Made by a program: the position numbers and the translations under genes
Notes under the pieces: generated by a model
What the model was told of the DNA's origin: nothing
What the model saw: only the letters and a program-made list of their open reading frames with translations
Databases searched by the model: none
Virus record (IMG/VR): IMGVR_UViG_3300008113_000003
Coordinates: 62,001 to 126,000 of that record
Direction: 5' to 3' (one strand)
Length of the DNA stretch: 64,000 nucleotides
Part shown: positions 1-64,000 of the stretch, piece after piece
How the letters are laid out: every line of letters starts with the position of its first letter
Position numbering within the stretch: position 1 is the stretch's first letter

Positions 1-1366
1 TCACTGTTTTGTTCATGATAGCAACTGGCGTGAAGTCATCCCCCGCTAAAAGCGATTTTAAGATCGCTGGAGAGAATCCGCTCACCAATGCGGCACCATG
101 TTTACCAAAGCTAACTGGTACGTTATCATGTCTGCTTTGAATGTTCCAGAACACAATTTTTGGGGTTGTGTATCCAGCTTCATTGTAATGACGCTCAATC
201 ATTTTCATAGCCGTTTCGTTTGAACGAGTAGCTTGATTGAACTCCATATCTGACATAATCAAGATAGTTGTTGGCATTTCTTCTTTTGGAACTGAGTGTT
301 TAACAGCTTGGTCCAAAAGCATTCTGAAAGTGGCCTCAAGATCTGTGCTCATACCCCATTCAGCACTCTCCAATTGTTGCATTCTAGAAACAATGTCACC
401 ATTTAAGTATTGCAACTTTGGTGTTGAGGAGAATGTGATGAAAGCGTCCTTAAATGGACCGACATTTCTTTCAGAGATGTATAATCCCAAAGAAACACAC
501 ACATCCATACAAGAAAGATTTGCGTTATTACCCGCTGGTGTGCACATTGAACCAGATACGTCACATACTGGTAAAATTCTTTCCTCAGTGTTTGTCAAGT
601 AGTTTGGAAGTGACTCCCACTGCTTAACGCCCACAACTTTGTCACCACCAAATTTTAATGACTTTAACACGTCATATGGATACAAAGCACCAGCCTTGAT
701 TGTTTTTGCTGTATTTTTGAACTCATCAAATCTAACACCATCGTTTTTAACAAACGCTTTGGTGTATCTTGACATAGCCAAAGATGGTACGTGGTTGTAA
801 GTGATTTGTGACCACTTACCAGCGCACATCAACTGCTCAACAACTTTGGTTTTTTCTACCAAAGATTTACGGTATTCTTTTGGGGATAAACCAAGATGTC
901 TTTCCAAAGCAATTGCTTGTTTACCTTTTCTTGGCATCCATTTAGCACAAAGACCATCGTTGTTGTTTAAAGCAACCTCAATTAACCCTTTAGCTTGCCC
1001 TTCCAAAGAAGTACCAAACAATGACAACATGTCATCCCAACGACCAAACTCAGGGATATACTGAATATTCTTTGCCAAAGATTCTGAATGATTCTCAGCA
1101 AGATATTTAAGGATATCTCTAAAGATTTTTCTTTCACCAGCACCAGAACGTGCATCTCTAGCCCAGAAAAGAATTCTCAAAGCGGTCACAGGGCTTTCGT
1201 TGAAAGCCTTGCTAAATTTAGCAGTCAATCTACCAACATCTTGGCCACGCATTGCACCTATCATAAAGAATAGGTCAACACATGCATTCAAAGATGATGA
1301 GTTAGTTACCATACCATTTTCAGTGGTAGTATTTTCTGTTCTCAAAGCGTCAACTAAACGTGTCAT
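1..1366 (-). CDS. DUF2828-family protein (TROVE-like helical region plus C-terminal vWA domain); 3' end runs off the window
   Basis: Absent from the ORF track because it has no stop inside the window. Manual translation from ATG at 1366 gives MTRLVDALRTENTTTENGMVTNSSSLNACVDLFF...ILFWARDARSGAGERKIF..., then vWA MIDAS ILPVCDVSGSM (~545-579), ILIMSDMEF and KIVFWNI...LVSGFSP, all typical of DUF2828. Confidence 0.85.
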   Translation of the reverse strand, partial: MTRLVDALRTENTTTENGMVTNSSSLNACVDLFFMIGAMRGQDVGRLTAKFSKAFNESPVTALRILFWARDARSGAGERKIFRDILKYLAENHSESLAKNIQYIPEFGRWDDMLSLFGTSLEGQAKGLIEVALNNNDGLCAKWMPRKGKQAIALERHLGLSPKEYRKSLVEKTKVVEQLMCAGKWSQITYNHVPSLAMSRYTKAFVKNDGVRFDEFKNTAKTIKAGALYPYDVLKSLKFGGDKVVGVKQWESLPNYLTNTEERILPVCDVSGSMCTPAGNNANLSCMDVCVSLGLYISERNVGPFKDAFITFSSTPKLQYLNGDIVSRMQQLESAEWGMSTDLEATFRMLLDQAVKHSVPKEEMPTTILIMSDMEFNQATRSNETAMKMIERHYNEAGYTTPKIVFWNIQSRHDNVPVSFGKHGAALVSGFSPAILKSLLAGDDFTPVAIMNKTV

Positions 1367-1391
1367 ATTGTTTATTATTTTAAATTGGGTA

Positions 1392-1423
1392 CAAATATAG
1401 TAACAAAAATGTTAAAAACCAAA
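1392..1423 (-). promoter_or_regulatory. Bacteroidota sigmaA-type promoter TTTG-N20-TATATTTG upstream of the DUF2828 gene
   Basis: Minus strand reads TTTG (1423-1420), a 20-nt spacer, then TATATTTG (1399-1392), matching the -33/-7 consensus TTTG...TAnnTTTG. Confidence 0.75.
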
Positions 1424-1440
1424 TTTTTTTTAAAAATTTT

Positions 1441-1746
1441 TTAAATTTCTTTTGGTCCGTACAGAAATTCACCGTTATCGTCCATACCTTTAACCTCAAT
1501 TAGATCGTCTTTTAATAGATCCTCAAAAGTCTCCGATATTATATACTTATTGGTTTTATCAATCAAGTATTCCAACTGTCCTTCCATTAAAAGGCAAGAA
1601 CCAGTTTCTTCGTAATTTCGTGTTATTGTCTCGGTGAGAAACTTTTTTAAGATTTTTCGGTCCATAAACAAACCAGCTTTTTCAAAAAAGTTTTCTGAAT
1701 CCAAAACATACATAACATGTTTTACGTATTCTGTTATTTCTTTCAT
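1441..1746 (-). CDS. hypothetical protein (101 aa)
   Basis: Co-oriented ORF that fills the gap and has its own promoter-like element; no recognised motif. Confidence 0.7.
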   Translation of the reverse strand: MKEITEYVKHVMYVLDSENFFEKAGLFMDRKILKKFLTETITRNYEETGSCLLMEGQLEYLIDKTNKYIISETFEDLLKDDLIEVKGMDDNGEFLYGPKEI

Positions 1747-1750
1747 GGTA

Positions 1751-1782
1751 CAATATTAAGAACTATTCCTTACATAACCAAA
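1751..1782 (-). promoter_or_regulatory. Bacteroidota-type promoter TTTG-N20-TAATATTG, likely giving a leaderless mRNA
   Basis: TTTG at 1782-1779, 20-nt spacer, TAATATTG at 1758-1751 (one mismatch to TAnnTTTG), only 4 nt before the ATG at 1746. Confidence 0.55.
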
Positions 1783-2126
1783 TTTTTACCGTAAATTTTT
1801 TCAATATCATCTATGTACTCGTTTGACCACCCCTTTAATATGTTAAAGTAGTTTATAAAGTCTTTGTAGTTTTTTCTGTTAATAGTAAATGTTTCGGTGC
1901 GTGTGTCCTCAAACATGGTTTTTGTTTTCGAGTTAAAGTAAAGGCTTCCTATTGAGCATTCGTGTTGGTGATCGGTGTCCTGTATTTGATTTACGGACAA
2001 GTATTCGTGATTACCATCTGGAGAGATATAGTAAATTTTAAATTCGTGATTTATATAATCACTCACGCTGAACTTGCAAATAAACAAACTGTTCATTTGC
2101 GTTAATTTAATTGTGAAGTCTTTCAT
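1770..2126 (-). CDS. hypothetical protein (118 aa)
   Basis: ORF that tiles the region; no recognised motif. Confidence 0.65.
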   Translation of the reverse strand: MKDFTIKLTQMNSLFICKFSVSDYINHEFKIYYISPDGNHEYLSVNQIQDTDHQHECSIGSLYFNSKTKTMFEDTRTETFTINRKNYKDFINYFNILKGWSNEYIDDIEKIYGKNLVM

Positions 2127-2145
2127 CTTTTTTCCTTTTTTAGAC

Positions 2146-2153
2146 TATTTATT
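2146..2153 (+). promoter_or_regulatory. TATTTATT putative phage late-promoter motif
   Basis: GACTATTTATT lies upstream of + strand gene 2201; the same motif recurs in gene orientation in many intergenic gaps. Confidence 0.55.
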
Positions 2154-2200
2154 ATTAACTGGAGATAATAAAACGACTTCACTAATAAATATATCAGATT

Positions 2201-2602
2201 ATGACAAAAAAAGTAAAATTCACAGAAAGACAAATAAAAATGCTTGCGGAAGTAGAGGCTCTTAAATTGAAGAACCCTGTTAATGAGGGGATTGAAGATA
2301 TGTTAGGAAAACATCTAGGTGATGATGAAGATAAAAAAATTGAGTATCCTTCACAAGAAGATTTAGCTGGTATGGATCCAGAGACTGAAATGGGCGGTGA
2401 CGACTCGATTAAAGTTACTGATATGAAGGGCGCTTCAGAGTTATTAGGTTATTTAGATAAACTAGAAGAAGCAAAATCCATCTTAAGTAAAATTGCCGCA
2501 AAGGAAGAGGATGATAACATCAAGGGTAGAATTTACGCACATTACGAAAAAACACAAAAACTAATCTTTGAACTAATCAAAGAATTTGGAATTGTTCACT
2601 AA
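2201..2602 (+). CDS. acidic hypothetical protein with N-terminal KKVKFTERQI tag (putative head/internal protein)
   Basis: 133-aa ORF flanked by a TATTTAT motif and a terminator; its N-terminus resembles MKVKITESQL of 9461..9799. Confidence 0.75.
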   Translation: MTKKVKFTERQIKMLAEVEALKLKNPVNEGIEDMLGKHLGDDEDKKIEYPSQEDLAGMDPETEMGGDDSIKVTDMKGASELLGYLDKLEEAKSILSKIAAKEEDDNIKGRIYAHYEKTQKLIFELIKEFGIVH

Positions 2603-2608
2603 AAACTT

Positions 2609-2635
2609 AAGGCCCTCTTGACTGAGGGCTTTTTT
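2609..2635 (+). terminator. intrinsic terminator
   Basis: AAGGCCCTC-TTGACT-GAGGGCTTT hairpin with a T-run just after the stop at 2602. Confidence 0.8.
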
Positions 2636-2659
2636 GTTTATTTTAGCTGTATTTTCCCT

Positions 2660-2668
2660 ATATTTATA
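2660..2668 (+). promoter_or_regulatory. ATATTTATA putative late-promoter motif
   Basis: Ends 2 nt before the GTG start at 2671. Confidence 0.55.
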
Positions 2669-2670
2669 GG

Positions 2671-3309
2671 GTGTCTAAACCATATAAAATATTATTGTAT
2701 AACAACGGTAAACGTATTAAGGTTATCGATCAGATTGCCACATATAATGAATCCGTTAAAGTTTACAACCAGATATTGGAATCAAACGTTTGTTTCTTTC
2801 CAAAAGAATATGATTGGTTAGGTAGAGAAACTGATTATGAATTGGTTTTAATTGGCCCAAAGACGGGTACTTCAATAAATCACTTTAGAAATGAAATGGG
2901 TGCACTTGTTAAAGTTAAACCAAAGGGTGATTTTGTTATAAAAAAAATTAGTCCCTACCCCATCGAAGAGGTGTTTAAACATAAGAACACCGATCAAAAA
3001 CACACATTTAGAACTTTAGTTAAAAATTTCCTGGTAAATAATAATAACACAAGAGTTGTACTGTCTTTTAACAACAAACTTGTTATTGAGTACTTTGAAA
3101 ACGAGCAGCTTGACGTATTTGTTCTTAAAAACCAAGAAGACTCGTTAAGGTTAAATGAAACCATTAAAGTTTTTACCCAAACAAATGGGTTGACAAACTT
3201 TATATTTTTTAATGATCCAACAATTGATACGGTGAGAAGGGTTTATGATGCTTTAGAGGCTAATTACGGGATTTCCAGAGAATGGATGGCCAGAACATCA
3301 ACAAGATGA
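2671..3309 (+). CDS. hypothetical protein (212 aa, GTG start)
   Basis: Long + strand ORF that abuts the convergent gene at 3310. Confidence 0.75.
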   Translation: MSKPYKILLYNNGKRIKVIDQIATYNESVKVYNQILESNVCFFPKEYDWLGRETDYELVLIGPKTGTSINHFRNEMGALVKVKPKGDFVIKKISPYPIEEVFKHKNTDQKHTFRTLVKNFLVNNNNTRVVLSFNNKLVIEYFENEQLDVFVLKNQEDSLRLNETIKVFTQTNGLTNFIFFNDPTIDTVRRVYDALEANYGISREWMARTSTR

Positions 3310-3525
3310 TTAGCTTCTTTTAAAGATAAACCTGACATCATTTATTATGATCTCAAAAGTTCTTTTAGAAGTGTAACCGTGCACTGTTTTATTTATAAAT
3401 TTAAAAACTTCCTGTTGTAAAACTTCATGCTTACTTTCATTTAGTTTAATATAAACTTCAGTATTTTTGTTTTCACCACTACTTGTGATTGTTGTTGCGA
3501 TATTATTTATCTGCTCTAGTTTCAT
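3310..3525 (-). CDS. hypothetical protein (71 aa)
   Basis: ATGA overlap with the upstream ORF, consistent with translational coupling. Confidence 0.65.
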   Translation of the reverse strand: MKLEQINNIATTITSSGENKNTEVYIKLNESKHEVLQQEVFKFINKTVHGYTSKRTFEIIINDVRFIFKRS

Positions 3526-3728
3526 AAATATCTAAATACCTTTGAGATAAAATTTTTAAACCTAGCCCATTTAGATGGCTCCTTTTTAATATAGTTATCA
3601 AAATTATTGATTTCTTTACCCAAACCTTTTTTTACGGCATCGGCATAAGCTTTTTTAGCTTTCTCAATTTCAAATTTATCTTTATTTATCTCCTTTTCAA
3701 AAGTTTTATAAAGTCTATCGTCTTCCAT
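3522..3728 (-). CDS. hypothetical protein (68 aa, basic amphipathic C-terminus)
   Basis: Tightly packed in the operon; ends in KWARFKNFISKVFRYL. Confidence 0.65.
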   Translation of the reverse strand: MEDDRLYKTFEKEINKDKFEIEKAKKAYADAVKKGLGKEINNFDNYIKKEPSKWARFKNFISKVFRYL

Positions 3729-3729
3729 A

Positions 3730-4335
3730 TTATTTTTTTAAATAAATAGTAAAATCTTCGTTTTCTAAATAACCCTGTACTAATTTTGGTATTGCGATAT
3801 GCGATAATCGATTTACCATATTCTCTGGATTATATAGGTTTAAAGGTGATAACCCAGATCTTTCATCTAAGAAATTAAACGCCACGCCTTTATTACACAT
3901 ATTATAGGCCATCTCAATCTTTCTAATAACCTCATCCATACCCACAAACCAGGTAAATACGCCTGATCCAATTACATAGTCAAACTTTTCGTTTATCTTA
4001 TCAATGTCAGAACATATGAATTTTTTTGTCGGGTACAACTGATTAGCGTAAACGATATATTTGTGGTTAATATCGATACCTGTGTAATCTATATTATTAT
4101 GGTTGTTATTGGCTATGTAATCGTTTAAATGGCCCAACCCACAGCCATAATCAAGTAAAGATGAGTTATCTTCTATACCAATACCAAATAAGGTCTTAAA
4201 TCGCTTCCTTTGCGTTTCTTGGTCTGTCCAACCAACAGCCATTGGTGTTGTAATTGGGTAGTCTTCAAGGTACATATTGTACACGCCAATAATATCACTG
4301 CTCATCTGGTAACTTTGATTCAATATATAATTCAA
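3730..4335 (-). CDS. class I SAM-dependent methyltransferase (true start possibly 4305)
   Basis: Motif I LLDYGCGLG, YTGIDIN, FDYVIGSGVF and an N-terminal GW...Q..RF. Confidence 0.85.
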   Translation of the reverse strand: MNYILNQSYQMSSDIIGVYNMYLEDYPITTPMAVGWTDQETQRKRFKTLFGIGIEDNSSLLDYGCGLGHLNDYIANNNHNNIDYTGIDINHKYIVYANQLYPTKKFICSDIDKINEKFDYVIGSGVFTWFVGMDEVIRKIEMAYNMCNKGVAFNFLDERSGLSPLNLYNPENMVNRLSHIAIPKLVQGYLENEDFTIYLKK

Positions 4336-4639
4336 TTATGTTGATGTAATAAACGACACCCGATATAAATGCGGCATCAAAGATAGTAAAAATAATCTTT
4401 TGATACAAATCTAGGTTTGTTTTCCCGAAAAGAATTGCTGTCGGGGAAAAACCCAAAACGGGTACAACATATAAACCAACCCAAAAACCAAAACACATCA
4501 TGCAATGTAATAAAGAACCAAAAAATTTTGATCTGGTTTTTATTACTTCCCTGAATGGTTTAAATAGTTTACTTTGGACCACAATAGATGTGATTCCATA
4601 GCATATAAAAACAAAATATGTTAAGGTAATCCAATTCAT
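4295..4639 (-). CDS. DUF1360-like membrane protein
   Basis: Three hydrophobic segments and GSLLHCMMCFGFWVG, matching the G-x-L-L-x-C-x-x-C-x-G-x-W pattern. Confidence 0.6.
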   Translation of the reverse strand: MNWITLTYFVFICYGITSIVVQSKLFKPFREVIKTRSKFFGSLLHCMMCFGFWVGLYVVPVLGFSPTAILFGKTNLDLYQKIIFTIFDAAFISGVVYYINIIELYIESKLPDEQ

Positions 4640-4640
4640 A

Positions 4641-5102
4641 TTATTCGGTTTCTTTACCAGCTCTGTTAATAATATCAGGGTTTTGTTTAATTGTTTGTAT
4701 GGTTATTAAATCTTTAATTTTTGTTGTTGACCAATTATGAGATCTTGTCGTGTAAATAACTTTAATCGGTAAGTGGTCACCAGTAAATCTTTTACCGATA
4801 TAATCATCACCCAAGATTCTAATGTCTGGTTTGTAAAACTCCATTAACTTAATCAAATCCTCTTCTGTTTGGTATGTAACTACCTCGTCAATATATTTGA
4901 TCGCCATTAATGTTTTATACCTCTCATACAAAGGTATAACGGGCTTATACTTTGTAAACCTAGTTTCAGATGGGTCAATTTGTAAAAACACCATAAAATA
5001 ATCACAGTGTCTTTTAGCTTCCTCAAAAGTATAAATGTAACCTGGATGTAATAAATCAAAATTACCAGCTGTAAATCCTATAACCCCTTTTGTAGCGTCC
5101 AT
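4641..5102 (-). CDS. TagD/RfaE-like cytidylyltransferase
   Basis: FTAGNFDLLHPGY (HxGH-like), KPVIPLYER, IKYIDEV, ILGDDY and RSHNWSTT, corresponding to the RTxGISTT motif. Confidence 0.85.
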   Translation of the reverse strand: MDATKGVIGFTAGNFDLLHPGYIYTFEEAKRHCDYFMVFLQIDPSETRFTKYKPVIPLYERYKTLMAIKYIDEVVTYQTEEDLIKLMEFYKPDIRILGDDYIGKRFTGDHLPIKVIYTTRSHNWSTTKIKDLITIQTIKQNPDIINRAGKETE

Positions 5103-5114
5103 TATTTAATTTTT

Positions 5115-5600
5115 TTATTCCTCGGTTTTAGCGGCATCAGCTTCAACCTCATTATTCTCAGTGTTTAATTCAGGCCCCTCAACAATAGGTTCCTCAGTTT
5201 TTTTAGATCTTTTTTTACCAGTACCCATAATAGATAGTGGGGTATCAAAAGAAAGTTGTTTAAGTTCATCATAACTTAATTTACCAAATAACCCTTTCAA
5301 TTCAGTCATCTTTTCACTGAATAACTCCTGTTTCTTTTGTAGATCAAGGTTATACTCAATTATATTACTAAAGATGGTATACATCTCTTCAAATGAGAAT
5401 AAATCACTGAACATGATGTAGTAGATAAACCCAGTGTCCTCAGAAACCTTTTGCTTTTTTAATTTAATTTCTTCTGGTACGTGATCTTCAAGTATCGACC
5501 AGGTTGGGTCCAACCAGAAGTCAATAACTCTAACATCAGCGTTTACCCTAAAACCGATAAGGTTATCAGGGTATTTTTTAAACATTTCGTCTAATTTCAT
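5115..5600 (-). CDS. hypothetical protein (161 aa)
   Basis: ORF coupled to its neighbours; coiled-coil centre and acidic tail. Confidence 0.75.
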   Translation of the reverse strand: MKLDEMFKKYPDNLIGFRVNADVRVIDFWLDPTWSILEDHVPEEIKLKKQKVSEDTGFIYYIMFSDLFSFEEMYTIFSNIIEYNLDLQKKQELFSEKMTELKGLFGKLSYDELKQLSFDTPLSIMGTGKKRSKKTEEPIVEGPELNTENNEVEADAAKTEE

Positions 5601-5806
5601 ATGTTAATTCCGTTTATAATACATGTTATTATGTAAGAGACAGATAACCCAAGATAGATTAACTCTTTATGTGTTAATGTATATTTTTTTGGTTCGATAT
5701 CAACAATATTACGATAGAATAAGAATATGTGTCTTAATATGACCAAAATAGATAATATAAGGCCCACTAACAGCGCCTTATTGATTAATCCAAGTAGTAT
5801 GTCCAT
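5597..5806 (-). CDS. small membrane protein (two TM segments)
   Basis: Two hydrophobic stretches; ATGA overlap with the next gene. Confidence 0.65.
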   Translation of the reverse strand: MDILLGLINKALLVGLILSILVILRHIFLFYRNIVDIEPKKYTLTHKELIYLGLSVSYIITCIINGINI

Positions 5807-5847
5807 AATTTATTTTTTTATAAAAATAGACATAAAAAGTGATATTA

Positions 5848-6321
5848 TCAATAATTGTTTAAAAAATACTTATCAAGTGTTTTGTAGACTTCAAAAAAAA
5901 GGTCGTGTTCAGATTTTGTTTTGGTTATCTCGATCGACATTACATCATCCCAAAAATTAATGATTTTACTAAATAACCCCTTTGTTTTGGTGCTATTACC
6001 ATAATAGATGTCCATAAAATAAGCCAAGAAGTAATAATAGTGCTCACCCTTTTCTTGAAAGAAAATGTTTTCTTTCTTAAAATTATCCAAATTTCTTTTC
6101 CAGCACCAGTTAAAATGATTTACTTGATCGTCCTGATAAAGAATCACGTCATCACCAAGGTAAGTATCTTCAATTATATAAGTTAATGAAATGGAGAAGT
6201 CTCTAAATAATTCAACCTTTTCAGTTGTAATATTATTTATCGTGTTTAAATAGGCTAACTGTTCAAAACTTAACGGTTTTGAAAAATATTCTAAAAACTT
6301 ATGTATGTGTCCCCTACTCAT
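5848..6321 (-). CDS. hypothetical protein (157 aa)
   Basis: Aromatic-rich globular-looking ORF preceded by TATTTAT motifs. Confidence 0.75.
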   Translation of the reverse strand: MSRGHIHKFLEYFSKPLSFEQLAYLNTINNITTEKVELFRDFSISLTYIIEDTYLGDDVILYQDDQVNHFNWCWKRNLDNFKKENIFFQEKGEHYYYFLAYFMDIYYGNSTKTKGLFSKIINFWDDVMSIEITKTKSEHDLFFEVYKTLDKYFLNNY

Positions 6322-6328
6322 CTTCTAT

Positions 6329-6368
6329 AATAAATAAGGGCCTCATGTTGATGAAGCCCTTATAAATA
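6329..6368 (-). terminator. hairpin terminator flanked by two TATTTAT motifs
   Basis: Minus strand ATAAGGGCTTCAT-CAAC-ATGAGGCCCTTAT (6363-6334), a 13-bp stem with one G-U pair, followed by TTATT; it lies downstream of 6402..9461. Confidence 0.65.
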
Positions 6369-6401
6369 TAAATTTTTAAAAAAAAATGTAAACTAAACGA
6401 C

Positions 6402-9400
6402 TTACAATAATTTCTTCTTGCTAACGCTTTTCCAGAAAACATCGTTTTCATTGATTTGCTTAGCTTTTTTCTCTTCAGAAATAACCGCTTGGTCATAAGA
6501 AACCATTTTCATCATTTTTTGTATCTCTAATGAAACAACATCTTCGTTTACCTTTTTATCTTTTTTCTTTTTATTATCATCACCTGGCAATGCATCACTT
6601 CTTTCATATGAATCATCGTTGTTGATGTTAAGACCTTTAGATGTATAATCCATGTCTCTTACATCTCTTCTAGCTTTAACAGCTTGCATTAGTTTTTCAC
6701 CACCCTTAGAGTCGTAATCAACATTTGCCTCACCTTCTTTATCAGGTAAACCGTTTGCTTGCGCAACAATTCTATCTTTAAAGTCATCACCACTGTCATT
6801 AACATAATCAAGATCTAACATGCTATTTCTACCGTGTTGTTTAACATCGATACTATCTTCCCAATCACTGTTATTGTGTTTTTGGTTTTTTAAGTTATCA
6901 ACTTTTTGATCAACGGTTTTTTGAGTTTTTTCAGCAGCTTTGATCATTTCCTCAGCTTCTTTTTCATTTTTAGCGTTTTCAGAATCTACATTCTTACCTT
7001 TCTTGGCAACAAATTTAGCCAATTCAGCTTCCTCTAAAAAATCTTCGTCATCATTGTCAACGTCAAAATTACCCATTTTTTCAATGTTTTTCAAATCTTT
7101 CATTGATGGTTCTTTTTCATCAGAAAAATCATCATCTTCAGTATCTTTGTATTTGCTATCTTGTTTTTCACCATAAGCTCTAATGAACTCAGCTTTTTTC
7201 ATAGCTCTAGGTTGTAACTCGTCAACTGTATCCAAAGCATCGGTTAAATTATCATCCATAAGTAAACCTGTTTTTTCTAAGAAAGATCTTTTGGTTGGTG
7301 ATACTAATAGATTTAATATGCTATTATTAGAACCTTTTGCGAATAATCTATCGCAATACTCCAAATAACTTTCCTCAGGGGTTTTTTGTATGAAATTAAT
7401 AAAGTTATCAGCGTTAGCATCTCTACTTGATTCGAATTGACTAAAATACTGATTAAATTTATCTTTAATATCGTCTGTATTTAACCCTTTAGCTAATGTA
7501 GCCATAGATTTTTCGATCGAGTTCATGAAATTTGTAAAGTATTTCATTTCTCTTTCGTATTGATCGCTTACAGCAACCTCATCGTCTTCAACGTCAGCTT
7601 CATCATTATATTCCATAAGCTCATCAGCTGGGCCTTCTACACCGATAGGGCCGACTGGTGCCATGCTAACTGGAGCTGGTGTCATATCACCTTCTGGTGC
7701 ATTTTCACCTTCCATTTCATTCATCAAGAAATCAAATACATGACTTAAATTTTCTTTTGCAACAGCCATGTGATCAGCAGCCCAATCATGTCCACTATTT
7801 AAAATAGCTTCAATTTTACCGTGATCAAATTTCATTAAGACATCAGCTTGTCTTTTGATTTGCTCTAAATTAGAGAAGAACATGTATCTGCTACTATCCT
7901 CATCACCTTCCGATAAATCAAATTCGTTCATCCAACCACCTTCTTCTAAATCAGCACCATCTCTTTCACCTTTACCAAATTTCTTTTTAGCCTCATTCCA
8001 GTCTTCCATTGAAAGATCCCAACCGTCAACCGCTTTAGCAACGTGTTCTTTAGCTTCAGAATAAGAATGACCGTGCTCAACACAATGTTTCAACTGGTCA
8101 TAAATAGCAGGGTTAATTCCAGCAGCCTCATCAACTTCACCTTCGCCAAACATATCCATTCCCATACCTTCATCCTCTAACATAGCTTCCGCTGTGTTTT
8201 TAGCTTCTTCGATGGCTTCTTGGTAATCACCATTTTCTAAATATTCTTCAATAGTATCTAAACCATTTGCAAATGTGGCTGTATCAGCAAGATCAGATGT
8301 ACCCATACCTGGTAACATTCTACTAATAAACATGTTAACCAACTTAACACCTGTTTCTCTAGCACCAATTCTTTCAACACTTGCCTCAATTTTTGCGTAT
8401 TTGTTAGCAAAACCACTAGCTGGTTCTTCTTCCTCTAACGCATCATTTTCTTCGTAAACCATTTCCTCTGGATCTAAACCTCTTCTAAAAGCGTCTTCAT
8501 AAAGTTTTTCTTGGGATTCCATTTTACCACCCCAAAGTTCTGAAATATAGCTAGAAACTTCGTTTGCACAAGAAGAGCCTTCACTCATCATGCAAGATTT
8601 AACCATTTCCATGCATATTTCAGCATCTTCCATCATTGATTTACAATAGCCTTCATATGTCTCACCTTCATTTAATGTTTCAGGTAAAAACCCTTCTCTA
8701 ACTAAAGTTTCGTACATGCATTCTGCAAGTTGATTATTTTCCATAATACCGCCCATGCACTTTGATGCGAATTCGGGTGTTAATTGTATGTTTTCCATAG
8801 TATTTGTATTTTCTAAGTTTTTATTTTCTTCTGTATAATTTTCATCCAACAATTCGATGGATTCATTTAATTGTTCAATAACAGATTCATTGATATTTTC
8901 CATTTTAATCATATCAATTGTTTCTGATAAATATTTTTCTCTGATTAATTTTGCTATAAATTCTGGTGACTTACCAGTTTCTTCAGCAATATGAGAGCAA
9001 TACCCATAACACCCCTCGCACATTTCTTCTTTAGACTCACCGATAAGTTTGATGGGTTTATCTACAGCTCCTTGTGAGCAATATGGGAATGCAAGGCATT
9101 TAGGTTCGATGGCCACTAAATGACCACCATTGTAAGAAGGCTTTTGCTTTAAATCACCACCAAACCATTCTAATAAATCACCTTCGGTTACTAAATTACC
9201 TTCAGTGCTATATAAATGTTCTTTAACATAACCTTGTGGTGGTACAGCTATTCTACCCACACCAACACCATTTTTAACATTGGAATCTTTCCATGTGTTA
9301 AAAAGCCTACTGTTTAATTTTTTCTTTGATATTCTACCTAACGGACCGATAAACCCACCATATGTTGGGCTACCTGGGTCACCTAAAACAGAAGCGACAG

Positions 9401-9461
9401 AAGCTGATTCGTTAACCAACGTTTTTTCAACAATGTTTTTTAAAAAATCCTCTTTTTTCAT
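6402..9461 (-). CDS. large acidic modular protein (1019 aa), putative head-associated/internal protein
   Basis: Very rich in E, D and M; many L/I/V-x-E sites separate short modules (CLAFPYCSQG; YMFFSNLEQ...HDWAADH). Confidence 0.8.
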   Translation of the reverse strand: MKKEDFLKNIVEKTLVNESASVASVLGDPGSPTYGGFIGPLGRISKKKLNSRLFNTWKDSNVKNGVGVGRIAVPPQGYVKEHLYSTEGNLVTEGDLLEWFGGDLKQKPSYNGGHLVAIEPKCLAFPYCSQGAVDKPIKLIGESKEEMCEGCYGYCSHIAEETGKSPEFIAKLIREKYLSETIDMIKMENINESVIEQLNESIELLDENYTEENKNLENTNTMENIQLTPEFASKCMGGIMENNQLAECMYETLVREGFLPETLNEGETYEGYCKSMMEDAEICMEMVKSCMMSEGSSCANEVSSYISELWGGKMESQEKLYEDAFRRGLDPEEMVYEENDALEEEEPASGFANKYAKIEASVERIGARETGVKLVNMFISRMLPGMGTSDLADTATFANGLDTIEEYLENGDYQEAIEEAKNTAEAMLEDEGMGMDMFGEGEVDEAAGINPAIYDQLKHCVEHGHSYSEAKEHVAKAVDGWDLSMEDWNEAKKKFGKGERDGADLEEGGWMNEFDLSEGDEDSSRYMFFSNLEQIKRQADVLMKFDHGKIEAILNSGHDWAADHMAVAKENLSHVFDFLMNEMEGENAPEGDMTPAPVSMAPVGPIGVEGPADELMEYNDEADVEDDEVAVSDQYEREMKYFTNFMNSIEKSMATLAKGLNTDDIKDKFNQYFSQFESSRDANADNFINFIQKTPEESYLEYCDRLFAKGSNNSILNLLVSPTKRSFLEKTGLLMDDNLTDALDTVDELQPRAMKKAEFIRAYGEKQDSKYKDTEDDDFSDEKEPSMKDLKNIEKMGNFDVDNDDEDFLEEAELAKFVAKKGKNVDSENAKNEKEAEEMIKAAEKTQKTVDQKVDNLKNQKHNNSDWEDSIDVKQHGRNSMLDLDYVNDSGDDFKDRIVAQANGLPDKEGEANVDYDSKGGEKLMQAVKARRDVRDMDYTSKGLNINNDDSYERSDALPGDDNKKKKDKKVNEDVVSLEIQKMMKMVSYDQAVISEEKKAKQINENDVFWKSVSKKKLL

Positions 9462-9799
9462 TAATTAGGTGAATTTTTAAGGTCACTTACCCAGAAACTT
9501 CTTCTGGTCCATAACTGTTTATATAGCTGAACCAACACATTTCTCGTTATTTCAACCACTTTATTTTCAAAATCTTTATTACTTTTAACGGTATCTTTTA
9601 CGATATCTTTTACCTTAGTTTCAAACTGAGAGCCACGTGTAATGTTTAAGAAATCCTTTATTTCATTCTTAATCAAAACTTTAATGTCGCTCTTATCCGT
9701 TGGGGTAAGGGCTTCATTTATTGGTGTTTTATCATCCATTTCAACCAAACATTCTTTCAAATACTGGTCTAATTGGCTTTCGGTTATTTTAACTTTCAT
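9461..9799 (-). CDS. hypothetical protein with MKVKITESQL tag (putative head protein)
   Basis: TAATG-coupled to the 1019-aa gene and preceded by TATTTATA. Confidence 0.75.
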   Translation of the reverse strand: MKVKITESQLDQYLKECLVEMDDKTPINEALTPTDKSDIKVLIKNEIKDFLNITRGSQFETKVKDIVKDTVKSNKDFENKVVEITRNVLVQLYKQLWTRRSFWVSDLKNSPN

Positions 9800-9814
9800 G
9801 GTACGTTTTATTAA

Positions 9815-9822
9815 TATAAATA
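9815..9822 (-). promoter_or_regulatory. TATTTATA putative late-promoter motif
   Basis: GACTATTTATA ends 15 nt upstream of the ATG at 9799. Confidence 0.6.
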
Positions 9823-9840
9823 GTCTTTAAATCGGAAATG

Positions 9841-10248
9841 TTACAATAAAAGTAGTAATGTCAGTATAAAAATACCCCCACTTGTTATGTAGGAAATATT
9901 TCTTTGTTTCTTAAAAACTTTTATATTATGGTTTAAGTCCGAAATATGCTCGTCTTTTGTCTCAATAACTTTGTTTTTGTTTGTTATAATTGTATCTTTT
10001 TCTAAGATAATATGTTTTTGGTCTATTATAATACTATCCTTTTGAACCGACTGTTTAGTTATTAAATTAAGGCTATCTCTTGTAACCCCTATCTCAGCTT
10101 TTAATAACTGGTGATCCTTTTTAAGGATCAATGCGTTTCTTATTGCCGTGCAAGGTACGCAGCAGGTTGAATCACTTAAATTCGTCTGCGAAAGAGCTGG
10201 AGAGCTCACTGCTAGACATAGCATTAATACGATTAATATCTTTTTCAT
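9841..10248 (-). CDS. exported coiled-coil protein with signal peptide and C-terminal TM (spanin-like candidate)
   Basis: MKKILIVLMLCLAVSSPALS signal, CCVPC, a coiled coil and a hydrophobic C-terminus; overlaps the upstream gene by 77 nt. Confidence 0.6.
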   Translation of the reverse strand: MKKILIVLMLCLAVSSPALSQTNLSDSTCCVPCTAIRNALILKKDHQLLKAEIGVTRDSLNLITKQSVQKDSIIIDQKHIILEKDTIITNKNKVIETKDEHISDLNHNIKVFKKQRNISYITSGGIFILTLLLLL

Positions 10249-10510
10249 GTGCCTTTTTTTCCTTATTTAGTTTATTTTTTAAACCAGCCAACTCAATACC
10301 GTAAGCCGCTATCTTAGCATTCCTACTTTCAACAGATTTACTTAAAGAATCTATTTTTAAATCACTTTTTGTTATCGCTAAGTTTAATGAGTCTATTGTT
10401 TTTTGATAATGGCTAGTATCAATAACACCACTATCTTTCTTAAAAACGCTCATGTAAATTAGGAAACCAATACCAGCAAAAAGAATTAAAAAGATTATAT
10501 TTTTTTTCAT
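10172..10510 (-). CDS. N-terminal TM plus periplasmic coiled-coil protein (i-spanin-like candidate)
   Basis: Single N-terminal TM followed by a heptad coiled coil; located near the amidase gene. Confidence 0.6.
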   Translation of the reverse strand: MKKNIIFLILFAGIGFLIYMSVFKKDSGVIDTSHYQKTIDSLNLAITKSDLKIDSLSKSVESRNAKIAAYGIELAGLKNKLNKEKKAHEKDINRINAMSSSELSSSFADEFK

Positions 10511-11070
10511 TATAATGGGTTTTGTGATTGTTTGTTTTGTGTGATCTTAATTAAATTATTTCTACCAATTTGTACATCATTATATGACCTACCAATTGTA
10601 TTTAATAAATTTAGCAAATCTTGGTTTAAAATCAAGGTTCCACCAATTAAATTAATCTTAGGGTCTTCATCATTTGTATCAACCACAATTTCTTTAACCC
10701 CATCCAAAGCTGGGTTTTTAACAACGTCAGCTGTTAAAATAACACGGCCATTTTCTAATCTAATATTAACATAAGGTAACATCAAACCAGTGGCATTGAT
10801 AAAATCGCCAATGGCTTTTGTAAACTCAGCTTTACTTTCATCAGATAACTGAACGTCATCGGCTTTACTTAGATAACCAACAGTGTTAATATTGTCAAAA
10901 GTCAACTCCTCACCATCTTTTGATTCAACCTCAACAGGTTCTGTTCTAACCATTTCATCATTTTCGTTTAATAACGATTTAGTTTTTTTAACCGATTCCT
11001 GTAATTGAACCGTTCTCACTTTGTTTAGTAATGATTTAATATCATCGTAGCTTTTATCGTAATTGTTCAT
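10510..11070 (-). CDS. hypothetical protein (186 aa) with N-terminal IKSLLNKVR...LLNE tag
   Basis: ORF coupled to neighbours on both sides. Confidence 0.75.
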   Translation of the reverse strand: MNNYDKSYDDIKSLLNKVRTVQLQESVKKTKSLLNENDEMVRTEPVEVESKDGEELTFDNINTVGYLSKADDVQLSDESKAEFTKAIGDFINATGLMLPYVNIRLENGRVILTADVVKNPALDGVKEIVVDTNDEDPKINLIGGTLILNQDLLNLLNTIGRSYNDVQIGRNNLIKITQNKQSQNPL

Positions 11071-11680
11071 GTTTGTATTCCTTATTTATTAGTTCATTTA
11101 TTTTCTTAAAATCAGCCGCTGGTGATAAATCGTAGTTGTTTTTTGTGTAGTTACTTCTATTCAGTATACCCTTTTGCGTATTTGGTTTATTTATAACAAT
11201 ATTATTTCCTATAAAATCTTTTATTATGCCGTATTCTATACATAAATAGTCTATTAATTCCGCAAGTTTCGTGTACTGTTCTTCGGAATAAGTAGCCCAA
11301 TGTCTTTTATTTCTCCAGGGTATTTCAACAACATCACCAAAATACTCAGAACCTTTCCAGGTAAAGTATTTATCCAAAGCAAGATCTTTACTTAACCACC
11401 CAACATTTTCTAAACAAATTGTTATTGAGTTTTTTTCTATTTGTTGCTCCCACATCAATAAACTATAATACTTGGGATCAAAATGTTGGTAAACCTCACC
11501 ATTTTGTGAAATAAAAAAACACGGTAATCGGTTGTATTTACCGTTGTACCGTGTTTTAATTTTTGTCAAGTACTCATCCATGGTACATGACGTATGTGTA
11601 AGAATTATTTGCTTCTTTTTAGTTTTGTTTTTCTGTATGTTCTCATTACCCTCAAAGTAATACTCTTTATTGACTATCAT
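11054..11680 (-). CDS. Amidase_2 (N-acetylmuramoyl-L-alanine amidase) fold protein with apparently degenerate Zn ligands
   Basis: QIILTHT, FFISQNGEVYQ, NSITICLEN, YSEEQY..LAELIDYLC..YGI and DLSP follow the Amidase_2 layout. Confidence 0.75.
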   Translation of the reverse strand: MIVNKEYYFEGNENIQKNKTKKKQIILTHTSCTMDEYLTKIKTRYNGKYNRLPCFFISQNGEVYQHFDPKYYSLLMWEQQIEKNSITICLENVGWLSKDLALDKYFTWKGSEYFGDVVEIPWRNKRHWATYSEEQYTKLAELIDYLCIEYGIIKDFIGNNIVINKPNTQKGILNRSNYTKNNYDLSPAADFKKINELINKEYKHEQLR

Positions 11681-12476
11681 CTTTTGTGAAAACCATAATA
11701 TTTTCTATTCCGTTATTCTTAATTTCATTAGTTTTATCGTAAACAGGATAGTTCTCTAAATCGCTTTCAGTTGTTTTTTCTTCAATAACGGGCTCTTCAA
11801 TTTCATTTTGTATATCAATTAAAGAATCCTCTTCAAAATCGTTATTATCTTCAACCACGTATTCTTCTCTATATTGTGAGTTAGCCAAAGCTGTTGGTTC
11901 GTCAGCTAAATCTTCCTCAGTGATTTTAGGCAACTTACCTTCTTTACGTAATTCATCAACTTTTTCCCAAACTTTTTTTGCTTCCTCATTTAAATTTGGT
12001 TGCGTTACAGCATCATTTACAGCATCATTTACAGCATTATCTGGTCTAATATAATCCACTAATGATTTAATGAAACCTAAAGCGACTAGTGGTAAAATAG
12101 CACCACTGACAATAGATAATATTCTTTTTTGTTCAATCGGATCACTATCAACTAGGCCGAATAATTCAACCCAGGATTGGTAATCATTTAAGTGGGTATA
12201 AGCAAAAAAAGCGTTACCCATGGCCTGCATTGCTGTTAAAATAAAGAACAAGACCCATACAATACCCTTGTTCATTTTTTTAAGCGCTATGATTGAGGCT
12301 AAAGAAGCCGCAGCACCAACCTCAAAGGCTAACGCTAATGTAACGGCTAACCATTTAGGGTTTGATAATTCAAAGAAATCAATTACGTGTATTGTTGAAA
12401 TCAACGATACCATCACATATAATGTGACAAATGTACCTATAATAAAATTTCTTGTTAATTTATTTTCTGTTTGCAT
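11667..12476 (-). CDS. four-TM membrane protein with acidic C-terminal tail
   Basis: Four hydrophobic helices in the first ~140 aa, then a low-complexity acidic region. Confidence 0.75.
   Translation of the reverse strand: MQTENKLTRNFIIGTFVTLYVMVSLISTIHVIDFFELSNPKWLAVTLALAFEVGAAASLASIIALKKMNKGIVWVLFFILTAMQAMGNAFFAYTHLNDYQSWVELFGLVDSDPIEQKRILSIVSGAILPLVALGFIKSLVDYIRPDNAVNDAVNDAVTQPNLNEEAKKVWEKVDELRKEGKLPKITEEDLADEPTALANSQYREEYVVEDNNDFEEDSLIDIQNEIEEPVIEEKTTESDLENYPVYDKTNEIKNNGIENIMVFTKDDSQ
12005..12040. repeat. 12-bp tandem repeat x3 (TTACAGCATCAT) encoding NAVNDAVNDAV
   Basis: Read directly; in frame, with one mismatch in the third copy. Confidence 0.85.
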
Positions 12477-12478
12477 AA

Positions 12479-12655
12479 TTACTTGTTTTTAGCTGCTTCT
12501 TTTTTAGCAATAGCTATTGCAGCTTGTTGTGGGTATTTAGACTTTATTTCTTGAACCATTTTTAGTTCATTTTCATTTAAATTTGATTCATCGATCTGAG
12601 ATATTCTTTCATCAGCCTGGGCAATCAAACTATTTAATTTCTGTAACGAATCCAT
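12479..12655 (-). CDS. small protein (58 aa) with QQAAIAIAKK motif, missed by the ORF track
   Basis: ATG at 12655 to TAA at 12479 gives MDSLQKLNSLIAQADERISQIDESNLNENELKMVQEIKSKYPQQAAIAIAKKEAAKNK, exactly filling the gap between two genes. Confidence 0.7.
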   Translation of the reverse strand: MDSLQKLNSLIAQADERISQIDESNLNENELKMVQEIKSKYPQQAAIAIAKKEAAKNK

Positions 12656-12656
12656 C

Positions 12657-14195
12657 TTATAAAATTGTTTTTTTAAATTCTGTTATAATATTTTTGATAT
12701 TACTTAAAGCTTCATTTATTTCTTCCGTAGCATCTGGCTCATTAACATTGGGTGCGTATGTTTCAATTTGCTTGATGATAAACATAGAAACGTCTCTAAT
12801 TAATTTTTGGTGTTTTCTAACGCCATCTTTGTTAGTTTTGTACATGGCTAAATAATTAATAGAGTGTTCGATTGGGAAATCGTAACTTTTCATTACGGTA
12901 TAAGCAACTGATTCCGCTTGTAACTCCCTCTCCTGATGACTACCGCCTCTACCAACATAAAAACCTAATTTACTATTTGCTTCATGGTGTAACAGCTCAT
13001 GTGCTAATTCATGAACAAACGTTGATAGTAAATCAGCACCAAGGCTGTTGGTTAACAATTCAATGTGTCCGCCTTTACTAACACCTCTAGCACCGCCTAA
13101 ATTAGATGAGTCTGTTATCTTAATACCACTAGCTTGTGAAAACTCTTTTAGAGCTTTAATCATGATAGCCGACTTTTCATCCTCAGTATCCTCATCACTA
13201 AACCATTTTGGCCCTTCTGGGGTGTTTATTTGTTCTCTACCTGGTATTGGTTGTACATTTTTATTGTCATAGATGGCAACCTCAGTAAAATCTTTGGCAG
13301 CGCTAACTTTAAAATACCCCTTCTTTTTTGCCCAAACCCAAAATGCGTTATATTTTTCTTTTGGTATTGGCATTTTTTTATTGGGGAGTAGTTTAATACC
13401 ACTTTCTTTAGCGTATTCTTCAGCCGATTTTGGGTAATTTGCAATAATTTTATAAACGTTTCCAGCTAAGCTACCACTATTTGTTTTTTTACTGATCATG
13501 ATTTTTTTGGCGTTTTCTACTGGCTCATAACCTCTACCAAACCAATATGGTATTGATCCAAACTCTTTCGCCCCTTTAGTTGCTTGCAACCATATCATAA
13601 ACATATTAAAAAAGCTATATGAATATTCACCTGTTTCAAGAATGTAAGACTTAGACGCTTTATTAAACTCAGCGATATCATCCAAGAGTTTTTTATCATC
13701 CAAACTTTCACCTAACTCACTAATATATGCATCTAAAATATCTAATGTGACTCTACTAGATTTAGTTTTAACCGTCTCATAAGCATCTTTTATATTTTCT
13801 AAAAAATCTTTTGTTTTTGTAAGTTGCTCAATGTCACTATAAACACCAATTTCTTTATGACCACTAATATCATGACCAAGTTTTTCATTCGCAGCTTTTA
13901 CCGCATCATTCGCTATCTTAGCAATCTCATCCGCTGACTTAAATCTGTCATTCCAAAACCACTGTTTTCCTTTGAGATCCCAAGAGGCACCATATTTTTT
14001 CATGACATCCTTAACAGCAAAAGTTTCATCGCTAGCCTTTTTTGGGTCTGGGTTATCAGAAACAACAACGATTCTTTTTTGGTTAAAATCATCGATTTTA
14101 CTTTTTACCGTAATTTGTTCGTCAGTCGGTTGTAAAGCTTTAATTAGAGTTAAAGCTTCCATGATTGGTGATTTAGTGTATTTAAGTGTTAGCAT
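12657..14195 (-). CDS. ArdC-like protein: DUF5710-like motif, ArdC-N ssDNA-binding domain and zincin metallopeptidase
   Basis: VKDVMKKYGASWD..KQW; YSYSFFNMFMIWLQ (ArdC-N YSxxN...Q); FVHELAHELLH...ELQAESVAY...SINYL (ImmA/IrrE/MPTase-type HExxH). Confidence 0.75.
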   Translation of the reverse strand: MLTLKYTKSPIMEALTLIKALQPTDEQITVKSKIDDFNQKRIVVVSDNPDPKKASDETFAVKDVMKKYGASWDLKGKQWFWNDRFKSADEIAKIANDAVKAANEKLGHDISGHKEIGVYSDIEQLTKTKDFLENIKDAYETVKTKSSRVTLDILDAYISELGESLDDKKLLDDIAEFNKASKSYILETGEYSYSFFNMFMIWLQATKGAKEFGSIPYWFGRGYEPVENAKKIMISKKTNSGSLAGNVYKIIANYPKSAEEYAKESGIKLLPNKKMPIPKEKYNAFWVWAKKKGYFKVSAAKDFTEVAIYDNKNVQPIPGREQINTPEGPKWFSDEDTEDEKSAIMIKALKEFSQASGIKITDSSNLGGARGVSKGGHIELLTNSLGADLLSTFVHELAHELLHHEANSKLGFYVGRGGSHQERELQAESVAYTVMKSYDFPIEHSINYLAMYKTNKDGVRKHQKLIRDVSMFIIKQIETYAPNVNEPDATEEINEALSNIKNIITEFKKTIL

Positions 14196-14199
14196 TTGA

Positions 14200-14493
14200 T
14201 TATTTGTTTTCTAATGAGCTTAATTCTTTATCGATTTCAGCTTGTCTGGTAACGTCTAACATTTTTCTATCGGTTGACTGGATCATACGTTTTTCAGCTC
14301 TAAGACCTTCAATTCTTAAATCCTCATGTGTAACTATAATCATTTCCAATGAATCAACTTTGTTAGACATTTTGTCAATTCTTTTATTTAGACTTCTTAC
14401 ATCGCTATTACATGTTCTCATGAATAGTAATAATAACATAACCAAGACTATCTTGGTAAAATGTTTGTTCAAAATTTGTTCGATTTTGTTCAT
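14200..14493 (-). CDS. membrane-anchored or lipoprotein-like coiled-coil protein
   Basis: Hydrophobic IVLVMLLLLFMRTC ending in Cys, followed by a coiled coil. Confidence 0.7.
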   Translation of the reverse strand: MNKIEQILNKHFTKIVLVMLLLLFMRTCNSDVRSLNKRIDKMSNKVDSLEMIIVTHEDLRIEGLRAEKRMIQSTDRKMLDVTRQAEIDKELSSLENK

Positions 14494-14496
14494 ACT

Positions 14497-14505
14497 TATA
14501 AATAT
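14497..14505 (-). promoter_or_regulatory. ATATTTATA putative late-promoter motif
   Basis: Ends 3 nt before the ATG at 14493 and heads the 14493-to-9841 operon. Confidence 0.6.
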
Positions 14506-14522
14506 TTAGTTTTTAATTAAAA

Positions 14523-15329
14523 TTACAATAAATTAAAGATTCCCCCAGAATAGAACCTAAGTTTTTTAATAGCTTTTTCCTTAATTTGCCTAACACGTTC
14601 TTTGGTTAACTCCAAATCCTCAGATATTTCTTGAAGGGTGCATTCATTACCATCTAAACCAAAATATCTAACAATAACAAGCTTTTCAGTCTCCGTTAAG
14701 TTATTTAAAACGTTATTTAAAGCGTTAATTAGATTTACCCTGTCGCTGTCATAAGCTTCGTCTGGTCTTGGTGATGATTTATCTTCATAAATATCGTACA
14801 ATGATAATCCCTCGTCATCATATTTATCATCAAGCCTTTCAACGGATGGTAAATTTGAGAACCCGTTAATGACATCGTTTTCAGTCATTGAAGCGAAATT
14901 CTTTTGTGCTTCTTTGTTAGCTTTACGAACATCATTAATTACGTTAATTGGTAATCTGATCATTCTTGAATTATCGTGCAATGACTGGATAATTGACTGT
15001 TTAATCCACCAAACGGCATAGGATAGGAATCTAACCTCTTCCTGTTCGTAATTAAACCTTTCAGCCGCTTTTAATAGACCAAGATTACCCTCAGATATTA
15101 AATCCTCAAAATTCAAACCTTGACCCTGGTATTGTTTCGCTACGGTAATGACATATCTAAGGTTTGAATAAATAAGCTTTTCTTTTGCTTTACTATCCCC
15201 AGTTTTAATTTGTTTGAGCAACTCACGCTCCTCAAGTCGGCTAAGTGGCTCATGTTTTCTTACGTCTTGTAAGTAATTTGCGATCTCTCTTTGATCGATC
15301 CAGTGTGATGTGTCAATTCTCTGTGTCAT
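14523..15329 (-). CDS. phage-encoded sigma70 factor (RpoD/RpoS family, lacks region 1.1)
   Basis: Region 1.2 YLQDVRKHEPLS; region 2 NLRYVITVAKQY...DLISEGNLGLLKAAERF...RFLSYAVWWIKQSI; region 4 TLQEIS..LELTKERVRQIKEKAIKKLR. Confidence 0.92.
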   Translation of the reverse strand: MTQRIDTSHWIDQREIANYLQDVRKHEPLSRLEERELLKQIKTGDSKAKEKLIYSNLRYVITVAKQYQGQGLNFEDLISEGNLGLLKAAERFNYEQEEVRFLSYAVWWIKQSIIQSLHDNSRMIRLPINVINDVRKANKEAQKNFASMTENDVINGFSNLPSVERLDDKYDDEGLSLYDIYEDKSSPRPDEAYDSDRVNLINALNNVLNNLTETEKLVIVRYFGLDGNECTLQEISEDLELTKERVRQIKEKAIKKLRFYSGGIFNLL

Positions 15330-15948
15330 TGTCTGTATTGTAGCGTTTTAAAATTAATTTTTCTTCCTCTGTTAAACTTTCATAACCGTATTCAATTATT
15401 TTATCCAGAATTGGGTCAATAATATCCATACTGATTTTTATATCCTTACCCCTATCTTTTTTCTCCGTTGCGTTTTTTATCTCTTCTTCCAATAAAGCGA
15501 TGTATTGTTCTCTTGCTTTTGCCACTAAGTCAACAAAATATTGTATTTTATTTAACGTTAACTCGTTATGTCTTTTTGGGCCTTCCATATAAAGGTGTTT
15601 ATAATATTCATCCGTTACATGCTTTGAGTATCTTTCTTTTGTTATATCAAATAAGAAAAATGATTCTGTATATTCAGAATACATTTTCTTAAAGAACTTA
15701 TCCAGAAACTTCATATTCTCTTTTGAGTGAAAGATTAATATGATTGAAGCTGGCCCAAAAATCCACTTTAATTGGTGCTCATTATCAAGTATTGGTTTTA
15801 ACCCATGTTTAAAATTATCGGGATACTTTCCGACAAAAAACATAATATACTTCCTAGGTTTTTTCCCAAATATTTTGTTAAAAAACAGATAGACCTCGTA
15901 CTTTATTTTAAAAACTATCCAATCTAATATTTTAACCATTTGCGTCAA
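15313..15948 (-). CDS. hypothetical protein with C-terminal DUF6576-like motif
   Basis: IDPILDKIIEYGYESLTEEEKLIL matches the IDxILDKIxxxGYxSLTxEEK motif known from Bacteroidota rhomboid-protease C-termini. Confidence 0.65.
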   Translation of the reverse strand: MTQMVKILDWIVFKIKYEVYLFFNKIFGKKPRKYIMFFVGKYPDNFKHGLKPILDNEHQLKWIFGPASIILIFHSKENMKFLDKFFKKMYSEYTESFFLFDITKERYSKHVTDEYYKHLYMEGPKRHNELTLNKIQYFVDLVAKAREQYIALLEEEIKNATEKKDRGKDIKISMDIIDPILDKIIEYGYESLTEEEKLILKRYNTDNDTEN

Positions 15949-18313
15949 CTACCTTTGAAATGTTATCTGTTTTTTCTACCCTTACAATATTATCAGCCCA
16001 ATCTTGTACATATGGGTTGTGGCTAATTACCCAAATGTGTTCAAACAATGTTTTTAATTTTTCGAAGAACATACCTAATCTGTCCAAGTTATCATTAGAT
16101 ACTTTACCTGTAACCTCATCAAAGACGATGATATTTGGTTTAGGTAATGAACATACCTTACTCAATACACATCTTAATGCTAATGAACTAACAGTTTTTT
16201 CATAACCAGAACCTGATGCCAATGGTTTTTCAATGCCACTCTCGCAATCAATCATCCAAAACTCAATCTCATTTTTATCATTCATGCGCATTTCAAGATC
16301 AAAATCACAGGTATCTGATAAAAGGATTTTTAAGTGGCTATTGATTAACGGAATCATGGTACTTAATACCATTTTAGAGATACCGTTTTTACCGTATACA
16401 TCTAAGTAAACTCTGAAGATCTTGTCCACAACCTCTTCACGCTTAAGTTCGGTGATCAAATTATTGTACTCACCGATTTTGGTTTCGGATAATTCAATAT
16501 CTTTTCTAAGGCCGTTGATTTGTAGCATCAAAGCTTCTTTCTCATTAGTCTCATTTTCAACCTTAAACTTCAATCTTTGTAAATCGGTATCGATTATCTT
16601 GTTTTTCTCCAAAGCCTCTTTTGCCAAACCATAAGCCTTTAACTTTTCTTCACCACGCTCTAAACTACCGTTATAGTTTGTTAATTCCATTTGTTTGTTT
16701 TGCAACAATAATTCCGCTTTGTTATAAGCATCCCATAAAGTTTTAATGGTATCGTAACTCACTATCCTTTCAGACAACTCTTCAATGTTTGTAGTTGCCT
16801 TTTTGTGTGCGGTATTTTTAGTTTTTAACTTTTTATTGTTTTCTGAGATCTCTTTTTTATGGTCAACACCTTCTAATGGTCTTTGGCATGATTGACAAAT
16901 TTCACCATCTTCAAGCATCTTAATGGTTTTTTCAATCGCAGCAATTTCCATTCTTAACTCAACCTCTTTTTCTCTAGCATCACGAATGTTTGATACAGCT
17001 GTCGCATAGGCATCAACATCAAACACTTCTTTAGGCATTGGGTTATCTTTTTTTAACTGCTCAATTTCACCCTCTTTAGTTTTAATAAAACCCCTAACTT
17101 TTTCAATACCAGCTAAAATATCATCCTCATTTAATTTGTACATTTCAGTATCAACATTAACACGGATGTTATTTAATTTATCCCTTTCAGCGTCAAAAGT
17201 TTTTAATAAATCGACCTTAGCTTTAAGACTAATATTTAAAGCAGCAATAAACTCATTGTTACTCTTAATCTTATCATTTTCTACTTCAATTTTAGTAAGA
17301 ATCTCTTGTGAATTGTTATGGTACAATTTAGATTTTTCTTTCCACTCCTGGTGTTTTTTCTTGGCAATCTTTTCTTTTTCCCTAAAGAACTCCAAACCAA
17401 TGAATTTGGTTAAAATTCTGCCACGCTCAGTTGGTTTAGTTTTGATTAAATCATCTAGGTTGTCACCAGTTGTTAGAATAGTAATTAAAAAGTCATCGTA
17501 TGAGCCAACATAGGTTTTAATTAATTCATCTGTGAATTTTCTTTGTTCACCATTTAATTGTTTAACACCACCTTTTGGTAATACTTGGTAGAAATCTAAC
17601 TCACTTTTGCATGTGTACTCACCATTCCTACCTTGTTTCCTGTTGATTTTTCTGCTGATAATATAGTCATCACCCTCAATTTCAACCATACCCTTAACAC
17701 TAACAGTATCCTCATCACTAAATCGGTTAAATACATCTTCCATCTTGTCAGTTTTTGATGTTACACCGAAGAATAGGAACAACAATAAATCAACCGTCAT
17801 TGTTGTTTTACCGCCAAAATTGGCTGGGTTTGATACAACAGACGTAATACCTAGTTTATCGGTAAAGTCAATTCTATTGTTCTCCCCAAAAGATAAGAAG
17901 TTCGAAAACTGAATTTGTTTAATCTTAAACTTTTTATATCTATTAGTTTGTTCCTTGTAATCCTCTAGTTCAACATTTACTGAGTTATCAAGTTTCATCA
18001 AGTAATCCATTGGGATATCAATCTTTTGATCCTTTAGATAACTTTCAATCAATTGTTTTTGGTAGTTTTCATCCAAAATAACTTCAGATGCATCGGCAGT
18101 GCCTTCAGCAACAACATCACTATTTTTTATTGATATTGGTTTGAAAATTACCTTAACCTTAGTTGTTTTGTATTTGTTTTGAAAATACTTCTCAATTTGC
18201 TTTTCCTTATGTGTTGAGTGATTATCCAACGTGTCTTCCCAAATAACCTTAATTTGGTTATTGCTGTCGTACAAGTCAGCTGACTCTATTTTAGATTTCG
18301 TCATATACGTCAT
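15932..18313 (-). CDS. sbcC: SbcC/Rad50/T4 gp46-like recombination ATPase
   Basis: FSNFLSFG, Walker A-like NFGGKTT, long coiled coil with CQSC zinc hook, signature-like GSGYE, Walker B IVFDE and VISH. Confidence 0.9.
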   Translation of the reverse strand: MTYMTKSKIESADLYDSNNQIKVIWEDTLDNHSTHKEKQIEKYFQNKYKTTKVKVIFKPISIKNSDVVAEGTADASEVILDENYQKQLIESYLKDQKIDIPMDYLMKLDNSVNVELEDYKEQTNRYKKFKIKQIQFSNFLSFGENNRIDFTDKLGITSVVSNPANFGGKTTMTVDLLLFLFFGVTSKTDKMEDVFNRFSDEDTVSVKGMVEIEGDDYIISRKINRKQGRNGEYTCKSELDFYQVLPKGGVKQLNGEQRKFTDELIKTYVGSYDDFLITILTTGDNLDDLIKTKPTERGRILTKFIGLEFFREKEKIAKKKHQEWKEKSKLYHNNSQEILTKIEVENDKIKSNNEFIAALNISLKAKVDLLKTFDAERDKLNNIRVNVDTEMYKLNEDDILAGIEKVRGFIKTKEGEIEQLKKDNPMPKEVFDVDAYATAVSNIRDAREKEVELRMEIAAIEKTIKMLEDGEICQSCQRPLEGVDHKKEISENNKKLKTKNTAHKKATTNIEELSERIVSYDTIKTLWDAYNKAELLLQNKQMELTNYNGSLERGEEKLKAYGLAKEALEKNKIIDTDLQRLKFKVENETNEKEALMLQINGLRKDIELSETKIGEYNNLITELKREEVVDKIFRVYLDVYGKNGISKMVLSTMIPLINSHLKILLSDTCDFDLEMRMNDKNEIEFWMIDCESGIEKPLASGSGYEKTVSSLALRCVLSKVCSLPKPNIIVFDEVTGKVSNDNLDRLGMFFEKLKTLFEHIWVISHNPYVQDWADNIVRVEKTDNISKVVDANG

Positions 18314-18725
18314 AATTATCTTTTGGTTGTTTTTTGATTAGTGTTACTGGTTTTTTTACTGGTTTTGGTTCTTCTTGTTTAATCTCATAAACTGGTTCCT
18401 TTGGTTGTTCAATAACAACTTCAGGTTCTTTTTCAACAACTGGTTCCGCAACCTTTTTCTTTCTACCACCTTTTTTCTTTGGTTGTTCAATAACAACTTC
18501 AGGTTCTTTTTCAACAACTGGTCTTTCTTCAACAGGTGGTCCGTTAAAGATCATATCAGCTTCAGTTTTATTAAAAAACATTGCAAATGATTCACCATAT
18601 TTTTTTAAATCAAAACCCTTTCTAAGTGTTTTGTTGATAAAATCATCTACATCGTTTATTCCGTTTACTTTACAAAAATCCAATATATCATCATGTAAAG
18701 ATTTTTCTATGTTAATACTACGCAT
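18291..18725 (-). CDS. hypothetical protein with P/K/E-rich repetitive C-terminal half
   Basis: Lies between sbcD and sbcC and overlaps both; contains an internal duplication. Confidence 0.7.
   Translation of the reverse strand: MRSINIEKSLHDDILDFCKVNGINDVDDFINKTLRKGFDLKKYGESFAMFFNKTEADMIFNGPPVEERPVVEKEPEVVIEQPKKKGGRKKKVAEPVVEKEPEVVIEQPKEPVYEIKQEEPKPVKKPVTLIKKQPKDNYDVYDEI
18399..18522. repeat. 46-bp exact direct repeat (period 78) encoding PVVEKEPEVVIEQPK x2
   Basis: Copies at 18399-18444 and 18477-18522. Confidence 0.9.
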
Positions 18726-19515
18726 TTACCAACATTTCATTGTTTTCTTCGATATCACTGATATCTGTTATTTTAAAGGTCAAATACTTAACAGGGTTTT
18801 CAATATCAAAAAATTCATATGACAATAACTTATTATCCTGAATTTTAACGATATTAAAGCCGTGGTCGCTGACAGTTTCACCAAAGTTTTGTTGGATTAG
18901 TGATCCCACCATAATAATTGGTGTGCTGTCCTGCATAAAAACTTGTCTTTTATGAATATCACCACAAAGAACCATGTCACAATGTCTGAATTTATTCACT
19001 TCAGCACCGTGGGTAAATTTAAATCCTTGTTCATTTACAGCTCCAACAATTGTTCCATGGTATAATCCAACGTATAATCCGTCAAAAGGTCGCATTTCTA
19101 ATTGTTCTGGTGCCATATGATTGTCAAAAATACTGAATACTGACCAAACAACGTTTTCGTCTTGGTATAGGCCAGACTTTGTGTAATAAACAATATTATC
19201 AGCATCTAAAGCGTTAATGATGGGTGTTAGAGCGTCCATACGCTCTTTATTCTGTTCAACAATGTCATGGTTCCCTGGGATGATAATAACCTTACCAGCG
19301 GCTTTAGAACAACCATTTAAGAACCAAGACACCTCACTAACCAATTCGGGGCTAATTTGGTTTCTAGAATGAACGATATCACCAGCAATAACGATTCTTT
19401 CTGGTTTAATCTTTTTCATTTGATCAAAAAAGTTCTCGCAAATTGCTCTGAACTCATTATGTCTTTGGATATTCCTAAAGTGAATATCTGCAATATGTGC
19501 AATAGTTTCTATCAT
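18718..19515 (-). CDS. sbcD: SbcD/Mre11/T4 gp47-like metallophosphoesterase nuclease
   Basis: HIADIH, IAGDIVH, IPGNHD, GLYHG and CGDIHK motifs; adjacent to sbcC. Confidence 0.9.
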   Translation of the reverse strand: MIETIAHIADIHFRNIQRHNEFRAICENFFDQMKKIKPERIVIAGDIVHSRNQISPELVSEVSWFLNGCSKAAGKVIIIPGNHDIVEQNKERMDALTPIINALDADNIVYYTKSGLYQDENVVWSVFSIFDNHMAPEQLEMRPFDGLYVGLYHGTIVGAVNEQGFKFTHGAEVNKFRHCDMVLCGDIHKRQVFMQDSTPIIMVGSLIQQNFGETVSDHGFNIVKIQDNKLLSYEFFDIENPVKYLTFKITDISDIEENNEMLVNA

Positions 19516-20255
19516 AGTATAAGTCTTTTCATTTTATAGTGTTCGATAAGCATTTCAGCTTCTTTTTTCATGTAACCAATTGGTATCAACCTAAATGTTT
19601 GAATGTTTTTATCCCAGTAAAATAAACCACCACGGTTAAATTTCTTACCAGTTTCTCTCTCGTACATCACACCGTACACAGATAATTGTATGGTGTAATC
19701 ATTATACTGACAGTGAGCTAAATGGTTTAATGGGAAATGTAAAAATTCACCATATTTGTTTTCATACTCAAACTTTTTGTTTGTTTTGAAATCCCATACA
19801 TTAAAGAACATACCATCTGGTAAATCCTCAATGATATCCGAAGTACCTGCAACACCCTCATCATCGTTAAATTCAATTGACATAATGTGTTCTGGTTTAA
19901 GGTACGGGCTATCTATTAAAGATAAACCCTCTTCGTAACAAACATCTCTAAACGCACCGATAACAATTTTCTCAAATTCATCTCTTGGTGAGTACATTCT
20001 ATTTGGTGCTAACAAAAACCTTTCAAGAATTTCGTGTAACGCTGTACCATACTCATTGGCCATTCGGTTTATTTCTCTCCACTCAGCGATAACCTCTTCT
20101 TTAGTTACACCCTTTCTGTTTGCCACTCTTTCGGCATGGTAATCTTCGTCAAATTTTTCTTTGTACTGCCCCAATACAGTAGTAACTGACGTATACTTAA
20201 CAGTAGGTTTTTTACTGTTACTATACGTGTGGGTTGCGTGATCTAATGTTATCAT
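19512..20255 (-). CDS. PD-(D/E)XK exonuclease (lambda-exonuclease/Cas4-like fold)
   Basis: SVTTVL, GTALHEILE, E...AGTSDII...WDFKT and QLSVY. Confidence 0.85.
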   Translation of the reverse strand: MITLDHATHTYSNSKKPTVKYTSVTTVLGQYKEKFDEDYHAERVANRKGVTKEEVIAEWREINRMANEYGTALHEILERFLLAPNRMYSPRDEFEKIVIGAFRDVCYEEGLSLIDSPYLKPEHIMSIEFNDDEGVAGTSDIIEDLPDGMFFNVWDFKTNKKFEYENKYGEFLHFPLNHLAHCQYNDYTIQLSVYGVMYERETGKKFNRGGLFYWDKNIQTFRLIPIGYMKKEAEMLIEHYKMKRLIL

Positions 20256-21214
20256 TCTTTAATTCTTTTACTTGTTTGTAATAATTTACCTAAATTCTCT
20301 GGTCCATACTTCTCATAGTACAATGAAATATCAACACCTTTAGGTAGCGTTAAGACCAAAACTCTTTTATAGAGTCGGCCAGCATCTAATTTATTGTATA
20401 TTCCAACGGTATCATTCCACGCATCTGGATCGAGTGCAATAATAATGAAATTTTTTGATTTAAAGTATAGTTCGTTAAATAATTTTTCAGACATTTTTTT
20501 ACCGAGCAAAGGAACGCTGTTGGGCACAACGATATGATCGAAAACACCCTCAACTAAAAAAACTGGTTTTTCCCAGTTAATCAAAGCTTCGTTAAAAATT
20601 AATGTCTGTTTTTCAACAGCTGGATTCAAGTATTTGAACTTGGTTGTTTTTGGGCTAATTGACCTTGTTACAAAAAAGTTTAACTTACCATCCGCATCGT
20701 ATGAAGGTACCACAACACGGTTTTGGTATTTACCTTCCATACAAAAACCTATCTTGTATTTTTTAATATGTGAATCATTTAACCCTCTGCTATAGAGGTA
20801 ATCAAATGCTCCGTTAAATCTGGGGTTGCTTAATTTACCATCAAGTGCTATGTATTCATCAGGTAATCTTAACTCGTCTTTTTTCTCTTCAACAGTTTTT
20901 TGCTGGATGAATTTAAAGTTAAGTTTATAGAATTGGTCTAGGGTTTTTTTGTCGGAATACCTTTTAAATAAAAAAGATAGCCTACCTTTGGTACCGTCAG
21001 TTTCACCACACGACCAACAATTATATACACCATCTTTATAGGAAATCTCAAGATTACCCTTTTTATCGAATTCAACCCCTTTCATAGCGGAGCAATTCGG
21101 GCAGTCAAAACTAATTTGTTTTTTACGTTTATAATGCTTTCTGGGTTCGCCCAAAAAGGACTCTAGTAAGTCAATTAGCTTATCTGTCTCTAATTCGTTA
21201 TTTAGTAAATCCAT
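20252..21214 (-). CDS. DNA primase (DnaG/T4 gp61-like)
   Basis: Zn finger CPNC...CWSC, YLYSRGL, RVVVP, KYLNP and TOPRIM VEGVFD...LDPDA. Confidence 0.9.
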   Translation of the reverse strand: MDLLNNELETDKLIDLLESFLGEPRKHYKRKKQISFDCPNCSAMKGVEFDKKGNLEISYKDGVYNCWSCGETDGTKGRLSFLFKRYSDKKTLDQFYKLNFKFIQQKTVEEKKDELRLPDEYIALDGKLSNPRFNGAFDYLYSRGLNDSHIKKYKIGFCMEGKYQNRVVVPSYDADGKLNFFVTRSISPKTTKFKYLNPAVEKQTLIFNEALINWEKPVFLVEGVFDHIVVPNSVPLLGKKMSEKLFNELYFKSKNFIIIALDPDAWNDTVGIYNKLDAGRLYKRVLVLTLPKGVDISLYYEKYGPENLGKLLQTSKRIKE

Positions 21215-21222
21215 AATTCCTA

Positions 21223-21254
21223 CAAAGATAAGAAATTATTTCATTACAAACAAA
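21223..21254 (-). promoter_or_regulatory. Bacteroidota-type promoter TTTG-N20-TATCTTTG for the primase-to-sigma operon
   Basis: TTTG at 21254-21251, 20-nt spacer, TATCTTTG at 21230-21223. Confidence 0.75.
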
Positions 21255-21255
21255 T

Positions 21256-21855
21256 TTATTTGAAAATTTCTTTCATGTGGGCAAAAGCAAGCATAACGGT
21301 GTAAGCATCGGACATATCAAAGTTTTCTTTTTTCAATTGACCCTTTTTATCCAGTAACCAATTAATTTGTGGTTCTCTCTTGCTAACTTTATCCCAGATA
21401 AGTTTTTTCTTATCAACATCTTTTGGTAATCCACCGAATAAGACCAGTTTTCCCGCACTACCTGGTTGCATAAACTCAGGGAATGCATATCTTCTTGCTT
21501 CGTATGTTGAGATGTATTCTGGGACAACACCAATCACATCATAGCATATTTTGGTAACCATTCCGTTAAAACGTAATAAGGTCCCAACGGTATTAACGTT
21601 GTTTGACCTTAATAATGGTTCTTCAATAACTACGTGTTTGATATTGAGTGTTTTGTACTTCTGTACAAAATCATAAAACAAATCAGCTTTTTTGATAAGC
21701 TCTTCAGTCTTTGTTTTAGGTTCGGGTTTGGCTTTTGGAGAAATGTGTGTTAACTCCAAAAGCTCCCCTTTATTGTTGAATAATGAAATTCCGATTGTTT
21801 TAGTTGAAACGTCTAGTCCAAGTAAGTAATATTCTTCTTGTATCTCTTTTATCAT
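21256..21855 (-). CDS. RuvC-like Holliday junction resolvase
   Basis: LLGLDVSTKTIG, VVIEEP and DMSDAY give the RNase H-fold D...E...DxxD pattern. Confidence 0.82.
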   Translation of the reverse strand: MIKEIQEEYYLLGLDVSTKTIGISLFNNKGELLELTHISPKAKPEPKTKTEELIKKADLFYDFVQKYKTLNIKHVVIEEPLLRSNNVNTVGTLLRFNGMVTKICYDVIGVVPEYISTYEARRYAFPEFMQPGSAGKLVLFGGLPKDVDKKKLIWDKVSKREPQINWLLDKKGQLKKENFDMSDAYTVMLAFAHMKEIFK

Positions 21856-21865
21856 AAAATTTTAA

Positions 21866-23740
21866 TTATAGTCTTATTTTGACATTAAACGACACAACAT
21901 CATACCAATACTTTTTAATTGGTTGTGTTGGTTTGCAAATCGCCAATAAATTGCCATCAGCATCATGGATACCTAATTGTGTGATGATAACAGGGTATAG
22001 ATCACCATTTGTTGATTTGAATGATGCCCAATCTTCCGTTTGGTCAACCCCCATCATATCCTTTGCCGTATCATTTGTTGATTTAAAGAACTCGTCTGAA
22101 GAGGCTAAACAAACAATATTTAAAGATTTTTCGGTGTTATAACTGTTGTATGACAACATATAATCGGTAGTTCCAGTATAAATAAACTGTGTGCTATCCC
22201 ATAGAATGTCAGTGCCATCTTTTGTTACGATTAATTCATATGTATCATTACTATCTGTGGTTCTAACATCGCCTCTACTATCAGCTGTTACTGGTGTATT
22301 TGATGAGTCCGATGTTATATCATAATTTTTAACCATGCTACTACCAGTACCAGACGTGTAAATGTAGCCGTCAAAAATGTTATGGAAATATGAATCAACG
22401 ATCAATGGATGTGTGATAACAATAAACCCTTTATCTAAGTAAGCCGCACCAACGCAAACATCATTTTTATAGTTGTATGTTGGTTTTTCTTGGGCACCTG
22501 GTGTGAAAACTCTAGTTCCGTTTATAACTTCGCTATATGCATCACCCCAGTTATTAAAGTTTACGTATGGGGGTTTAATCGCATCTGTAAATAATAAAAC
22601 AACGTTACTTTCATATGTTGTTGAACTAACTGTTGCCAAATCTGGTCTAATACCAAGGGTGCCAATACTAATATCTGGTTCAGATAATTTTTTATCCAAA
22701 TTATTATTTATTCCAGCATGGTTATATGTACCATATAGTTCAATTGTACCTGGACCTGTCCAACCAGTCATAATGCCTAAACGTTTTGGGTCAGTAACAC
22801 TTGATGTTGCACCTGTGTAGTAAGGTAATTCTAATTTAATAGTCTTACCATCAATGATTTCACCGTATTTGTTATTTGGTATCTCAAATATCATATACAA
22901 ATCGTTTGGAACTGGTAAATTCCATGGTTTGTTTGTTTCAAACTCATTACAACCAATTGTTTGCATAACAGTAGCGTAATACTCACCAGTGTAACCTGTT
23001 GTTGGGTGAACAAGTAGGGTATCTGTTGATCCCGTAAATGTGTTGTCAATAGCTGTCCATTTGTATGCAACACCATTTTTAGTAACAGCAACGGTATCAT
23101 TTGTACCAGCAGCGCTTAATACACCATAAGCCGATCTTGAGTATTTTTTATACTCTTCATTGGTAACAGGTAGATTAAGTGATTTTAGTAAGTTAGCAAA
23201 GATTGTGTTATTATCTTGTCTACCAACAAAGAAACCTGGTAAAATGTCAGTTGTGTTTAGTGTTGTTCCGCTAAATGTGTGATTTAGTTGTTGAAAACCG
23301 TTTGATAAATCAAAAGGTACACTTTCATTAACCAAAACAACACTTTCAACCGTTTTTAAGACGTTATAATTTGTTGGATTAACATCATATTCGATGTAAC
23401 CACGGCAAGCACCACCATATTGAGGTTGTGAAAACTGTGTATCGTTATATGCAACGGAAAAAACGTATGCATATCCGCCATTAGCCGCAATTTGTGCTGG
23501 ATTATCGCTAAGATTGGATAACGATTGGAATTTACCTAAAGCCGTATTTGAACCTAGGTTATTTAATTTTACGTATAAACCAGTATTTGTTGAAACCTCT
23601 GTGTGTGTAATTACAACATTTTGGGCTAATGTTGGTACATACGCTGGGTTTTCTAATAAATAGAACTCAGCTATACCATTCGTACCAGTACTAATGGTTC
23701 TACTATAATATGGGACTCTAACTTTTAATATCGCACTCAT
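21866..23740 (-). CDS. putative baseplate/tail structural protein (624 aa)
   Basis: T/S/N/G-rich; YGEIIDGK motif; C-terminal ITQLGIHDADGNLLAICKPTQPIKK resembles the tail-collar/DUF3751 C-segment. Confidence 0.7.
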   Translation of the reverse strand: MSAILKVRVPYYSRTISTGTNGIAEFYLLENPAYVPTLAQNVVITHTEVSTNTGLYVKLNNLGSNTALGKFQSLSNLSDNPAQIAANGGYAYVFSVAYNDTQFSQPQYGGACRGYIEYDVNPTNYNVLKTVESVVLVNESVPFDLSNGFQQLNHTFSGTTLNTTDILPGFFVGRQDNNTIFANLLKSLNLPVTNEEYKKYSRSAYGVLSAAGTNDTVAVTKNGVAYKWTAIDNTFTGSTDTLLVHPTTGYTGEYYATVMQTIGCNEFETNKPWNLPVPNDLYMIFEIPNNKYGEIIDGKTIKLELPYYTGATSSVTDPKRLGIMTGWTGPGTIELYGTYNHAGINNNLDKKLSEPDISIGTLGIRPDLATVSSTTYESNVVLLFTDAIKPPYVNFNNWGDAYSEVINGTRVFTPGAQEKPTYNYKNDVCVGAAYLDKGFIVITHPLIVDSYFHNIFDGYIYTSGTGSSMVKNYDITSDSSNTPVTADSRGDVRTTDSNDTYELIVTKDGTDILWDSTQFIYTGTTDYMLSYNSYNTEKSLNIVCLASSDEFFKSTNDTAKDMMGVDQTEDWASFKSTNGDLYPVIITQLGIHDADGNLLAICKPTQPIKKYWYDVVSFNVKIRL

Positions 23741-23746
23741 TTTATG

Positions 23747-23992
23747 TTATTTTCTTAATATTTGACCTTTTATTGTTATGTTTTTTGATATTGCGTATAC
23801 ATTATCATTATAGTCCCCAGTTATATCAGTAACTATTTGATTTACAGTTGATAACGCATTGTAGTTACCATCTTCATCTGAAATAGAAAAAGTAACTGGT
23901 TTAAAACCTTGTTCTAAAAGTCTTCTTCTACCCAACTCTGTTAGGTAAACTTTAATTTCTTCGGTGCTTCCGCTTTGTGGTACGAACCCCAT
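23747..23992 (-). CDS. small structural protein with LTxxGR tail-collar-like N-motif
   Basis: MGF...VYLTELGRRRLL..G....FSISD...Y, paralogous to the N-termini of 25744..26124 and 26124..28856. Confidence 0.7.
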   Translation of the reverse strand: MGFVPQSGSTEEIKVYLTELGRRRLLEQGFKPVTFSISDEDGNYNALSTVNQIVTDITGDYNDNVYAISKNITIKGQILRK

Positions 23993-24052
23993 GTTTTTAG
24001 TTTATTTAATTATATTAATTTTATTGTACAAATCAAGTTATTATTCCTATAT

Positions 24053-24061
24053 AATAAATAT
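24053..24061 (-). promoter_or_regulatory. ATATTTATT putative late-promoter motif
   Basis: Located in the 90-bp gap upstream of the start at 23992. Confidence 0.5.
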
Positions 24062-24083
24062 ATGGTTATTTTGTTTTTTCATT

Positions 24084-24713
24084 TTAAGTTTTAACTAGTA
24101 TTAGACTAATAACAACTTCTTCGGTAATTCGACTGTTAAATTCGCTATCAGCAAAACAGTTTATATTAAAGCTCAAATCAATTCCACCAACTCTCCTATC
24201 TGGATCATTTGATGTTTTACCGTAATGTTGTGCATCTAAGACGTTTAGGTTTAAAACTTCATAATAAGCCGAAAACTCTAATGTCGTTAACGGTAGTAAC
24301 ATTTTATTTGAACCTAGCAATCCAACTGGGGTGACAAGGGTTAACCTACCAATTAGTTTACCGTTATTTGTTAATTGATATACTTGGTAGTGTTTAGTAC
24401 CAACAATTGATTCGCTACCAGTTAAATTTGTCTCATCATATTCGTTAACCAGTATCAGTTTTAAAGTGTTTAAATTAGATTTTAATTTAGGGTCTCTAAA
24501 CTGTGCTTTAGCAAATGTTAAATTATTAAAATATATTGATTTTGTGTTTGGGTTCAAAATACTAAACTTACCCTCAGATTCACTGGTGATATATTTGTCT
24601 GGCCCAACAACACTGATACCTGGTGTATTTATGTAAAAATCAACTTTAGGTATACTAAAGTTAAAAATGGGCATTTTGTACTCGACTCTTCTTCCTACTG
24701 TTATTGTTGCCAT
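24084..24713 (-). CDS. putative structural protein (209 aa)
   Basis: Beta-rich composition; within the tail operon. Confidence 0.65.
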   Translation of the reverse strand: MATITVGRRVEYKMPIFNFSIPKVDFYINTPGISVVGPDKYITSESEGKFSILNPNTKSIYFNNLTFAKAQFRDPKLKSNLNTLKLILVNEYDETNLTGSESIVGTKHYQVYQLTNNGKLIGRLTLVTPVGLLGSNKMLLPLTTLEFSAYYEVLNLNVLDAQHYGKTSNDPDRRVGGIDLSFNINCFADSEFNSRITEEVVISLILVKT

Positions 24714-24718
24714 ATTAA

Positions 24719-25744
24719 TTATCCTATTTCTGGTAATGGGCCCCCGTCAACACTTGAACTACTTTCCATATCATAAACATAACCAACGGTTGTTTGTGAT
24801 ATTGTTCCATTGTAATCAACGATTATTTTAAACTCTTTGTTACCAGTACAAATATTTGAATTGAATAATTGTTCCGTACTAGCGTCTAGTTGAGCCGTGA
24901 CTTTAAACATATAACCACTCATAAAATTAAATGGGCTAATGTTAGGTTCCGCTGCTAAACCCTGGTTCTGCATTGTGTAGGTTACACCTATGCCACCAAT
25001 TACTGGTGTTGTAAAGGATGTTATGTAAAGATTACCACCACTACTAACTGTTGATGTTTGCGTTGTTCCGTATCCAGTATAACCAATGGCACCCTCTATC
25101 CATGAAACAGACATCGATGAAATCCCAGTATTTTCAATAAGATATACACTTGGGTGTGGCAAATAAGATACATTTATCGTATCACCACTTATATCAACCC
25201 AGTTATTAAAAAAAGACGTGCTTATATTAACATAACCGTTTGTATATGGATTACTTGTTGATCCACTATAAGCGCCAGCGTAATCATAAACTTTTAAATC
25301 CGATAATTTAAGTTTTTTCTTGTTATTACCGAAGACAGCGTAAACATCAACAGCGATAGTATACCCATTTGAACCAACGGTATAGTTTTCCCCATCACCA
25401 TTAAAATTAAAATACAGGTCAAATTCTGTATAATAAACCTCACCTTTAACCAAAGTATTGATTTTTTTAAATTGGGTGTAATCAACGGCTATAGTTCTCG
25501 AGGCACGTGAGTTATTACCGATAAAACCGTTACCCATGGGCATATTATAAAAATCGGAAGTTTTTTCAACCAGATTATAAGAACCGTTTATAAATTCAAA
25601 ATCGGATAAATCATTTGATCTATACGGGTGAAAATCGTAATTTTCTATTAAAGCGTTAACACCATTTGTATTATATGATGCGTAATCATAAGGCGCTTTA
25701 AGGTGTATACCGTTTAAATTTTTAAGGTTGTATTGTCTAGCCAT
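24719..25744 (-). CDS. putative structural protein (341 aa)
   Basis: N/Y/T/G-rich; TAATG-coupled within the tail operon. Confidence 0.65.
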   Translation of the reverse strand: MARQYNLKNLNGIHLKAPYDYASYNTNGVNALIENYDFHPYRSNDLSDFEFINGSYNLVEKTSDFYNMPMGNGFIGNNSRASRTIAVDYTQFKKINTLVKGEVYYTEFDLYFNFNGDGENYTVGSNGYTIAVDVYAVFGNNKKKLKLSDLKVYDYAGAYSGSTSNPYTNGYVNISTSFFNNWVDISGDTINVSYLPHPSVYLIENTGISSMSVSWIEGAIGYTGYGTTQTSTVSSGGNLYITSFTTPVIGGIGVTYTMQNQGLAAEPNISPFNFMSGYMFKVTAQLDASTEQLFNSNICTGNKEFKIIVDYNGTISQTTVGYVYDMESSSSVDGGPLPEIG

Positions 25745-26124
25745 TAGTCCTTATATGTTATTATTTTAATCGTTTCTGTCGAAAGGTCTGGATCGTATGC
25801 AATGTAATTGTTTTCAGCTCTTTGGTTAACGCCCAAAAAACCATGAGTGAACAGTATATTGTTATCCACAGAGCCTCGTTTAGAGTCCTGTGTATAGACT
25901 TCACTTGTATTATTAACTTCTGTGGAATCATAAAATTTTATTGTTGGTATTGTTTGTCCAGTTAAAACATGGGGATCAACACCGCTCATCTGGTCATAGT
26001 TTGAGTTGTCTATTAACGAAAAATATTTAATTTCATTCCTAAAACCATTGTTTACGAAAGCTTCTCTACCCTTGTCCGTAAGGTATATCTCAAAAGTATA
26101 TTTATTTCTTTTTATAAATCCCAT
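25744..26124 (-). CDS. small structural protein with LTxxGR N-motif
   Basis: MGFIK...IYLTDKGREAF..GF...KYFSLID..NY. Confidence 0.7.
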   Translation of the reverse strand: MGFIKRNKYTFEIYLTDKGREAFVNNGFRNEIKYFSLIDNSNYDQMSGVDPHVLTGQTIPTIKFYDSTEVNNTSEVYTQDSKRGSVDNNILFTHGFLGVNQRAENNYIAYDPDLSTETIKIITYKD

Positions 26125-28856
26125 TAGAAGTCAATTGTAGCTTGTATTACGACCATATCAGAATTATATTTTCTTGTTATTGGTTCTGAAAATTTACCAA
26201 TAGCCACCATAACACCATCAGTATCAAAAATACCTATTTGTGTAAACGCAACTTTATCTTGGTCAGCATTAAAAGTTGGGTTATCGGTTGATATATATTG
26301 ATTAGGTAGCACGTTACAAGTTAATTGTGTTTTATATATTGTGGCTTTAATATCAGTTTCTATATTACCAAAGAAAAATACCTCATCACCAAAGCTAAAA
26401 TCTGTGGATGAGATACCAGGTATGGTAATATAATCACTTAAATTATAGATATCCGTCTCACTATTGTCAAGCATATATTGATCAATATTTACTCTAAGAG
26501 CTGATATGGTATCTTTTGTTAAAACATTTGTTGATACTGTTTGACCAGCACCAGAATTATCTAAGTAGAACATTGTTATTTCACTACCCTGTGTTGGTGT
26601 GAAATTTAACTCAACACGTCTATCGTCAATTGTTTCATTTGTAACAAAAACACCATATGTTGTTGCATTTAATAACATACCTTTATAGAACAACCAAACT
26701 GTTGAGTTATTTGGTTGTTTATCCAATTTAAGTGATATCCTGTTAGGTGCTATTGTTGATTTATAAATTGCGTTAGCGTTTGTGTTTGAGTTAATTGTTG
26801 CTAATGAAGGTACTGTTATAACTTGTTTAATCGTCTTAGATGTAATACTAGTACCTGTTAAGTAATAAATTTGTAAAAGATCTGGGCTTACACCATAACC
26901 TTGTCCAAAAACAATAACCCTTCTATTATTAGGCCCAACAGCGTATGTTGTTGGATATGCATAATACGTTCCGTCACTCAAAGTATCATCCGATGCTTGT
27001 GTTTGTACAGTACCGTTAAAAATCACAATTATTTCACCAACTGGTGTATTCCCTAATTCAAAAACATCAAAAACGTTAACATCAATAACCGAATGAGATG
27101 CTAATTTATCAACATCGTAATCAAGAATATCAGCGTGTAATTCAAAATTAGTACCGCTTATATTCATAACACCAGTCACACAACCATTTGTACCTAAAAA
27201 CCCACTCACATCAATATAAGCCCAGTTAGTTGGGTCAGGTTTAATACCAGTTGACGACTTTTGCCACAACATTAGTATTTGATTGGTTTTATAACCAATA
27301 CCAGTTTCATCCTCATAATCTTTTAAGAATGAAAATTCGGTGTAGTTTGGATCCTCTATTTTTTTATTAAACTGAAATAAAACATCTTTTGGTGTTGTGG
27401 TTGTGTTTTGTATTGTTGTATAATCCTCACAATGCATACCAGTTATACCAGCACTATCAATAAACATATACGTTACATACAAATACTCACCTGGCTGTAA
27501 AATACCAGTTGTGCTTGTGTTACCACAAACACCTGGTTCTGTTAAATTTAACAGCGGTTTTGGTAATGTCCAGTTTCTGTTTGATTTATAAGATAAAGCT
27601 GATAATAGTTCAGGGTCTTCAATTATAACAATTTTTTCATCAACAAAAACTTTACCAACAACATTTTTATCGTTTTCTTGGTCAACAAGATCATAGTATG
27701 GGTATTTTGTAAGGCCTAAACCAGCCTGTGTTGTCTCATTTAAATATTGTAGCTGAGTATCAGCCACAAACGTGTAACCAACCGTATCAGCAACACCATT
27801 TGTAAATTGTTGTTTATGCCACATTATATGAGGAACTTTAAGTTTAAACGTTGAACGGTAAAAACCTTCACCGTAAAAGTTAGAAACCGTGTTATTTGTA
27901 TAATGTATAACCCCTATTTTTGAATTGGTGTTGTAATAGTTAAAATTTATTGCCGTACCTAAATAATCTTTTGATACAACATCGTACTTAGATTTGTCGA
28001 CTGTTGAGTCTAAACCTATTATGTCCTCAATATTAATAATATTCATATTCCAAACAGGAACATCCAGTTCAGATTGTGTATTATTGTTTGAGAAATCTAG
28101 TAACCCCCCTTGCCAGTAAGCTATTGGGCTTGCCTGATCATAATAATCTTTAATGGTATCTTTACCAGGGTAAATAAACGCATCAACTTCATAAGAATCA
28201 AAGGTTGGTAAATCACGATCAACGATAATTGTGATTGTTGTACCGCTCGTCAAACCAGTTAAATTATATGTGGGTGCACTATTAATAGATTTAATGACGT
28301 ACATCAAATATTGAACGGGTTCAACTGTTATTTGATCAGCTGGTACTTGTGTTGTTGTATAATTTGTTGTATAACCGCTTGTTTTAAATTTAACAAACAG
28401 ATAGTCACCCTCTTTTATGGTTGTGTCATATGAAGAATTTATTGTACCACCATTATAAGTTAAATCAAGAGCTGTGGAACTAGTAGCTGTTGTACCAGTT
28501 AATGGACCAGCTAACCACAAATTTGAATCAATGCTTATTGTTGAGCCAGTTGTATCATAATTAAAAAAACCTCTTTCTATTGCTGATGCGTAAACCTCAT
28601 TTGGTATTGCATTAACGATTGTTATTGGGTTTAGAACGTTAATACCGTCATATGTTAATGGTAAGCTCAAACCTAATACATTATCCGATGGTCTTAAAAT
28701 ATTAACATTTGGAAATGAATCGTTTGAATAATCCATTTCGCCATCCCCAAGACCAAAATATGTGAAATTTAAGGTCCCTTCAGCTAGATTTCTCCTACCG
28801 TTATTGGTTAATTTAACATTAACTAACGGATCGTTTTTCTTAATTATATAGCTCAT
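26124..28856 (-). CDS. baseplate/tail-fibre-attachment protein (910 aa) with tail-collar-like N- and C-motifs
   Basis: N-terminal VKLTNNGRRNLA.G...TYFGLGDGEMDY and C-terminal FTQIGIFDTDGVMVAIGKFSEPI, both P2 gpH/DUF3751-like. Confidence 0.72.
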   Translation of the reverse strand: MSYIIKKNDPLVNVKLTNNGRRNLAEGTLNFTYFGLGDGEMDYSNDSFPNVNILRPSDNVLGLSLPLTYDGINVLNPITIVNAIPNEVYASAIERGFFNYDTTGSTISIDSNLWLAGPLTGTTATSSTALDLTYNGGTINSSYDTTIKEGDYLFVKFKTSGYTTNYTTTQVPADQITVEPVQYLMYVIKSINSAPTYNLTGLTSGTTITIIVDRDLPTFDSYEVDAFIYPGKDTIKDYYDQASPIAYWQGGLLDFSNNNTQSELDVPVWNMNIINIEDIIGLDSTVDKSKYDVVSKDYLGTAINFNYYNTNSKIGVIHYTNNTVSNFYGEGFYRSTFKLKVPHIMWHKQQFTNGVADTVGYTFVADTQLQYLNETTQAGLGLTKYPYYDLVDQENDKNVVGKVFVDEKIVIIEDPELLSALSYKSNRNWTLPKPLLNLTEPGVCGNTSTTGILQPGEYLYVTYMFIDSAGITGMHCEDYTTIQNTTTTPKDVLFQFNKKIEDPNYTEFSFLKDYEDETGIGYKTNQILMLWQKSSTGIKPDPTNWAYIDVSGFLGTNGCVTGVMNISGTNFELHADILDYDVDKLASHSVIDVNVFDVFELGNTPVGEIIVIFNGTVQTQASDDTLSDGTYYAYPTTYAVGPNNRRVIVFGQGYGVSPDLLQIYYLTGTSITSKTIKQVITVPSLATINSNTNANAIYKSTIAPNRISLKLDKQPNNSTVWLFYKGMLLNATTYGVFVTNETIDDRRVELNFTPTQGSEITMFYLDNSGAGQTVSTNVLTKDTISALRVNIDQYMLDNSETDIYNLSDYITIPGISSTDFSFGDEVFFFGNIETDIKATIYKTQLTCNVLPNQYISTDNPTFNADQDKVAFTQIGIFDTDGVMVAIGKFSEPITRKYNSDMVVIQATIDF

Positions 28857-28868
28857 TTTTTGTTTTTA

Positions 28869-28878
28869 TATAAATATC
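28869..28878 (-). promoter_or_regulatory. GATATTTATA putative late-promoter motif
   Basis: Ends 12 nt upstream of the ATG at 28856. Confidence 0.6.
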
Positions 28879-28892
28879 GTTATTTTATAAAT

Positions 28893-31800
28893 TTATGGTA
28901 GGCTTATGTAATCTCTTGGGTCAACCGTGTCAATTGTTAAATTATTTGCACCGTCAAAGTCAATTTTAACAACTCTACCTTCACTTATATCTTTTAATTT
29001 TATTGTTCTTGTTATTAATCTACCAACATTTGTTTTTGTTGACACAAAATACCCATTTTCAATACCATTATCGTTTGTATCAAATAATGCGTAATTATCC
29101 ATGAAACCTGACTTATATCTACTAAGATTTCTTGTTACATCAGTTTTAACACTAATTGTAATAGATTCTCCGTAATTAACAACAATGTTTTCGTCAAAAT
29201 ATTTATTTTTTGTTAACACCCTATTGTATAAAGTACTATTAGATGTGTTATTTTCAACAATAACAGTGACATTTGAGGCACCGTTTTGGTTGATGATTAA
29301 TCTAACTTCTGGTTTAAATCCAGTTATTAACTCAACATTTTCAGGTAATGGTGGTGCTGTCATTATTCTAGGTTTTAATTGGTCTAATTTTGTCAAATCA
29401 GCTTCAAATAAAACACCAAATATTGTTTTTGCTGTATGCCCACAAGGATTTGTTATGGTTAAACCACCAATAAACTCACCAGTTAACGGTAATCCGTTAT
29501 CATCTCTTTCATAATAATAGTCCATTATTATGTCATTTTCTATTCTTCTAAATCCAGTTAAACCGTATTCTTTAACACTTCTAAGGTTTGTGTTTTTAGC
29601 ATCAAATAGTTTATTAACACCGTTTAATAATTTAGCGTTCGTTGTTGCACCACTAAATGTTTGTTCGGTAAATGATGTTTTTAATTTTAAATTCTTATCA
29701 AAGAAATATAAATTATTTTTTGTGGTTGTATCAAGTGATTCGATTTTACCTTCATAAATTTTAACTTTACACCTATCTTTTTTAAATGTAAATTTATTAA
29801 CTAACATAAAGTCACGTTCTTCCCAGTTAGTTGATAGATGAGGTTCTGTTGTTGTTGAAAATGATCCAACCCCATTAACCGTTCTATATAAAACGTTTCT
29901 ACTAACAGTGTATTTTTTACTGTGATAATTAGAATTACTATTATACGTAGTACCAGTCGCTATAAAACCTAATATACCGTTATCTTCAGTTGTTCTTGCT
30001 AAACGGTGGAACATTGGTTGTATATTAAATGGGCCGTTAATGTACATCCAAAGTACTTGGCCACATAATAATGGCGATAAGAAACTTGGGACTACTTGTG
30101 TAAGCGTATAACTATTTTGTATTAAATTAGTGTCTTGTGTACCACTAAAAGTCATTAAACTGTCCGTAGTACCCGTGTAATTTAATGTTGATCCAGTAAT
30201 CCTAAAATAACTTAAAATGTCAGAATTTTCCGATATTGTATTGGTATCTCCAGGTAATGTTGTGTAGAACATATCTGCAATCAATATATTTGTTGACCCA
30301 GTAAATGGTAAAGAATAAGTATAACCACCTGAGTTAGCAGTTGTTGGTAATAAATTTTTAACCCTATAAGCCGATGGCCCAAGCGAATATAGATTTGGAT
30401 TGGTTGTTACACCAGTAATATCTTTAGTCCAAAATGGGTTATTTGCGTTTGCACCAGTTATTGGCATTTCATACCAGCCAGTACCACCTGTTGGTGATGT
30501 TCCAGCGGTAGTACCCGTTGGGTTATACCAAAAACTATATTTAGAATCAATCGAAAAATTAGATCCTGGGTAATAAACGATTTCACCAGCAAAATAATCA
30601 TTTGTTGGGTCCCAGGTTAACGGTTTATTATAAACATATTCATATAAATCATATATTGCTGTTGAACCAGAACCACTAATATAGACTTTAGCAATATCAC
30701 CTAAATTTAATTTTTGAGTTGGTGATCCGTTTAATAGTATTGGTTCTGAATATCTGTATGGTGCAACATTTGGTTTAACGATTTCATAGTTAGGTAACTT
30801 ATCGTACCCTATTGGTGTAAATCTTTTTAGATCGTAATTTTCAATAGGTATAAAACAAGTTCTGGCACCATTTGGCCTGTATATTGGGTGTATTTCAAAT
30901 GTACTTGATGAACCAGATATTTTACACAAATGATCCGCTGTTATATCCTCAATACAAACATATAATCTATCAACATCAATTGTTTCAACTGTTGTACCAC
31001 TTGTAGTTTCTACAACTTTTCTATAATCATTTAATTTAATTTTAACTATGTCATTTATAACATAGTTATTTACGCTAGAACTAAAATAAGGTACGACTGC
31101 TAAAATATCTTTATATAGTTTTGTACCGTAAACACTATTCTCCTTTTTAAAGTAACCGTATGTTGAACCGCTGATTAGTTTATATCTTTTTTTAGAGATT
31201 AAACTTTCGGATAAATTGGTGTTAAAATCTAATTGGTTGTAGTCGGCAAGACCCTCATCATATCCAATAAAATCAATGGTTGTACCAGTAACTTCAACAT
31301 CATTCTTATACAATTTTAAAAAGGTATAATCTAATTTATTAAGGTTAGCGGTTCTAAGTTTTGGTGTTTTACCGATAAAAATACTTTTTGTTATATTAAC
31401 ATTTTCAATTGTTTGTGGTGTGTTACCTAAATAATTACCTGTAGATGTAATCGTGTACGATTTTTCTAACCCAGGAAATGAGTAGTATATTTGAACACTG
31501 TCGCTATAATACGTAGGAGTATTCGTTAATTCTTTACCTCTAACTGTTAACTCAAAATCAACATAATCGTTATTAAAGTTTTTTTCGTAAATTGAAACAT
31601 CACCGATTTGCGAGGTAGCCTTGTTTTTCTCAAAATATTTACCATACAATAAACCAAAATTATTAACTTCATCATACGACTGATTTATATTTAGTTTATG
31701 TACAAATTGGTACCTGTCAAAACTATTATCTATTTTAGTTAAGTATCTATCAATTGTGTGGTCATCGTTATAACCAATTGGCTCTATTGATAAAGCATCT

Positions 31801-34800
31801 TCAAAATAGTGGTTGTTAATTAAACCCCTACCACCATTAAAGTAAACCCTAAATCTAGGGTCATCTAATGAATCGTAGGTGGTTTCATTAGCGTAATCTA
31901 TATCAATTGTCTCATATCTAGATAGTTTACATGACTTACCTATCGGTTCAATAACCAAATAAACTTTTGTGTCGACAAAAAATACCCCTTCATGTGTAAA
32001 ATTAACCACTCTAAGTAAACTTTCATCAGCGCCACTAAAATTAAATAATTGCTCATATATTATAACCCCAAATTGGTCCATTAATTTAATTAAAACCGAT
32101 TGTTGTGTAGCAAATTCTGATTCAAAAAACAGGTCAATATCAAATTTAAAGTACTTATTTTGTTTTATTAAGAAATAACCATTACTTAAACTAATATTAC
32201 GATTAACAATATTGAAATTTGTATTAAGTGACTCAAAATCAATATAGTTATTTTTGTCTGGAATCAATTCTAAAGATTCGACTAATGTCTGTGTTGCGAT
32301 TGAATTCTCGTCTGGTGTGTAAAAAGGACCAAGTTTGTCTTCATCTAGTGAATAAAACCCGTCAAATGATAAAGTATTAGAATCACTTATATATAATTCA
32401 TCATTTAATAAATTATCAATAACTTTATAGGTTTCCTGATCCGTTGCACCACTATATACTTGATACAAGTATAATGATTTAGTTAAATTAAATGATATTC
32501 TATCCGATAAAGGGTTAATTAAATTCTTTTTAAGATAGGCGGAATTTATATGCATATAAGGATCCGTTGTTGTCCTACCTGTATAATGTTGATACATACC
32601 AGGAACCACTGTTGTGACTGTTGTACCAGTTGGTGTTGTTGTTGTACCAGTAACGGTATCAAACGTAACTTCATAATAAGTTGAGCTATGTTTTACAATA
32701 TCACCTTTATAATAAACCACACCGTTTGTCCAAATATTTTCTTTCTGGTATGGTATAATCCAATTAGATGCCGCACCGTACAAAGCATTATTTGGTTTTG
32801 TTGTTGCGGTATTTTTTGAATAACCGTAATATTTGGCTTGTTCAATTGTTAAATATTTACCAGATTCATCATAATAATCGGTAATACCAGCTGTAGACAT
32901 TGATATTGTATCTCCAGTAAATTTAAAATAGCATGTATGTGGTTTTGGTATTGGGCATAAGAAGTCTACGTCAGCTGCTAAATGTGCATGCCCAAAAGAT
33001 ATTGCCTCAATGTAATAATTTCTTTCATCAATTGATGTCGCATCCAATGGAACGCCATCCAATTTTAGATCTATAATTTTATTTGTTGATCCAAAATAAC
33101 CGCTGTTATAGAATGTTAAATAACCAGTTGTTGATGTAATTGAGCTAGAGTGGTTAACAATACCCGACCCACCACCTTCACTCACTAAAGTTGTTCCAGC
33201 TGTTGTTTTACCGTCATGTATCGTTAAATCATCCCCAGTATTTGTTGTAAAAGTTATTTGGTATGTACCAGGACCTTCTGGTAATTTAACAACATGAGTG
33301 TTACCCACAATAGGGTCTGGTGTTAATAATATGGTATTTGAATCTTTAAATGTTAATGTTTTTGCATCAGCATCAAAAGGTATGTACTCATATACCATCT
33401 CACCATTAACCGTTAATGAATCAGGGGTATGCTTCTGCATTAAAACCAAATCAGTTATTTCAACATCATTCGGAAAATTCCTCATATTCCAAATTGTAAA
33501 ATAATTTGTTGTAAACGTTAAATCTTTTGAGTATGTTCTCGTTGTACCGCTAAGACCACTAATACCATCTAATTGTGTACCACTTATATAACCATCATAG
33601 ATAAGTAAATCATCTAAACCTTCTAATGTGAATGTCACCTTATATGTACCAGGGCCATTTGGTAATGTTATCGTATCCGTATCATAACCAGCGTCTAATA
33701 AAACATAACTCTTTCTAAACTCTGGATAGGTATTAATCTGAATTGGATTAATGAATAGAGTGTTGGTATTTAATCTATATAATTTATTGTCATATGTGAT
33801 AAAAGTACCATTTTTTTGCGTTTCAGTAAGTGGTATAACAAATAAATCGGATATGTAACAATCAGAACCGTAGTTAAGATCATTATAAAACGATAGTGAG
33901 CTTGTACCAGCTGTTACTACTGAACTATAAGTAAGCGTAGAACCTGAGGTGTATGGTAAATTAGCCAATAACGGGCTACCGTTATTTGGACCATTATAAA
34001 CAACAAGATCATCGTTGCTCGTGTATTTAAATGTAAGTAAATAATCACCTGATCCAGGTAATGTAATTTGTTTACTAATTGGGTAATAATTAGGCCCCAC
34101 GGTGTTATCACCTATACCAAATGATGGTACGTTACCTTTATTTACATTTCCGTAATATAACAAATCGTTACCAAAATCTAAGCCATCTTCCCATTTATAT
34201 ATTTGTACATCTGAATTACAAGCATCTTCTATACCATAGTAAAAACCGAAATATTCATTAATAGTCGGATCGTATCCAATGTAGTTTTTACCTTTAAAAC
34301 CTTCAAATGTAAATGTTGAGGATTCCCCAACAATTGGTAATTTATTGGTACCAATTGGATTAAATGGGTTTGTTAAACCTTGGTTAACAGGTCTTTTTGC
34401 TAATTCCTGAAATTCAGAACCATCTGTACCTAACCAACTAACGCTATTGTTTAAACCATGTTTATAGATAAATTTATTATCCATAAACTTAGAGTTCTGT
34501 ATTTTCTTACCCGCATTTAATATTGTTGTTGCTGGTGTAAATTGTTGAACTAATTTTACCCAAGATGAGTCAAAATAACTTAAGAATTCTAAATCTTTTG
34601 TGTTTGTCATTGGTGACGAAACGGAATTTAGATAGTCGTAATATATTTTTGTTAGCGTTGGGTATGTTTTAATTGTTTTTCTGTTATCTGGCTTGATGTA
34701 ATTATCAAGTGATTTTTGTAAAAACTGGTTAAAAGTTAAATCACCACCATTAATTGTTGGTACAAAAGCGAAGTTTAAATCACTATTAATATCAACAGCA

Positions 34801-36911
34801 TTTCTATTGTAATATCTATAAACAGATAGATCAAATATCTTATCTGAAGCTAAATAAACCTCTAATTCCTTAGAGTTAATAACTAATTTAGAGTGTGGTT
34901 CATAGTATTCAGTATACCCAACAGAGTCTTCTGATAACCTTAAAACCTCTTCAGTGCTATAAACCCAAGATTTTACGTTATCGGTATATCTATCAACCGT
35001 AAACATACTCACACCACCTCTTTTTTCAAAAGCTTGTATGTACTGTTTACCGAAATCATATGGTCCGAAATTTTTACCGTCATTTGTTGTTGTAAACCCA
35101 CTTTCTTGGTACCTAACATCATGCGGTACTGTTGGATAACCATCTTTATCAAAAGGTAATAATGTTAGTAACGTTTCATCTGAATAAGCCCCACGGTATA
35201 TTTCAAAGGATTTGTCTGTGAAGTTAACTGGGTTTCTCGCAATGTATACCTTTTCATCTATTTCAAAAATAGAATCTGGTAAACCAACTAAATTTAAAAT
35301 AAACTCAATTGATTTTCTGGTTCCCTTTGATTTCCACAGATAATAAGCGTTTATAAAGATTCTTCTCCATAGCTCAATGTCAATTTCAGCTGGAGTTAAC
35401 CCAGGTTCAACATTAAGATCCTTAATGTTGAATAGGGATTCGATGATAGTGTTCTCATCCTCAACATTATAGGTCTCAAAACCCAACATGTTACCAAAAT
35501 TTTTAACCAACAAATCTGGAATGTTCTCAATTTTGTCATAAGTTAAATTTGTCATGAAGGTTATACCATCAATGTATTTTCTTATGTTATCGAAATTCCT
35601 ACCAATGAGACTAAACATTAGATTTATTTTTCTATCATCGGTGTCAAACTCCTTTAAAGAATCTGTTGTTAAAAATCTGGTAATCAGATTTGTTTTTGTT
35701 GCATCAAAATCATCCGATATCTGATTTAATTTTGTCAAATAAGCATCAAAATCTGTTGTAAAAATATCGATGTTAGTTTCATCTAATTGTGGGAATACCA
35801 GGTGTTCTTCTGTGTTTAATCTTGCACCAGAATCTGTTACTTTTGTATACCTAATAACCGATGAATAAACTTTTAGATCATAGTTATAATCCATCAAAAA
35901 TTTACCCATGTCGGATAAACTATTTTGGAATTCATCGAATTTTTCTAACGAAGGTTTTAACCAGAATGTTGTGTTAACCGTTTGGTTATTATTAACCACA
36001 CTACCAAATGGGTTACCCTGTACAACCAAATATATACCATTATCGGTATCAGTTTGTGAACTAGGTAATGTTACATTTAATATTTTATATTCTGTGTCAT
36101 TAAAATAAACAACAAAGTCGCTATAGCGTTTAGAAAAGTTCCTAACTGGATTTATATTTTCTTCGTCAGTAATAGTTGTACCAGTTGCTGTAAATTCAAC
36201 GCCAAAAGGGTTATCAATGTTATTTAAGTTTATCTTAAATTCAGAGGTATCTTTGTTACTGTTGTAACTATAATCTGTTACTGTTGGTGATAACAAACCC
36301 AAAACATTTAATTTGATTGATGCTGGGTATTTTTGTGATATCTCAACAATAGTATTTTTAACCGTTTCTTTTAGTGGTGAATATAAAACATAATTTTCAA
36401 GTTTTTTCTTATCAAAAAGAATGGTTACTGTTAAATTGTTTTCAATCTTAGCGTTAATAGATTCAACTAAATTAGTTGATGACTGTGTATTCCTGTTTGG
36501 GTTTAGGTTATTAATCGATTGAGCTGTGTATGATCTTGTTTCAGGACTAATATTTGCGGTTTTACCCTCAACTGGTCTTTGTGAAACACTTGTATTAATC
36601 GAAAAATTACCTAAAGTAAAGAATGGGTCACCAGAAATCTCATTATTATTGTTTGCAAATTGCAAACCAACCGCTTTATCACCAATGTTACCCCTTCCAG
36701 ATATAGCATTTGGGACACCTTGTCTTTTTACAAATCTTAGTGCCTGTTCATAGGCCAAATACGTTGCACAGGGCACATATTTATTTTGCCCATTAATATT
36801 ATATGTTCTGTATCCATTACAGCCTAGACTAGCCGAAGCTGCAAGAGCCGCTTCTGGTGTATCGTATAAATCAGCTATTAACGGTGTGTTTGAGTAACTA
36901 AGATTAGCCAT
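28893..36911 (-). CDS. giant baseplate wedge/receptor-binding protein (2672 aa): P2 gpI/T4 gp7-like core with accessory domains
   Basis: IPDLLV...G...ELWRRI...YLWKSKGTRKSIEFIL (gpI-like KGT motif), three CUB-like repeats, and CBM5/12-like WxxxxxYxxGDIV motifs. Confidence 0.75.
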   Translation of the reverse strand: MANLSYSNTPLIADLYDTPEAALAASASLGCNGYRTYNINGQNKYVPCATYLAYEQALRFVKRQGVPNAISGRGNIGDKAVGLQFANNNNEISGDPFFTLGNFSINTSVSQRPVEGKTANISPETRSYTAQSINNLNPNRNTQSSTNLVESINAKIENNLTVTILFDKKKLENYVLYSPLKETVKNTIVEISQKYPASIKLNVLGLLSPTVTDYSYNSNKDTSEFKINLNNIDNPFGVEFTATGTTITDEENINPVRNFSKRYSDFVVYFNDTEYKILNVTLPSSQTDTDNGIYLVVQGNPFGSVVNNNQTVNTTFWLKPSLEKFDEFQNSLSDMGKFLMDYNYDLKVYSSVIRYTKVTDSGARLNTEEHLVFPQLDETNIDIFTTDFDAYLTKLNQISDDFDATKTNLITRFLTTDSLKEFDTDDRKINLMFSLIGRNFDNIRKYIDGITFMTNLTYDKIENIPDLLVKNFGNMLGFETYNVEDENTIIESLFNIKDLNVEPGLTPAEIDIELWRRIFINAYYLWKSKGTRKSIEFILNLVGLPDSIFEIDEKVYIARNPVNFTDKSFEIYRGAYSDETLLTLLPFDKDGYPTVPHDVRYQESGFTTTNDGKNFGPYDFGKQYIQAFEKRGGVSMFTVDRYTDNVKSWVYSTEEVLRLSEDSVGYTEYYEPHSKLVINSKELEVYLASDKIFDLSVYRYYNRNAVDINSDLNFAFVPTINGGDLTFNQFLQKSLDNYIKPDNRKTIKTYPTLTKIYYDYLNSVSSPMTNTKDLEFLSYFDSSWVKLVQQFTPATTILNAGKKIQNSKFMDNKFIYKHGLNNSVSWLGTDGSEFQELAKRPVNQGLTNPFNPIGTNKLPIVGESSTFTFEGFKGKNYIGYDPTINEYFGFYYGIEDACNSDVQIYKWEDGLDFGNDLLYYGNVNKGNVPSFGIGDNTVGPNYYPISKQITLPGSGDYLLTFKYTSNDDLVVYNGPNNGSPLLANLPYTSGSTLTYSSVVTAGTSSLSFYNDLNYGSDCYISDLFVIPLTETQKNGTFITYDNKLYRLNTNTLFINPIQINTYPEFRKSYVLLDAGYDTDTITLPNGPGTYKVTFTLEGLDDLLIYDGYISGTQLDGISGLSGTTRTYSKDLTFTTNYFTIWNMRNFPNDVEITDLVLMQKHTPDSLTVNGEMVYEYIPFDADAKTLTFKDSNTILLTPDPIVGNTHVVKLPEGPGTYQITFTTNTGDDLTIHDGKTTAGTTLVSEGGGSGIVNHSSSITSTTGYLTFYNSGYFGSTNKIIDLKLDGVPLDATSIDERNYYIEAISFGHAHLAADVDFLCPIPKPHTCYFKFTGDTISMSTAGITDYYDESGKYLTIEQAKYYGYSKNTATTKPNNALYGAASNWIIPYQKENIWTNGVVYYKGDIVKHSSTYYEVTFDTVTGTTTTPTGTTVTTVVPGMYQHYTGRTTTDPYMHINSAYLKKNLINPLSDRISFNLTKSLYLYQVYSGATDQETYKVIDNLLNDELYISDSNTLSFDGFYSLDEDKLGPFYTPDENSIATQTLVESLELIPDKNNYIDFESLNTNFNIVNRNISLSNGYFLIKQNKYFKFDIDLFFESEFATQQSVLIKLMDQFGVIIYEQLFNFSGADESLLRVVNFTHEGVFFVDTKVYLVIEPIGKSCKLSRYETIDIDYANETTYDSLDDPRFRVYFNGGRGLINNHYFEDALSIEPIGYNDDHTIDRYLTKIDNSFDRYQFVHKLNINQSYDEVNNFGLLYGKYFEKNKATSQIGDVSIYEKNFNNDYVDFELTVRGKELTNTPTYYSDSVQIYYSFPGLEKSYTITSTGNYLGNTPQTIENVNITKSIFIGKTPKLRTANLNKLDYTFLKLYKNDVEVTGTTIDFIGYDEGLADYNQLDFNTNLSESLISKKRYKLISGSTYGYFKKENSVYGTKLYKDILAVVPYFSSSVNNYVINDIVKIKLNDYRKVVETTSGTTVETIDVDRLYVCIEDITADHLCKISGSSSTFEIHPIYRPNGARTCFIPIENYDLKRFTPIGYDKLPNYEIVKPNVAPYRYSEPILLNGSPTQKLNLGDIAKVYISGSGSTAIYDLYEYVYNKPLTWDPTNDYFAGEIVYYPGSNFSIDSKYSFWYNPTGTTAGTSPTGGTGWYEMPITGANANNPFWTKDITGVTTNPNLYSLGPSAYRVKNLLPTTANSGGYTYSLPFTGSTNILIADMFYTTLPGDTNTISENSDILSYFRITGSTLNYTGTTDSLMTFSGTQDTNLIQNSYTLTQVVPSFLSPLLCGQVLWMYINGPFNIQPMFHRLARTTEDNGILGFIATGTTYNSNSNYHSKKYTVSRNVLYRTVNGVGSFSTTTEPHLSTNWEERDFMLVNKFTFKKDRCKVKIYEGKIESLDTTTKNNLYFFDKNLKLKTSFTEQTFSGATTNAKLLNGVNKLFDAKNTNLRSVKEYGLTGFRRIENDIIMDYYYERDDNGLPLTGEFIGGLTITNPCGHTAKTIFGVLFEADLTKLDQLKPRIMTAPPLPENVELITGFKPEVRLIINQNGASNVTVIVENNTSNSTLYNRVLTKNKYFDENIVVNYGESITISVKTDVTRNLSRYKSGFMDNYALFDTNDNGIENGYFVSTKTNVGRLITRTIKLKDISEGRVVKIDFDGANNLTIDTVDPRDYISLP

Positions 36912-37800
36912 TATTTCCTACTATGTTGTTTAACCCTTTTGTTGTGTCTATATTATTTCTTCTTGTTCTAACTTCATACAATTTATTGTCTGTAGTATCT
37001 TTAATCTCATATAAATCATATTGAGCATAAATGTTACCATCAAAATCATACAAGGTATAGATACCATCTTCCATTGATTTGGTTTGATCTGAGTATAAGG
37101 CAATTGCCAAACTTTCAGCGTCATAATTAACTAATTCAACCTCAAGTATTTGTGGTGTAAAACTAGTGTTTGTGATTATAACATTTTGACCCTTGTAACC
37201 AATAAATGGTGTTGCCGTTGGTTTAAAACTTGGGGCAGCGTTTGGTGTTACTGTGCAAAACAACAGGGATCCAACATTATTGTAAGTATATTTAATTGTT
37301 TTTACCGAGCTATTCGGTGTGTCAACTTGTACTGGTTCAACAATAAAAGATGACGTTACAATTCTATAGATATTTGATTGTTTACTACCATTTTCATTTA
37401 AGTATTCAACCCTATACCCGTCTAAACCGTTATTAGTAAACTTACTTCTAAATTCAGTGGGTACATTTGTTGTGTTAAAAACAAGGCCCTTAATATCTGG
37501 GAATGTTGCCAATTCAGCACAATCCTCAATCTGTAATCTTATTTGAGCTGGTCTAATGTAAACGGTATAAAAACCTTTTGCATTAAAAACAGTTTTAGGT
37601 AACTCTAAATTATACATACCACCTAACACCTCAAGTGGGTTAGTTGGGTCAAGTACCTGTTTCATAACATCGGTACCCTTTAATTTTGTAATTGTTTGGG
37701 TTTCAGTTGCATTTCTTGTTTTACTATATAAAACAATAACTTCTATATCTGAAGGGTCAACATCCGCTGGTCTTTTAACACCATATACACCAATTGCCAT
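36904..37800 (-). CDS. putative baseplate structural protein (298 aa)
   Basis: Within the baseplate operon and overlapping the next gene. Confidence 0.7.
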   Translation of the reverse strand: MAIGVYGVKRPADVDPSDIEVIVLYSKTRNATETQTITKLKGTDVMKQVLDPTNPLEVLGGMYNLELPKTVFNAKGFYTVYIRPAQIRLQIEDCAELATFPDIKGLVFNTTNVPTEFRSKFTNNGLDGYRVEYLNENGSKQSNIYRIVTSSFIVEPVQVDTPNSSVKTIKYTYNNVGSLLFCTVTPNAAPSFKPTATPFIGYKGQNVIITNTSFTPQILEVELVNYDAESLAIALYSDQTKSMEDGIYTLYDFDGNIYAQYDLYEIKDTTDNKLYEVRTRRNNIDTTKGLNNIVGNNG

Positions 37801-37802
37801 AT

Positions 37803-38591
37803 TTATTGATCTTTAAAATTATATCCTCTTGTGTTTATTTTGTAGTACCCAAATCCTGTTTTTACCAATTCATTTAAATCTTTAACATTTTTTAGTTTTC
37901 TGATTGGTTCAAACACATTATTTGTTCCTCTGTCTATAAATACTTCAGATAAAACTTTTGGTTCATCAACCATGTCAGAATAATAATTTAATCCTGGTTT
38001 AACCGTCTCATCCAAATTATTTCTCATATATTTAAATATAGTATTTCCAGTGGCATTATCAACATAAAATATGGGATTTGGTGTATCTAAATACAAAACA
38101 TATTCAATTCTAGCGTCAGATTCCAATAAAATCATTCCAACCACATTAGTACCACTTATTTCTATCCTTTTACCAACCCTAATATTTTCTGGTGCGGGTT
38201 TTTCTATGGTACCTTTACCGTCAACAATTTTAATAGGTTTATCGGTTCTTTCATTTTCAAATTGTTTTAAAGCCACATTTTTAGGGTAACTAAGATCCAA
38301 TAAAGAAAATTTACTATCTGTAACACCTTCTATGAAATATTTTTCGGTAGAGGGTAAAAAATGATTTTTAACTTCCTCAAAAGTTGATATGTTATTTTTA
38401 TTTGTAACATAATTTTTAGTCGGTTTACCTTTTGCGAATAGTTCGTTATCGGTTATTGTAGCTTCAATTTGTGCTATCCTATCGTTAGATTCATATTGAT
38501 ATGGTAATACAAAAGAACCATTTGGGTCAATTCTTGACTCAAGGTAAACATTAATTACTTTATCCTTACCATTTATTAATATTGTTGCCAT
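37803..38591 (-). CDS. putative structural protein (262 aa)
   Basis: Operon position; C-terminal SEVFIDRG...E...KL. Confidence 0.65.
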   Translation of the reverse strand: MATILINGKDKVINVYLESRIDPNGSFVLPYQYESNDRIAQIEATITDNELFAKGKPTKNYVTNKNNISTFEEVKNHFLPSTEKYFIEGVTDSKFSLLDLSYPKNVALKQFENERTDKPIKIVDGKGTIEKPAPENIRVGKRIEISGTNVVGMILLESDARIEYVLYLDTPNPIFYVDNATGNTIFKYMRNNLDETVKPGLNYYSDMVDEPKVLSEVFIDRGTNNVFEPIRKLKNVKDLNELVKTGFGYYKINTRGYNFKDQ

Positions 38592-40720
38592 TATTTTAAA
38601 TCAATGTTAATTGGTATTGTTATTTTTTCTGTTACTGACCCATTTGAATTTAATTCACTGTAAACAATAACTAATGAACCTTTAATATTCATCTCTTTTA
38701 TTATCCCAGAATAGAATAATCCGTGTTGCCCAAAAACCATATCAAGTGAAATAATCATTTCTTCCTCATATAATAATTTTTTAGAGCTAGTTGTTGCAAC
38801 TAAAGCAAAAGTTTGCTCTTTAAAAGATGGTTCTGTTACTAATTTTTGTGAAAGATTCTGTGTTGTATATTCATTACCTGGCCCAGAAAGAGCACCGTTT
38901 GGATTAACTGACCCTTCTAATATACTCATGTTAATAAAAGACCTCTGGTAAAGATTGTTGTAAACATCTTGGTTGTGTGATAAAGATGTTTCTTGAGTCA
39001 CCTCATCTGAGTAGACCTCAAAATCGTTACTAAATAAAGTTTCTAGATAATTAAAAGTCTTTTTATTAATTGTTTTTGGTAAGACATAAGCCTCACTATA
39101 TAAATCACTACCTGTTGGGAAATTCTGTATCTCATACGAAAGATTTGCAGTGGTTGTTAAATCAATACTTTGTTCGTTTGAGGTAAATTTTATGTCCTCT
39201 AAAATAATACTATTAATTAGGAAATCTGACCCCTCATTTATGTTTTTTAATTTAATAGCTTCTATCGATCTTTTAGACCCTCTTATATTCGTTGACCCAC
39301 ATTTTATATCTCTTATATTTAATAAACCAATAGTTTTTACATCAATATTTGTAGCTTTTTGTAAAAGATACCCCTGGTAATTACCTTGTGATATATATTT
39401 TGTGGTGACTAGCATGTATCCATAATCTGGGTCATCCACCCAGTCGGTTTTTTCTTCTATTTTAACATCAACCGCCTCAGTTTCAGTAATAAACCCTTCT
39501 TTAGCTGTTAAATATTTTGTGTCAACTAAATAATAAGGCCCAATTATTTTTTCTTTAAATGGTAATATGTTTGTGTAAACCGATACTGGTTGTGTTGGTG
39601 TAACATTTGTTGGTTGCTCATTTTTAACAAAAAATTTTGACCAGTAATCATCATAAGCAAATTCATACAAATCAACTTTGTCAACTTCTATGTCAAATTT
39701 ATCCGTTGTATTATTTAAGTCAAAAATTTTATATTTTTTTGATGAAAAATCTAATTCATATTTTAGGTATAGACTTTTTTGATCGAAAGTTTCAACGTTT
39801 TGTAACCACTTCTTTTTATTGTTACTTTTTGCTGAAGGTATAAATTCTATTTTTCTACCGTTTAAAGCGTCCCAAAAATAAAATTTTGCATAAAAATCAG
39901 ATTTTATGTATTTTTTTAAAAAGAAAAATGAATAACCGTCAACACCCTCAGATAAATTAAATACGGGTCTTTTTTGTGTGATTCCCTCTGTCGTAACCGA
40001 TTCAATTATATTGCCAAACTCATCAAGTATGTTGTAGCTCCTAGTTTCCCTTTTCTCTTTAAAAAGATATCTATCAGAAGCGTAGATCGGTATTGTTGTT
40101 ATTCTTTTTTGTTTTTCAACTTCATAAGTGTCGTATATTTCTATGATTAAAAAAGAATTATACAAATATGTCTTATTGTTAAAACCGTATTTTAAATCAA
40201 CCCAGATATCTTTTTTATCCCAGAAGGGTAAAGCAAATGTGTTATAAAAATGTGGGTACCCTGGTTTTGCTGGGTAATTTTTTCTTAGCTCAACCATTGG
40301 GTCGACAACCACGTATGGTTTAATATCATTTATTTCACTTCTAGTTAATTCAAGAGTGTCATCAAATTGCGGTGTCATTAATCCATCTTCATTTCTAAGC
40401 TCAAATAATTCGGTTTTAATAGCAGTTTTTGATGATATTACTTTATTACTGTACTCACTAAATGGTGTCTCAATGTAACTTTTTATTTGCTCAATCTCAT
40501 CGTTTAAAAGATATCGCAAAAAAAAGATATCAAATTCAATGGTATTATTGACATGTTTATATTCAATTGATTCGAAATCAATCACATCATTAATATTATT
40601 TAATGATTCAATATTCAATGTTTTTTCAAAAACAAAGTCGGTATCAGAAGCATTGTCTTCCGAAAAAACAAATAAATTTGTCACCAAAGATGTGTTTTGT
40701 TTAAAAGGTTTTTTTAACAT
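38591..40720 (-). CDS. putative structural protein (709 aa)
   Basis: Operon position; coupled to neighbours on both sides. Confidence 0.65.
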   Translation of the reverse strand: MLKKPFKQNTSLVTNLFVFSEDNASDTDFVFEKTLNIESLNNINDVIDFESIEYKHVNNTIEFDIFFLRYLLNDEIEQIKSYIETPFSEYSNKVISSKTAIKTELFELRNEDGLMTPQFDDTLELTRSEINDIKPYVVVDPMVELRKNYPAKPGYPHFYNTFALPFWDKKDIWVDLKYGFNNKTYLYNSFLIIEIYDTYEVEKQKRITTIPIYASDRYLFKEKRETRSYNILDEFGNIIESVTTEGITQKRPVFNLSEGVDGYSFFFLKKYIKSDFYAKFYFWDALNGRKIEFIPSAKSNNKKKWLQNVETFDQKSLYLKYELDFSSKKYKIFDLNNTTDKFDIEVDKVDLYEFAYDDYWSKFFVKNEQPTNVTPTQPVSVYTNILPFKEKIIGPYYLVDTKYLTAKEGFITETEAVDVKIEEKTDWVDDPDYGYMLVTTKYISQGNYQGYLLQKATNIDVKTIGLLNIRDIKCGSTNIRGSKRSIEAIKLKNINEGSDFLINSIILEDIKFTSNEQSIDLTTTANLSYEIQNFPTGSDLYSEAYVLPKTINKKTFNYLETLFSNDFEVYSDEVTQETSLSHNQDVYNNLYQRSFINMSILEGSVNPNGALSGPGNEYTTQNLSQKLVTEPSFKEQTFALVATTSSKKLLYEEEMIISLDMVFGQHGLFYSGIIKEMNIKGSLVIVYSELNSNGSVTEKITIPINIDLK

Positions 40721-42384
40721 TTTTTATCTGTATAAGTTTTAAATGAATCATCATTAGTATCGTCATTATTATCACCAAATAAATCGTCCGTAACATTTCT
40801 TATGTAATCCACAGTGACGTTAACCGAATCAATATTTGTTATGTCATTTACATTTAAAACGTATTTTTTGGTTTTATTTTTTTCACTTAAAACATGAAAA
40901 TTTAATTTTTGGTACGCATATCTACTACCATTTAAAAACGGATAATCTATTAAATTACCTTCGTCATCAGAAAAGCCGAGATCTAATATATCTTTCCAAA
41001 TAAATTTATCGTTTTTTCTACTGTAAACAGCATACGGTGGTATGAACTTATTTGAGGCTGAGTCTTCTATATATGTTGATTTTAATCTTAATTTTATTTC
41101 ATAAAATGGTTTGTACTTGAATATCACATCATTATGGAAAAAATTATGCATAATCGGTGATATTAGTGTTTCGGTTAACAATTCAGAAGAATATTCGCAA
41201 ATGCCATAATCTAAAACATTATTTAAATCTGGTTTATCGGAAACTTCCGATGTTGATTTTTCGGCCACTGTTTTTATACCCTCTCCAGGGTTTGTATAAT
41301 CAATTAAATAATTAAAATTTGACTCAACACTCTCAAATACTTTTTTTTGTGTTGACCCGTTTTTTATGATACCTAAATAACATTCCGTTATTGGTTCGTT
41401 TTTGTTATCATATAAATTTGTTATATCAAGATCATCAGTAAAGTAATAGTTAATTAAACCATTATTATATAGATTGTTTGAAAATCCACATTGATCGAGA
41501 TCTTCCGATATTGAAACAATTTTTAATTGTTTAACATAGTATTCTAAAACCTCGTTATCAACAACTTTAGACATAAAAAATTTAGGGTTTATTAAATCGT
41601 ATGGCGCTGGTCTCGGTTTTTTTAAAGCGTTTAAAATAGTTGTATCATCTTTTGTTTGAACGCTCCTTATAACACCAGTATATGCGTTTTGTTGTGTTGT
41701 TGGTGTTGGTACTGCCGCAGCTATAGTATTTAAATTTGGTAAACTTTGTCTATCAACAGGTTTTGCCTCAAAAAATTTTTTGTTGTCCATAGGGAAATCT
41801 ATGGTTATTTTATTACCGTCAACATTTATAACATTATAAGTTCCAGTTTCTAGTTTTGCTGTATCTTCACTCCTAATGTAAACTGTATCACCAACTAAAA
41901 AATTATGTTCAAAATGTAATAAGAATGAAAAGTTTTTACTGGGGAATTTTATATTTGGGTATAAAACACTTGCGGGTAAACCTTTGCTTAGGTCAATATC
42001 AAATATCTTATTTTTATTATCTGTTGATGTCGTGTATTTTATTGAATAACTTTTTTTACCTTTTAAACCATTAAATTTAACTGGTATTGCTAAAACAACG
42101 GACCAGTTTTCTTTATTAAACAAAAAAATGTTTTTATTTACGTTTATTTTTACACTCCTATAATATACGTCTCTTGAGATAATAGGTGATATGGTTCCAT
42201 AAACTTTATATTTTAAATTTTCATTTTTTTCTTTAACATATTGGTCATCTTGCGATACATTAGTAAATAAATTATATTCATTTCTAACCATAGCTGGTTG
42301 CTCTAGTATCACCCTAGATTTTAAAGTTTCGTTGGCTCCACCAAAAAACTTATTTTCACCCAATACTTCAATAATATTACTCAT
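40714..42384 (-). CDS. putative structural protein (556 aa)
   Basis: Operon position; HNFLVGDTVYI...GTYNV beta-barrel motif and WKDILDLGF.D...DYPFLNG. Confidence 0.65.
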   Translation of the reverse strand: MSNIIEVLGENKFFGGANETLKSRVILEQPAMVRNEYNLFTNVSQDDQYVKEKNENLKYKVYGTISPIISRDVYYRSVKINVNKNIFLFNKENWSVVLAIPVKFNGLKGKKSYSIKYTTSTDNKNKIFDIDLSKGLPASVLYPNIKFPSKNFSFLLHFEHNFLVGDTVYIRSEDTAKLETGTYNVINVDGNKITIDFPMDNKKFFEAKPVDRQSLPNLNTIAAAVPTPTTQQNAYTGVIRSVQTKDDTTILNALKKPRPAPYDLINPKFFMSKVVDNEVLEYYVKQLKIVSISEDLDQCGFSNNLYNNGLINYYFTDDLDITNLYDNKNEPITECYLGIIKNGSTQKKVFESVESNFNYLIDYTNPGEGIKTVAEKSTSEVSDKPDLNNVLDYGICEYSSELLTETLISPIMHNFFHNDVIFKYKPFYEIKLRLKSTYIEDSASNKFIPPYAVYSRKNDKFIWKDILDLGFSDDEGNLIDYPFLNGSRYAYQKLNFHVLSEKNKTKKYVLNVNDITNIDSVNVTVDYIRNVTDDLFGDNNDDTNDDSFKTYTDKKC

Positions 42385-44623
42385 TGTTTGTAAAATAATT
42401 TTTTTCTATTGATTTTAAACCGTTAGCACCATCCCAATATCCAAAGTAGTAGTAATTACCATTGTATTTATTTGATACATCTGGGTTAAAGGATGTTGGT
42501 TGTGCGTTACCAGTGTAAAAACCATATGATGTGTAAACTTTATTATCTATCAAATCTTTTAATTCATCTGTAATATCATATATTGATGTTTCTAATACAG
42601 GGAATTTATTTTCAAAACTTGTTGATGATATAAACGGTCCCATGGTAAGTATTGGGCTATAAGCCTGGGTAAATCTTCTATGTACCCCAGCATCGTTTGT
42701 TGTAGCCTCATTACTTTTAGCTAACTCAACAGCAAATAAACTCAAATTTAAAGGCCCATCAGAGTTGTCCCCAAAGTTATAAGTTCTACCATCACCATAA
42801 AAATTAGTACCTGTTTGATAATCTAAAAAGTCACTACTACTAAATATTTCACTAAACACTTTACCCTGATTTAAACCAAACAAACCAGAACCAATTCCTA
42901 TGTGATATTCATAATCTTTAACTTTTTCATTATATGAATTTAGCGGTGATACCCAAGTATAATTTATAATATTTTTTGGAAATATGACCGCTGGGTCATA
43001 ATTTTTATCATAATTTTCGTTAGTATAATCAATCTTTTCAAAATCAAAACCAGGTGCGACATCAAATAGATATCTTGGTATTAACGTTGATCCTATTATT
43101 TCAATGTTATTTACATAAACAGCCTCTTCTCTACTAACAGGAAAATTCCATTCGATATCCTTGTTAGGGTTTACGGTGGGGAAATAAGTTACCTCACTAC
43201 CAACATAAGATACGTTATCAGCTCTATGTTTATTATATTTAGTTTTTATTGTATAAAATTTTCTTTTTCTATTAATTAAATCATACTCAAATAAACCGTT
43301 TTTAGTACCTTCCCAACCACCCGTTAAAGGTTCACCGTCCCTAGAAGCTGGTATTCTAATACCAGGCGTTGGTGATATTTTATAACCACCCCACGGTATT
43401 CGTGTTTGGTAAGATTCGCCATTTTCATATAACTCAAATGCGTAGTAACCTTTTGTTGGTATACTATTTTCAGTATCATCTGTGGGCACCAAATCACCGA
43501 ATTGAGTTAATTTATAATAGTCCATGTACATCGGTAACGATATTCTAAATATACCCGTACCCTTTTCAGCTTTAAAAGCACCAACCCTAACTCTACTACC
43601 TGGTGTTAGTTTATCATCTAATCTGTAAACAACAACCACCATGTCATCAAGCGGCCAAACCTCACATGTATCACGATTTAAATTTTTATCAAAACCATAT
43701 AACTCTATTTTCTTATCATTATAAAGTGAAAAGTTGTAGTTTTGATCTATGTAATAACCAGCGCTTGGGGTAGCTACCCAACCAAAAAATATGGCTGTTG
43801 GTGTGTATCTGTAATTAACTTTAAAATCGCATCTTGTAATACCAACATCGTGCTCAACGTCATCACCCCAAAAAGGTGAAACATTTACTTGTTTTACCTC
43901 ATTAAAAATATTAGGCATCTCATTAATGTTTGTTTTAACTTCAACATTAAAAGTACCGTCATTTTGATAAATATAATTAGGTATTTTATTGACATCGGAG
44001 CTATTTGCACTAGTTGTTGATTCAGCTATTGTTTTTATGCTGGTGTACTGCGTTGTTGATTCAACTAAATCATTAGCTGACAACTCAAAACTTTTTGTGT
44101 CAAAAAGGTCAAAGTCCATCATAATATTATGTGAACCAACTGGTACACCGAATATCATATAATCACCAGAGTCGTTAGTTATTGCTGTGTACTTATAATA
44201 TTTTTCCATTATCTCAACATATTGTGGGTAATGGACAAAATCGCTGATGTTTGGTAGATTACCAACAGCTCTATGACTAGGATTTTGGTTTCTAGTTCTT
44301 GGTAATAAATTATACCTAACTCCATTAGGGAATTGATCATTAACAGTTTCAAATGGATACAATTCAGTTATCTCTGGTCTTAACTTATCATCAGCTTCTA
44401 TGGGTACAAATATAGATACCCTCGCATTTTGCAAGCCATAGCCATTGGTTGTTTGAACTCTACCAACAATAACACCAAAATCAGATGAGGATTTTCTGTA
44501 AACATCCGTACTGGATATTTTTAAACTTAAGATTTCTAGATTATCAAAATCGTCTTCTAAGTTTACTTGAATCCTATCATTTGTTTGGCTATCATTTAAA
44601 ACTATTCTAATGTTTTTTTCCAT
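42377..44623 (-). CDS. structural protein with carboxypeptidase-regulatory-like (transthyretin-fold) segment (748 aa)
   Basis: GVIVGRV...GLQNARVSIF...TNDSGDYMIFGVPVGSH; immediately follows the gp6-like gene. Confidence 0.65.
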   Translation of the reverse strand: MEKNIRIVLNDSQTNDRIQVNLEDDFDNLEILSLKISSTDVYRKSSSDFGVIVGRVQTTNGYGLQNARVSIFVPIEADDKLRPEITELYPFETVNDQFPNGVRYNLLPRTRNQNPSHRAVGNLPNISDFVHYPQYVEIMEKYYKYTAITNDSGDYMIFGVPVGSHNIMMDFDLFDTKSFELSANDLVESTTQYTSIKTIAESTTSANSSDVNKIPNYIYQNDGTFNVEVKTNINEMPNIFNEVKQVNVSPFWGDDVEHDVGITRCDFKVNYRYTPTAIFFGWVATPSAGYYIDQNYNFSLYNDKKIELYGFDKNLNRDTCEVWPLDDMVVVVYRLDDKLTPGSRVRVGAFKAEKGTGIFRISLPMYMDYYKLTQFGDLVPTDDTENSIPTKGYYAFELYENGESYQTRIPWGGYKISPTPGIRIPASRDGEPLTGGWEGTKNGLFEYDLINRKRKFYTIKTKYNKHRADNVSYVGSEVTYFPTVNPNKDIEWNFPVSREEAVYVNNIEIIGSTLIPRYLFDVAPGFDFEKIDYTNENYDKNYDPAVIFPKNIINYTWVSPLNSYNEKVKDYEYHIGIGSGLFGLNQGKVFSEIFSSSDFLDYQTGTNFYGDGRTYNFGDNSDGPLNLSLFAVELAKSNEATTNDAGVHRRFTQAYSPILTMGPFISSTSFENKFPVLETSIYDITDELKDLIDNKVYTSYGFYTGNAQPTSFNPDVSNKYNGNYYYFGYWDGANGLKSIEKNYFTNNE

Positions 44624-44625
44624 AA

Positions 44626-46440
44626 TTAATTAATTCCTGTTGCAATAACTGGTATAACTTTTATATCAGTATCACCATTTCTAATGTTTAGCATTTGATA
44701 TTCATCAACAATTATGTAATTGCCTGTTATATCTATTTCACCAGTTGCGGAATCAATTAATGATTGGCTTGTTGTGTTTGTTGAATAACCAACTCCAGTT
44801 TTATTAAATGCTTTAATATAATTAACGTTTAAAACACCATCAACTTGCGTAATCTTTTTGATCATCTCACCAACACTGTAACTCTTACCTAATTGTTTTT
44901 TCTCATCCAAAAATTCGTTTTCAACAATTGTGGTTATATTTGATACCGCTGATATTTGTTGACCGTTTTCAACCAAAACACCAATTTCAAAACCTAAATC
45001 AATGATTTCAGCTGGTTTAACAACCACATAATCGTTTATCATTCTAAACTTGGATAAATAAGCGGCTATGTTTTCCATCAATAAAGATGTCACCGTGTTT
45101 GATATATCACCATTAGCGTCATAAGACAAGACACCTATTTCAATTTTATTTTGTTTTTGTGTTATACTGGTTTTTGCTGGGGTACCAAATTTACTTGGCA
45201 TACTTAATAGTAGGACTTTGTAGTCATTTAACGTTACAGCCCTATTTTGTGCAGCAAAATTATAACCAATATAGTTCCTTAACTCCTCAACCGTTGGTTC
45301 GTCAGAACCCCCGACAGCTGGTGTTGTATTTGTAACCGTTATTGATGATTGTACGGTTGAATTAATTGCTGTATCTGGGCCGTTTATAGTCGATGTTAAT
45401 CTGTTAATAGTTGTTATTGTACCAGGGCCAGTATTTGTTCCAACACCGCCACCAATTCTATATCTAACAAATATTGTTGTGTTAGCTATTGGTGCCATAC
45501 CAAGGCTACCATTTCTTAAAAAACTTTTAAGGTCAAAAGTACCCCCATCTAGGAAATCGTCTAGAATATCAAAAGATGAATCCGTTTGGGCACCAAAGGT
45601 TATTGTACAAAAACCTTTTGGGGTAAACTCGGTAATGTATCTTTTATCTATTTTTTGGTAAATACCTTTTGCGATACCACTTACTCTAGGTGAATTTATG
45701 TCTTCAACAAAAACACTATCTTCAGCTAATGAAGGTACTTCATACCACTTATTTGGACTACTGATAAATTCGCTATCGGTTGGTGTCGCTGTAAAAGTCG
45801 TACCAGCTTTATGGATTACAGACTCAACAGATAAAACGTTGTTTTCTGGTAAAGTTATTTTGTAGAAAGGTATTGAGTTTACAAACGTTTGGTTATAAAC
45901 TTTTGTCGTACCAGCTATAACAATACCAGTTTTTGTAATTGAGTAAGCTGTTATCTTGTTGTTAACAAAAATAGGTCTCTTTGTTCTATCAACGTTACCA
46001 GAACTATTTGTGGCTAAATTAAAATCAACATCATACACCAATTCATATGTATTTTCGCCATTTGAAACTTGTGTACCAGCTTTAATAACTGGTAAGTATC
46101 TTATATCCTCTTGATCTCCGTAAACAGGTACTTGAGCTGTAAACTCAACAACCGCAACAGCTGAAGATTTTGTGGGTAATTTAAGACCATATGTCTTAGC
46201 AATATTATATAACGATTGTCGTTCTTGTGCGTAATCTAAAACAGTTTCTTGCAACGCCCTATCGATTTGATAGTTTAAGTTATCAGCAATAGCCGCATTT
46301 AAATCTAAGAATACTGATAGTATTGACGCATCGTTAAAGCTTTGTACAACCTCTGGGTAATACTGTTTGATATAGTTTATTTGCTCCGTTTTTAAAGAAG
46401 CAAAATCTCTTTTACTATAATTTATTTGTCTGTTTGCCAT
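44626..46440 (-). CDS. baseplate wedge subunit (T4 gp6 / P2 gpJ-like)
   Basis: YSKRDFASLK, LDYAQERQSLYNIAKTYG, IKAGT, YRIGGG..TN, GGSDEPTVEELR and QNRAVTLNDY. Confidence 0.9.
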   Translation of the reverse strand: MANRQINYSKRDFASLKTEQINYIKQYYPEVVQSFNDASILSVFLDLNAAIADNLNYQIDRALQETVLDYAQERQSLYNIAKTYGLKLPTKSSAVAVVEFTAQVPVYGDQEDIRYLPVIKAGTQVSNGENTYELVYDVDFNLATNSSGNVDRTKRPIFVNNKITAYSITKTGIVIAGTTKVYNQTFVNSIPFYKITLPENNVLSVESVIHKAGTTFTATPTDSEFISSPNKWYEVPSLAEDSVFVEDINSPRVSGIAKGIYQKIDKRYITEFTPKGFCTITFGAQTDSSFDILDDFLDGGTFDLKSFLRNGSLGMAPIANTTIFVRYRIGGGVGTNTGPGTITTINRLTSTINGPDTAINSTVQSSITVTNTTPAVGGSDEPTVEELRNYIGYNFAAQNRAVTLNDYKVLLLSMPSKFGTPAKTSITQKQNKIEIGVLSYDANGDISNTVTSLLMENIAAYLSKFRMINDYVVVKPAEIIDLGFEIGVLVENGQQISAVSNITTIVENEFLDEKKQLGKSYSVGEMIKKITQVDGVLNVNYIKAFNKTGVGYSTNTTSQSLIDSATGEIDITGNYIIVDEYQMLNIRNGDTDIKVIPVIATGIN

Positions 46441-46441
46441 T

Positions 46442-46858
46442 TTATACTGTTATTGATAATTTATCGCTCGTTGAGAATGTTTTGGAGCTTATTGTGTAAT
46501 CTAAGTTTATTCTGATTTGGTGTTCCTTTTCGGTATCATTTAAAAATTCAGGCTCATTCCCAACATTTGTAATGTTAATTGCATTTAATTTTAAATTTGG
46601 TATGTATTTTTCAACCGCATCCTGAATCTCATTTTCTATTTTACCTAATGTTGTTTCATCAAGCGGTTCAAAGATATATTGATACAAGTTAGTCCCAAAG
46701 TCTGGTAAGTAATACCTAGATCCCTTTCTTGTTAAAAGAAGGTGTATTAACATTGATTTCACCTCAGCTTCTGGTATTGTCGTTAAACCAACATAATCAC
46801 CGCTACTTGATTCCGTAAAAGGGAAATCAATACCAAATGTTTGTTTTTTAATTGCCAT
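46442..46858 (-). CDS. baseplate wedge subunit (T4 gp25 / P2 gpW-like)
   Basis: GIDFPF, LIHLLLTRKGSRYYLPDFGTNL...IFEP and AVEKYIP. Confidence 0.92.
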   Translation of the reverse strand: MAIKKQTFGIDFPFTESSSGDYVGLTTIPEAEVKSMLIHLLLTRKGSRYYLPDFGTNLYQYIFEPLDETTLGKIENEIQDAVEKYIPNLKLNAINITNVGNEPEFLNDTEKEHQIRINLDYTISSKTFSTSDKLSITV

Positions 46859-46865
46859 ATTCTTT

Positions 46866-46879
46866 TATAAATAAATATC
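46866..46879 (-). promoter_or_regulatory. overlapping GATATTTATT/TATTTATA putative late promoter heading the baseplate operon
   Basis: Minus strand CGATATTTATTTATAAAAGAAT-ATG, directly downstream of the nrdA terminator. Confidence 0.65.
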
Positions 46880-46902
46880 GTAATAATTTATTTTTTGTAA
46901 AT

Positions 46903-46933
46903 AAAAAAAAATCCCGCCAATGTGACGGGATTT
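46903..46933 (-). terminator. intrinsic terminator after nrdA
   Basis: Minus strand AAATCCCGTCA-CAT-TGGCGGGATTT with a poly-T run. Confidence 0.85.
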
Positions 46934-46953
46934 CAATAATATCGCTGTTTTAC

Positions 46954-49368
46954 TTATGCGCTACACCCAAAACAATCAAATTGGCTGTTTTCTGGTTTTA
47001 CCGTTTCCTGAACTTGTATTGGTTCTGGTTTAGGTGCGATTGCAGCGGTTGGTGTCTCACTGTTACTGATACTGATTGCTAAGTGTTTTGCACCAGTTGA
47101 GATAGCTTTTGTTCTAACATAGTAACAAAGTGATTTAAGACCACGTTTCCAAGCCCAGAAGTGACTAGATGACAATTTCTGAACGGTTGGTGCCTGGAAA
47201 TAAACGTTCATAGATTGTGATTGGTCAATAAATGGTGCTCTATCAGCGGCCATATCAATCAATTCTTTCTGTGAAACTTCCCAAATTGTTCTATATTTTT
47301 GGATTAAGTGCTCAATTCTCTTAATTTTCTTCTCATAATGCTTATCAGTTGGGTCCAAAAATTTGTTAAAATTAATATTTTGGATCGACCCTTCGTTCAT
47401 AATAATCTCATTTTTAAAAGCTTCTGACCAAATACCCAAATCTTCAAAATCCTCAATCAAATATTTGTTAGCGATTAAGAACTCACCACCTACAACTCTT
47501 CTATTGAATAGATTAGATGGGATAACTTCTGTCATTTCATATGAACCTGTTATTTTAGCGGAAGAGGCCACTGGCATTTGTGCGGTAAATAGGCTATTGC
47601 AAATACCATGTTCTTTAACCAATTCTTTTAATGAATCCCAATCCCACATTAAGTCAGATGGATCAACACCCCACATATCAAATTGATAAATACCTTTTGA
47701 CATTGGGGAACCTTTGAAGTGTTTGTAAGGTTTGTATTCACCAGTTTTACACAATTCATTACTTTCGCTGATAGCAGCAAAATAAATCGTTTCAAAAATT
47801 CTTTTGTTAAGTGTTTTAGCCTCTTCAGACGTGAACACATAGTCCATTAAAAAGAATACATCAGCAAGTCCTTGAACACCAATAGCAATTGCTCTTTGTT
47901 CCAAACCGCCTTTTTTACCCTTTTCAGTTGAATATGAGTTAATGTCAACTACTTTATTCAGAGCCCTAACAATCTTTCTAACCTCAAAGTAAAGTTGGTC
48001 AAAATCAAATGTTTTGTTTTTAACGTAATTTTTAACAACCACAGATGATAATGTACAGATAGCTGTTGTCTTTTCATCTGTAAACTGATAAATTTCGTTA
48101 CAAAGATTTGATTGTTTGATAACCCCAATATTTTGGTGGTTTGTTTTTTTATTGGCATTGTCTTTTGAACAAAGATATGGTACCCCAGTTTCAACCTGTG
48201 ACTCAATAACTTTAATCCAGATTTCCTGGGCCTTTACTTTCTTACCTAAGCCCATTTCTACAGCTTTATTGTAGTTGGCTTCATACTCATCCCCAAAACA
48301 CTCTTGGAGTGGCTTAATACCGTTCTTAACGATGTCATTAGGGCAGAATAAATACCAATCACCATCTTCTTCAACCGCTCTCATGAAATTATCTGGAATC
48401 CATAACGCTGTGAATAAATCTCTTGCTCTTAATTCTTCAGCACCAGTGTTCTTTTTAATTTCAAGCAGGTCAAAAATATCTTTGTGCCATGGCTCAATAT
48501 AGATTGCTGCACTTCCTGGTCTACGCCCTTGTTGGTTAAAGAAACGAAGTGATTCGTTTACAATCTTAAGGTATTTTAATAACCCACCAGCAAAACCACC
48601 AGATGTTTTAATTCTACTCTCTTTACTACGGATATTTGACATACATAGTCCAATACCAGCTGCGTCAGCAGAATAAACAGAGATGTCTCTTAAACTATCT
48701 AAAAGACCGTTTCTAGAGTCATCGTTATTGTAGTGTAACACACATGACGCTAATTGTGGTATTTTGGTACCAGAATTAATCATAATAGGTGTTGCTGGTG
48801 AAATGTATTGGTTAGACAATGCCTCGTAATACTCAACAGCCTCTTCAAATGATTTGGTAACCCATAAAGCCACACGCATATACATGTGTTGGGGTCTCTC
48901 AATTTGTTTACCTTGAGATGTTTTTGTTAAGTACATTTCATGTAAAGATCTCCAGGCAAAATAGTCAAATTGGAAATCTCTATCATGATTAATAACGGCA
49001 TCTACGTTATCAACACCATAATCCTCAATCATTTTTATCAATTCATCATTGATGATGCTATCTTCAGCTAATAATTTCATTGTTTCGCTAAAGCTAGGGT
49101 TTGTCTCTTTGTGATAAGAAGAGATGGCAATATTGGCGGCTAATTTACTGTAATCATAATGACTACCAGTATATGAAGCAGCTATTTCAGCCAACAACTT
49201 ATCAATCTCTTTTGTTGTTACAACCCCCTCATTTGGTAATGAAGTGATTACTTTTATAAAAATTTCGTCTGAGCTAACTTTTAACCCTTTAGCCGCTTTT
49301 TTAATTCTAGTTAAAATCTTTGACGGGTTAAATGAGGTTTGCTCATCATTACGTTTTTGTATGATCAT
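46954..49368 (-). CDS. nrdA: class Ia ribonucleotide reductase alpha subunit with ATP-cone
   Basis: ATP-cone IQKRN, ERPQHMYMRVA, SPATP, QLASC, SNLCNEI (thiyl Cys), AQMPVASS, YYVRT and C-terminal CFGC. Confidence 0.97.
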   Translation of the reverse strand: MIIQKRNDEQTSFNPSKILTRIKKAAKGLKVSSDEIFIKVITSLPNEGVVTTKEIDKLLAEIAASYTGSHYDYSKLAANIAISSYHKETNPSFSETMKLLAEDSIINDELIKMIEDYGVDNVDAVINHDRDFQFDYFAWRSLHEMYLTKTSQGKQIERPQHMYMRVALWVTKSFEEAVEYYEALSNQYISPATPIMINSGTKIPQLASCVLHYNNDDSRNGLLDSLRDISVYSADAAGIGLCMSNIRSKESRIKTSGGFAGGLLKYLKIVNESLRFFNQQGRRPGSAAIYIEPWHKDIFDLLEIKKNTGAEELRARDLFTALWIPDNFMRAVEEDGDWYLFCPNDIVKNGIKPLQECFGDEYEANYNKAVEMGLGKKVKAQEIWIKVIESQVETGVPYLCSKDNANKKTNHQNIGVIKQSNLCNEIYQFTDEKTTAICTLSSVVVKNYVKNKTFDFDQLYFEVRKIVRALNKVVDINSYSTEKGKKGGLEQRAIAIGVQGLADVFFLMDYVFTSEEAKTLNKRIFETIYFAAISESNELCKTGEYKPYKHFKGSPMSKGIYQFDMWGVDPSDLMWDWDSLKELVKEHGICNSLFTAQMPVASSAKITGSYEMTEVIPSNLFNRRVVGGEFLIANKYLIEDFEDLGIWSEAFKNEIIMNEGSIQNINFNKFLDPTDKHYEKKIKRIEHLIQKYRTIWEVSQKELIDMAADRAPFIDQSQSMNVYFQAPTVQKLSSSHFWAWKRGLKSLCYYVRTKAISTGAKHLAISISNSETPTAAIAPKPEPIQVQETVKPENSQFDCFGCSA

Positions 49369-49395
49369 TTTATTTTTTTATTTGTTTAGTTTAAT

Positions 49396-50346
49396 TTAAA
49401 AATCGTCAGTAAAGCTAAGTTTCTCGTTAAGTTTAGCTTTCTGATACTCTACGGTTCTTGATTCAAAAAAGTTCCCTTTTGTCTCCACGGCAATTTGTTC
49501 CATGAATTTAAAAGGTTGTTCAACATTAAATTCTTTTTTGCACCCAAATTTAGTCAACAAACCATCTGTGACAAACTCTAAATATTGTTTCATTAGATTT
49601 GAGTTCATACCAATAAGTGACACTGGTAATGACTCTGTGATAAATTCTTTTTCGATATCCAAAGCAGATAATAAAATCTCTCTGATTCTAGATTCTGAAG
49701 GTTTATTCTCAACGTGGTTGTTGATTAAATGAATTGCGAAATCACAATGCAAGTTTTCATCTTTAAAGATAAGTGTGTTTGCGTTGCATAACCCCTGCAT
49801 CAAACCTCTGGATTTTAACCAAAAGATTGAACAGAATGATCCTGAGAAGAAAATACCCTCTACAGCAGCAAACGCAACTAGTCTTTCTTGAAAAGAAGCG
49901 TTTTCAATCCAATCCAAAGCCCATTTAGCTTTTCTTTGTACGGCTGGTAAATGTTCCAATGCCCTGAAACTTTCTAGTTTTTCTTGTGCGTTTGATATGT
50001 AGGTATCAATCAACAAAGAATACATAAGGCTGTGGATGTTTTCCATTGCTATTTGCATGCCATAAAAAAACTTGGCTTCTGGATATTGGACTTCCTTTAA
50101 AAAATTCTCGGCAAGGTTTTCATTAACAATACCGTCCGATGAAGCAAAGAACGATAAAATGTTTTTAATGAAATACTTCTCGTTATCCGTTAGATTTTGC
50201 CAATCCCTGATATCGTTAGATAAATCGACTTCTTCGGCTGTCCAAAACGCAGCCTGGTGTTGTTTGTAAAACTCCCAAATGTCGTTGTGTTCGATGGGGA
50301 AAATAACAAATCTGTTTGGATTTTCCTGTAAAATTTTTTCTTGCAT
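49396..50346 (-). CDS. nrdB: class Ia ribonucleotide reductase beta subunit (start corrected to ATG at 50346)
   Basis: [39 protein letters not shown] (Tyr radical), [15 protein letters not shown] and NFFE. The track's extension to 50400 overlaps promoter motifs. Confidence 0.97.
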
Positions 50347-50377
50347 AATTCTTATTAATCTTAATTTTTCTTGTTTA

Positions 50378-50397
50378 AATAAATATGGGCAAAGATA
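50378..50397 (-). promoter_or_regulatory. tandem host-type TATCTTTG (-7 box) and TATTTATT motifs upstream of nrdB
   Basis: TATCTTTG at 50397-50390 and TATTTATT at 50385-50378; no clear -33 TTTG. Confidence 0.55.
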
Positions 50398-50403
50398 CAA
50401 TTA

Positions 50404-51816
50404 TTACCCTAAATCTTCACTAATTTCTGTTGTTTCTTCTTTATCTTTTTTTAACCCTTCAAGATATTTCCTTCTACTTTCAATACTTTGCTGTTGTTTT
50501 TGGGTCTCAAAACCTTTTTCAGTTAGCATATCATTTGTGTCAATTAAAATCCTTGAATTGTCAAATAAGCAATCTTTAAATATCATACCATCATCACCCA
50601 TACGGTTTTTAAGGATTGATATTGTTGCCACCTTTTGATCTTTTTGTTCAAGAGTCTTACCTATACTCATGATAAAGTGAGCGATTTGTGCCTTTTTAAG
50701 GTTACCACCCATATTTTCAGTCTTAACCACCTCAACACTTGTAGAACTTCTATTACCCTGTGTTGCGGTCCAACCAGCAACATTCATCTCATCTACCATA
50801 CTTTCAAACGCACGCATGATTTTACCTTCATTTGACCATTCTTCTGAATTTGAAAACTCTTTCTCCATAGAAAGACAGTCAATGTAGTCTAAGACAAGCA
50901 TGTCCACTTTAGTACCCTTAGAATTGATTTTTTTGATGATGTTTTTAATTTTATTAATTGTAACACCATCGGCTGGTAATTTTTGTAAGTACAGATTATT
51001 TTTGTGTTGGTCTTTAATAATTTTAATTTTACTTTGTATTAAAGATTTATTATCTGATAACTCACTAAGGGGTATACCAGTTAAAGCTGAAAAGTGTTTT
51101 CTCTGTACAGCTTCTTCTTTATCCTCAAAAAATATTTGTAATACGGTTTTTCCGTTAAGGAATGCGCTACTAGCGACTTTTGTTAGGAATGTTGTTTTAC
51201 CAACACCAAGTGGTGCGATAACTAGACCAACTTCACCTTTTGACAAACCACCTTTTGTGCAGTCATCAATACCCTGAATACCTGTTGGCATTGGGTCTCT
51301 ATAATCTTCAGATAATACTTTATCTATGTTATCGAATAATAAGATAGGATCTTGTTCTTCCTTAAAAGTAATAGCATCCTTAATCTTTTTTTCGATCTCA
51401 TCATAGTCCGAAATAACACCACGATCTAATTTCGTTTTTATTTCATTTACAGCACTACGTATAGATTGTAATTTACAGAATTTTTTAGCGTTATTCTGTG
51501 TGTTTAGGTTACCAACTTTACAATCCTCTATATCGTTGATGGTATCATCTAATTGCGTTCTAAAAGCTTCGTGCTCAACAGGAATCTCATTTTTAACCTC
51601 AAGTCTTAACGATGGGAAATTTAATAATACATCGTGTTTTTCATGGTATTTTTTAATTATGTGAGCAATTTTCTGAAAAGCTTCAGATGGAAAATATTTG
51701 GGTTCAATAATGTCAATTATCGATTCACCAAATTTATGGTCTGTAATTATTTCATTGATTAATTGTAATTGAAAGTCTTTGCCTAAATCTTCAAAGCTGC
51801 TTATTATGTTAGCCAT
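50404..51816 (-). CDS. replicative helicase (DnaB/T4 gp41-like)
   Basis: PTGIQGIDD.T.GGL, Walker A APLGVGKT, LVLDYID, WTATQGNR and ILKNR. Confidence 0.92.
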   Translation of the reverse strand: MANIISSFEDLGKDFQLQLINEIITDHKFGESIIDIIEPKYFPSEAFQKIAHIIKKYHEKHDVLLNFPSLRLEVKNEIPVEHEAFRTQLDDTINDIEDCKVGNLNTQNNAKKFCKLQSIRSAVNEIKTKLDRGVISDYDEIEKKIKDAITFKEEQDPILLFDNIDKVLSEDYRDPMPTGIQGIDDCTKGGLSKGEVGLVIAPLGVGKTTFLTKVASSAFLNGKTVLQIFFEDKEEAVQRKHFSALTGIPLSELSDNKSLIQSKIKIIKDQHKNNLYLQKLPADGVTINKIKNIIKKINSKGTKVDMLVLDYIDCLSMEKEFSNSEEWSNEGKIMRAFESMVDEMNVAGWTATQGNRSSTSVEVVKTENMGGNLKKAQIAHFIMSIGKTLEQKDQKVATISILKNRMGDDGMIFKDCLFDNSRILIDTNDMLTEKGFETQKQQQSIESRRKYLEGLKKDKEETTEISEDLG

Positions 51817-51828
51817 TTAATTTTATTT

Positions 51829-52311
51829 TTATTGTACTTGTAAACTGTATCCAAGGTATTCTGTTTCTAACTCTTTTGTTGGAGTGCATAAGCATTTTTG
51901 AATGCGTGTGATTAACTCATAGATGTGCTGACGAATGTCTACAGTGTATCTAACTTTTACTGGGTAGATTGTAGCATCCCACTCTCTGTAAGCAATTACA
52001 TTACCATCATGTTTAACCACGATTTTCATCATATCTTTCGAACCGTTTTGTTCGTAATCTGGTGTTTCCAAAAAATGGCGTTGGTGCTCAGTAATGAAGT
52101 CTAATGCTCTGTCTTTTAAAACACTTTGGATCAGTTCAACATTCTCATCAATTGCGTATTTAAAATTCATTGAGTTTATCGCTTTGTTATTAAAACCGAT
52201 AATGTTAAAGAATCTTTGTACAATAATGTTGTCGTTCAGATAAAGTGTAAATTCAAATTTACGTTGTTCTTTTTTTTCTTCCATGTTATTTGTTTTTTGT
52301 GTTGTATGCAT
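51829..52311 (-). CDS. hypothetical protein (likely start 52284)
   Basis: ORF within the replication operon; the second ATG avoids an overlap with the upstream gene. Confidence 0.75.
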   Translation of the reverse strand: MHTTQKTNNMEEKKEQRKFEFTLYLNDNIIVQRFFNIIGFNNKAINSMNFKYAIDENVELIQSVLKDRALDFITEHQRHFLETPDYEQNGSKDMMKIVVKHDGNVIAYREWDATIYPVKVRYTVDIRQHIYELITRIQKCLCTPTKELETEYLGYSLQVQ

Positions 52312-53338
52312 TTTCTTCCTTTTTTATAATAGTAATAAAACTTGACCAGAAAACAAAGAAAGCGTCATCATTTTTTGGTAAAAAATTTAATAATTGGTCC
52401 TCTTTCATCATTTCCATGATTTTTTTGATACCGCCACGACCTTCAGGTGATAAAGTTTCGTTTACCATTTCACTTATAGCTTCCTTTAACTCTTCAGTAA
52501 CGTGCGGTTCTTTTAGGTTGATTATTTTATTCATTACCGAAAAATAATCTGTCCCGTATGTTCCCCATTTGGTTTCACCGTTAATGATCGTGTTTAATGT
52601 TTTATCATTCGGTTTTTCAATTAATAGTTCTTTTGTTCTATCAATAACCCAATCCTGGTTAACAGTTTGTTTTTTTATTTCTGGGAAATATTTTAATACC
52701 TTTTGCTCACCAATATTTTGCAAACCAGATATGTTATCACTCGTATCCCCAGCAATCATTTTGATAATACCAACATTTGAATAGTGGTAGTCAAAATAAC
52801 TGTCAAAGTTATCGATGTTAACCATAACCTTAGCGTTTTTTATTGTTAAACAAACCTTTGTGTTTTCATCAAGAAGTTGTAGTAAGTCACGATCGTTAGT
52901 ATAAACAATTTTATTCTCGTTCGGGGAATTCATTGAATAGTATGCTATACCATCATCAGCTTCGCAACCATCAATTTCAACTTGTCTAATTGATAATTCT
53001 TCCAGGTATTGTTTGATTCGGATTCTTTGTCGATCCAAATCGTGTTTTTCATCAATTGTTACCTTATTGTCACGGTTTTGTTTGTAGTATGGATAGTAAC
53101 CTTGTCTATATTCTTTAGAACCCTTACCTTCCCAGAATACAACAACCTTTGTAACTGCGTAATCTTGATAAAACCTTTTAATGGTGTTAATAAAGTGGAA
53201 TATGGTACCAACGCTTCCCTCTTTTCCTTGGAGCTGCTTGGTACCATGAAATCCCTGTTTTAGTAGATATTCACCGTCTATAAGCAATGAGTTAATGGTT
53301 GTGTTAACTCTATGTCTTATTGGTTTATTAATCTTCAT
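52286..53338 (-). CDS. 5'-3' exonuclease / flap endonuclease (T4 RNase H-like)
   Basis: LLIDG, YKQNR, EADDGIA, NDRDLLQL and GDTSDNISGLQNIGE. Confidence 0.92.
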   Translation of the reverse strand: MKINKPIRHRVNTTINSLLIDGEYLLKQGFHGTKQLQGKEGSVGTIFHFINTIKRFYQDYAVTKVVVFWEGKGSKEYRQGYYPYYKQNRDNKVTIDEKHDLDRQRIRIKQYLEELSIRQVEIDGCEADDGIAYYSMNSPNENKIVYTNDRDLLQLLDENTKVCLTIKNAKVMVNIDNFDSYFDYHYSNVGIIKMIAGDTSDNISGLQNIGEQKVLKYFPEIKKQTVNQDWVIDRTKELLIEKPNDKTLNTIINGETKWGTYGTDYFSVMNKIINLKEPHVTEELKEAISEMVNETLSPEGRGGIKKIMEMMKEDQLLNFLPKNDDAFFVFWSSFITIIKKEENAYNTKNK

Positions 53339-54341
53339 CAGAATATGAGATTTTTTGGTTAACCTCGTATTCCTCTAACTCAAAGTTAGCATCATCTAAC
53401 TTACTAGCCCAATACTCAAAAGTATCTTTTTTGTAAGCATCTAAAGCTGCTTTATCACGTTTATCATCTGTAATAAATCCGTGTGGTGTTACAATAAGTT
53501 TTGAGTCAGCGTAACCAAGACCATTAATGTGGTTTTTGTCTACAGTAACTTTAGTTCTTGTTGCAAAGTTGATTTTTCTACCTTTGCTTGTTGCATCAAT
53601 TTTGTTGATACCACCGTCAGCTTCGTTACCAAAACGGAAAACTAATGTAGCTGCTTGGTAGATAGCTTCACCACCCTTTGGTTTCATCTTAGGTTGGCCC
53701 ATTGGTGAATCTGGGAGTCTAACCCATGGTAAGTTACACACAACCAAACCGTTTAGGTATGGTGATGTTTCTTTACGGCTGTTGTTGATTCTTTGGTTAA
53801 TGCCCATATTAATCTTTTCAGCCAATACACCTGCGGTATGTTGTTTACCACCTTTACCTTCCCATGTCATCTTACATGGTACTGAACCAACTGAATCCCA
53901 GAAGAAACAAACATCATAAGGTAAATCACCTTTTGCTTGCATATCCAAAACTTCATTGATGTAATCGGTAACTTGTTCGATGAAATTAAAATCATCACGG
54001 TAAAGGAAGAATCCATCCCACTCACCAGTTTCTTCATTTCTTGAGCAGTCCAACCCCATGAGTTGGCAATGTTCAAAACTCCATTTTTTCTCGGTTACCA
54101 AATAAACTGGTAAGATACCCTTTTTCTGCGCATCAACTGATGCCGCAATTAATGCACTTGTTTTACCTGTGTTGGTATGACCAAGTAACATGTTAATGTG
54201 ACCCATACACGGACCTGGAACCCCAGATGCCTCTAAAAAGGCTTCACCACAATTCAGAAATAAATCTGCTTTGTATTTTGTTGTCGTACTCATTTTCTTT
54301 TTGAGATCATCAAAAGAAAATTCTTTTTTCTTTACTGCCAT
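53328..54341 (-). CDS. RecA/UvsX-like recombinase
   Basis: Walker A GHTNTGKT, TEKKW, Walker B FFWDSVG, KPKGGEA and VDKNH. Confidence 0.88.
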   Translation of the reverse strand: MAVKKKEFSFDDLKKKMSTTTKYKADLFLNCGEAFLEASGVPGPCMGHINMLLGHTNTGKTSALIAASVDAQKKGILPVYLVTEKKWSFEHCQLMGLDCSRNEETGEWDGFFLYRDDFNFIEQVTDYINEVLDMQAKGDLPYDVCFFWDSVGSVPCKMTWEGKGGKQHTAGVLAEKINMGINQRINNSRKETSPYLNGLVVCNLPWVRLPDSPMGQPKMKPKGGEAIYQAATLVFRFGNEADGGINKIDATSKGRKINFATRTKVTVDKNHINGLGYADSKLIVTPHGFITDDKRDKAALDAYKKDTFEYWASKLDDANFELEEYEVNQKISYSDED

Positions 54342-54358
54342 GGAATATTTAATATTTT

Positions 54359-54413
54359 AAAAAAAAGCATGGACACATACTTGGACATAATGTCCGAGTT
54401 AATATCCATGCTT
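54359..54413 (-). terminator. long hairpin with U-tract between the SSB and RecA genes
   Basis: Outer stem AAGCATGGA/TCCATGCTT and inner stem ACTCGGACA/TGTCCAAGT, followed by poly-T on the minus strand. Confidence 0.75.
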
Positions 54414-54425
54414 AAGCTTTATTTT

Positions 54426-55382
54426 TTAGAATGGTAAATCGTCAATCTTTAGTTGAGCGTTTGGTACCTCTTCAGTCGCTGACCCTTCCGTCATAGACGA
54501 ATCATCATCAGCATCTTCTTCAGACATAGCAACTGGTGCTGGTGTCTCGTATTTAGTTTTAGGGGCTGGTGTTGCGGTTCCAGTGTATGTGCTTACACCA
54601 TCCTCAACTTTGGCGATAAAACATTTTTGTTCGGCATCCCAAATTGGTTCGCTACCTTCAGCAACGATGTTTAAATATTCAATAGATTTTTTCTTGAAGA
54701 CATCAGTCCACGCCATTGGATCGCTTAACCACTCAACTGATTGGTTTTCGTCCTCAGACAATTTAGACTCTCTATCAGGGATGATAGATGCAACTTTAGT
54801 AAAACCAACTTTGCTATCTTTTGATTTATCTCTAATCATAGAGATTGTAAGATCGAAACCTTCAAATGGGTTCCAGAATGCACCGTATTTTTTAACAAGT
54901 GGTGCAATTTTGTCCATGATACCTGAACCGTCTTGTACTGCTGGAAATCTCCAGAATTTTACACCTTCATGTTCTTTACCACGTTCGATAACACGAACAA
55001 TGAAGAACTGGCGTGATTTGTAATTGATGGCCAATTTCTTGTCTTCTTTGTCTGCACTCTTCATTAAGAATTTGTACATCTCATTCAACGGAGAATCTTC
55101 ACCATCTTGTGATGGGTCATAAAGTTTTGTCCATCTTTTACCAATTTTTAGGTTGTGGAAATAACCAACTTTGTACCATTTAGTTGGGTCATCTTGGTTA
55201 GGAAGAATCCTAACTGATTTTTCACCACTTTGTGCACCTTCATCAAGTGCAATTGTGAAATACTTTGTTAAGTCGACAGAACTAGATTGGGTAGTCTGTG
55301 TTGTTTTCGACTTTGCTTTTTCGTAGTCGGCCAGAGTGTCTGTTGCGGCCTTGGACCAATCGATTTTCTTGTAGTCAATCAT
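54426..55382 (-). CDS. single-stranded DNA-binding protein (T4 gp32-like)
   Basis: VRILP, YFH, VIERGKEHEGVKFWRF, GFDLTI and an acidic tail ending DDLPF. Confidence 0.85.
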   Translation of the reverse strand: MIDYKKIDWSKAATDTLADYEKAKSKTTQTTQSSSVDLTKYFTIALDEGAQSGEKSVRILPNQDDPTKWYKVGYFHNLKIGKRWTKLYDPSQDGEDSPLNEMYKFLMKSADKEDKKLAINYKSRQFFIVRVIERGKEHEGVKFWRFPAVQDGSGIMDKIAPLVKKYGAFWNPFEGFDLTISMIRDKSKDSKVGFTKVASIIPDRESKLSEDENQSVEWLSDPMAWTDVFKKKSIEYLNIVAEGSEPIWDAEQKCFIAKVEDGVSTYTGTATPAPKTKYETPAPVAMSEEDADDDSSMTEGSATEEVPNAQLKIDDLPF

Positions 55383-55403
55383 AATTATATAAATTTTATG
55401 CTA

Positions 55404-55435
55404 CAAAAGTAAGAACAAAAACCACAAAAAACAAG
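55404..55435 (-). promoter_or_regulatory. Bacteroidota-type promoter CTTG-N20-TACTTTTG heading the replication operon
   Basis: TACTTTTG at 55411-55404, 20-nt spacer, CTTG at 55435-55432. Confidence 0.7.
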
Positions 55436-55460
55436 TTTCTGGGGAAATATTTTTAAAAAT

Positions 55461-55766
55461 TTAGAAAATCGACTTGTACTTCTTAACCCCAAATACCAAT
55501 AAACCTCTGTAAACGCTTGTTGTTTCGTTTTGACTAGCGTTAACAGCTGTAACCTCTATAGATTGTATTGGCATTTCTAACATGCCCATCATTGAGAACG
55601 TTATGTCTTCAACACCGTTAATGGTTGTAACTACGGTATCATTTGTATTACCCAATGTTATAAAACCGTAATACTCTATTGTATAATCAGTTTCATTTAC
55701 AAAACCAATTGCTGGGTCACCAACAGTTAATTTTTGCGTAATTAATTCTTGTTGTATATGTCTCAT
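55461..55766 (-). CDS. hypothetical beta-rich protein (101 aa), possibly a virion component
   Basis: Last gene of a TATTTAT-headed three-gene unit. Confidence 0.7.
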   Translation of the reverse strand: MRHIQQELITQKLTVGDPAIGFVNETDYTIEYYGFITLGNTNDTVVTTINGVEDITFSMMGMLEMPIQSIEVTAVNASQNETTSVYRGLLVFGVKKYKSIF

Positions 55767-55768
55767 TA

Positions 55769-56518
55769 TTAATAATTGCTTACAGGTTTTTCGTTATTAT
55801 TTGCGTTGTAAAAACTATTTCTAATGTCAGTTTCGTTGTAGTTATTCATAAGACTGTCCATCATAGATAGTTTGTCTGGTCTATTTTCAAGATCAGTTTG
55901 TGTTTTTGGTGCGTTTCCACCCATATACTCATCTTGAGTAACACTAAAAGGGTAAGAATCTTTAGCCAAAGCTTTTCTTCTTTCCTCTTCGGTTGGCGGT
56001 CTCATCAATTCAACTTGTTTTGTTAAAGCATTCATTTGTTGAATAACTGAGTCCATTTTTTGTAAACCTTGCTCAACACCATTAACTTTAGCAATGATGG
56101 ATTCGATTTTGTTACTAGCATCCGCAATTTTTTGGATAATGTTGTCTGTTTTACCAGACAAATCTTTACTAGTATTAACTAAATCAGTAACATCAATTTC
56201 GGTATCACCCTCAACTGGAGCCTCTGGAGCCACCTCTGGGGTAGCTGTGGTATCAACACCAGGATCTGCACCTAATTCAGCATCTGGAACGGCAGTATCC
56301 ACACCAGGATCTGTAGCAGGTGCCTCAGCACCTAATTCAGCATCTGGAACGGCAGTATCCACACCAGGATCTTCGGCTGGAACTTCTTCAGCTGGGGCAT
56401 CTTCCTCAGCTTCATAAAACTTATAATGATGACCCTCACCCAATTTTTCTTGGTAGGCCATAATACTATTAAATCTTTTTACCTCTTCGGATAATACTTT
56501 ATCTAATTTTTTGTTCAT
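55769..56518 (-). CDS. acidic P/A-rich coiled-coil protein with LSEEVKRFNSIM tag (scaffold/internal head protein candidate)
   Basis: Terminal tag, acidic repeats, TEIDVTDLV, coiled coil and DSYPF. Confidence 0.75.
   Translation of the reverse strand: MNKKLDKVLSEEVKRFNSIMAYQEKLGEGHHYKFYEAEEDAPAEEVPAEDPGVDTAVPDAELGAEAPATDPGVDTAVPDAELGADPGVDTTATPEVAPEAPVEGDTEIDVTDLVNTSKDLSGKTDNIIQKIADASNKIESIIAKVNGVEQGLQKMDSVIQQMNALTKQVELMRPPTEEERRKALAKDSYPFSVTQDEYMGGNAPKTQTDLENRPDKLSMMDSLMNNYNETDIRNSFYNANNNEKPVSNY
56268..56372. repeat. 45-bp exact direct repeat (period 60) encoding DPGVDTAVPDAELGA x2, plus a partial third copy
   Basis: Copies at 56268-56312 and 56328-56372; a partial DPGVDT copy lies at about 56249-56267. 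Confidence 0.9.
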
Positions 56519-56742
56519 CTTAAATATGTTTTACGACTGTGACTTATTGGTGATTCTTCTCTTAGTAATTCTCTACCATCTTCCATCATTAATTTCTTTT
56601 CAATCAATGTTCTTTCAATTAAACCGTCTTTTGTTTTTACATAACAAACCCCAGTTTTTATATCACAAACTTCTTCACCGATTTGTGCTTCTTCAATTTT
56701 TTTACCCAAAAATTGGTCTAATTTACTATTAAAATTGCTCAT
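56515..56742 (-). CDS. hypothetical protein (75 aa) with CDIKTGVC motif
   Basis: ATGA-coupled; VCDIKTGVCY...DGLIER...EDGRELL. Confidence 0.7.
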   Translation of the reverse strand: MSNFNSKLDQFLGKKIEEAQIGEEVCDIKTGVCYVKTKDGLIERTLIEKKLMMEDGRELLREESPISHSRKTYLR

Positions 56743-56756
56743 ACGCTTTTATTTAC

Positions 56757-56766
56757 TATAAATATC
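56757..56766 (-). promoter_or_regulatory. GATATTTATA putative late-promoter motif
   Basis: Ends 14 nt upstream of the ATG at 56742. Confidence 0.6.
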
Positions 56767-56819
56767 TGGTATTTCAATAAAAGTTGTTATTATAACAAAC
56801 TTATTCAAATTACCTTATT

Positions 56820-59800
56820 TTACCATTTTAAATTGTCACTGGAAGTGTTCATTCGTTTAAAATAATCAACAGCGAATGTGCTTCTACCCGCTGGTAAAAT
56901 ACCCCTGTCTTTTATATGGTATTTATCCCAACCAACATTACAACCGTAACAAACTTCAACCTTCCACGCAAAAATGTATGCGGCAACATAAGCCTGTAAC
57001 TCATCACTTGATAAACCAGTTACATTACTACCAGCAACAGATAAATCATACTTTATTGTTGGTATTTCGGTTTTAAGCTGTGCACGGAAATTATCAGTAT
57101 TTCTTTTCCAACCACCTTCAAGTAAATAATTTAATTGGGCTGTTACTGTAGATCCGACTGTATCAAAAGTTTTATTATTCCACTGTATTAATCCAACGTT
57201 GTTTTTACCGTTAATAACATCAGCCCCACTTTCAATAAGTGGGTTAAATGTACCACCAGTTTCTTTATGTATGTTACCTAAAGCAGCGGCTACCTCAATT
57301 TTACTCCAACCCCTATCTTTTAAATAATTTTTAATTTCAACTTTATTCGCCTCTGTTTCAGCGCTACCAATTGTTTTCTTATCTGGTGAACTACCACCAA
57401 ACACCAAATATGGTTTTGGATCTATTGCTGTTAACCCAAAATAACTACTATAATCGGTCGCAATACCAGTACGTACCTCAAAATGTAAATGCGGACCAGT
57501 ACCAATACCTTCTTTACCGCTTTTTGCTATGACATCCCCAGCTTTTACGTTTGCACCTTGTGTTGTTTTTGGTTCAGAAATATGACCGTATAGTGTTGAT
57601 ATGTTATGCTCCCTATGTGCGATTATGACTAATTTACCAAAACCGCTTGATTCTTTATCCCCAGCAAACACAACATTACCATTTAGAACTGAGTAAACTG
57701 TTGTTCCAACCGCAGCATCTAAGTCAATACCCTGGTGAAATTCAGATGCCCCTGTTGCTGGTGCTGTTCTATTACCAAAACCAGAGGTAGGTACTATTTT
57801 CGCCAAAGGATCAACCCAACTACTTATTTTTCGTTTAGTACCATCAACAAATCTTTTAGCTGGTGGTACGTAAATTTGATCTGAAGTAATATCTTTATCT
57901 AAAACCGTCCAATCTTGTGGCGCTTCTTTTGTACCTCTTACCGAAGAATTAATATAACTTTTAATGGTTCTATCTTTAGCTTCTGTACTTTTTAATTGGT
58001 CTTCCGTTGATATCGCAATGAAACTAACATACGATTTACCATCACTAATTGCGCCTAAAACATCTGCTTGATAAGTGGTTTCATCTGTTCCCCTACCAGC
58101 TGGTAAATAAGGGTCACTATATGACGCATTATAAATAAATTCACCAGACAAAGGACTTGTTTGGCCACTTACAGTACCAAATCCAAGTACAACAGGTGGT
58201 TTTTTATCAACATTGGCAAAGAAATTGTTACTATTCAAAATAGGGCTATTACCAGAGGTAACACCAATTACTGACCTATTATACTTTAATCTAGCATCTT
58301 CGTGTATTTTTGGTATAAATGGTGCTTTTCCGTATCTAAGTACAACAAAATATTTTTCACCAACTTTACCATTTGTTATTTTAGATGTATCAAAAGGTAA
58401 TAAAACAATATCATTACCTGCATTATATGCGTTTGTTATCCTAGTTTTATCGTTTTGTGTTAAATTGGTATTTAACCACGCTTTGTAATCAGGTATTACT
58501 TGAATTAACTTATATCTAGAGATACCATTAACAATTTTTGTTGGGTAACCATCAGGTGTTGTGTATGGTGTATAGACATCAACAAAAATTATATCACCAT
58601 TTTCAACGTATAATTTTGGGTTAACGTTTATACTCCATATAGATGACAGACCACCCGAATTTGGTTGAATTTGGACTGTTGAAAATGTTTCTTCTATACT
58701 ACCATTATGGTTACCATCTGGGAACATTGACCCAGTTGTTTTAAACACAATGTTTGTTAGATTGTAAGTTGAAAACCCTTGTAGTTCTTGGAAATTATTT
58801 TTAACCTTACCCGAGACCCAATATGAAGCACCAAGGAAATCATTTTTACTCTGTTCAGAATAATTACTAGGTATTTCAATATCTTTAGGGAACGTTACTT
58901 TTGGTAACGTTGCGTCATCCCCAACAATACCATCGGTTTGACTTGTTATTAAAGTTGTTTTAACACCTTTTAATGGCTGGTCTTGTGCTAAATATGTGGC
59001 TACTTCAGCTAATGGTTTTTGGCTAAATTCAAGTAATATTTGTTCATACTCGTTACCAGAAGTTGGGTATGTTTTGAGTAAATTTGATATGGATCTACCA
59101 ATACCAAGTTTAACAAACATATCATAAACAACAATGTCCGCAAAATATTTAACAGCTTCCGCTGGTTCTTGACTACCAGCAAGTAATGATGCGTTGTTAT
59201 ATAAATAAGCTATTAAAGCTTTTATAAGTAATTTATTATTTTGATCGCCATTTGTCATTAAATTAAGATATGACGCTGCAATCCATTGTCCACTATAGTT
59301 AACATATTTACCACCACTTTCAGCTTGTGAAAATAGGGCGAAACCATTATCAGTGCCACCCGCTACAGATGCTCTATTATTATAAGCATAAACCTGACCA
59401 TCTGTGTCTACTGGAACTCTGTTGTTAGGGTCAACATAACCACTAGCTTCAGCATTTATTTCAGCGGTTCTAAGTAACTGTGCCAATATTGACGTGTTTG
59501 CTGTTGGTTTTTTTGATATTGGTTGTCTAACACCTTTAAAAGTTGTTGTCATGGTGTTTGCTGTTATCTTATGGCTCACATTTGTTATCCAATATGTACC
59601 ATAAAATAAAGGTACGTTTTTAACATAAAAATATGTTAAAGGTTGTATACCAGCATTTCCTAAACTTGTAACTGTACAAGAATAAGATCTGTTTTCCATT
59701 GCCGTAAATAATTTACCACTTGATAATTGAGCAACGTTTTCAGGTGACGCTAAGTTAACCTGGGTAAATATACTCTCTTCTGTGTTAGCAAATTCATCCG

Positions 59801-62800
59801 TTGACAGTTGGATGTTTTGGAACATGTTTTGATTTTTATTACCAAAATCAACAATAAATGAAGAGACATTTGAATTTAAAATATCATTTGGTATACCCTC
59901 ATCTAGTATTATACCTTGATTATCCGTACCCAATTGTGATGTTTCTATGTCCAAACAAAATGTATTACTTAAATCAAATTCAGATAAATTGTTTTTCTTT
60001 TGCTTGTTACCAGCTGATACATTAGATGTCAAAGAACCTAACTGAAATATAAAAGCTGGATTTGAATCGAACATCTCAAGATTATTAAACACGCCAAACA
60101 TATCATGAGCAACCTCAAATGGGTCCTGGCTTTCAGCGATAGCACCATTTAAATTAACATAAGATGTTAATGGTAATAACAAGAATTCGTGATCGCTTGC
60201 TAAGGTTGATAAAACAGACCACATTGATTTTGATCTTAATGTGTTATCAACTTGCGTAACATTTTTTAAGTCATCCGCAATAACTTTTTTAAGCGCATCA
60301 ATATTGGCCAACACTTTACTACCATAAGGGTTATTCCCCCTATCAATAACCATTGCGTAATCATAAAGATCTTTTAATTTACCTTCAGTAACATCTGGTG
60401 TAATTCTTTTGTCCACGCAATTCTCATAATCAGTATCATCGGTTTCAACATTAAAGTTAAAAAATAATGGGTGGTTTAGTATATCATTTACACTAATTTG
60501 AGCTAAATCTTTACTCGTCTTTTTAATTAGTCTTTGGTCGTTTAAATCTATTTCATTAAATGAAACACTTCTATCGTATAAAGTTTTTATCCTATAATAC
60601 GTACCAGTTCTAAGTTCAATTTGTGATTTGGTTAACTCTTCATTATACTCATCAACATTTTTTGAATCCGCTAATTTATCCAAACCATCAATTTTTGTTT
60701 TTGACAATTCAGAGAATTTTTTTAGACCAGTATTAAAAGCTTCTATTTGTTTTGTTAAAATATTTTTGTTGGTATATTCGATAAACTCTTTAAGTTTTTC
60801 AACAGCTTTAATTTCATCAAAAGTGTTATAAAAATATTTTACCTCACCAACCTTTGTTAAAACACCATTTACTATTTTTTCTGTTACAACATATTGATTA
60901 AGGGTCCAATCGTAAATTTTGTTAGTCGCACCCTCAGCTGAAGGAAATATTGTTGCGTTATTAAAACTAGAGTCATAACCAAACATCGTACTATTTATAC
61001 GGTTGCGATATAATAAATCTTGTTGGCTGAATATATCACCTATATAATTTTTTATATACGGCATTAACAGTTTTAAATTACCCTCTGTTATTTCAATGTT
61101 TAGGGTGATAAAAAATACTCTTACTAATTCTGGTAATAAAGTTTTTGACACAGTTGGTTCAACACCACCTATATAATAAAGACCCAAATATTTTGTAATT
61201 AATTCGTTATAATTACCTGGTATTGTTTTAATGTCATAAGGACTAACTGGTTGATCACCAAATAATAGTGTTCTAAATAACAATCTATAATCGACCTTAC
61301 TAATAATACTGTCCGCTGTTCTTGTCTCACTAGCGTACATTATAATCGGATTAAATATATTAGAATTTAACCTAAGACCTTCTGGGTTTTCACCAGTGTT
61401 ATCAACATATAAAGATCCCGTTGTTGTATAGTTGTTAATTGTTATTTTAGAGTTCATAAACTCGTCAATAACAATTTTAGCTTTATTTTCTTGCCCAATT
61501 GTTAGTGCGTAGTTTAATATTTTAGATATATCATTTTTAGAAGCAAACTCAATAAAATAACCAGAGTAACCACATAAAAGAGCTGATATCTCTTCCCTTG
61601 TATAAGCCCTATCCAAAGTTAAAGTTTCTGGTAAATTTGAATAACCAAATATATTAGTGTGTTTAATTAATGATTGAAAATTAAAAGTATCAAAAGCTTG
61701 GGTAAAATAATTCTTTGTATTTGTATCAGCAAAATTTTTAAATAAAGCTCTAAAATCTTCTAATTTATCAAAACCAAAAATATCTACAATGCCATCTAAA
61801 GATTCTGTGTAAGTTTCTTGATATAGACTGGTGTCTGTTTGGTATTTTGAATAATCACGAATACTAAGATCCTCATTTAATGGATCACCCCATTCATATA
61901 ATTGCTTCACATTATCCCCATAACCATATTGTAATGTTTCAAAATAATCAATAACTTTAATATCTTTTAAATGTTGACCCTTTTGTGACCTATAAACGTT
62001 TGTGTTTGGGAAAATACTTCTAGTTTGATCAAACCAAAATAATTTAGATGTATTATAAACAAGACTCTTATTATTAAAATTTAATTCTTTAATTGCGGAT
62101 GGATCGGTTGTGTTCCCAATAATATATAAATCATCATACCTATCAAGATTTGACGTTACCATTGGGTTTGTTATATTTAATGTGGTTAGACCGTCATTGT
62201 AAACAATTTGATTATATTTTGGTAAAAAGAAGTTGTCGTTGTCCGATATTGAGTTTGGTATTGTGCGCTTTTGTGAGTATTTAAGTGCTGATGTTAAAGC
62301 TTTTTGATCTAAAAATTCTGAATAAATTGTATTAATTGAAACATTATTAGGGAGATAATCATAAAAAGTTTTATAATTAAAATTTAAAACACCCAATAAA
62401 TCATTATTTATATCATCGTAGTTAGTAAATGAAGATATCGTTAGACCAGTTACATATGGATCAACTAAATCGTTTGACCCAATAATGGTTGACACATTAT
62501 TTGTTTTATGGTAGGTATAATTTTTATTTGAAAATAATTCTTTAACACCTATCTCACCACCGCAACTTGGGTAAACGACATATGTACCTTGTTTATCCAA
62601 TGATGATAATTTAGAACTTTTTTCTGTGTTAAATTCTTTTGACCATATCGATAATAATAAAAGACCAATTTGTTCATGTTGTTTTTCAGTTGTTGCTGTT
62701 AATATATTTGATAAAAAATCTGTTAATTGCAAAAAAACATTTGTTCCATGAGCAATAACTGGCATGAAGGAATTTGGGTCAACATCATATAATGATAACA

Positions 62801-64000
62801 CCCTAAGAGTTTTATTAGGTCTTCTAGAATCTTTTTCAGCACCATCTGGGTGAAAAAGTAAATGTATTAATAAGGCGGCAAAATCTGATAAAACTACGTT
62901 ACCATTTTTTGCGTTTAAATTATTAACAGTACATAAGTCTTTTATTAATGTAAAAAAATAATCTGTTGTAATATAACCGCCAAGATAATTAGCTTTAATT
63001 TTTGACAGCATTAAAAAAAACTCCGTTTTTTTGGGTGATTTTGAAAATACAAAATTAGTGTCAAACGTAATTGTTTTTGTTAATGTATCTAAAGCAGCTT
63101 TTATCCCATTAAGATCGTGTTGGATTGTGGTTCCATAACTATTGTATGAAGCTAAGAAATTAATTTGTGTATCATTGTATGTTTTAAATGTTTTTAGATT
63201 ACCTTTAAAATTACCGATAATATGGTATGGTATACCGTTATCATTTAAATTAGTACCCTCATCTGTTTGTCCATCAAGACCTTCATTAAAGAAAAAATAT
63301 GACATCGCATTCATATAATTATTTAATACACCGTACCCACTAAAAGGTATGTGTGATGCGATATTATTATTTAAAGATATATAGGTATTAAGATTATAAT
63401 CGTAATATTTTTCTCTATAATTTTTACTTATATTAGTTTTACTGAAAGAATCGCTACCATTACTAACCGAATCATCAATATGTCTTGGTGTGATTGGTTT
63501 AACAAAAGGTGCTGTTGCTAATATAAGATTTTTATCGTCATACACATACGAACCATAATGTTTATTTTTTATGATCGGGTCATCAAATAAATCATAACCG
63601 TTTTTTGCTTTTAAACCATTTATTAAATCAAGATCGATTTTAGTGTCTTTTTCATAATCATTATAGTAATAAAAATCATACATACCACCAATATATAATA
63701 TTGTGTGTATCGGTAGTTCAACTAAACCTTGTGTTGTTTTAAACGCTGTTGATAAAAATTTAAGATCTAATGGCCCACCCACGTTAGATGGGCAAGAAAT
63801 ATGTCTTAAAAACATTTGGCTGCTTTTAAAAAATTTACCTGTATTAATTTCTTTTACGATATTTTGTGCAAAAATAGCGTGGTTATTAGGTGTATTAAAA
63901 CCTAAAGTACTACCATCTGCATCATCTCTTTCTTTTTTAAGTGTATCAAAAGTTCCATCAATAGTTTCCCCTGTAACACTACTCATCATAGCGTTTATAT
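56820..64000 (-). CDS. giant baseplate hub / tail-associated lysin (>2389 aa, 5' truncated): gp27/VgrG-like segment, M23 peptidase and tail lysozyme
   Basis: The frame stays open to the window edge. YSCTVTSLGN..IQP...GTYWITNVSHKI (hub-like); M23 HQGID...YGH...HLHFE; Phage_lysozyme2-like AAALGNIHKETGG...GLIQW. Confidence 0.82.
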   Translation of the reverse strand, partial: INAMMSSVTGETIDGTFDTLKKERDDADGSTLGFNTPNNHAIFAQNIVKEINTGKFFKSSQMFLRHISCPSNVGGPLDLKFLSTAFKTTQGLVELPIHTILYIGGMYDFYYYNDYEKDTKIDLDLINGLKAKNGYDLFDDPIIKNKHYGSYVYDDKNLILATAPFVKPITPRHIDDSVSNGSDSFSKTNISKNYREKYYDYNLNTYISLNNNIASHIPFSGYGVLNNYMNAMSYFFFNEGLDGQTDEGTNLNDNGIPYHIIGNFKGNLKTFKTYNDTQINFLASYNSYGTTIQHDLNGIKAALDTLTKTITFDTNFVFSKSPKKTEFFLMLSKIKANYLGGYITTDYFFTLIKDLCTVNNLNAKNGNVVLSDFAALLIHLLFHPDGAEKDSRRPNKTLRVLSLYDVDPNSFMPVIAHGTNVFLQLTDFLSNILTATTEKQHEQIGLLLLSIWSKEFNTEKSSKLSSLDKQGTYVVYPSCGGEIGVKELFSNKNYTYHKTNNVSTIIGSNDLVDPYVTGLTISSFTNYDDINNDLLGVLNFNYKTFYDYLPNNVSINTIYSEFLDQKALTSALKYSQKRTIPNSISDNDNFFLPKYNQIVYNDGLTTLNITNPMVTSNLDRYDDLYIIGNTTDPSAIKELNFNNKSLVYNTSKLFWFDQTRSIFPNTNVYRSQKGQHLKDIKVIDYFETLQYGYGDNVKQLYEWGDPLNEDLSIRDYSKYQTDTSLYQETYTESLDGIVDIFGFDKLEDFRALFKNFADTNTKNYFTQAFDTFNFQSLIKHTNIFGYSNLPETLTLDRAYTREEISALLCGYSGYFIEFASKNDISKILNYALTIGQENKAKIVIDEFMNSKITINNYTTTGSLYVDNTGENPEGLRLNSNIFNPIIMYASETRTADSIISKVDYRLLFRTLLFGDQPVSPYDIKTIPGNYNELITKYLGLYYIGGVEPTVSKTLLPELVRVFFITLNIEITEGNLKLLMPYIKNYIGDIFSQQDLLYRNRINSTMFGYDSSFNNATIFPSAEGATNKIYDWTLNQYVVTEKIVNGVLTKVGEVKYFYNTFDEIKAVEKLKEFIEYTNKNILTKQIEAFNTGLKKFSELSKTKIDGLDKLADSKNVDEYNEELTKSQIELRTGTYYRIKTLYDRSVSFNEIDLNDQRLIKKTSKDLAQISVNDILNHPLFFNFNVETDDTDYENCVDKRITPDVTEGKLKDLYDYAMVIDRGNNPYGSKVLANIDALKKVIADDLKNVTQVDNTLRSKSMWSVLSTLASDHEFLLLPLTSYVNLNGAIAESQDPFEVAHDMFGVFNNLEMFDSNPAFIFQLGSLTSNVSAGNKQKKNNLSEFDLSNTFCLDIETSQLGTDNQGIILDEGIPNDILNSNVSSFIVDFGNKNQNMFQNIQLSTDEFANTEESIFTQVNLASPENVAQLSSGKLFTAMENRSYSCTVTSLGNAGIQPLTYFYVKNVPLFYGTYWITNVSHKITANTMTTTFKGVRQPISKKPTANTSILAQLLRTAEINAEASGYVDPNNRVPVDTDGQVYAYNNRASVAGGTDNGFALFSQAESGGKYVNYSGQWIAASYLNLMTNGDQNNKLLIKALIAYLYNNASLLAGSQEPAEAVKYFADIVVYDMFVKLGIGRSISNLLKTYPTSGNEYEQILLEFSQKPLAEVATYLAQDQPLKGVKTTLITSQTDGIVGDDATLPKVTFPKDIEIPSNYSEQSKNDFLGASYWVSGKVKNNFQELQGFSTYNLTNIVFKTTGSMFPDGNHNGSIEETFSTVQIQPNSGGLSSIWSINVNPKLYVENGDIIFVDVYTPYTTPDGYPTKIVNGISRYKLIQVIPDYKAWLNTNLTQNDKTRITNAYNAGNDIVLLPFDTSKITNGKVGEKYFVVLRYGKAPFIPKIHEDARLKYNRSVIGVTSGNSPILNSNNFFANVDKKPPVVLGFGTVSGQTSPLSGEFIYNASYSDPYLPAGRGTDETTYQADVLGAISDGKSYVSFIAISTEDQLKSTEAKDRTIKSYINSSVRGTKEAPQDWTVLDKDITSDQIYVPPAKRFVDGTKRKISSWVDPLAKIVPTSGFGNRTAPATGASEFHQGIDLDAAVGTTVYSVLNGNVVFAGDKESSGFGKLVIIAHREHNISTLYGHISEPKTTQGANVKAGDVIAKSGKEGIGTGPHLHFEVRTGIATDYSSYFGLTAIDPKPYLVFGGSSPDKKTIGSAETEANKVEIKNYLKDRGWSKIEVAAALGNIHKETGGTFNPLIESGADVINGKNNVGLIQWNNKTFDTVGSTVTAQLNYLLEGGWKRNTDNFRAQLKTEIPTIKYDLSVAGSNVTGLSSDELQAYVAAYIFAWKVEVCYGCNVGWDKYHIKDRGILPAGRSTFAVDYFKRMNTSSDNLKW

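What the first reader, a model, noticed from the sequence alone, without database searches (positions are those of the whole stretch)
2146..56766. Orientation-locked TATTTAT(A/T) motif heads the structural operons and is the reverse complement of the T4 late promoter
Seen: TATTTAT(A/T) lies 2-60 nt upstream of start codons at 2146 and 2661 (+ strand genes) and at 6329/6361, 9815, 14497, 24053, 28869, 46866/46870, 50378 and 56757 (- strand genes). It flips when gene direction flips, so it is read as TATTTAT rather than T4-type TATAAATA. It often sits just after a terminator (2635, 46903). Replication operons instead carry host-type promoters. Inference: a phage-specific late promoter class with no obvious -35 element.
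Basis: partly seen in the sequence, partly recalled or inferred. Interest (0 to 1): 0.65.

Follow-up and report, generated by a model that had tools for sequence, protein, structure and literature searches.

The report
Conserved phage late-promoter motif TATTTAT
A short AT-only word, (G/A)(A/C)TATTTAT(A/T), sits in gene orientation just upstream of tail, baseplate and packaging genes of this uncultivated large phage and its relatives. It is most likely a phage-specific late promoter read by a distant relative of the T4 late sigma factor gp55, that is, a variant of a known strategy in a poorly studied phage group.

Summary
Every listed copy is present on the stated strand. The window's total count of TATTTATW is at chance (32 against 34.5 expected), but 11 of 32 copies lie in the 2.3% of the window that is non-coding (p=6e-11). 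Upstream copies read with the gene. Copies inside genes show no orientation bias.

In an unbiased search, ATATTTAT/TATTTATA are the top oriented upstream 8-mers genome-wide (23 sense, 1-2 antisense). Among all 7-mers, TATTTAT is the best conserved upstream of orthologous genes in two relatives (19 of 21; next best 8; composition-matched shuffles at most 3). The same word tops the list in Flavobacterium phage immuto and Microcystis phage Mel-JY01.

It heads genes for tail tube, sheath, gp25-like baseplate, terminase and fibre, and also nrdB. No -35 element is conserved. A conserved A lies 4-5 nt downstream, and several start codons sit exactly there, which suggests leaderless mRNAs.

A 237-aa gp55-like sigma co-occurs with the motif in all five genomes that carry it. 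Primase and DNA polymerase genes carry Bacteroidota-type promoters (TTTG/TAnnTTTG).

"Reverse complement of T4" is formally true, but the motif also matches TATAAATA at 6 of 8 positions read directly. Sites 2661 and 6361 are not conserved. No transcription start was mapped. I rate it a new variant of a known kind, of moderate interest.

The parts
2144..2153 (+). Motif site ACTATTTATT, about 47 nt before the ATG of gene 2201-2602 (+). One half of a divergent promoter pair.
   Evidence: The word is kept at -54 to -60 in both relatives G1 and G2.
2184..2193 (-). Motif site (TA)TATTTATT heading gene 1770-2126 (-).
   Evidence: Kept at -64 to -66 in G1 and G2.
3741..3750 (-). Motif site ACTATTTATT, 12 nt before the ATG of gene 3522-3728 (-). 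It overlaps the 3' end of the upstream ORF.
   Evidence: Kept at -20/-21 in G1 and G2.
6329..6336 (-). Motif site TATTTATT, 7 nt before the ATG of gene 5848-6321 (-). It directly abuts the hairpin at 6337-6360, so it may also serve as that hairpin's T-rich tail.
   Evidence: The word and the hairpin are both kept in G1 and G2, the hairpin with compensatory changes.
6337..6360 (-). Conserved stem-loop (terminator-like) between genes 6402-9461 and 5848-6321.
   Evidence: The stem co-varies in G1 and G2.
9815..9824 (-). Motif site ACTATTTATA, 15 nt before the ATG of gene 9461-9799 (-).
   Evidence: Kept in G1 (-24) and G2 (-19).
14497..14506 (-). Motif site AATATTTATA, 3 nt before the ATG of gene 14200-14493 (-). 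The geometry is leaderless. It lies directly after the sigma70-like gene.
   Evidence: A TATTTAT is also present upstream of the weak G2 orthologue.
14523..15329 (-). Phage sigma70-family factor, 268 aa, RpoS/RpoD-like, with regions 1.2, 2 and 4. It is a rival candidate reader of the motif.
   Evidence: Pfam Sigma70_r2 at 59 bits and Sigma70_r4 at 53 bits. phrog_351. NCBIfam. Absent from immuto and Mel-JY01.
24053..24062 (-). Motif site (TA)TATTTATT, about 60 nt before the ATG of gene 23747-23992 (-).
   Evidence: Kept at -68 in G1 and -44 in G2.
28869..28878 (-). Motif site GATATTTATA, an exact match to the consensus, 12 nt before the ATG of the 910-aa gene 26124-28856 (-).
   Evidence: Kept at -20 in G1 and G2 while the flanks diverge.
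46870..46879 (-). Motif site GATATTTATT, 11 nt before the ATG of the gp25-like baseplate wedge gene. The overlapping copy at 46866 is the same site read 4 nt out of register.
   Evidence: gene identities. The site is kept upstream of the orthologue in about 45 related viral contigs whose neighbouring gp6-like protein is 62-100% identical.
46903..46929 (-). Intrinsic-terminator-like hairpin plus T run that closes the upstream operon, just before the gp25 promoter.
   Evidence: The stem sequence differs among relatives but its pairing is kept.
46442..46858 (-). gp25-like baseplate wedge gene, first gene of the baseplate operon.
   Evidence: phrog_261 and phrog_43.
44626..46440 (-). gp6-like baseplate wedge gene.
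   Evidence: phrog_6 and phrog_219.
50378..50387 (-). Motif site (CA)TATTTATT, about 35 nt before the probable true ATG (50343) of the ribonucleotide reductase small-subunit gene. A host-type -7 box, TATCTTTG, lies 3 nt upstream, so the two promoter types are in tandem.
   Evidence: Both elements are kept in G1 and G2. phrog_86.
56757..56766 (-). Motif site GATATTTATA (exact), 14 nt before the ATG of gene 56515-56742 (-).
   Evidence: Kept at -20 to -22 in G1 and G2.
2661..2668 (+). TATTTATA copy after the terminator at 2611-2635. Not conserved, and probably not a member of the class. It may be the -7 box of a host-type promoter (TTTG, 22 nt, TATATTTA).
   Evidence: Absent upstream of the orthologues in G1 and G2.
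6361..6368 (-). TATTTATA copy on the upstream side of the hairpin at 6337-6360. Not conserved, probably chance.
21223..21254 (-). Bacteroidota host-type promoter (TTTG, spacer, TAnnTTTG) 8 nt before the DNA primase gene 20252-21214. This tightly packed operon runs on to the SbcC-like gene and the sigma70-like gene.
   Evidence: phrog_47. phrog_77 for 15932-18313.
1392..1423 (-). Host-type promoter before the 465-aa gene that ends the window's left edge (ATG at 1366).
   Evidence: phrog_850.

Best explanation
The word (G/A)(A/C)TATTTAT(A/T), followed by WW and then AA, is most likely the sole sequence-specific element of a phage-specific promoter class. This class drives the late genes (virion structure and packaging) of this uncultivated phage of at least 206 kb, and of a wider group that includes Flavobacterium phage immuto and Microcystis phage Mel-JY01. 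The first set of promoters indicates a Bacteroidota host.

It would work like a -10-type element. Host core RNA polymerase carries a phage-encoded sigma, which reads the word on the non-template strand. Initiation would occur at the conserved A 4-5 nt downstream, so the word would span about -12 to -5. No -35 contact is involved.

The most likely sigma is the 237-aa gp55-like protein encoded at genome position 173619-174332, outside the window.

Leaders are very short (about 7-12 nt) or absent. That fits a host without Shine-Dalgarno pairing.

Early and replication genes use the host sigma-A through TTTG/TAnnTTTG promoters.

Shown: motif, placement, orientation, conservation, gene classes and the sigma fold. 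Inferred: promoter activity, start site, timing, and which sigma reads the motif. The confidence given (0.75) is for the promoter reading; for the assignment to the gp55-like sigma I would put about 0.55.
For: 1. Unbiased count. In oriented -60..-1 windows of 201 genes the top 8-mers are ATATTTAT (23 sense, 1 antisense, 1.3 expected), TATTTATA (23 and 2) and GATATTTA (15 and 0).

2. The exact 10-mer GATATTTATA occurs 11 times in the genome. Each time an ORF's ATG follows on the same strand, 4-25 nt downstream. GATATTTAT occurs 17 times against 6.5 +/- 2.7 in shuffles.

3. Footprint across relatives. For 86 genes with orthologues in two relatives (their gp6-like proteins are 75% and 63% identical to this phage's), TATTTAT is kept upstream in all three genomes for 19 genes. 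The best of the 20 other same-composition permutations scores 3. The exact reverse complement scores 4. Among all 7-mers it ranks first, at 19 of 21 against 8 for the next. Positions are kept while flanks diverge.

4. The same word is the top, or near the top, oriented upstream 8-mer in G1 and G2, in immuto (21 sense, 6 antisense) and in Mel-JY01 (ATATTTAT 19 and 2). In Mel-JY01 it sits 30-45 nt upstream of leaders that carry GGAG-type ribosome sites. The word therefore stays while the translation signals change with the host.

5. Genes headed by it: tail tube, tail sheath, large terminase, gp25-like wedge and tail fibre, plus proteins of 2921, 919 and 910 aa with no family match. Primase, DNA polymerase and others carry TTTG/TAnnTTTG instead.

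6. No column upstream of the word reaches 0.7 bit in 26 aligned sites. A is present at 0.81 and 0.87 at the 4th and 5th nt after the word in 63 sites from four genomes. Start codons placed 3-4 nt after the word recur in all four genomes. This matches the spacing of 4-5 nt between the -7 box and the start site in Flavobacterium johnsoniae (PMC6847099).

7. Sigma. The 237-aa protein and its family match the T4 gp55 family phrog_234 (16 of 27 members, best E 2.9e-5) and Sigma70_r2 (14 of 27, best 1.5e-5). The best structural match of its model among 48,161 chains is T4 gp55 in the late transcription complex (7d7d_F: Z 10.6, rmsd 2.3 A over 96 residues). It is present in all five genomes that have the motif. 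In both this phage and immuto a motif copy directly follows the gene.

8. No phage RNA polymerase was detected.

9. In four river metatranscriptomes, contigs cover the tube and sheath ORFs separately and leave the motif-bearing spacers uncovered. This is consistent only.
Against: - No transcription start site, timing or binding data exist. The RNA evidence is assembled contigs at low depth, which cannot show 5' ends.
- The match to gp55 is weak at the sequence level: E 4.9e-4 to 6.5e-3 for this protein alone, hhalign E 0.065 and Foldseek E at least 0.13. Helical domains often reach middling Z scores.
- The protein has an extra C-terminal domain that T4 gp55 lacks.
- A 484-kb uncultured phage (LR756508) with a 27%-identical homologue shows no enrichment of the word in the 260 kb examined. 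The sigma family therefore does not always go with this word.
- No gp45-type clamp was found, but the record is only 69% complete.
- The word also precedes nrdB and small unknown genes, so 'late' is not strictly 'structural'.
- One site (6329) doubles as a terminator tail.
Confidence: 0.75

Rival explanations
1. The word is a promoter element, but it is read by the phage's own sigma70-family factor (268 aa, window 14523-15329), not by the gp55-like protein.
For: This factor is a clear sigma with regions 2 and 4. It lies in a host-type-promoter operon with replication genes, so it would be made early or in the middle period. A motif copy lies directly after its stop codon. It is conserved in G1 and G2.
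Against: It has no homologue in the complete immuto genome (no tblastn hit and no Sigma70_r2 match) or in Mel-JY01. Both of those genomes show the motif. A sigma with region 4 would be expected to leave a -35 footprint, and none is seen.
Confidence: 0.12
2. The word is a weak or variant host -7 box (TAnnTTTG family) read by host sigma-A, possibly helped by a phage activator. On this view there is no dedicated phage sigma.
For: The word sits where a -7 box would sit relative to the inferred start. It shares T-12, A-11, T-8 and T-6 with the host consensus. At 50378 and 2661 it lies next to, or overlaps, host-type elements.
Against: It differs at two of the six nearly invariant host positions: A where the host has T-7, and A or T where the host has G-5 (PMC6847099). 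It lacks the upstream TTTG that the phage's own host-type promoters show. It partitions cleanly from them by gene class. It is kept in a phage recorded on a cyanobacterial host, whose sigma-A has a different specificity.
Confidence: 0.1
3. The word is not a promoter. It could be an RNA-level signal (processing site, translation enhancer or terminator tail) or simply AT-rich spacer composition.
For: The commonest spacing to the ATG is narrow, at 12-16 nt. One copy abuts a hairpin and could be its T tail. Spacers are AT-rich. The window's total count is at chance.
Against: - Spacing ranges from 3 to 68 nt and is kept gene by gene among relatives.
- In Mel-JY01 a separate ribosome site lies between the word and the ATG.
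- Most genes inside operons lack the word.
- Composition-matched permutations are not conserved.
- Spacer GC is only 0.31 against 0.34 for the genome.
- Only about four of 26 sites follow a hairpin.
Confidence: 0.05

Closest known systems
Bacteriophage T4 late promoters (TATAAATA at -13 to -6), read by gp55 with gp33 and the sliding clamp gp45
   Same: - A single short AT-only -10-like octamer is the only conserved element, and there is no -35 (PMC1524935).
- It heads virion and packaging genes.
- A phage-encoded protein with a sigma region-2 fold has T4 gp55 as its best structural match.
- The word is identical to the T4 word at 6 of 8 positions in the same orientation.
- The A at -12 and the A at -8, which gp55 flips into pockets (PMC7892883), have counterparts in the new word.
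- In the weak profile alignment, the tyrosine that stacks on A-12 in gp55 aligns with an invariant tyrosine of the new family.
   Different: - The central AA is TT. The T4 word itself is depleted upstream (2 against 23).
- The inferred position is 1 nt closer to the start.
- The sigma is 237 aa and has an extra C-terminal helical domain with a faint sigma region-4 likeness (Z about 5).
- Sequence similarity to gp55 is marginal.
- No gp45-type clamp was found in the 69%-complete record, and gp33 was not searched.
- The hosts are Bacteroidota, and by one record a cyanobacterium, not Enterobacteria.
Bacteroidota housekeeping promoters (sigma-A of the B. fragilis type): -33 TTTG and -7 TAnnTTTG
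   Same: The position relative to the inferred start is the same (4-5 nt spacer). TA at the 5' end and T at -8 and -6 are shared (PMC6847099). The phage uses genuine promoters of this type for primase, DNA polymerase and other genes, some of them 4 nt before the ATG.
   Different: Two nearly invariant positions differ (T-7 and G-5). There is no TTTG upstream. The gene class is different. The word is kept in a relative recorded on a host from another phylum.
Late promoters of jumbo phages with their own multisubunit RNA polymerases (phiKZ, AR9)
   Same: Short AT-rich late promoter words without a -35 element in very large phage genomes. The AR9 non-virion polymerase's promoter-recognition subunit is among the structural matches of the sigma model (7s01_A, Z 8.1).
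   Different: No beta, beta-prime or single-subunit RNA polymerase genes were detected here. The word is different. Host-type promoters are present, so the host polymerase is used.

Membership tests
T4-type late transcription system (gp55-dependent late promoters) | The only conserved element is a short AT-only -10-like word; there is no -35 element. | tested here: met
   In 26 aligned sites no upstream column exceeds 0.6 bit. The 63-site logo from four genomes agrees.
T4-type late transcription system (gp55-dependent late promoters) | Consensus word TATAAATA in gene orientation. | tested here: not met
   The word is TATTTATA, identical at 6 of 8 positions. TATAAATA occurs in sense orientation upstream only 2 times against 23, and 4 against 22 with ATG-only gene calls.
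T4-type late transcription system (gp55-dependent late promoters) | The word lies at -13 to -6 from a mapped transcription start. | not testable with these tools
   No 5'-end data are available. The RNA runs are held as contigs only. The position of about -12 to -5 is inferred from the conserved A and the leaderless start codons.
T4-type late transcription system (gp55-dependent late promoters) | A phage-encoded gp55-family sigma (region-2-like domain). | tested here: met
   phrog_234 is hit by 16 of 27 family members (best E 2.9e-5), and by this protein alone at E 4.9e-4 to 6.5e-3. Sigma70_r2 is hit by 14 of 27. The top structural match is gp55, 7d7d_F, at Z 10.6. The sequence signal is weak, and the protein has an extra C-terminal domain.
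T4-type late transcription system (gp55-dependent late promoters) | Co-activator gp33 and sliding clamp gp45 as activator. | tested here: inconclusive
   phrog_223 (gp45) has no match in the record, which CheckV rates 69% complete. gp33 was not searched.
T4-type late transcription system (gp55-dependent late promoters) | Drives virion and packaging genes late in infection. | tested here: inconclusive
   The gene class fits: tube, sheath, wedge, terminase and fibre. It also precedes nrdB. Timing cannot be tested here.
Bacteroidota sigma-A promoter (-33 TTTG / -7 TAnnTTTG) | A -7 box with nearly invariant T-12, A-11, T-8, T-7, T-6 and G-5. | tested here: not met
   The motif has A at the T-7 position and A or T at the G-5 position (compared with PMC6847099).
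Bacteroidota sigma-A promoter (-33 TTTG / -7 TAnnTTTG) | An upstream TTTG at about -33. | tested here: not met
   Not conserved at motif sites. It is present at the phage's own host-type promoters.
Intrinsic terminator T tract | A GC-rich hairpin immediately 5' of the T-rich word. | tested here: not met
   True only for 6329. Terminators at 46903-46929 and elsewhere lie 20-30 nt upstream and have their own T runs.
Translation initiation signal (Shine-Dalgarno or Kozak-like) | A fixed short distance to the start codon, upstream of most genes. | tested here: not met
   Spacers range from 3 to 68 nt. The word is absent before most genes within operons. In Mel-JY01 a separate GGAG site follows it.

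The most novel reading that the evidence does not exclude
The TATTTAT word and the 237-aa gp55-like sigma could form a self-contained late-transcription module that does not depend on host phylum. It would be shared by a large and almost unstudied clade of big myophages, which has thousands of metagenomic homologues and cultured members on Flavobacterium and, by record, Microcystis. On this reading it is a second, anciently diverged branch of the T4 gp55 system, with a changed base specificity (central TT instead of AA), an added C-terminal domain that may replace gp33 and the clamp, and direct production of leaderless late mRNAs in hosts that lack Shine-Dalgarno pairing.
Probability: 0.4. Interest if true: 0.65.

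Novelty: new variant of a known kind. Interest (0 to 1): 0.5.

Why it matters
- **Annotation.** It gives a concrete, testable promoter-and-sigma pair for a widespread group of large freshwater and marine phages, for which no transcription signals have been described in the papers I could search. Operon heads and late genes can now be annotated in these genomes, where most proteins have no family match.

- **Sigma specificity.** It offers a natural specificity variant of the T4 late system, TAT-TT-ATA against TAT-AA-ATA. This could show how the pockets of a minimal sigma domain choose bases.

- **Engineering.** It is a candidate orthogonal promoter-sigma pair for Bacteroidota engineering.

- **Translation.** The start codons placed exactly at the inferred start site suggest regular use of leaderless mRNAs by these phages.

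Tried and rejected
- **Near-identity search** of 8 kb of the window against deposited phage genomes found nothing.
- **My first iterated weight matrix** drifted into generic AT-rich sequence (175 hits) and was dropped in favour of exact-word and conservation tests.
- **An 'ORF follows within 45 nt' test** had a useless background of 17%, because internal ATGs counted. It was replaced by called gene starts and orthologue footprints.
- **The built-in 'read backwards' control** of the pattern search is uninformative here, because ATATTTATA reads the same backwards.
- **Sequence searches of the gp55-like protein** and of its family profile against solved structures found nothing. Foldseek gave no hit at E of 0.001 or better, although sigma factors filled the list. 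Only the exhaustive structural alignment placed gp55 first.
- **Profile comparison of the gp55-like family with the window's sigma70-like protein** showed no relation.
- **A -35-like TTTACA** lies 18-19 nt upstream of the gp25 site and is conserved among relatives, but it is not general to the class.
- **Metatranscriptome contigs** could not give 5' ends.
- **PHROG and Pfam scans** gave no family for many genes headed by the motif.
- **Literature searches** for the motif, for late promoters of Flavobacterium phages, for immuto and for Mel-JY01 found no description of this promoter. The library lacks most subscription journals, so this is weak evidence of novelty.
- **The prediction that every genome with a homologue of the sigma has the word** failed for LR756508.

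Full report
**What the window is.** The window is bases 62001-126000 of a single 206,296-bp viral contig with 33.6% GC. IMG/VR classes it as linear, and CheckV rates it 69% complete. It is about 94% coding and most genes are on the minus strand. No near-identical deposited phage exists. The closest cultured relatives are very distant: their gp6-like baseplate proteins are 25-27% identical. They are Flavobacterium phage vB_FspM_immuto and Microcystis phage Mel-JY01. IMG/VR holds 56 related loci whose gp6-like protein is 55-100% identical. In the window I could name the following:
- a gp25-like wedge gene (46442-46858) and a gp6-like wedge gene (44626-46440);
- a 2389-aa protein with an M23 peptidase domain, tape-measure-like (56820-63989);
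- an SbcC-like gene (15932-18313) and a DNA primase (20252-21214);
- a ribonucleotide reductase small subunit (49396-50343);
- a sigma70-family factor (14523-15329).

**Checking the observation.** The total count of TATTTATW is ordinary, 32 against 34.5 +/- 5.8 in shuffles, so the word is not enriched as such. Its placement is another matter. Eleven of 32 copies fall in the 2.25% of the window that is non-coding (p=6e-11). Three more sit at the ends of over-called ORFs, directly before real starts. The 18 copies inside genes are split 8 sense to 10 antisense. The upstream copies all read with their gene. Genome-wide, 41 of 91 copies lie in the 5.9% of sequence that is intergenic, although spacer GC (0.31) hardly differs from the genome's (0.34).

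**Unbiased motif search.** I counted all 8-mers in the oriented -60..-1 windows of 201 called genes. The top words are ATATTTAT (23 sense, 1 antisense, 1.3 expected), TATTTATA (23 and 2) and GATATTTA (15 and 0). The exact 10-mer GATATTTATA occurs 11 times in the genome, and each time an ORF's ATG follows on the same strand 4-25 nt downstream. GATATTTAT occurs 17 times against 6.5 +/- 2.7 in shuffles. The T-ending variant alone has a high antisense background (9 sense, 12 antisense), because A-rich leaders contain AATAAATA. A logo of 63 sites from four genomes reads (G/A)(A/C)TATTTATA, two W, then A at 0.63, 0.81 and 0.87.

**Conservation, with control for AT content.** I took two long related contigs, G1 (154 kb) and G2 (141 kb), whose gp6-like proteins are 75% and 63% identical to this phage's.
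- In each, TATTTATA is again the most enriched oriented upstream 8-mer.
- For 86 genes whose N-termini align in both relatives, TATTTAT is present upstream in 23 and kept in all three genomes in 19.
- The best of the 20 other permutations of the same letters is kept 3 times.
- The best word of the complementary composition is kept 6 times, and the exact reverse complement ATAAATA 4 times.
- Among all 7-mers TATTTAT ranks first, at 19 of 21 against 8 for the next.
- Positions relative to the ATG are kept gene by gene, including the long leaders of the tail tube and sheath genes (motif at about -44). The flanks diverge.
- Upstream of the gp25-like gene, about 45 related contigs keep a hairpin whose stem sequence changes but still pairs, then the motif, then the ATG.

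In the window the conserved sites are 2146(+), 2184(-), 3741(-), 6329(-), 9815(-), 14497(-), 24053(-), 28869(-), 46870(-), 50378(-) and 56757(-). Sites 2661(+) and 6361(-) are not conserved.

**Which genes carry it.** Motif-headed genes include the tail tube, the tail sheath, the large terminase, the gp25-like wedge (first gene of the baseplate operon) and a collagen-like tail fibre. They also include giant ORFs of 2921, 919 and 910 aa with no family match. A second promoter class is equally clear. TTTG, a spacer of 17-22 nt and TAnnTTTG form the Bacteroidota housekeeping promoter (PMC6847099). It precedes the primase operon, which runs on to the SbcC-like and sigma70-like genes. It also precedes the DNA polymerase gene, a metallophosphoesterase, a glycosyltransferase and others. 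The split is not absolute. The nrdB gene at 50378 has a host -7 box followed 3 nt later by the motif, and both are conserved in the two relatives.

**Anatomy and likely mechanism.**
- No -35-like column is conserved in 26 aligned sites.
- The conserved A's lie 4-5 nt after the word.
- In all four genomes some start codons lie 3-4 nt after the word, so their A falls on those conserved positions. Examples are the 2921-aa gene and window gene 14200-14493.
- The phage's host-type promoters show the same habit: TAnnTTTG, 4 nt, then ATG. In Flavobacterium johnsoniae the -7 box ends at -5, with 4-5 nt to the start site.

I infer that transcription starts at that A, that the word spans about -12 to -5, and that leaders are absent or about 7-12 nt long in most cases. 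This fits a host that does not use Shine-Dalgarno pairing. None of this is measured.

**Relation to the T4 word.** TATTTATA is indeed the reverse complement of TATAAATA. Because the T4 word is nearly self-complementary, the new word is also identical to it at 6 of 8 positions in the same orientation. It differs only in the central AA, which is TT here. T4 gp55 flips A-12, A-9 and A-8 into pockets (PMC7892883). The first and third have counterparts in the new word and the second does not. The motif is better described as a two-base variant of the T4 late promoter than as its mirror image.

**Who reads it.** Two sigma-like genes exist.

1. *The 268-aa factor* (window 14523-15329). It is a clear RpoS/RpoD-like sigma with regions 2 and 4.

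2. *The 237-aa protein* (genome 173619-174332, outside the window).
   - It gives weak hits to the T4 gp55 family and to Sigma70_r2.
   - Its family has 4056 detected homologues.
   - Of 27 diverse members, 16 hit the gp55 family (best E 2.9e-5) and 14 hit Sigma70_r2 (best 1.5e-5).
   - An AlphaFold model (pLDDT 75.5) finds T4 gp55 as its best match among 48,161 chains: 7d7d_F, Z 10.6, rmsd 2.3 A over 96 residues. The region-2 domains of many sigmas follow. Chain F is gp55.
   - The C-terminal half resembles region 4 only faintly (Z about 5).

Comparative presence favours the second protein. It is found in all five genomes that show the motif: this one, G1, G2, immuto and Mel-JY01. The sigma70-like factor is missing from the complete immuto and Mel-JY01 genomes. 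In both this phage and immuto a motif copy directly follows the gp55-like gene. No phage RNA polymerase was detected. The assignment remains an inference. A 484-kb uncultured phage with a 27%-identical homologue shows no enrichment of the word in 260 kb. That result also shows my k-mer procedure does not return this word by default.

**Cross-host evidence.** In immuto the word is among the top oriented upstream 8-mers (21 sense, 6 antisense) and has the same flanks. In Mel-JY01, ATATTTAT (19 and 2) and TATTTATA (13 and 1) head the list. There the word lies 30-45 nt upstream, and a GGAG-type ribosome site sits between it and the ATG. The word is thus retained while the leader adapts to the host's translation. 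This argues against a translational role and against recognition by host sigma-A.

**RNA data.** Twenty river metatranscriptome runs hold parts of the tail tube and sheath region. In four of them, contigs cover the tube ORF and the sheath ORF separately. They leave the two motif-bearing spacers without cover. This is consistent with separate transcripts that begin near the motif, but contigs at depth 3-9 cannot show 5' ends.

**Comparison with known systems, and verdict.** The system works like T4 late transcription, and I file it as a variant rather than a member. The word differs. The sigma is only distantly related and carries an extra domain. A gp45-type clamp was not found in the incomplete record, and gp33 was not searched. 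It is not a Bacteroidota housekeeping promoter, because two nearly invariant positions and the upstream TTTG are missing. I found no description of this promoter in the searchable literature. The finding is real and well supported by comparative evidence. It is mechanistically unsurprising for a large myophage and of moderate interest.

Noticed in passing
window 14523-15329 (-): A full sigma70-family factor (RpoS/RpoD-like, with regions 1.2, 2 and 4) is encoded at the end of the primase and SbcC operon. It is conserved in G1 and G2 but absent from immuto and Mel-JY01. Its promoter class is unknown. It could define a third (middle) class, for which I did not find a motif.
   Followed up: partly
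genome 9799-10299, 13232-13717, 30228-30626 (loci L001, L002); window 20252-21214 and 1366: Several host-type promoters place TAnnTTTG exactly 4-5 nt before the ATG, so early mRNAs also look leaderless. In the host model F. johnsoniae, 87% of the transcripts with a probable promoter have leaders longer than 10 nt (PMC6847099).
   Followed up: partly
window 50373-50397 (-): Tandem arrangement upstream of nrdB: a host-type -7 box, TATCTTTG, followed 3 nt later by the TATTTAT word, both conserved in two relatives. This suggests expression in both the early and late periods.
   Followed up: partly
window 46880-46905 (-): Upstream of the gp25 site, a TTTACAA word 18-19 nt before TATTTAT is conserved in all relatives, including the most divergent group. 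It looks like a -35 hexamer but is not shared by the other sites.
   Followed up: partly
window 28893-36911 (-), 6402-9461 (-), 26124-28856 (-); genome 129326-138091 (-): Giant ORFs of 2672, 1019, 910 and 2921 aa have no PHROG match at all. Two of them are headed by the motif, so they are probably virion proteins.
   Followed up: no
window 56820-63989 (-): A 2389-aa protein has an M23 metallopeptidase domain near residues 2030-2280. It resembles tape-measure or tail-lysin proteins.
   Followed up: no
locus L086:4000-9900 (genome 144000-149900): Twenty independent river metatranscriptome studies (2018-2019, one from 2025) hold tail tube and sheath sequence of this phage or close kin at 99% or more identity. 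The phage appears to be common and active in rivers.
   Followed up: partly
Flavobacterium phage immuto, whole genome (L089-L097): A second strongly oriented upstream word in immuto, TCAATAATTAAAA (ATAATTAA: 22 sense, 0 antisense), and a third, ATATTTAG (18 and 1), suggest further promoter classes in that phage. They are not prominent in this genome.
   Followed up: no
genome about 32800-42400 (loci L002, L003): Long spacers with tRNA-like sequence (for example the T-arm consensus GGTTCGAATCC) indicate a tRNA gene cluster outside the window. I did not scan it.
   Followed up: no
genome 171720-173619 (L007:5720-7619): Two glycosyltransferase-like genes lie directly upstream of the gp55-like sigma gene. 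Immuto also has sugar-modifying genes in the same neighbourhood.
   Followed up: no

What the first reader, a model, noticed from the sequence alone, without database searches (positions are those of the whole stretch)
2201..56742. Unrelated proteins share [ILV]-x-E-rich terminal tags: possible capsid-targeting and prohead-protease processing code
Seen: KKVKFTERQIKMLAE (2201) resembles MKVKITESQLDQYLKE (9799). VLSEEVKRFNSIMAY (N-terminus, 56518) resembles VSLEIQKMMKMVSY (C-terminus of the 1019-aa protein) and EEINEALSNIKNII (C-terminus of the ArdC-like protein). Also IKSLLNKVR...LQES...LLNE (11070) and IDESNLNEN (12655). All lie in TATTTAT-headed units. Known: the T4 gp21 prohead protease cleaves after (I/L)-x-E, and T4 internal proteins carry a cleavable capsid-targeting peptide. 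Inference: a portable amphipathic tag recruits diverse cargo into the prohead and is then cleaved at x-x-E.
Basis: partly seen in the sequence, partly recalled or inferred. Interest (0 to 1): 0.66.

Follow-up and report, generated by a model that had tools for sequence, protein, structure and literature searches.

The report
Shared N-terminal address tags on phage proteins
In this uncultured T4-like jumbo phage and its relatives, otherwise unrelated proteins begin with the same ~20-residue peptide ending in Ile/Leu/Val-Asn-Glu, the motif at which its major capsid protein is predicted to be cut. These peptides are therefore probably removable labels that load proteins into the phage head, but nothing has been tested at the bench.

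Summary
One is about 30 residues before a C-terminus, not at it.

**Supported.** The first resemblance (2201 vs 9799) belongs to a real, recurrent N-terminal module, roughly MKKxx[IL]TE[SN][QE]Lxx[IL][IV]K[RK]V[IL]NE.
- An HMM built only from an independent relative's tags finds the 9799 protein at E=3e-4. The 2201 protein is borderline.
- The same tag heads about 45 unrelated protein families in viral metagenomes and at least 11 proteins in one complete relative.
- Outside the window the genome encodes a T4 gp21-type prohead protease, a gp23-type capsid protein and an acidic scaffold.
- The capsid protein's L-N-E|S aligns with the known T4 cleavage site and is invariant across the clade.
- [ILV]NE is enriched 2.4-fold only in the first 45 residues of proteins. 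This is absent from a control phage.
- Distant homologues of the 112-aa protein start exactly after the Glu.
- Tagged genes share an oriented TATTTAT upstream motif with structural genes.

**Not supported.** The second resemblance (56518, 1019-aa C-end, ArdC-like C-end), any C-terminal tag, and marked amphipathicity.

**Verdict.** This is a plausible T4-CTS-like propeptide system, a new variant of a known kind. Packaging and cleavage remain inferred.

The parts
9461..9799 (-). 112-aa protein. Residues 1-29 (nt 9713-9799), MKVKITESQLDQYLKECLVEMDDKTPINE, are the type-1 N-terminal tag plus a linker ending in I-N-E. The conserved core starts at ALTPTDKSDIK.
   Evidence: The independent-genome tag HMM gives E=2.9e-4 at residues 1-11. 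Glu29 is invariant in 25 orthologues. Distant 79-82-aa homologues start M-ALT..., exactly after the Glu.
2201..2602 (+). 133-aa acidic protein. Residues 1-29 (nt 2201-2287), MTKKVKFTERQIKMLAEVEALKLKNPVNE, are a divergent type-1-like tag followed by an acidic linker.
   Evidence: Tag HMM rank 3, E=0.23, aligned at residues 3-16. The tag K-x-[IF]-T-[EQ]-[KR]-Q-I is kept in 12 orthologues, but V-N-E is not. A sense TATTTAT lies 48 nt upstream.
6402..9461 (-). 1019-aa multi-domain acidic protein.
- The N-terminal 18 residues, MKKEDFLKNIVEKTLVNE (nt 9408-9461), precede the conserved SASVASVLGDPGSP domain.
- Residues 520-588 (nt 7698-7904) are a domain that in other phages is a stand-alone tagged protein.
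- The motif VSLEIQKMMKMVSY (nt 6495-6536) lies 30 aa before the C-terminus.
   Evidence: Orthologues keep [ILV]-N-E before the conserved domain although the leader length varies. Residues 520-588 are 57% identical (E=8e-26) to residues 21-89 of the tagged 164-aa proteins in L274/L276. It has the third-highest [ILV]xE density in the genome, after the scaffold and a head-core-like protein.
10510..11070 (-). 186-aa protein with N-terminal YDDIKSLLNKVR...LQE|S...LLNE|N.
   Evidence: Orthologues keep YD[DQ]I[KR]x[LM]L and a following [IL]-x-E. The profile search does not link it to other families.
12479..12655 (-). 58-aa ORF holding IDESNLNE|N.
   Evidence: Found by six-frame search. It is conserved in L027/L028.
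12657..14195 (-). 512-aa ArdC-like protein with an HExxH metalloprotease motif at residue 395. It has a short N-terminal leader, MLTLKYTKSPIME|ALTL (nt 14157-14195). The C-terminal helix EEINEALSNIKNII is at nt 12684-12725.
   Evidence: Orthologues read MLxFKHxxxx[VI]NE|ALTL. HExxH is kept in all 14 orthologues. Atlas look-alikes carry ArdcN/M78 at score 0.94. The three best PDB fold matches are ArdC of plasmid R388 (E 7e-4, low TM). There is no Pfam hit.
55769..56518 (-). 249-aa protein. The leader, residues 1-28 (nt 56435-56518), is MNKKLDKVLSEEVKRFNSIMAYQEKLGE. It is followed by GHHYKFYEAEE, an acidic Pro-rich repeat and a coiled coil.
   Evidence: In 13 distinct orthologue N-termini the tripeptide before GHHYKFY is L-x-E, with x = G, S, Y, N or T. 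The resemblance to the 1019-aa C-end is not statistically supported.
56515..56742 (-). 75-aa ORF that heads the unit containing the 249-aa gene.
   Evidence: A sense TATTTAT lies 15 nt upstream, at 56758-56764.
9816..9822 (-). TATTTAT promoter-like element 16 nt upstream of the 112-aa gene. Sister copies are at 2146-2152 (+), 14498-14504 (-) and 56758-56764 (-).
   Evidence: Genome-wide there are 42 sense vs 20 antisense copies within 70 nt upstream of ORF starts (P=0.004), and 19 of 42 lie 10-19 nt from the ATG. The same motif heads the sheath, tube, gp25-like, protease and scaffold genes.
11054..11680 (-). 208-aa N-acetylmuramoyl-L-alanine amidase lying inside the cluster of tagged genes. 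It is context only and is not tagged.
   Evidence: PF01510, E=3.7e-9.

Best explanation
The window belongs to a 206-kb genome of an uncultured jumbo phage with T4-type head morphogenesis. A subset of its proteins carries a short N-terminal propeptide: a helix of about 13-29 residues that ends in [Ile/Leu/Val]-Asn-Glu.

In the window the candidates are the 112-aa, 1019-aa and 512-aa (ArdC-like) proteins, and probably the 133-, 186-, 58- and 249-aa proteins. Elsewhere in the genome they are a ferritin-like 202-aa protein and 252-, 255-, 259- and 1135-aa proteins.

The best-defined form is the type-1 tag, consensus MKKxx[IL]TE[SN][QE]Lxx[IL][IV]K[RK]V[IL]NE.

The proposed mechanism follows the capsid-targeting sequences of T4 internal proteins. 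The genes are transcribed with the structural genes from TATTTAT-type promoters. The propeptide docks the protein onto the scaffolding core of the assembling prohead. The gp21-like serine protease then cuts after the Glu, at the same [IL]-N-E motif where it is predicted to cut the major capsid protein. The mature cargo stays in the head and is probably ejected with the DNA.

**Shown here:**
- the tag is recurrent and portable;
- [ILV]NE has an N-terminal-only excess;
- the protease, capsid and scaffold genes are present;
- the capsid site aligns with the T4-type site;
- tag-less homologues start at the Glu boundary.

**Inferred:** docking, cleavage, packaging and ejection.
For: 1. **T4-type head module in the same genome.** Gp23 capsid PF07068, E=2e-74. 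Prohead protease PF03420 at 63 bits (cut-off 27), 30% identical to phage Moon gp21, with the ELDHP and GISSRG motifs kept. A 440-aa acidic scaffold has the highest [ILV]xE density in the genome.
2. **Capsid site.** HMLNE|SVALG aligns with DFLTE|AEIGG of a T4-like gp23, the known maturation site. [LI]-N-E|[SA] is invariant in about 50 distinct orthologues and is followed by a variable stretch. Protease orthologues keep [IL]xE sites at both ends.
3. **N-terminal [ILV]NE excess.** In the first 45 residues it occurs 21 times vs 8.8±3.0 (0/2000 shuffles). The control [ILV]EN is not significant. The internal ratio is 1.11 and the C-terminal ratio 1.26. A complete 257-kb relative replicates this ([ILV][NS]E 49 vs 26, P<0.001). 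It is absent from AT-rich phage K (6 vs 8.1).
4. **Boundary.** Distant homologues of the 112-aa protein begin M-ALT..., exactly after I-N-E.
5. **Portability.**
   - A DNA pattern for only the first 11 residues recovered 76 unique proteins in 45 downstream families, with the unconstrained remainder converging on ...[IL][IV]K[RK]V[IL]NE.
   - At least 11 such proteins occur in one genome.
   - One domain occurs either tagged and alone or embedded in the 1019-aa protein after L-S-E.
   - Conservation is at the protein level: 38% of identical-residue codon pairs differ.
6. **Independent HMM.** It finds the 252-aa (E=2e-6) and 112-aa (E=3e-4) N-termini.
7. **Co-occurrence.** The S77 protease is present in 8 of 10 tag-bearing contigs. 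The two without it are only 30-37% complete.
8. **Shared promoter-like motif.** All four type-1 genes have a sense TATTTAT, as do the sheath, tube, baseplate, protease and scaffold genes. The association with N-terminal [ILV]NE has odds ratio 2.9, P=0.03.
9. **Precedent.** T4 internal proteins are diverse proteins sharing only a 10-20-residue CTS that gp21 removes (PMC3012670, PMC5694885).
10. **Replication enzymes.** Those in the window carry no type-1 tag.
Against: - There is no virion proteomics, N-terminal sequencing or expression data, and the phage is uncultured.
- HMMs trained on one family's tag do not find other families above decoys.
- The 2201 and 255-aa tags are only borderline with the independent HMM.
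- A crude test of conserved [ILVM]xE per window gives 10/37 N-terminal vs 38/216 internal windows. This is not a clear excess.
- The V-N-E of the 2201 protein is not conserved in its orthologues.
- Tag-less homologues of the 112-aa protein show that the core protein does not need the tag.
- The T-E-x-Q helix N-cap also occurs at the start of ordinary HTH repressors picked up by the pattern scan.
- TATTTAT also precedes some non-structural genes, and it has not been shown to be late-specific.
- The tagged genes lie among lysis, regulatory and replication genes, not in the head module.
- ORF starts were taken as the first ATG, so some N-termini may be mis-set.
- No background rate of the S77 protease among large viral contigs was measured.
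Confidence: 0.55

Rival explanations
1. The tag is a docking or interaction peptide for some other hub, and [ILV]-N-E is merely the preferred helix end. Candidate hubs are the phage's two ClpP homologues with the AAA ATPase of the head module (a degron), an oligomerisation helix, or a host factor. The proteins would be neither packaged nor cut by the prohead protease.
For: - Two ClpP-family proteins (PF00574) and an AAA ATPase are encoded in the genome.
- The tagged genes sit outside the head module.
- Tag-less homologues of the 112-aa protein exist.
- The protease-tag co-fold gave no support (this is not evidence either way).
Against: - This does not explain why the tag ends in the tripeptide that marks the capsid protein's predicted maturation site.
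- It does not explain why [ILV]NE is enriched only N-terminally.
- It does not explain the exact boundary in tag-less homologues.
- It does not explain the sharing of a promoter-like motif with structural genes.
Confidence: 0.25
2. There is no common function. The similarities are ordinary N-terminal helices with a Thr/Ser-x-x-Glu capping box and Lys-rich starts, seen by eye in an AT-rich, Lys/Glu/Asn/Ile-rich proteome.
For: - Cross-family HMM searches are at decoy level.
- [ILV]xE occurs 1.6 times per 100 residues.
- The pattern scan also hit cI-like repressors.
- Amphipathicity is not above shuffles.
- TATTTAT is not over-represented in the window.
Against: - The independent-genome HMM finds the 252- and 112-aa N-termini at E=2e-6 and 3e-4.
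- The unconstrained second half of the tag is conserved across 45 families.
- At least 11 near-identical tags occur in one genome, with synonymous divergence.
- The N-terminal [ILV]NE excess survives local-composition shuffles and is absent from phage K.
Confidence: 0.12
3. The conserved gene starts are DNA-level recombination cassettes: promoter plus first codons, like the mobile regulatory cassettes of T4-type phages. They would mediate gene shuffling, and the peptide would be a by-product.
For: A conserved promoter-like TATTTAT sits just upstream of many tagged genes, both here and in the relative G002.
Against: - 38% of codon pairs encoding the same residue differ between tags of one genome.
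- The upstream spacers are not alike.
- Selection therefore acts on the peptide.
Confidence: 0.05

Closest known systems
Capsid targeting sequence (CTS) of phage T4 internal proteins IPI/IPII/IPIII and Alt, removed by the gp21 prohead protease
   Same: - A short N-terminal peptide is shared by otherwise unrelated proteins.
- It ends in [Ile/Leu]-x-Glu.
- The genome has gp21-family protease, gp23-family capsid and acidic scaffold genes.
- The cargo includes a likely anti-restriction protein, as T4 IPI* is (PMC3012670, PMC5694885).
   Different: - The tag here is about 20 residues, against about 10 for the T4 IPs (from memory: MKTYQEFIAE), and has a different sequence.
- P2 is predominantly Asn.
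- Many copies occur per genome (at least 11 in the relative G002), and an acidic Pro-rich linker often follows.
- Function is inferred only.
Propeptides of phiKZ-like giant phages (phiKZ gp175, 201phi2-1, SPN3US gp245 substrates)
   Same: A gp21-family protease trims the N-terminal propeptides of many head and ejection proteins after Glu. Paralogues share conserved N-termini. The protease autoprocesses its C-terminus (PMC5694885).
   Different: Those propeptides are mostly longer than 100 residues, and the motif there is [S/A/G]-x-E. Here the leaders are short and T4-like, with a hydrophobic residue at P3.
Encapsulin cargo-loading peptides
   Same: A short portable peptide addresses diverse enzymes, including ferritin-like proteins, to the interior of an HK97-fold shell.
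   Different: Encapsulin peptides are usually C-terminal, are not cleaved, and bind the shell protein directly. Here the peptide is N-terminal and, by analogy with T4, would bind a scaffold core and be removed.
ArdC anti-restriction protein of plasmid R388 (for the 512-aa protein)
   Same: It has an HExxH metalloprotease motif. The three best structural matches in the PDB are ArdC, and the Atlas look-alikes carry ArdcN/M78.
   Different: There is no Pfam ArdcN match. TM-scores are low (0.17-0.36). The protein is about twice as long, with an N-terminal leader ending [VI]-N-E in orthologues.

Membership tests
T4-type CTS / gp21-processed head proteins | The genome encodes a gp21-family (Peptidase S77, PF03420) prohead protease with its catalytic His and Ser. 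| tested here: met
   PF03420 at 63.1 bits (cut-off 27), genome 189139-189852. It is 30% identical to phage Moon gp21, with ELDHP and GISSRG aligned.
T4-type CTS / gp21-processed head proteins | A Gp23-family major capsid protein with an N-terminal propeptide cut at [IL]-x-E. | tested here: inconclusive
   PF07068, E=1.7e-74. L-N-E|S aligns with L-T-E|A of a T4-like gp23 and is invariant in orthologues. Cleavage itself has not been observed.
T4-type CTS / gp21-processed head proteins | A short N-terminal peptide shared by proteins that are otherwise unrelated. | tested here: met
   45 downstream families carry the tag. 11 proteins in G002 have no BLAST similarity beyond the tag to this genome's proteins. 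No paralogy was detected among the tagged proteins of this genome.
T4-type CTS / gp21-processed head proteins | The peptide ends in a hydrophobic-x-Glu site. | tested here: met
   Glu29 is invariant in the 112-aa family. L-x-E is invariant in the 249-aa family. [IL]-N/x-E sits at about residue 21 of most tags.
T4-type CTS / gp21-processed head proteins | Mature proteins are present in virions with a neo-N-terminus after Glu. | not testable with these tools
   The phage is uncultured and no proteomic data are on hand.
T4-type CTS / gp21-processed head proteins | The tag is sufficient to load a foreign protein into proheads. | not testable with these tools
   This needs a genetic system.
T4-type CTS / gp21-processed head proteins | Sequence similarity to the T4 CTS itself. 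| not tested
   The T4 CTS is known to me only from memory, and no T4 IP sequence was fetched. The consensus here looks different and longer.
ArdC (512-aa protein) | An ArdcN ssDNA-binding domain plus an HExxH metalloprotease domain. | tested here: inconclusive
   HExxH is conserved. The top PDB folds are ArdC at E 7e-4 but with TM 0.17-0.36. Atlas score is 0.94. Pfam shows no ArdcN at E<=0.01.
Ferritin-like (202-aa protein, outside the window) | Pfam Ferritin domain above the gathering score. | tested here: met
   PF00210 at 53.7 bits (cut-off 24.5), residues 86-196.

The most novel reading that the evidence does not exclude
A ~21-residue N-terminal address label, MKKxx[IL]TE[SN][QE]Lxx[IL][IV]K[RK]V[IL]NE, cleaved after the final Glu, defines the packaged and ejected proteome of a widespread, uncultured clade of T4-related jumbo phages. 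The set of proteins each phage injects could then be read directly from sequence. That set would include an ArdC-like anti-restriction enzyme, a ferritin-like protein and dozens of unknown small proteins. The label could also be reused to load cargo into capsids.
Probability: 0.4. Interest if true: 0.75.

Novelty: new variant of a known kind. Interest (0 to 1): 0.6.

Why it matters
Proteins that phages package and inject with their DNA are among the first weapons deployed against host defences. T4 IPI* and P1 Dar are examples. Such proteins are normally found only by virion proteomics of cultured phages.

If the tag described here is a cleavable capsid-targeting peptide, it gives a sequence-only way to list the injected proteins of a large group of uncultured freshwater and marine T4-like jumbo phages. 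That list would contain dozens of unknown families, a likely anti-restriction enzyme and a ferritin-like protein. The tag would also be a second natural cargo-loading peptide for capsid engineering, and it would extend the T4 CTS principle well beyond the T-even phages.

Tried and rejected
- **Co-fold of protease and tag.** The gp21-like protease was folded with residues 1-50 of the 112-aa protein. The result was no verdict (score 0.00, controls not run). It is not evidence either way.
- **HMMs from one family's tag searched against the proteome.**
  - Type 1 (112-aa and 133-aa families): other families appear at E 0.6-3, the same as decoys.
  - Type 2 (249-aa, 1019-aa C-end and 186-aa families): no cross-detection. 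The type-2 and C-terminal resemblance was therefore dropped.
- **Word search with residues 1-40 of the 252-aa protein.** It found one candidate, its own cluster. The tool cannot find tag-only relatives.
- **Pfam, PHROGs and PDB sequence searches of the tagged proteins.** Nothing useful was found except the amidase.
- **tblastn against cultured phages.** The 624-aa protein and a 634-aa ORF gave no match.
- **Conserved [ILVM]xE per alignment window.** 10/37 N-terminal vs 38/216 internal windows, which is not decisive.
- **Helical hydrophobic moment of the window's tags.** It is not above shuffles. Only the canonical G002 tag reaches P=0.04.
- **Full-text search for LTESDL, LTESEL and LTESQL.** No relevant paper was found.
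- **Not used.** The large representative-protein search and the read-mapping tools were not used. No alternative genetic code was needed.

Full report
**1. What the window is**

The window is bases 62001-126000 of a single 206,296-bp virus record with 32% G+C. Almost all genes in the window lie on the minus strand. The window contains:
- a baseplate/tail block: gp6-like and gp25-like wedge proteins, and giant 2672-aa and 910-aa ORFs;
- a replication and nucleotide block: both RNR subunits, DnaB-like helicase, 5'-3' exonuclease, gp32-like SSB, primase and a PD-(D/E)XK nuclease;
- a sigma factor;
- an amidase;
- many ORFs with no known family.

The head module lies outside the window:
- portal;
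- a 237-aa coiled-coil protein;
- an AAA ATPase;
- a 237-aa Peptidase_S77 (T4 gp21-type) prohead protease;
- a 440-aa acidic scaffold-like protein;
- a 527-aa Gp23-family major capsid protein.

The capsid protein is 26-32% identical to those of cultured T4-like phages and 43% identical to that of an uncultured 484-kb phage. The phage is therefore an uncultured, distant member of the T4 superfamily.

**2. The observation**

All quoted peptides are present. Exact positions are given in the observation check. One correction is needed: VSLEIQKMMKMVSY lies 30 residues before the C-terminus of the 1019-aa protein, not at it. IDESNLNEN belongs to a 58-aa ORF (12479-12655, minus strand) that is below the usual ORF-length cut-off.

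**3. Is the resemblance real?**

I separated two motif classes.

*Type 1* is MK.K[ILF]TE.Q[IL].... It sits at the N-terminus of the 133-aa (2201) and 112-aa (9799) proteins. Outside the window it sits at the N-terminus of a 252-aa and a 255-aa protein.

Within this genome alone the similarity is weak. HMMs trained on the orthologues of one family find the other families only at E 0.6-3, the level of reversed-sequence decoys.

Independent data change the picture:
These are 76 unique proteins in 45 families as judged by residues 25 to the end.
- The unconstrained continuation converges on ..[IL][IV]K[RK][VI][IL]NE or a close [ILV]-x-E at about residue 21.
- One complete 257-kb relative (G002) has at least 11 such proteins, for example MKKIVKLTESDLVRIVKRVINE.
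- An HMM built only from those 11 tags, whose downstream parts have no BLAST match in this genome, finds four N-termini in this genome. The best decoy scores E=0.3.

| Protein | E-value | Rank |
|---|---|---|
| 252-aa | 1.7e-6 | 1 |
| 112-aa (window 9799) | 2.9e-4 | 2 |
| 133-aa (window 2201) | 0.23 | 3 |
| 255-aa | 0.4 | 5 |

- The tags are conserved as peptides, not as DNA. 38% of codon pairs that encode the same residue differ.

The 9799 protein is a clear member and the 2201 protein a probable divergent one.

*Type 2* is ..EE[IV].[KR][FM]..[IM]... It covers the 249-aa N-terminus, the 1019-aa C-terminal region and the 512-aa C-terminus. It is conserved within each orthologous family. Profiles do not connect the families above decoys. 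Only one clear extra example turned up in G002. I treat this resemblance as unproven.

**4.

Nearly all the leaders end in [ILV]-N-E:
- PINE|ALT in the 112-aa protein;
- PVNE|G in the 133-aa protein;
- LVNE|SAS in the 1019-aa protein;
- LVNE|G in the 255-aa protein;
- VINE|E in the 259-aa protein;
- SLNE|A in the 202-aa ferritin-like protein;
- LLNE|N in the 186-aa protein;
- NLNE|N in the 58-aa protein.

The statistics, using shuffles of residues 2-45 that keep local composition:

| Test | Observed | Expected | Result |
|---|---|---|---|
| [ILV]NE, first 45 residues, this genome | 21 | 8.8±3.0 | 0 of 2000 shuffles reach it |
| [ILV]EN (permuted control), same region | 14 | 8.8 | P=0.06 |
| [ILV]NE, internal blocks | 44 | 39.6 | ratio 1.11, not significant |
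| [ILV]NE, last 45 residues | 12 | 9.5 | ratio 1.26, not significant |
| [ILV][NS]E, first 45 residues, G002 | 49 | 26.4 | P<0.001 |
| [ILV]NE, first 45 residues, G002 | 23 | 14.5 | P=0.024 |
| [ILV]NE, first 45 residues, phage K (30% G+C, different head protease) | 6 | 8.1 | not significant; no type-1 tags |

About a dozen proteins per genome therefore carry a non-random N-terminal [ILV]NE. C-terminal tags get no support.

**5. Link to the prohead protease**

- The capsid protein's HMLNE|SVALG aligns with DFLTE|AEIGG of a T4-like gp23. That is the established gp23 maturation site after residue 65 (the T4 site is textbook knowledge, and the 65-residue propeptide is cited in PMC5694885).
- In about 50 distinct orthologues the tripeptide [LI]-N-E followed by [SA] is invariant, while the next 5-8 residues vary.
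- The protease keeps the gp21 His and Ser motifs.
- Its orthologues keep [IL]xE sites before the catalytic domain and about 28 residues from the C-terminus. This recalls the autoprocessing described for this protease family (PMC5694885).
- The three proteins richest in [ILV]xE are the scaffold, the 237-aa protein next to the portal, and the window's 1019-aa protein.

**6. Comparative anatomy of the tagged families**

- *112-aa family* (48 loci). Near relatives keep MK[VI]K[IV]T[ED]SQL...[ILV][NST]E|ALT, and Glu29 is invariant. Distant homologues of 79-82 aa start M-ALT..DK, exactly at the residue after the Glu. The leader is thus a separable add-on whose boundary is the putative cut.
- *1019-aa family.* The leader varies from 6 to about 25 residues but always ends [ILV]-[ND]-E before the conserved domain. 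In some phages that N-terminal domain is a separate protein of 160-196 aa. Residues 520-588 are 57% identical (E=8e-26) to a domain that in L274/L276 directly follows a canonical type-1 tag. In the 1019-aa protein that domain follows L-S-E.
- *512-aa family.* Orthologues read MLxFKHxxxx[VI]NE|ALTL.
- *249-aa family.* L-x-E before GHHYKFY has P3 and P1 invariant and P2 free.
- *133-aa family.* This is a counter-example. Its V-N-E is not conserved.
- A blunt alignment-window test did not show a clear N-terminal excess of conserved sites: 10/37 N-terminal vs 38/216 internal windows.

**7. Co-regulation and co-occurrence**

TATTTAT is not over-represented as a word: 47 copies in the window against 51 expected. 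It is, however, oriented and positioned.
- There are 42 sense vs 20 antisense copies within 70 nt upstream of ORF starts (P=0.004).
- 19 of the 42 lie 10-19 nt from the ATG, and the consensus is (G/A)A-TATTTAT-(A/T).
- It heads the sheath, tube, gp25-like, fibre, protease and scaffold genes.
- It also heads all four type-1 genes and the 202-, 259- and 1135-aa genes.
- Its association with N-terminal [ILV]NE has odds ratio 2.9, P=0.03.
- The same motif precedes tagged genes in G002.

It looks like the structural-gene (late) promoter, but its timing is inferred.

PF03420 is present in 8 of 10 tag-bearing contigs. The two without it are only 30-37% complete. No background rate was measured.

**8. 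What the cargo is**

- The 512-aa protein has a conserved HExxH motif. Its Atlas look-alikes carry ArdcN/M78 at score 0.94. Its three best PDB fold matches are ArdC of plasmid R388, at E 7e-4 with probability about 1 but low TM. A packaged anti-restriction protein would parallel T4 IPI* (PMC3012670).
- The 202-aa tagged protein outside the window is ferritin-like.
- Several tagged proteins share the same layout: tag, then an acidic Pro-rich linker, then a globular domain.
- The other tagged proteins have no known family.
- The replication enzymes of the window have no type-1 tag. Only the DnaB-like helicase has an [ILV]NE near its start.

**9. Interpretation**

The best-supported reading is a T4-CTS-like system. 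Short N-terminal propeptides on diverse proteins are made together with the structural proteins. They are addressed to the prohead core and removed by the gp21-like protease after [ILV]-N-E.

The sequence statistics, the gene content, the alignment to the T4 site, the boundary in homologues and the portability are all shown here. Docking, cleavage, packaging and ejection are inferred by analogy (PMC3012670, PMC5694885). I put this reading at 0.55.

The main rival, at 0.25, is a different binding partner for the tag. Chance (0.12) remains the best reading for the type-2 and C-terminal resemblances. A DNA-level cassette (0.05) is disfavoured by the synonymous divergence.

**10. Novelty**

The principle is known from T4 and from phiKZ-like phages. 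I found no description of this tag: its sequence, its length of about 20 residues, its Asn at P2, its multiplicity per genome, or its spread across uncultured T4-related jumbo phages. A full-text search for the motif found nothing relevant. I class it as a new variant of a known kind.

**11. Limits**

- ORFs were called as the longest ATG-started frames, so some N-termini may be wrong.
- The regular expressions for type 1 were derived from the data. For that reason I rely on the independent-genome HMM, the unconstrained part of the pattern hits, and the shuffle tests.
- No experiment or proteome was available.
- The read tools, the large representative search and alternative genetic codes were not used.

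Noticed in passing
genome 10474-11082 (-), outside the window (L001:10474-11082): A 202-aa ferritin-like protein (PF00210, residues 86-196) has an N-terminal leader ending SLNE|A, an acidic Pro-rich linker and a TATTTAT 15 nt upstream. A phage ferritin apparently addressed like the other tagged proteins is reminiscent of encapsulin ferritin cargo.
   Followed up: partly
window 12657-14195 (-): The 512-aa protein has a conserved HExxH motif, and ArdC of plasmid R388 gives its three best PDB fold matches. It is a candidate packaged anti-restriction metalloprotease.
   Followed up: partly
window 6402-9461 (-): The 1019-aa protein looks like a fusion of modules that are separate genes elsewhere. 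Its N-terminal Cys-rich domain of about 180 aa stands alone in L025-L032. Residues 520-588 stand alone, tagged, in L274/L276. It has the third-highest [ILV]xE density in the genome, which suggests polyprotein-like processing.
   Followed up: partly
window 2201-2602, 55769-56518; genome 10474-11082, 35002-35769: Four tagged proteins share the same layout: leader, then an acidic Pro/Asp/Glu-rich low-complexity linker, then a globular domain. In the 249-aa protein the linker contains a DPGVDTAVPDAELGA repeat.
   Followed up: no
window 56820-63989 (-) and 28893-36911 (-): There are two giant ORFs. The 2389-aa one has an M23-type peptidase/endolysin-like domain at residues ~2068-2200. The 2672-aa one has no PHROG family at all and sits in the baseplate/tail block.
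   Followed up: no
genome 29283-29867 (-) and 59335-60003 (-), outside the window: The genome has two ClpP-family proteins (PF00574; E 2e-23 and 1e-78) in addition to the gp21-type prohead protease. An AAA ATPase lies inside the head module (188165-189088). Their roles are unknown.
   Followed up: no
window 2-1366 (-): A 455-aa protein with DUF2828 and DUF7788 domains is highly conserved in relatives (up to 97% identity).
   Followed up: no
window 9841-12476 (-): A lysis-like cluster is interleaved with the tagged genes. It holds a signal-peptide protein (9841-10248), a membrane protein (10172-10510), an amidase (11054-11680) and a multi-pass membrane protein (11667-12476). It is unclear whether the amidase is an endolysin or a virion enzyme.
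   Followed up: no
genome ~39300-43500, outside the window: A stretch with only short, odd ORFs rich in Cys, Pro and Arg. It is probably non-coding RNA or tRNA genes rather than proteins. It was not scanned.
   Followed up: no
L305-L317 (G002, 257-kb relative): The relative shows the same ATATTTAT element 25-35 nt upstream of tagged genes. Two tagged genes are adjacent (116717-117085 and 117095-117466), which suggests local duplication or shuffling of tagged cassettes.
   Followed up: partly

Follow-up and report, generated by a model that had tools for sequence, protein, structure and literature searches.

What does a short motif that recurs in the tail proteins of a large uncultured aquatic phage signify? 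The window analyzed here is a 64,000-nt stretch (positions 62,001 to 126,000) of IMG/VR record IMGVR_UViG_3300008113_000003, and a sequence-only reading of its tail genes (positions 21866 to 36911; Table 1) had noted that the motif [S/T]-G-x-T is strongly enriched in the encoded proteins and had proposed that it is a glycosylation sequon for a phage enzyme. We find that the observation holds and that the interpretation is partly supported. The motif is about five times overrepresented on the capsid, sheath, and tail proteins, and the phage carries a homolog of the TibC-type protein O-glycosyltransferases. On this basis, the motif is probably a tag for coating the virion with sugars, although glycosylation itself is inferred from sequence and no experiment has shown it.

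Table 1. Coordinates of the features considered (window coordinates unless noted; genome coordinates are window coordinates +62000). Sites are [ST]GxT motifs, observed against expected.
Position	Strand	Feature	Sites	Observations
28893..36911	-	2672-aa tail or host-recognition protein	21 against 3.3 to 3.5	33 of 34 homologs enriched, many sites positionally conserved; model of residues 1300-2480 contains TNF/C1q-like jelly-roll domains, as in phage fiber tips
26124..28856	-	910-aa tail protein	5 against 1.4	includes the adjacent pair TGLT-SGTT; orthologs have 5 to 10 sites; the L028 ortholog has a run of five tandem units
25744..26124	-	126-aa protein	1	LTGQT
24719..25744	-	341-aa protein	2 against 0.54	orthologs have 1 to 4 sites
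24084..24713	-	209-aa protein of the same gene block	0	
23747..23992	-	81-aa protein	1	QSGST; site present in L028 (TGTT) and lost in L027 (KETE)
21866..23740	-	624-aa tail protein	6 against 1.0	104 distant representatives together hold 208 against 54.8; in the model, sites 157 and 522 in strand-loop-strand, 236 and 248 in loops, 309 and 325 at strand ends
44626..46440	-	Baseplate_J wedge protein (Pfam and PHROG hits); internal negative control together with the five proteins at 36904-44623	1 against about 2 (all six proteins)	0 sites except one in the 262-aa protein, here and in most relatives
3730..4335	-	201-aa SAM-dependent methyltransferase (Pfam methyltransferase domains); possible glycan-decorating enzyme		homologs in both other motif-positive genomes (G001, LR756501) and in none of four motif-negative genomes
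4641..5102	-	153-aa nucleotidyltransferase (CTP_transf_like, PF01467)		NCBIfam TagD-like 66.8 bits and rfaE_dom_II 64.9 bits, both far below their cutoffs
genome 199261-200532		423-aa TibC/Aah-family protein, outside the window		about 6 kb downstream of the major capsid gene

Enrichment of the motif in the tail proteins

The sequence-only reading had counted about 20 sites in the 2672-aa protein, almost all after the first ~900 residues and against a rough expectation of about 3, smaller numbers in five other proteins, and none in NrdA. Every count was reproduced exactly or nearly (19 of the 21 sites in the 2672-aa protein lie after residue 900, and NrdA has none). The proposed comparison with composition-shuffled proteins was carried out: pooled over the seven proteins, 36 sites were observed against 6.7 to 9.1 expected (z = 11.5 for the expectation of 6.7). 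Shuffling inside 20-residue windows still gave z = 9.5 (the maximum of 2,000 shuffles was 20 sites), and shuffles in windows of 20 to 200 residues rule out local composition or low complexity as the cause. An unbiased scan of all three-residue patterns with up to two gaps (about 48,000 gapped tripeptides) ranked TG.T first (22 against 3.9; p = 2.7e-10) and SG.T second. Each position is sharply specific: position 1 is T (5.8-fold), S (4.7-fold), or A (2.8-fold); position 2 is G only; position 4 is T (5.3-fold) or S (2.5-fold); and position 3 is free but avoids P, K, and E. A hydrophobic residue is favored at position -1, and beta-branched residues are favored after the motif.

The signal resides in the protein and not in the DNA. 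We found 127 in-frame occurrences against 5 and 5 in the other two frames, and all Ser codon families are used; the ACT bias at position 1 is a genome-wide Thr-before-Gly codon-pair effect. The N-x-S/T motif is not enriched. The sequence-only reading had described the sites as scattered singly and not in tandem repeats, which needs correction. The sites are mostly single, but there are adjacent pairs (TGLT-SGTT in the 910-aa protein; 1421/1428, 2239/2246), and relatives hold true tandem arrays, such as (TGIT)16 inserted in one relative, so that the four-residue unit behaves as a module. Searches of PHROG and Pfam with the tail proteins returned nothing, and megablast and tblastn against isolate phages returned no close relative.

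Distribution across proteins and genomes

Elsewhere in the 206-kb genome, only the major capsid protein, the tail sheath, a collagen-like fiber, and a 2921-aa protein are enriched. The capsid protein, the sheath, the collagen-like fiber, and the tail proteins together hold 64 sites against 11.9 expected, while about 195 other ORFs hold 20 against 21.7. In the Gp23-type capsid protein, all sites (residues 125-260) lie in the stretch between the blocks that align to T4 gp23, which corresponds to the surface I-domain (PMC9546572). In the sheath, the sites align to the gp18 96-300 region, and none lies in the conserved C-terminal third. The motif is therefore not specific to the adsorption apparatus, as the sequence-only reading had supposed, but also marks the outer domains of the capsid protein and the sheath. 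The enrichment also holds across 121 capsid homologs, and among homologs sites turn over while their density is kept. The number of capsid sites is, however, too noisy a proxy for motif status (0 to 7 per protein; some phages with strongly enriched tail proteins have one capsid site).

The enrichment is not a generic property of tail fibers. Structural proteins of T4 hold 17 sites against 11.4 expected, while the same scan recovers the known GxHxH boxes of T4, and the Microcystis phage Mel-JY01 and the Flavobacterium phage immuto are negative. Two syntenic lineages, designated L028 and L027 (62 to 80% identical to each other; L027 is represented only by a 35-kb contig), differ sharply: L028 has 39 sites against 7.4, while L027 has 7 against 4.6. 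Only 6 of the 40 sites of L028 are kept in L027, and no replacement motif was found. This concerted loss from all tail genes at once, with the proteins remaining intact, indicates that the motif is not needed for folding.

These data bear on the possibility that no modification occurs and that [ST]GxT is a favored beta-turn or strand-start sequence accumulated by the beta-rich surface domains of this lineage as a structural or evolutionary habit. Of 18 sites in confidently modeled regions, 10 lie in short strand-loop-strand turns, 6 in longer loops, and 2 at the end or start of a strand, in models of moderate confidence (pLDDT, 72.5 and 68.6) for which neither a background rate nor solvent exposure was computed. 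Gly is often retained in the lineage that lost the motif, so the sites are genuine turns as well, and Gly and Thr at positions 2 and 4 are conserved only modestly above background. On the other hand, the motif occurs in unrelated folds (the capsid I-domain region, sheath insertions, and jelly-roll fiber domains), is absent from the homologous capsid and sheath proteins of T4, Mel-JY01, and immuto, was lost concertedly in L027, forms tandem arrays of 16 units, which cannot be turns, and recurs in proteins of the phage genome LR756501 that have no detectable homology to the proteins here. We consider this explanation unlikely.

A TibC-type O-glycosyltransferase homolog and associated genes

A search for glycosyltransferases in the rest of the genome identified a 423-aa protein that matches TibC (PDB 4RAP/4RB4; E = 6e-61; residues 66-397 against 60-389), with no other PDB hits at E values up to 1. 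The protein scores 326 bits against the NCBIfam equivalog model TIGR04414 (autotransporter strand-loop-strand O-heptosyltransferase; cutoff, 200), while LPS heptosyltransferase models score at most 38 bits. The catalytic base Asp110 and the sugar-binding residues Lys230, Arg286, and Trp305 (PMC4358343) are identical, Thr226 is Ser, and the four iron-finger Cys residues (339, 342, 358, and 370) all align (C-x-x-C ... W-C ... F-E-C). The residues of the beta-hairpin thumb (Phe265 and Val266), which together with an N-terminal beta-barrel builds the dodecamer, are not conserved, the region has an insertion, and the Pfam TibC_1st hit is weak (E = 0.065). The donor-selectivity residue Pro300 is Gly, and no heptose pathway genes (GmhA, PfkB kinase) were found in the 69%-complete genome. 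No autotransporter was seen among the phage ORFs examined, and the proposed substrates are virion proteins.

At least seven other glycosyltransferase genes are present in the genome, several of them beside the capsid gene. Neighbors of the TibC homolog include a 316-aa GT4 (fused to the TibC homolog in two other phages, G001 and LR756501), a 917-aa GT4, an FkbM methyltransferase, and a NodU-type carbamoyltransferase; a 406-aa GT-B and a 478-aa double GT2 lie elsewhere. The sequence-only reading had suggested that the cytidylyltransferase and the methyltransferase at 3.7 to 5.1 kb could supply or decorate sugars. The 153-aa cytidylyltransferase-like protein scores equally as TagD-like and RfaE-domain-II-like and cannot be assigned on these scores, and only the 201-aa methyltransferase follows the distribution of the motif across genomes.

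In a comparison of only eight genomes from about three independent lineages, motif enrichment was found only in genomes with a TibC homolog (this phage, G001, and LR756501) and in none of three without one (T4, immuto, and LR756508). Part of this gene set co-occurs with the motif in an unrelated 735-kb phage, LR756501. That genome shares only 32 of 214 proteins with the phage studied here and has no detectable capsid homology, yet it shares the motif, its sequence context, and tandem arrays; PHROG annotation of its enriched proteins returned almost nothing. Of seven proteins present in both other motif-positive genomes and absent from all four motif-negative ones, three are glycosyltransferases and one is a methyltransferase. 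However, two phages with a TibC homolog above the cutoff (Mel-JY01 and LR756504) show no enrichment. TibC alone therefore does not predict the motif, and the 316-aa GT4 and the 406-aa GT-B track it better. Motif counts in the 10-kb flanks of 80 TibC-homolog loci were uninformative (248 against 211), because the flanks are mostly enzymes.

These exceptions leave room for a reading in which the motif is recognized in trans but not by the TibC homolog, the modification being started by another phage glycosyltransferase (the 316-aa GT4 or the 406-aa GT-B) or a host enzyme, or not being a sugar (e.g., phosphorylation or acylation). The 316-aa GT4, the 406-aa GT-B, and the 478-aa GT2 are present only in motif-positive genomes, and Ala is tolerated at position 1, which fits poorly with position 1 being the acceptor. 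Nevertheless, PDB and NCBIfam searches gave nothing specific for these enzymes, none of which has a known protein-modifying relative (PDB searches with the 917-aa, 406-aa, and 316-aa glycosyltransferases returned no useful hits). TibC/Aah is the only family in the genome with proven protein Ser/Thr O-glycosyltransferase activity, its acceptor geometry being consistent with the modeled sites, and the fusion of the GT4 to the TibC homolog argues that they act together. We regard this alternative as possible but unlikely.

Discussion

The explanation that we favor, as somewhat more likely than not, is that [T/S]-G-x-T is an acceptor motif for O-glycosylation of virion proteins by phage-encoded enzymes in the host cytoplasm, before or during assembly. 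The TibC homolog would be the most likely initiating enzyme, and the neighboring enzymes would extend and decorate the glycan, with the 406-aa GT-B, the 478-aa GT2, and the 201-aa methyltransferase as further candidates. The result would be a sugar coat on every exposed part of the particle (i.e., the capsid I-domain, the outer sheath domains, and the fibers). Counting against this explanation are the two phages with a TibC homolog but no enrichment, the Gly in place of Pro300, the lack of heptose pathway genes in the 69%-complete genome, the tolerance of Ala at position 1, and the reported lack of a linear consensus and preference for Ser of known TibC/Aah enzymes. Our analyses establish the enrichment of the motif, its specificity, its distribution across genomes and proteins, and the family membership of the enzyme, whereas the presence of a covalent glycan, the action of the enzyme on these sites, the residue that is modified, the sugar and its donor, and the biological benefit (shielding, stability, or adsorption) are inferred from metagenomic sequences. 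The central idea of the sequence-only reading, a sequon recognized in trans by a phage enzyme, thus gained substantial indirect support from the glycosyltransferase genes, the co-occurrence in an unrelated phage, the concerted loss in one lineage, and, in the models, sites at loop starts between strands.

A further alternative is that the motif is a ligand contact element displayed all over the virion (e.g., for weak binding to host polysaccharide, mucus, or particles), while the glycosyltransferases serve other functions, such as remodeling of the host envelope or DNA modification. The motif is restricted to the virion surface, phage glycosyltransferases of the GT2, GT4, WbsX, and RgpF types are usually assigned to polysaccharide synthesis, and the loss in one lineage could reflect a change of host. 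However, a four-residue motif scattered singly in different structural contexts is an unlikely binding site, the TibC family acts on proteins and not on lipids or DNA (PMC4358343), and the gene set and the motif co-occur across unrelated phages. This alternative appears very unlikely.

It remains possible, though slightly less likely than not, that large aquatic phages of at least two unrelated lineages use a phage-encoded TibC/Aah-type module to write a glycan coat onto every exposed virion protein at this defined sequon, which lineages gain, expand into tandem arrays, or discard as a unit. This would be the first linear sequon for cytoplasmic protein O-glycosylation in a bacterial virus. If so, virion glycosylation in phages would be predictable from sequence (i.e., from a sequon plus an enzyme marker), and the TibC/Aah family would extend from virulence adhesins to viruses. 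It would also suggest that many abundant uncultured freshwater and marine phages carry a sugar coat that could affect adsorption, stability, grazing, or immune-like recognition. At least 237 IMG/VR stretches encode a relative of this TibC-type gene. Our literature searches found no paper linking this enzyme family to phages, and in the one cultured phage that has it, the domain lies under a feature annotated as an FkbM methyltransferase. The sequon could also serve as a portable glycosylation tag for engineering.

Comparison with known systems

The general O-glycosylation sequon of Bacteroidota, D-(S/T)-(A/I/L/V/M/T), is likewise a short linear sequon on surface proteins, but it is a different motif, as the sequence-only reading had stated, works outside the cytoplasm, and is not enriched in these proteins (26 against 22.4; z = 0.8). 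Because the sequence-only reading took it as the sequon of the host, which is not established, the comparison is only a contrast. In mycobacteriophages (Freeman et al. 2023, as cited in PMC12619734), phage-encoded glycosyltransferases near structural genes glycosylate capsid and tail subunits. There, the glycans sit on C-terminal extensions of the capsid and tail-tube subunits and the enzymes are not of the TibC family, whereas the sites here, for which biochemical proof is lacking, form an internal four-residue motif on many proteins. In the collagen-like Gly-x-Thr repeats of Bacillus BclA and in the capsids of chloroviruses and mimiviruses, Thr in G-x-T units or noncanonical sequons on capsid proteins carry glycans made by dedicated or virus-encoded enzymes. 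This genome also has S/T-rich collagen-like fibers, but the enzymes and hosts differ, and the unit here has four residues and needs S/T/A before Gly.

The closest system comprises the bacterial autotransporter heptosyltransferases (BAHT; TibC and Aah) acting on TibA, AIDA-I, and Ag43, of which the 423-aa phage protein is a member at the sequence level. BAHTs are cytoplasmic and add many O-linked sugars to Ser/Thr on folded beta-rich surface proteins, with acceptors at the start of short loops between strands (PMC3835316, PMC8151025). Aah and TibC are reported to have no linear consensus, to prefer Ser, and to act on beta-helical autotransporters, whereas a sharp linear motif with Thr preferred is seen here and the proposed substrates are virion proteins of several folds, which would be a new substrate class for the family.

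Genomic setting of the motif-bearing proteins

The window (bases 62001-126000) is part of a 206,296-bp linear IMG/VR viral record (33.5% G+C; estimated 69% complete), and nearly all of its genes lie on the minus strand. It carries replication and nucleotide-metabolism genes (i.e., NrdA/B, a DnaB-like helicase, and a UvsX-like recombinase) together with a contractile-tail baseplate module that starts at a Baseplate_J protein and runs down to the interval with the seven ORFs studied here. These seven ORFs had no Pfam hit, and their only PHROG hit was a marginal one (E = 0.00097; endolysin family) for the 341-aa protein. No isolate phage was close to this phage; the best matches were a Flavobacterium phage and a Microcystis phage at about 25 to 33% identity. 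The locations of these and other features are listed in the table below.

Locations of the features. Window, coordinates within the window; genome, coordinates of the whole record (all genome features lie outside the window).
Feature	Location	Length (aa)
Seven ORFs of the motif-rich interval	window 21866-36911	
Baseplate_J protein	window 44626-46440	
DUF7788/DUF2828 protein	window 2-1366	
Very large ORF, continuing beyond the window	window 56820-64000	2413
RNA-repair and translation-rescue gene cluster (locus L018)	genome 3494-16968	
Giant collagen-like G-x-y proteins (loci L026, L021)	genome 202003-206010, 52036-55713 and 55728-57950	
Glucosaminidase (PF01832)	genome 200569-201144	191
Protein with sixteen tandem units in relative G001	G001:C1:118543-120108 (IMG/VR 3300042350_004528)	521
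Homologue of that protein in this genome, without the insert	genome 178549-179922	
Fusion protein with TibC-like and GT4 domains in Microcystis phage Mel-JY01	PP395634.1 4747-8430	about 1230

Enrichment and specificity of the [ST]GxT motif

The enrichment claimed by the sequence-only reading is real, and all of its counts were reproduced. Pooled over the seven proteins, we found 36 [ST]GxT sites, while 6.7 were expected from whole-protein shuffles and 9.1 from shuffles restricted to 20-residue windows (z = 9.5 to 11.5; none of 2000 shuffles exceeded 20). In an unbiased scan of about 48,000 three-residue patterns, TG.T ranked first (p = 2.7e-10) and SG.T ranked second. Each position is specific: position 1 takes T, S or, more weakly, A; position 2 takes only G; position 3 is free but avoids P, K and E; and position 4 takes T or, more weakly, S. 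The sequence context is also biased, with a hydrophobic residue or Thr at -1 and I/T, N/T/G, Y, and T at +4 to +7. The signal lies in the protein, since the DNA pattern occurs 127 times in frame, against 5 and 5 times in the other two frames, and all Ser codon families are used. The preference for ACT at position 1 is a general Thr-before-Gly codon-pair effect: across the whole genome, Thr followed by Gly is encoded by ACT in 46 to 76% of cases and never by ACC, against 20 to 23% ACT elsewhere, a strong bias that is unrelated to the motif.

Distribution across the genome

On the basis of a simple ORF call of the whole record, the enrichment is limited to about ten proteins, which hold 64 sites against 11.9 expected, while about 195 other ORFs hold 20 against 21.7. 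The enriched proteins are the window's tail proteins, a 2921-aa protein, the tail sheath (1021 aa), a collagen-like fibre (551 aa), and the Gp23-type major capsid protein (527 aa). The Baseplate_J protein and its five downstream neighbours have 1 site against about 2 expected, and the motif count of the very large 2413-aa ORF is near expectation (4 against 2.2). Four collagen-like G-x-y proteins rich in S, T, and G hold many sites, but at their compositional expectation. Some of the collagen-like proteins are giant and made mostly of Ser, Thr, and Gly; one of them (1335 aa) appears, by eye, to end in a sequence resembling a tail-fibre intramolecular chaperone (S74-like), and the relative G001 (see below) has a 5316-aa version next to its glycosyltransferase cluster.

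In the capsid protein, all sites fall at residues 125-260, the stretch between the two blocks that align to T4 gp23. In T4, this stretch is the insertion domain, which forms protrusions on the capsid surface (PMC9546572). In the sheath, all sites align to the region of T4 gp18 residues 96-300, and none lies in the conserved C-terminal third.

Conservation, expansion, and loss among relatives

Thirty-three of 34 homologues of the 2672-aa protein, down to 32% identity, are enriched (z = 5 to 21). Many sites keep their alignment column in 22 to 30 sequences, with S/T exchange at position 1 and free variation at position 3, while many other sites are lineage specific. The 121 capsid proteins examined average 2.9 sites against 0.5 expected, and 104 representatives of the wider family of the 624-aa protein hold 208 against 54.8. 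In a complete 298.8-kb relative (G001), TG.T is the top pattern of the whole proteome, as it is in this genome. A 521-aa protein of G001 with no assigned function carries sixteen perfect tandem TG[ITV]T or SGIT units as a 64-residue insert, and the homologue in this genome, which lacks the insert, is exactly 64 residues shorter. Shorter tandem runs occur in several proteins.

The motif is not a general property of such proteins. T4 structural proteins showed no enrichment (17 against 11.4), although the same scan recovered the known His boxes of T4. Microcystis phage Mel-JY01 (40 against 40.4) and the Flavobacterium phage immuto have no enriched protein, although their capsid and sheath proteins are homologous to those of this phage.

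One Logan contig (L027; ERR4067840_178899), a 35-kb sequence that is the only one representing its lineage, is syntenic with the other loci and 62 to 80% identical to its nearest relative (L028) in the main tail proteins. Over all ORFs of each locus, L027 has 7 sites against 4.6 expected, while L028 has 39 against 7.4. Only 6 of the 40 L028 sites are kept in L027; Gly is often retained, but positions 1 and 4 have changed, and no other pattern is enriched. The proteins are intact, so the motif is not a folding requirement, and its maintenance depends on something that this lineage lacks. The lineage is also generally poorer in Thr, being depleted in all of its tail and baseplate proteins (e.g., from 0.095 to 0.067) and not only at motif sites.

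Predicted structural context of the sites

AlphaFold models were made of residues 1300-2480 of the 2672-aa protein (pLDDT, 72.5) and of the 624-aa protein (pLDDT, 68.6). Of 18 sites in regions of usable confidence in these moderate models, 10 lie in short strand-loop-strand turns with position 1 at or just after the strand end, 6 lie in longer loops, and 2 lie at the end or the start of a strand. Predicted domains of the large protein resemble TNF/C1q-like jelly rolls found in phage fibre tips and spore-surface proteins. A purely structural explanation of the motif fits the turn location, but it does not fit the spread across folds, the absence from homologous proteins of other phages, the concerted loss, or the tandem arrays.

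Candidate modifying enzymes

The genome encodes an unusual number of glycan enzymes. Directly after the capsid gene lie a 917-aa GT4, an FkbM methyltransferase, and a 316-aa GT4, followed by a NodU-type carbamoyltransferase and a 423-aa protein. Elsewhere in the genome are a double GT2, RgpF, WbsX, another GT2, and two weak GT-B proteins. The 423-aa protein is the key find. Its only PDB matches are TibC (E = 6e-61 over nearly the whole length), and it scores 326 bits on the NCBIfam equivalog model for the "autotransporter strand-loop-strand O-heptosyltransferase" (cut-off, 200), while the LPS heptosyltransferase models score below 40 bits. The catalytic Asp110, Lys230, Arg286, Trp305, and the four iron-finger cysteines described for TibC (PMC4358343) are conserved, whereas Thr226 is Ser, Pro300 is Gly, and the thumb residues differ. 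Directly after this TibC homologue lies a glucosaminidase, which could be a lysin or a glycan-trimming enzyme. The RNA-repair and translation-rescue cluster comprises SmpB, an RNA ligase, two HAD_SAK_2 proteins, a cREC_REC domain protein, and a poly(A)-polymerase/CCA-adding head domain.

Co-occurrence of the motif and the enzymes

Among 50,697 phage records, only Mel-JY01 and three huge uncultured phages have a TibC homologue. In the cultured phage Mel-JY01, the TibC-like domain sits in a fusion protein with a GT4 domain, and the record annotates the feature under the match as "methyltransferase FkbM." In IMG/VR, 237 stretches encode a relative, and the best 80 that were kept are at least 62% identical.

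We compared eight genomes. The motif is enriched in this genome, G001, and LR756501 (735 kb), all of which have a TibC homologue, and it is not enriched in T4, immuto, or LR756508, which have none. It is also not enriched in Mel-JY01 or LR756504, which do have one. These two phages show that TibC alone is not sufficient: either acceptor specificity differs between homologues, or another enzyme of the set defines the motif. LR756501 shares only 32 of 214 proteins with this phage and has no detectable capsid homology, yet it shows strong enrichment (e.g., 22 against 1.6 in a 1350-aa protein), the same sequence context, and tandem units. A large paralogous family with G-E-x-x-W/E-E-x-W motifs dominates the pattern scan of its proteome.

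Seven proteins of this genome have homologues in both other motif-positive genomes and in none of the four motif-negative ones. Four of the seven are glycan related (i.e., the 316-aa GT4, which is fused to the TibC homologue in G001 and LR756501; the 406-aa GT-B; the double GT2; and the window's 201-aa methyltransferase). The remaining three are a collagen-like protein, an RNA-repair HAD protein, and a phosphoribosyltransferase-like protein. Since the sample is small and this genome and G001 are related, the association is suggestive rather than statistically strong. The DUF7788/DUF2828 protein is shared with G001, LR756508, and LR756501.

A putative virion glycosylation system

The most economical reading is a phage-encoded O-glycosylation system that would mark turns of virion proteins, inferred to be exposed, at [T/S]-G-x-T. 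In this view, the TibC homologue is the likely initiating enzyme, and the fused or adjacent GT4 and other enzymes would extend and decorate the glycan. Family precedent points to position 1 as the modified residue, but the tolerance of Ala there and the strict Thr at position 4 point to position 4. Our analyses establish the enrichment of the motif, its distribution, and the family membership of the 423-aa protein by sequence, while the modification itself and the action of the enzyme on these sites are inferred without experimental evidence. The proposal of the sequence-only reading that a phage enzyme modifies Ser/Thr of these proteins is supported in part. Large aquatic "moraphages" with four core glycosyltransferase families and predicted Bacteroidota hosts were described in a 2025 paper (PMC12619734). 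TibC and Aah are cytoplasmic enzymes that add many heptoses to Ser/Thr of folded autotransporters, whereas the substrates proposed here for the TibC homologue are virion proteins.
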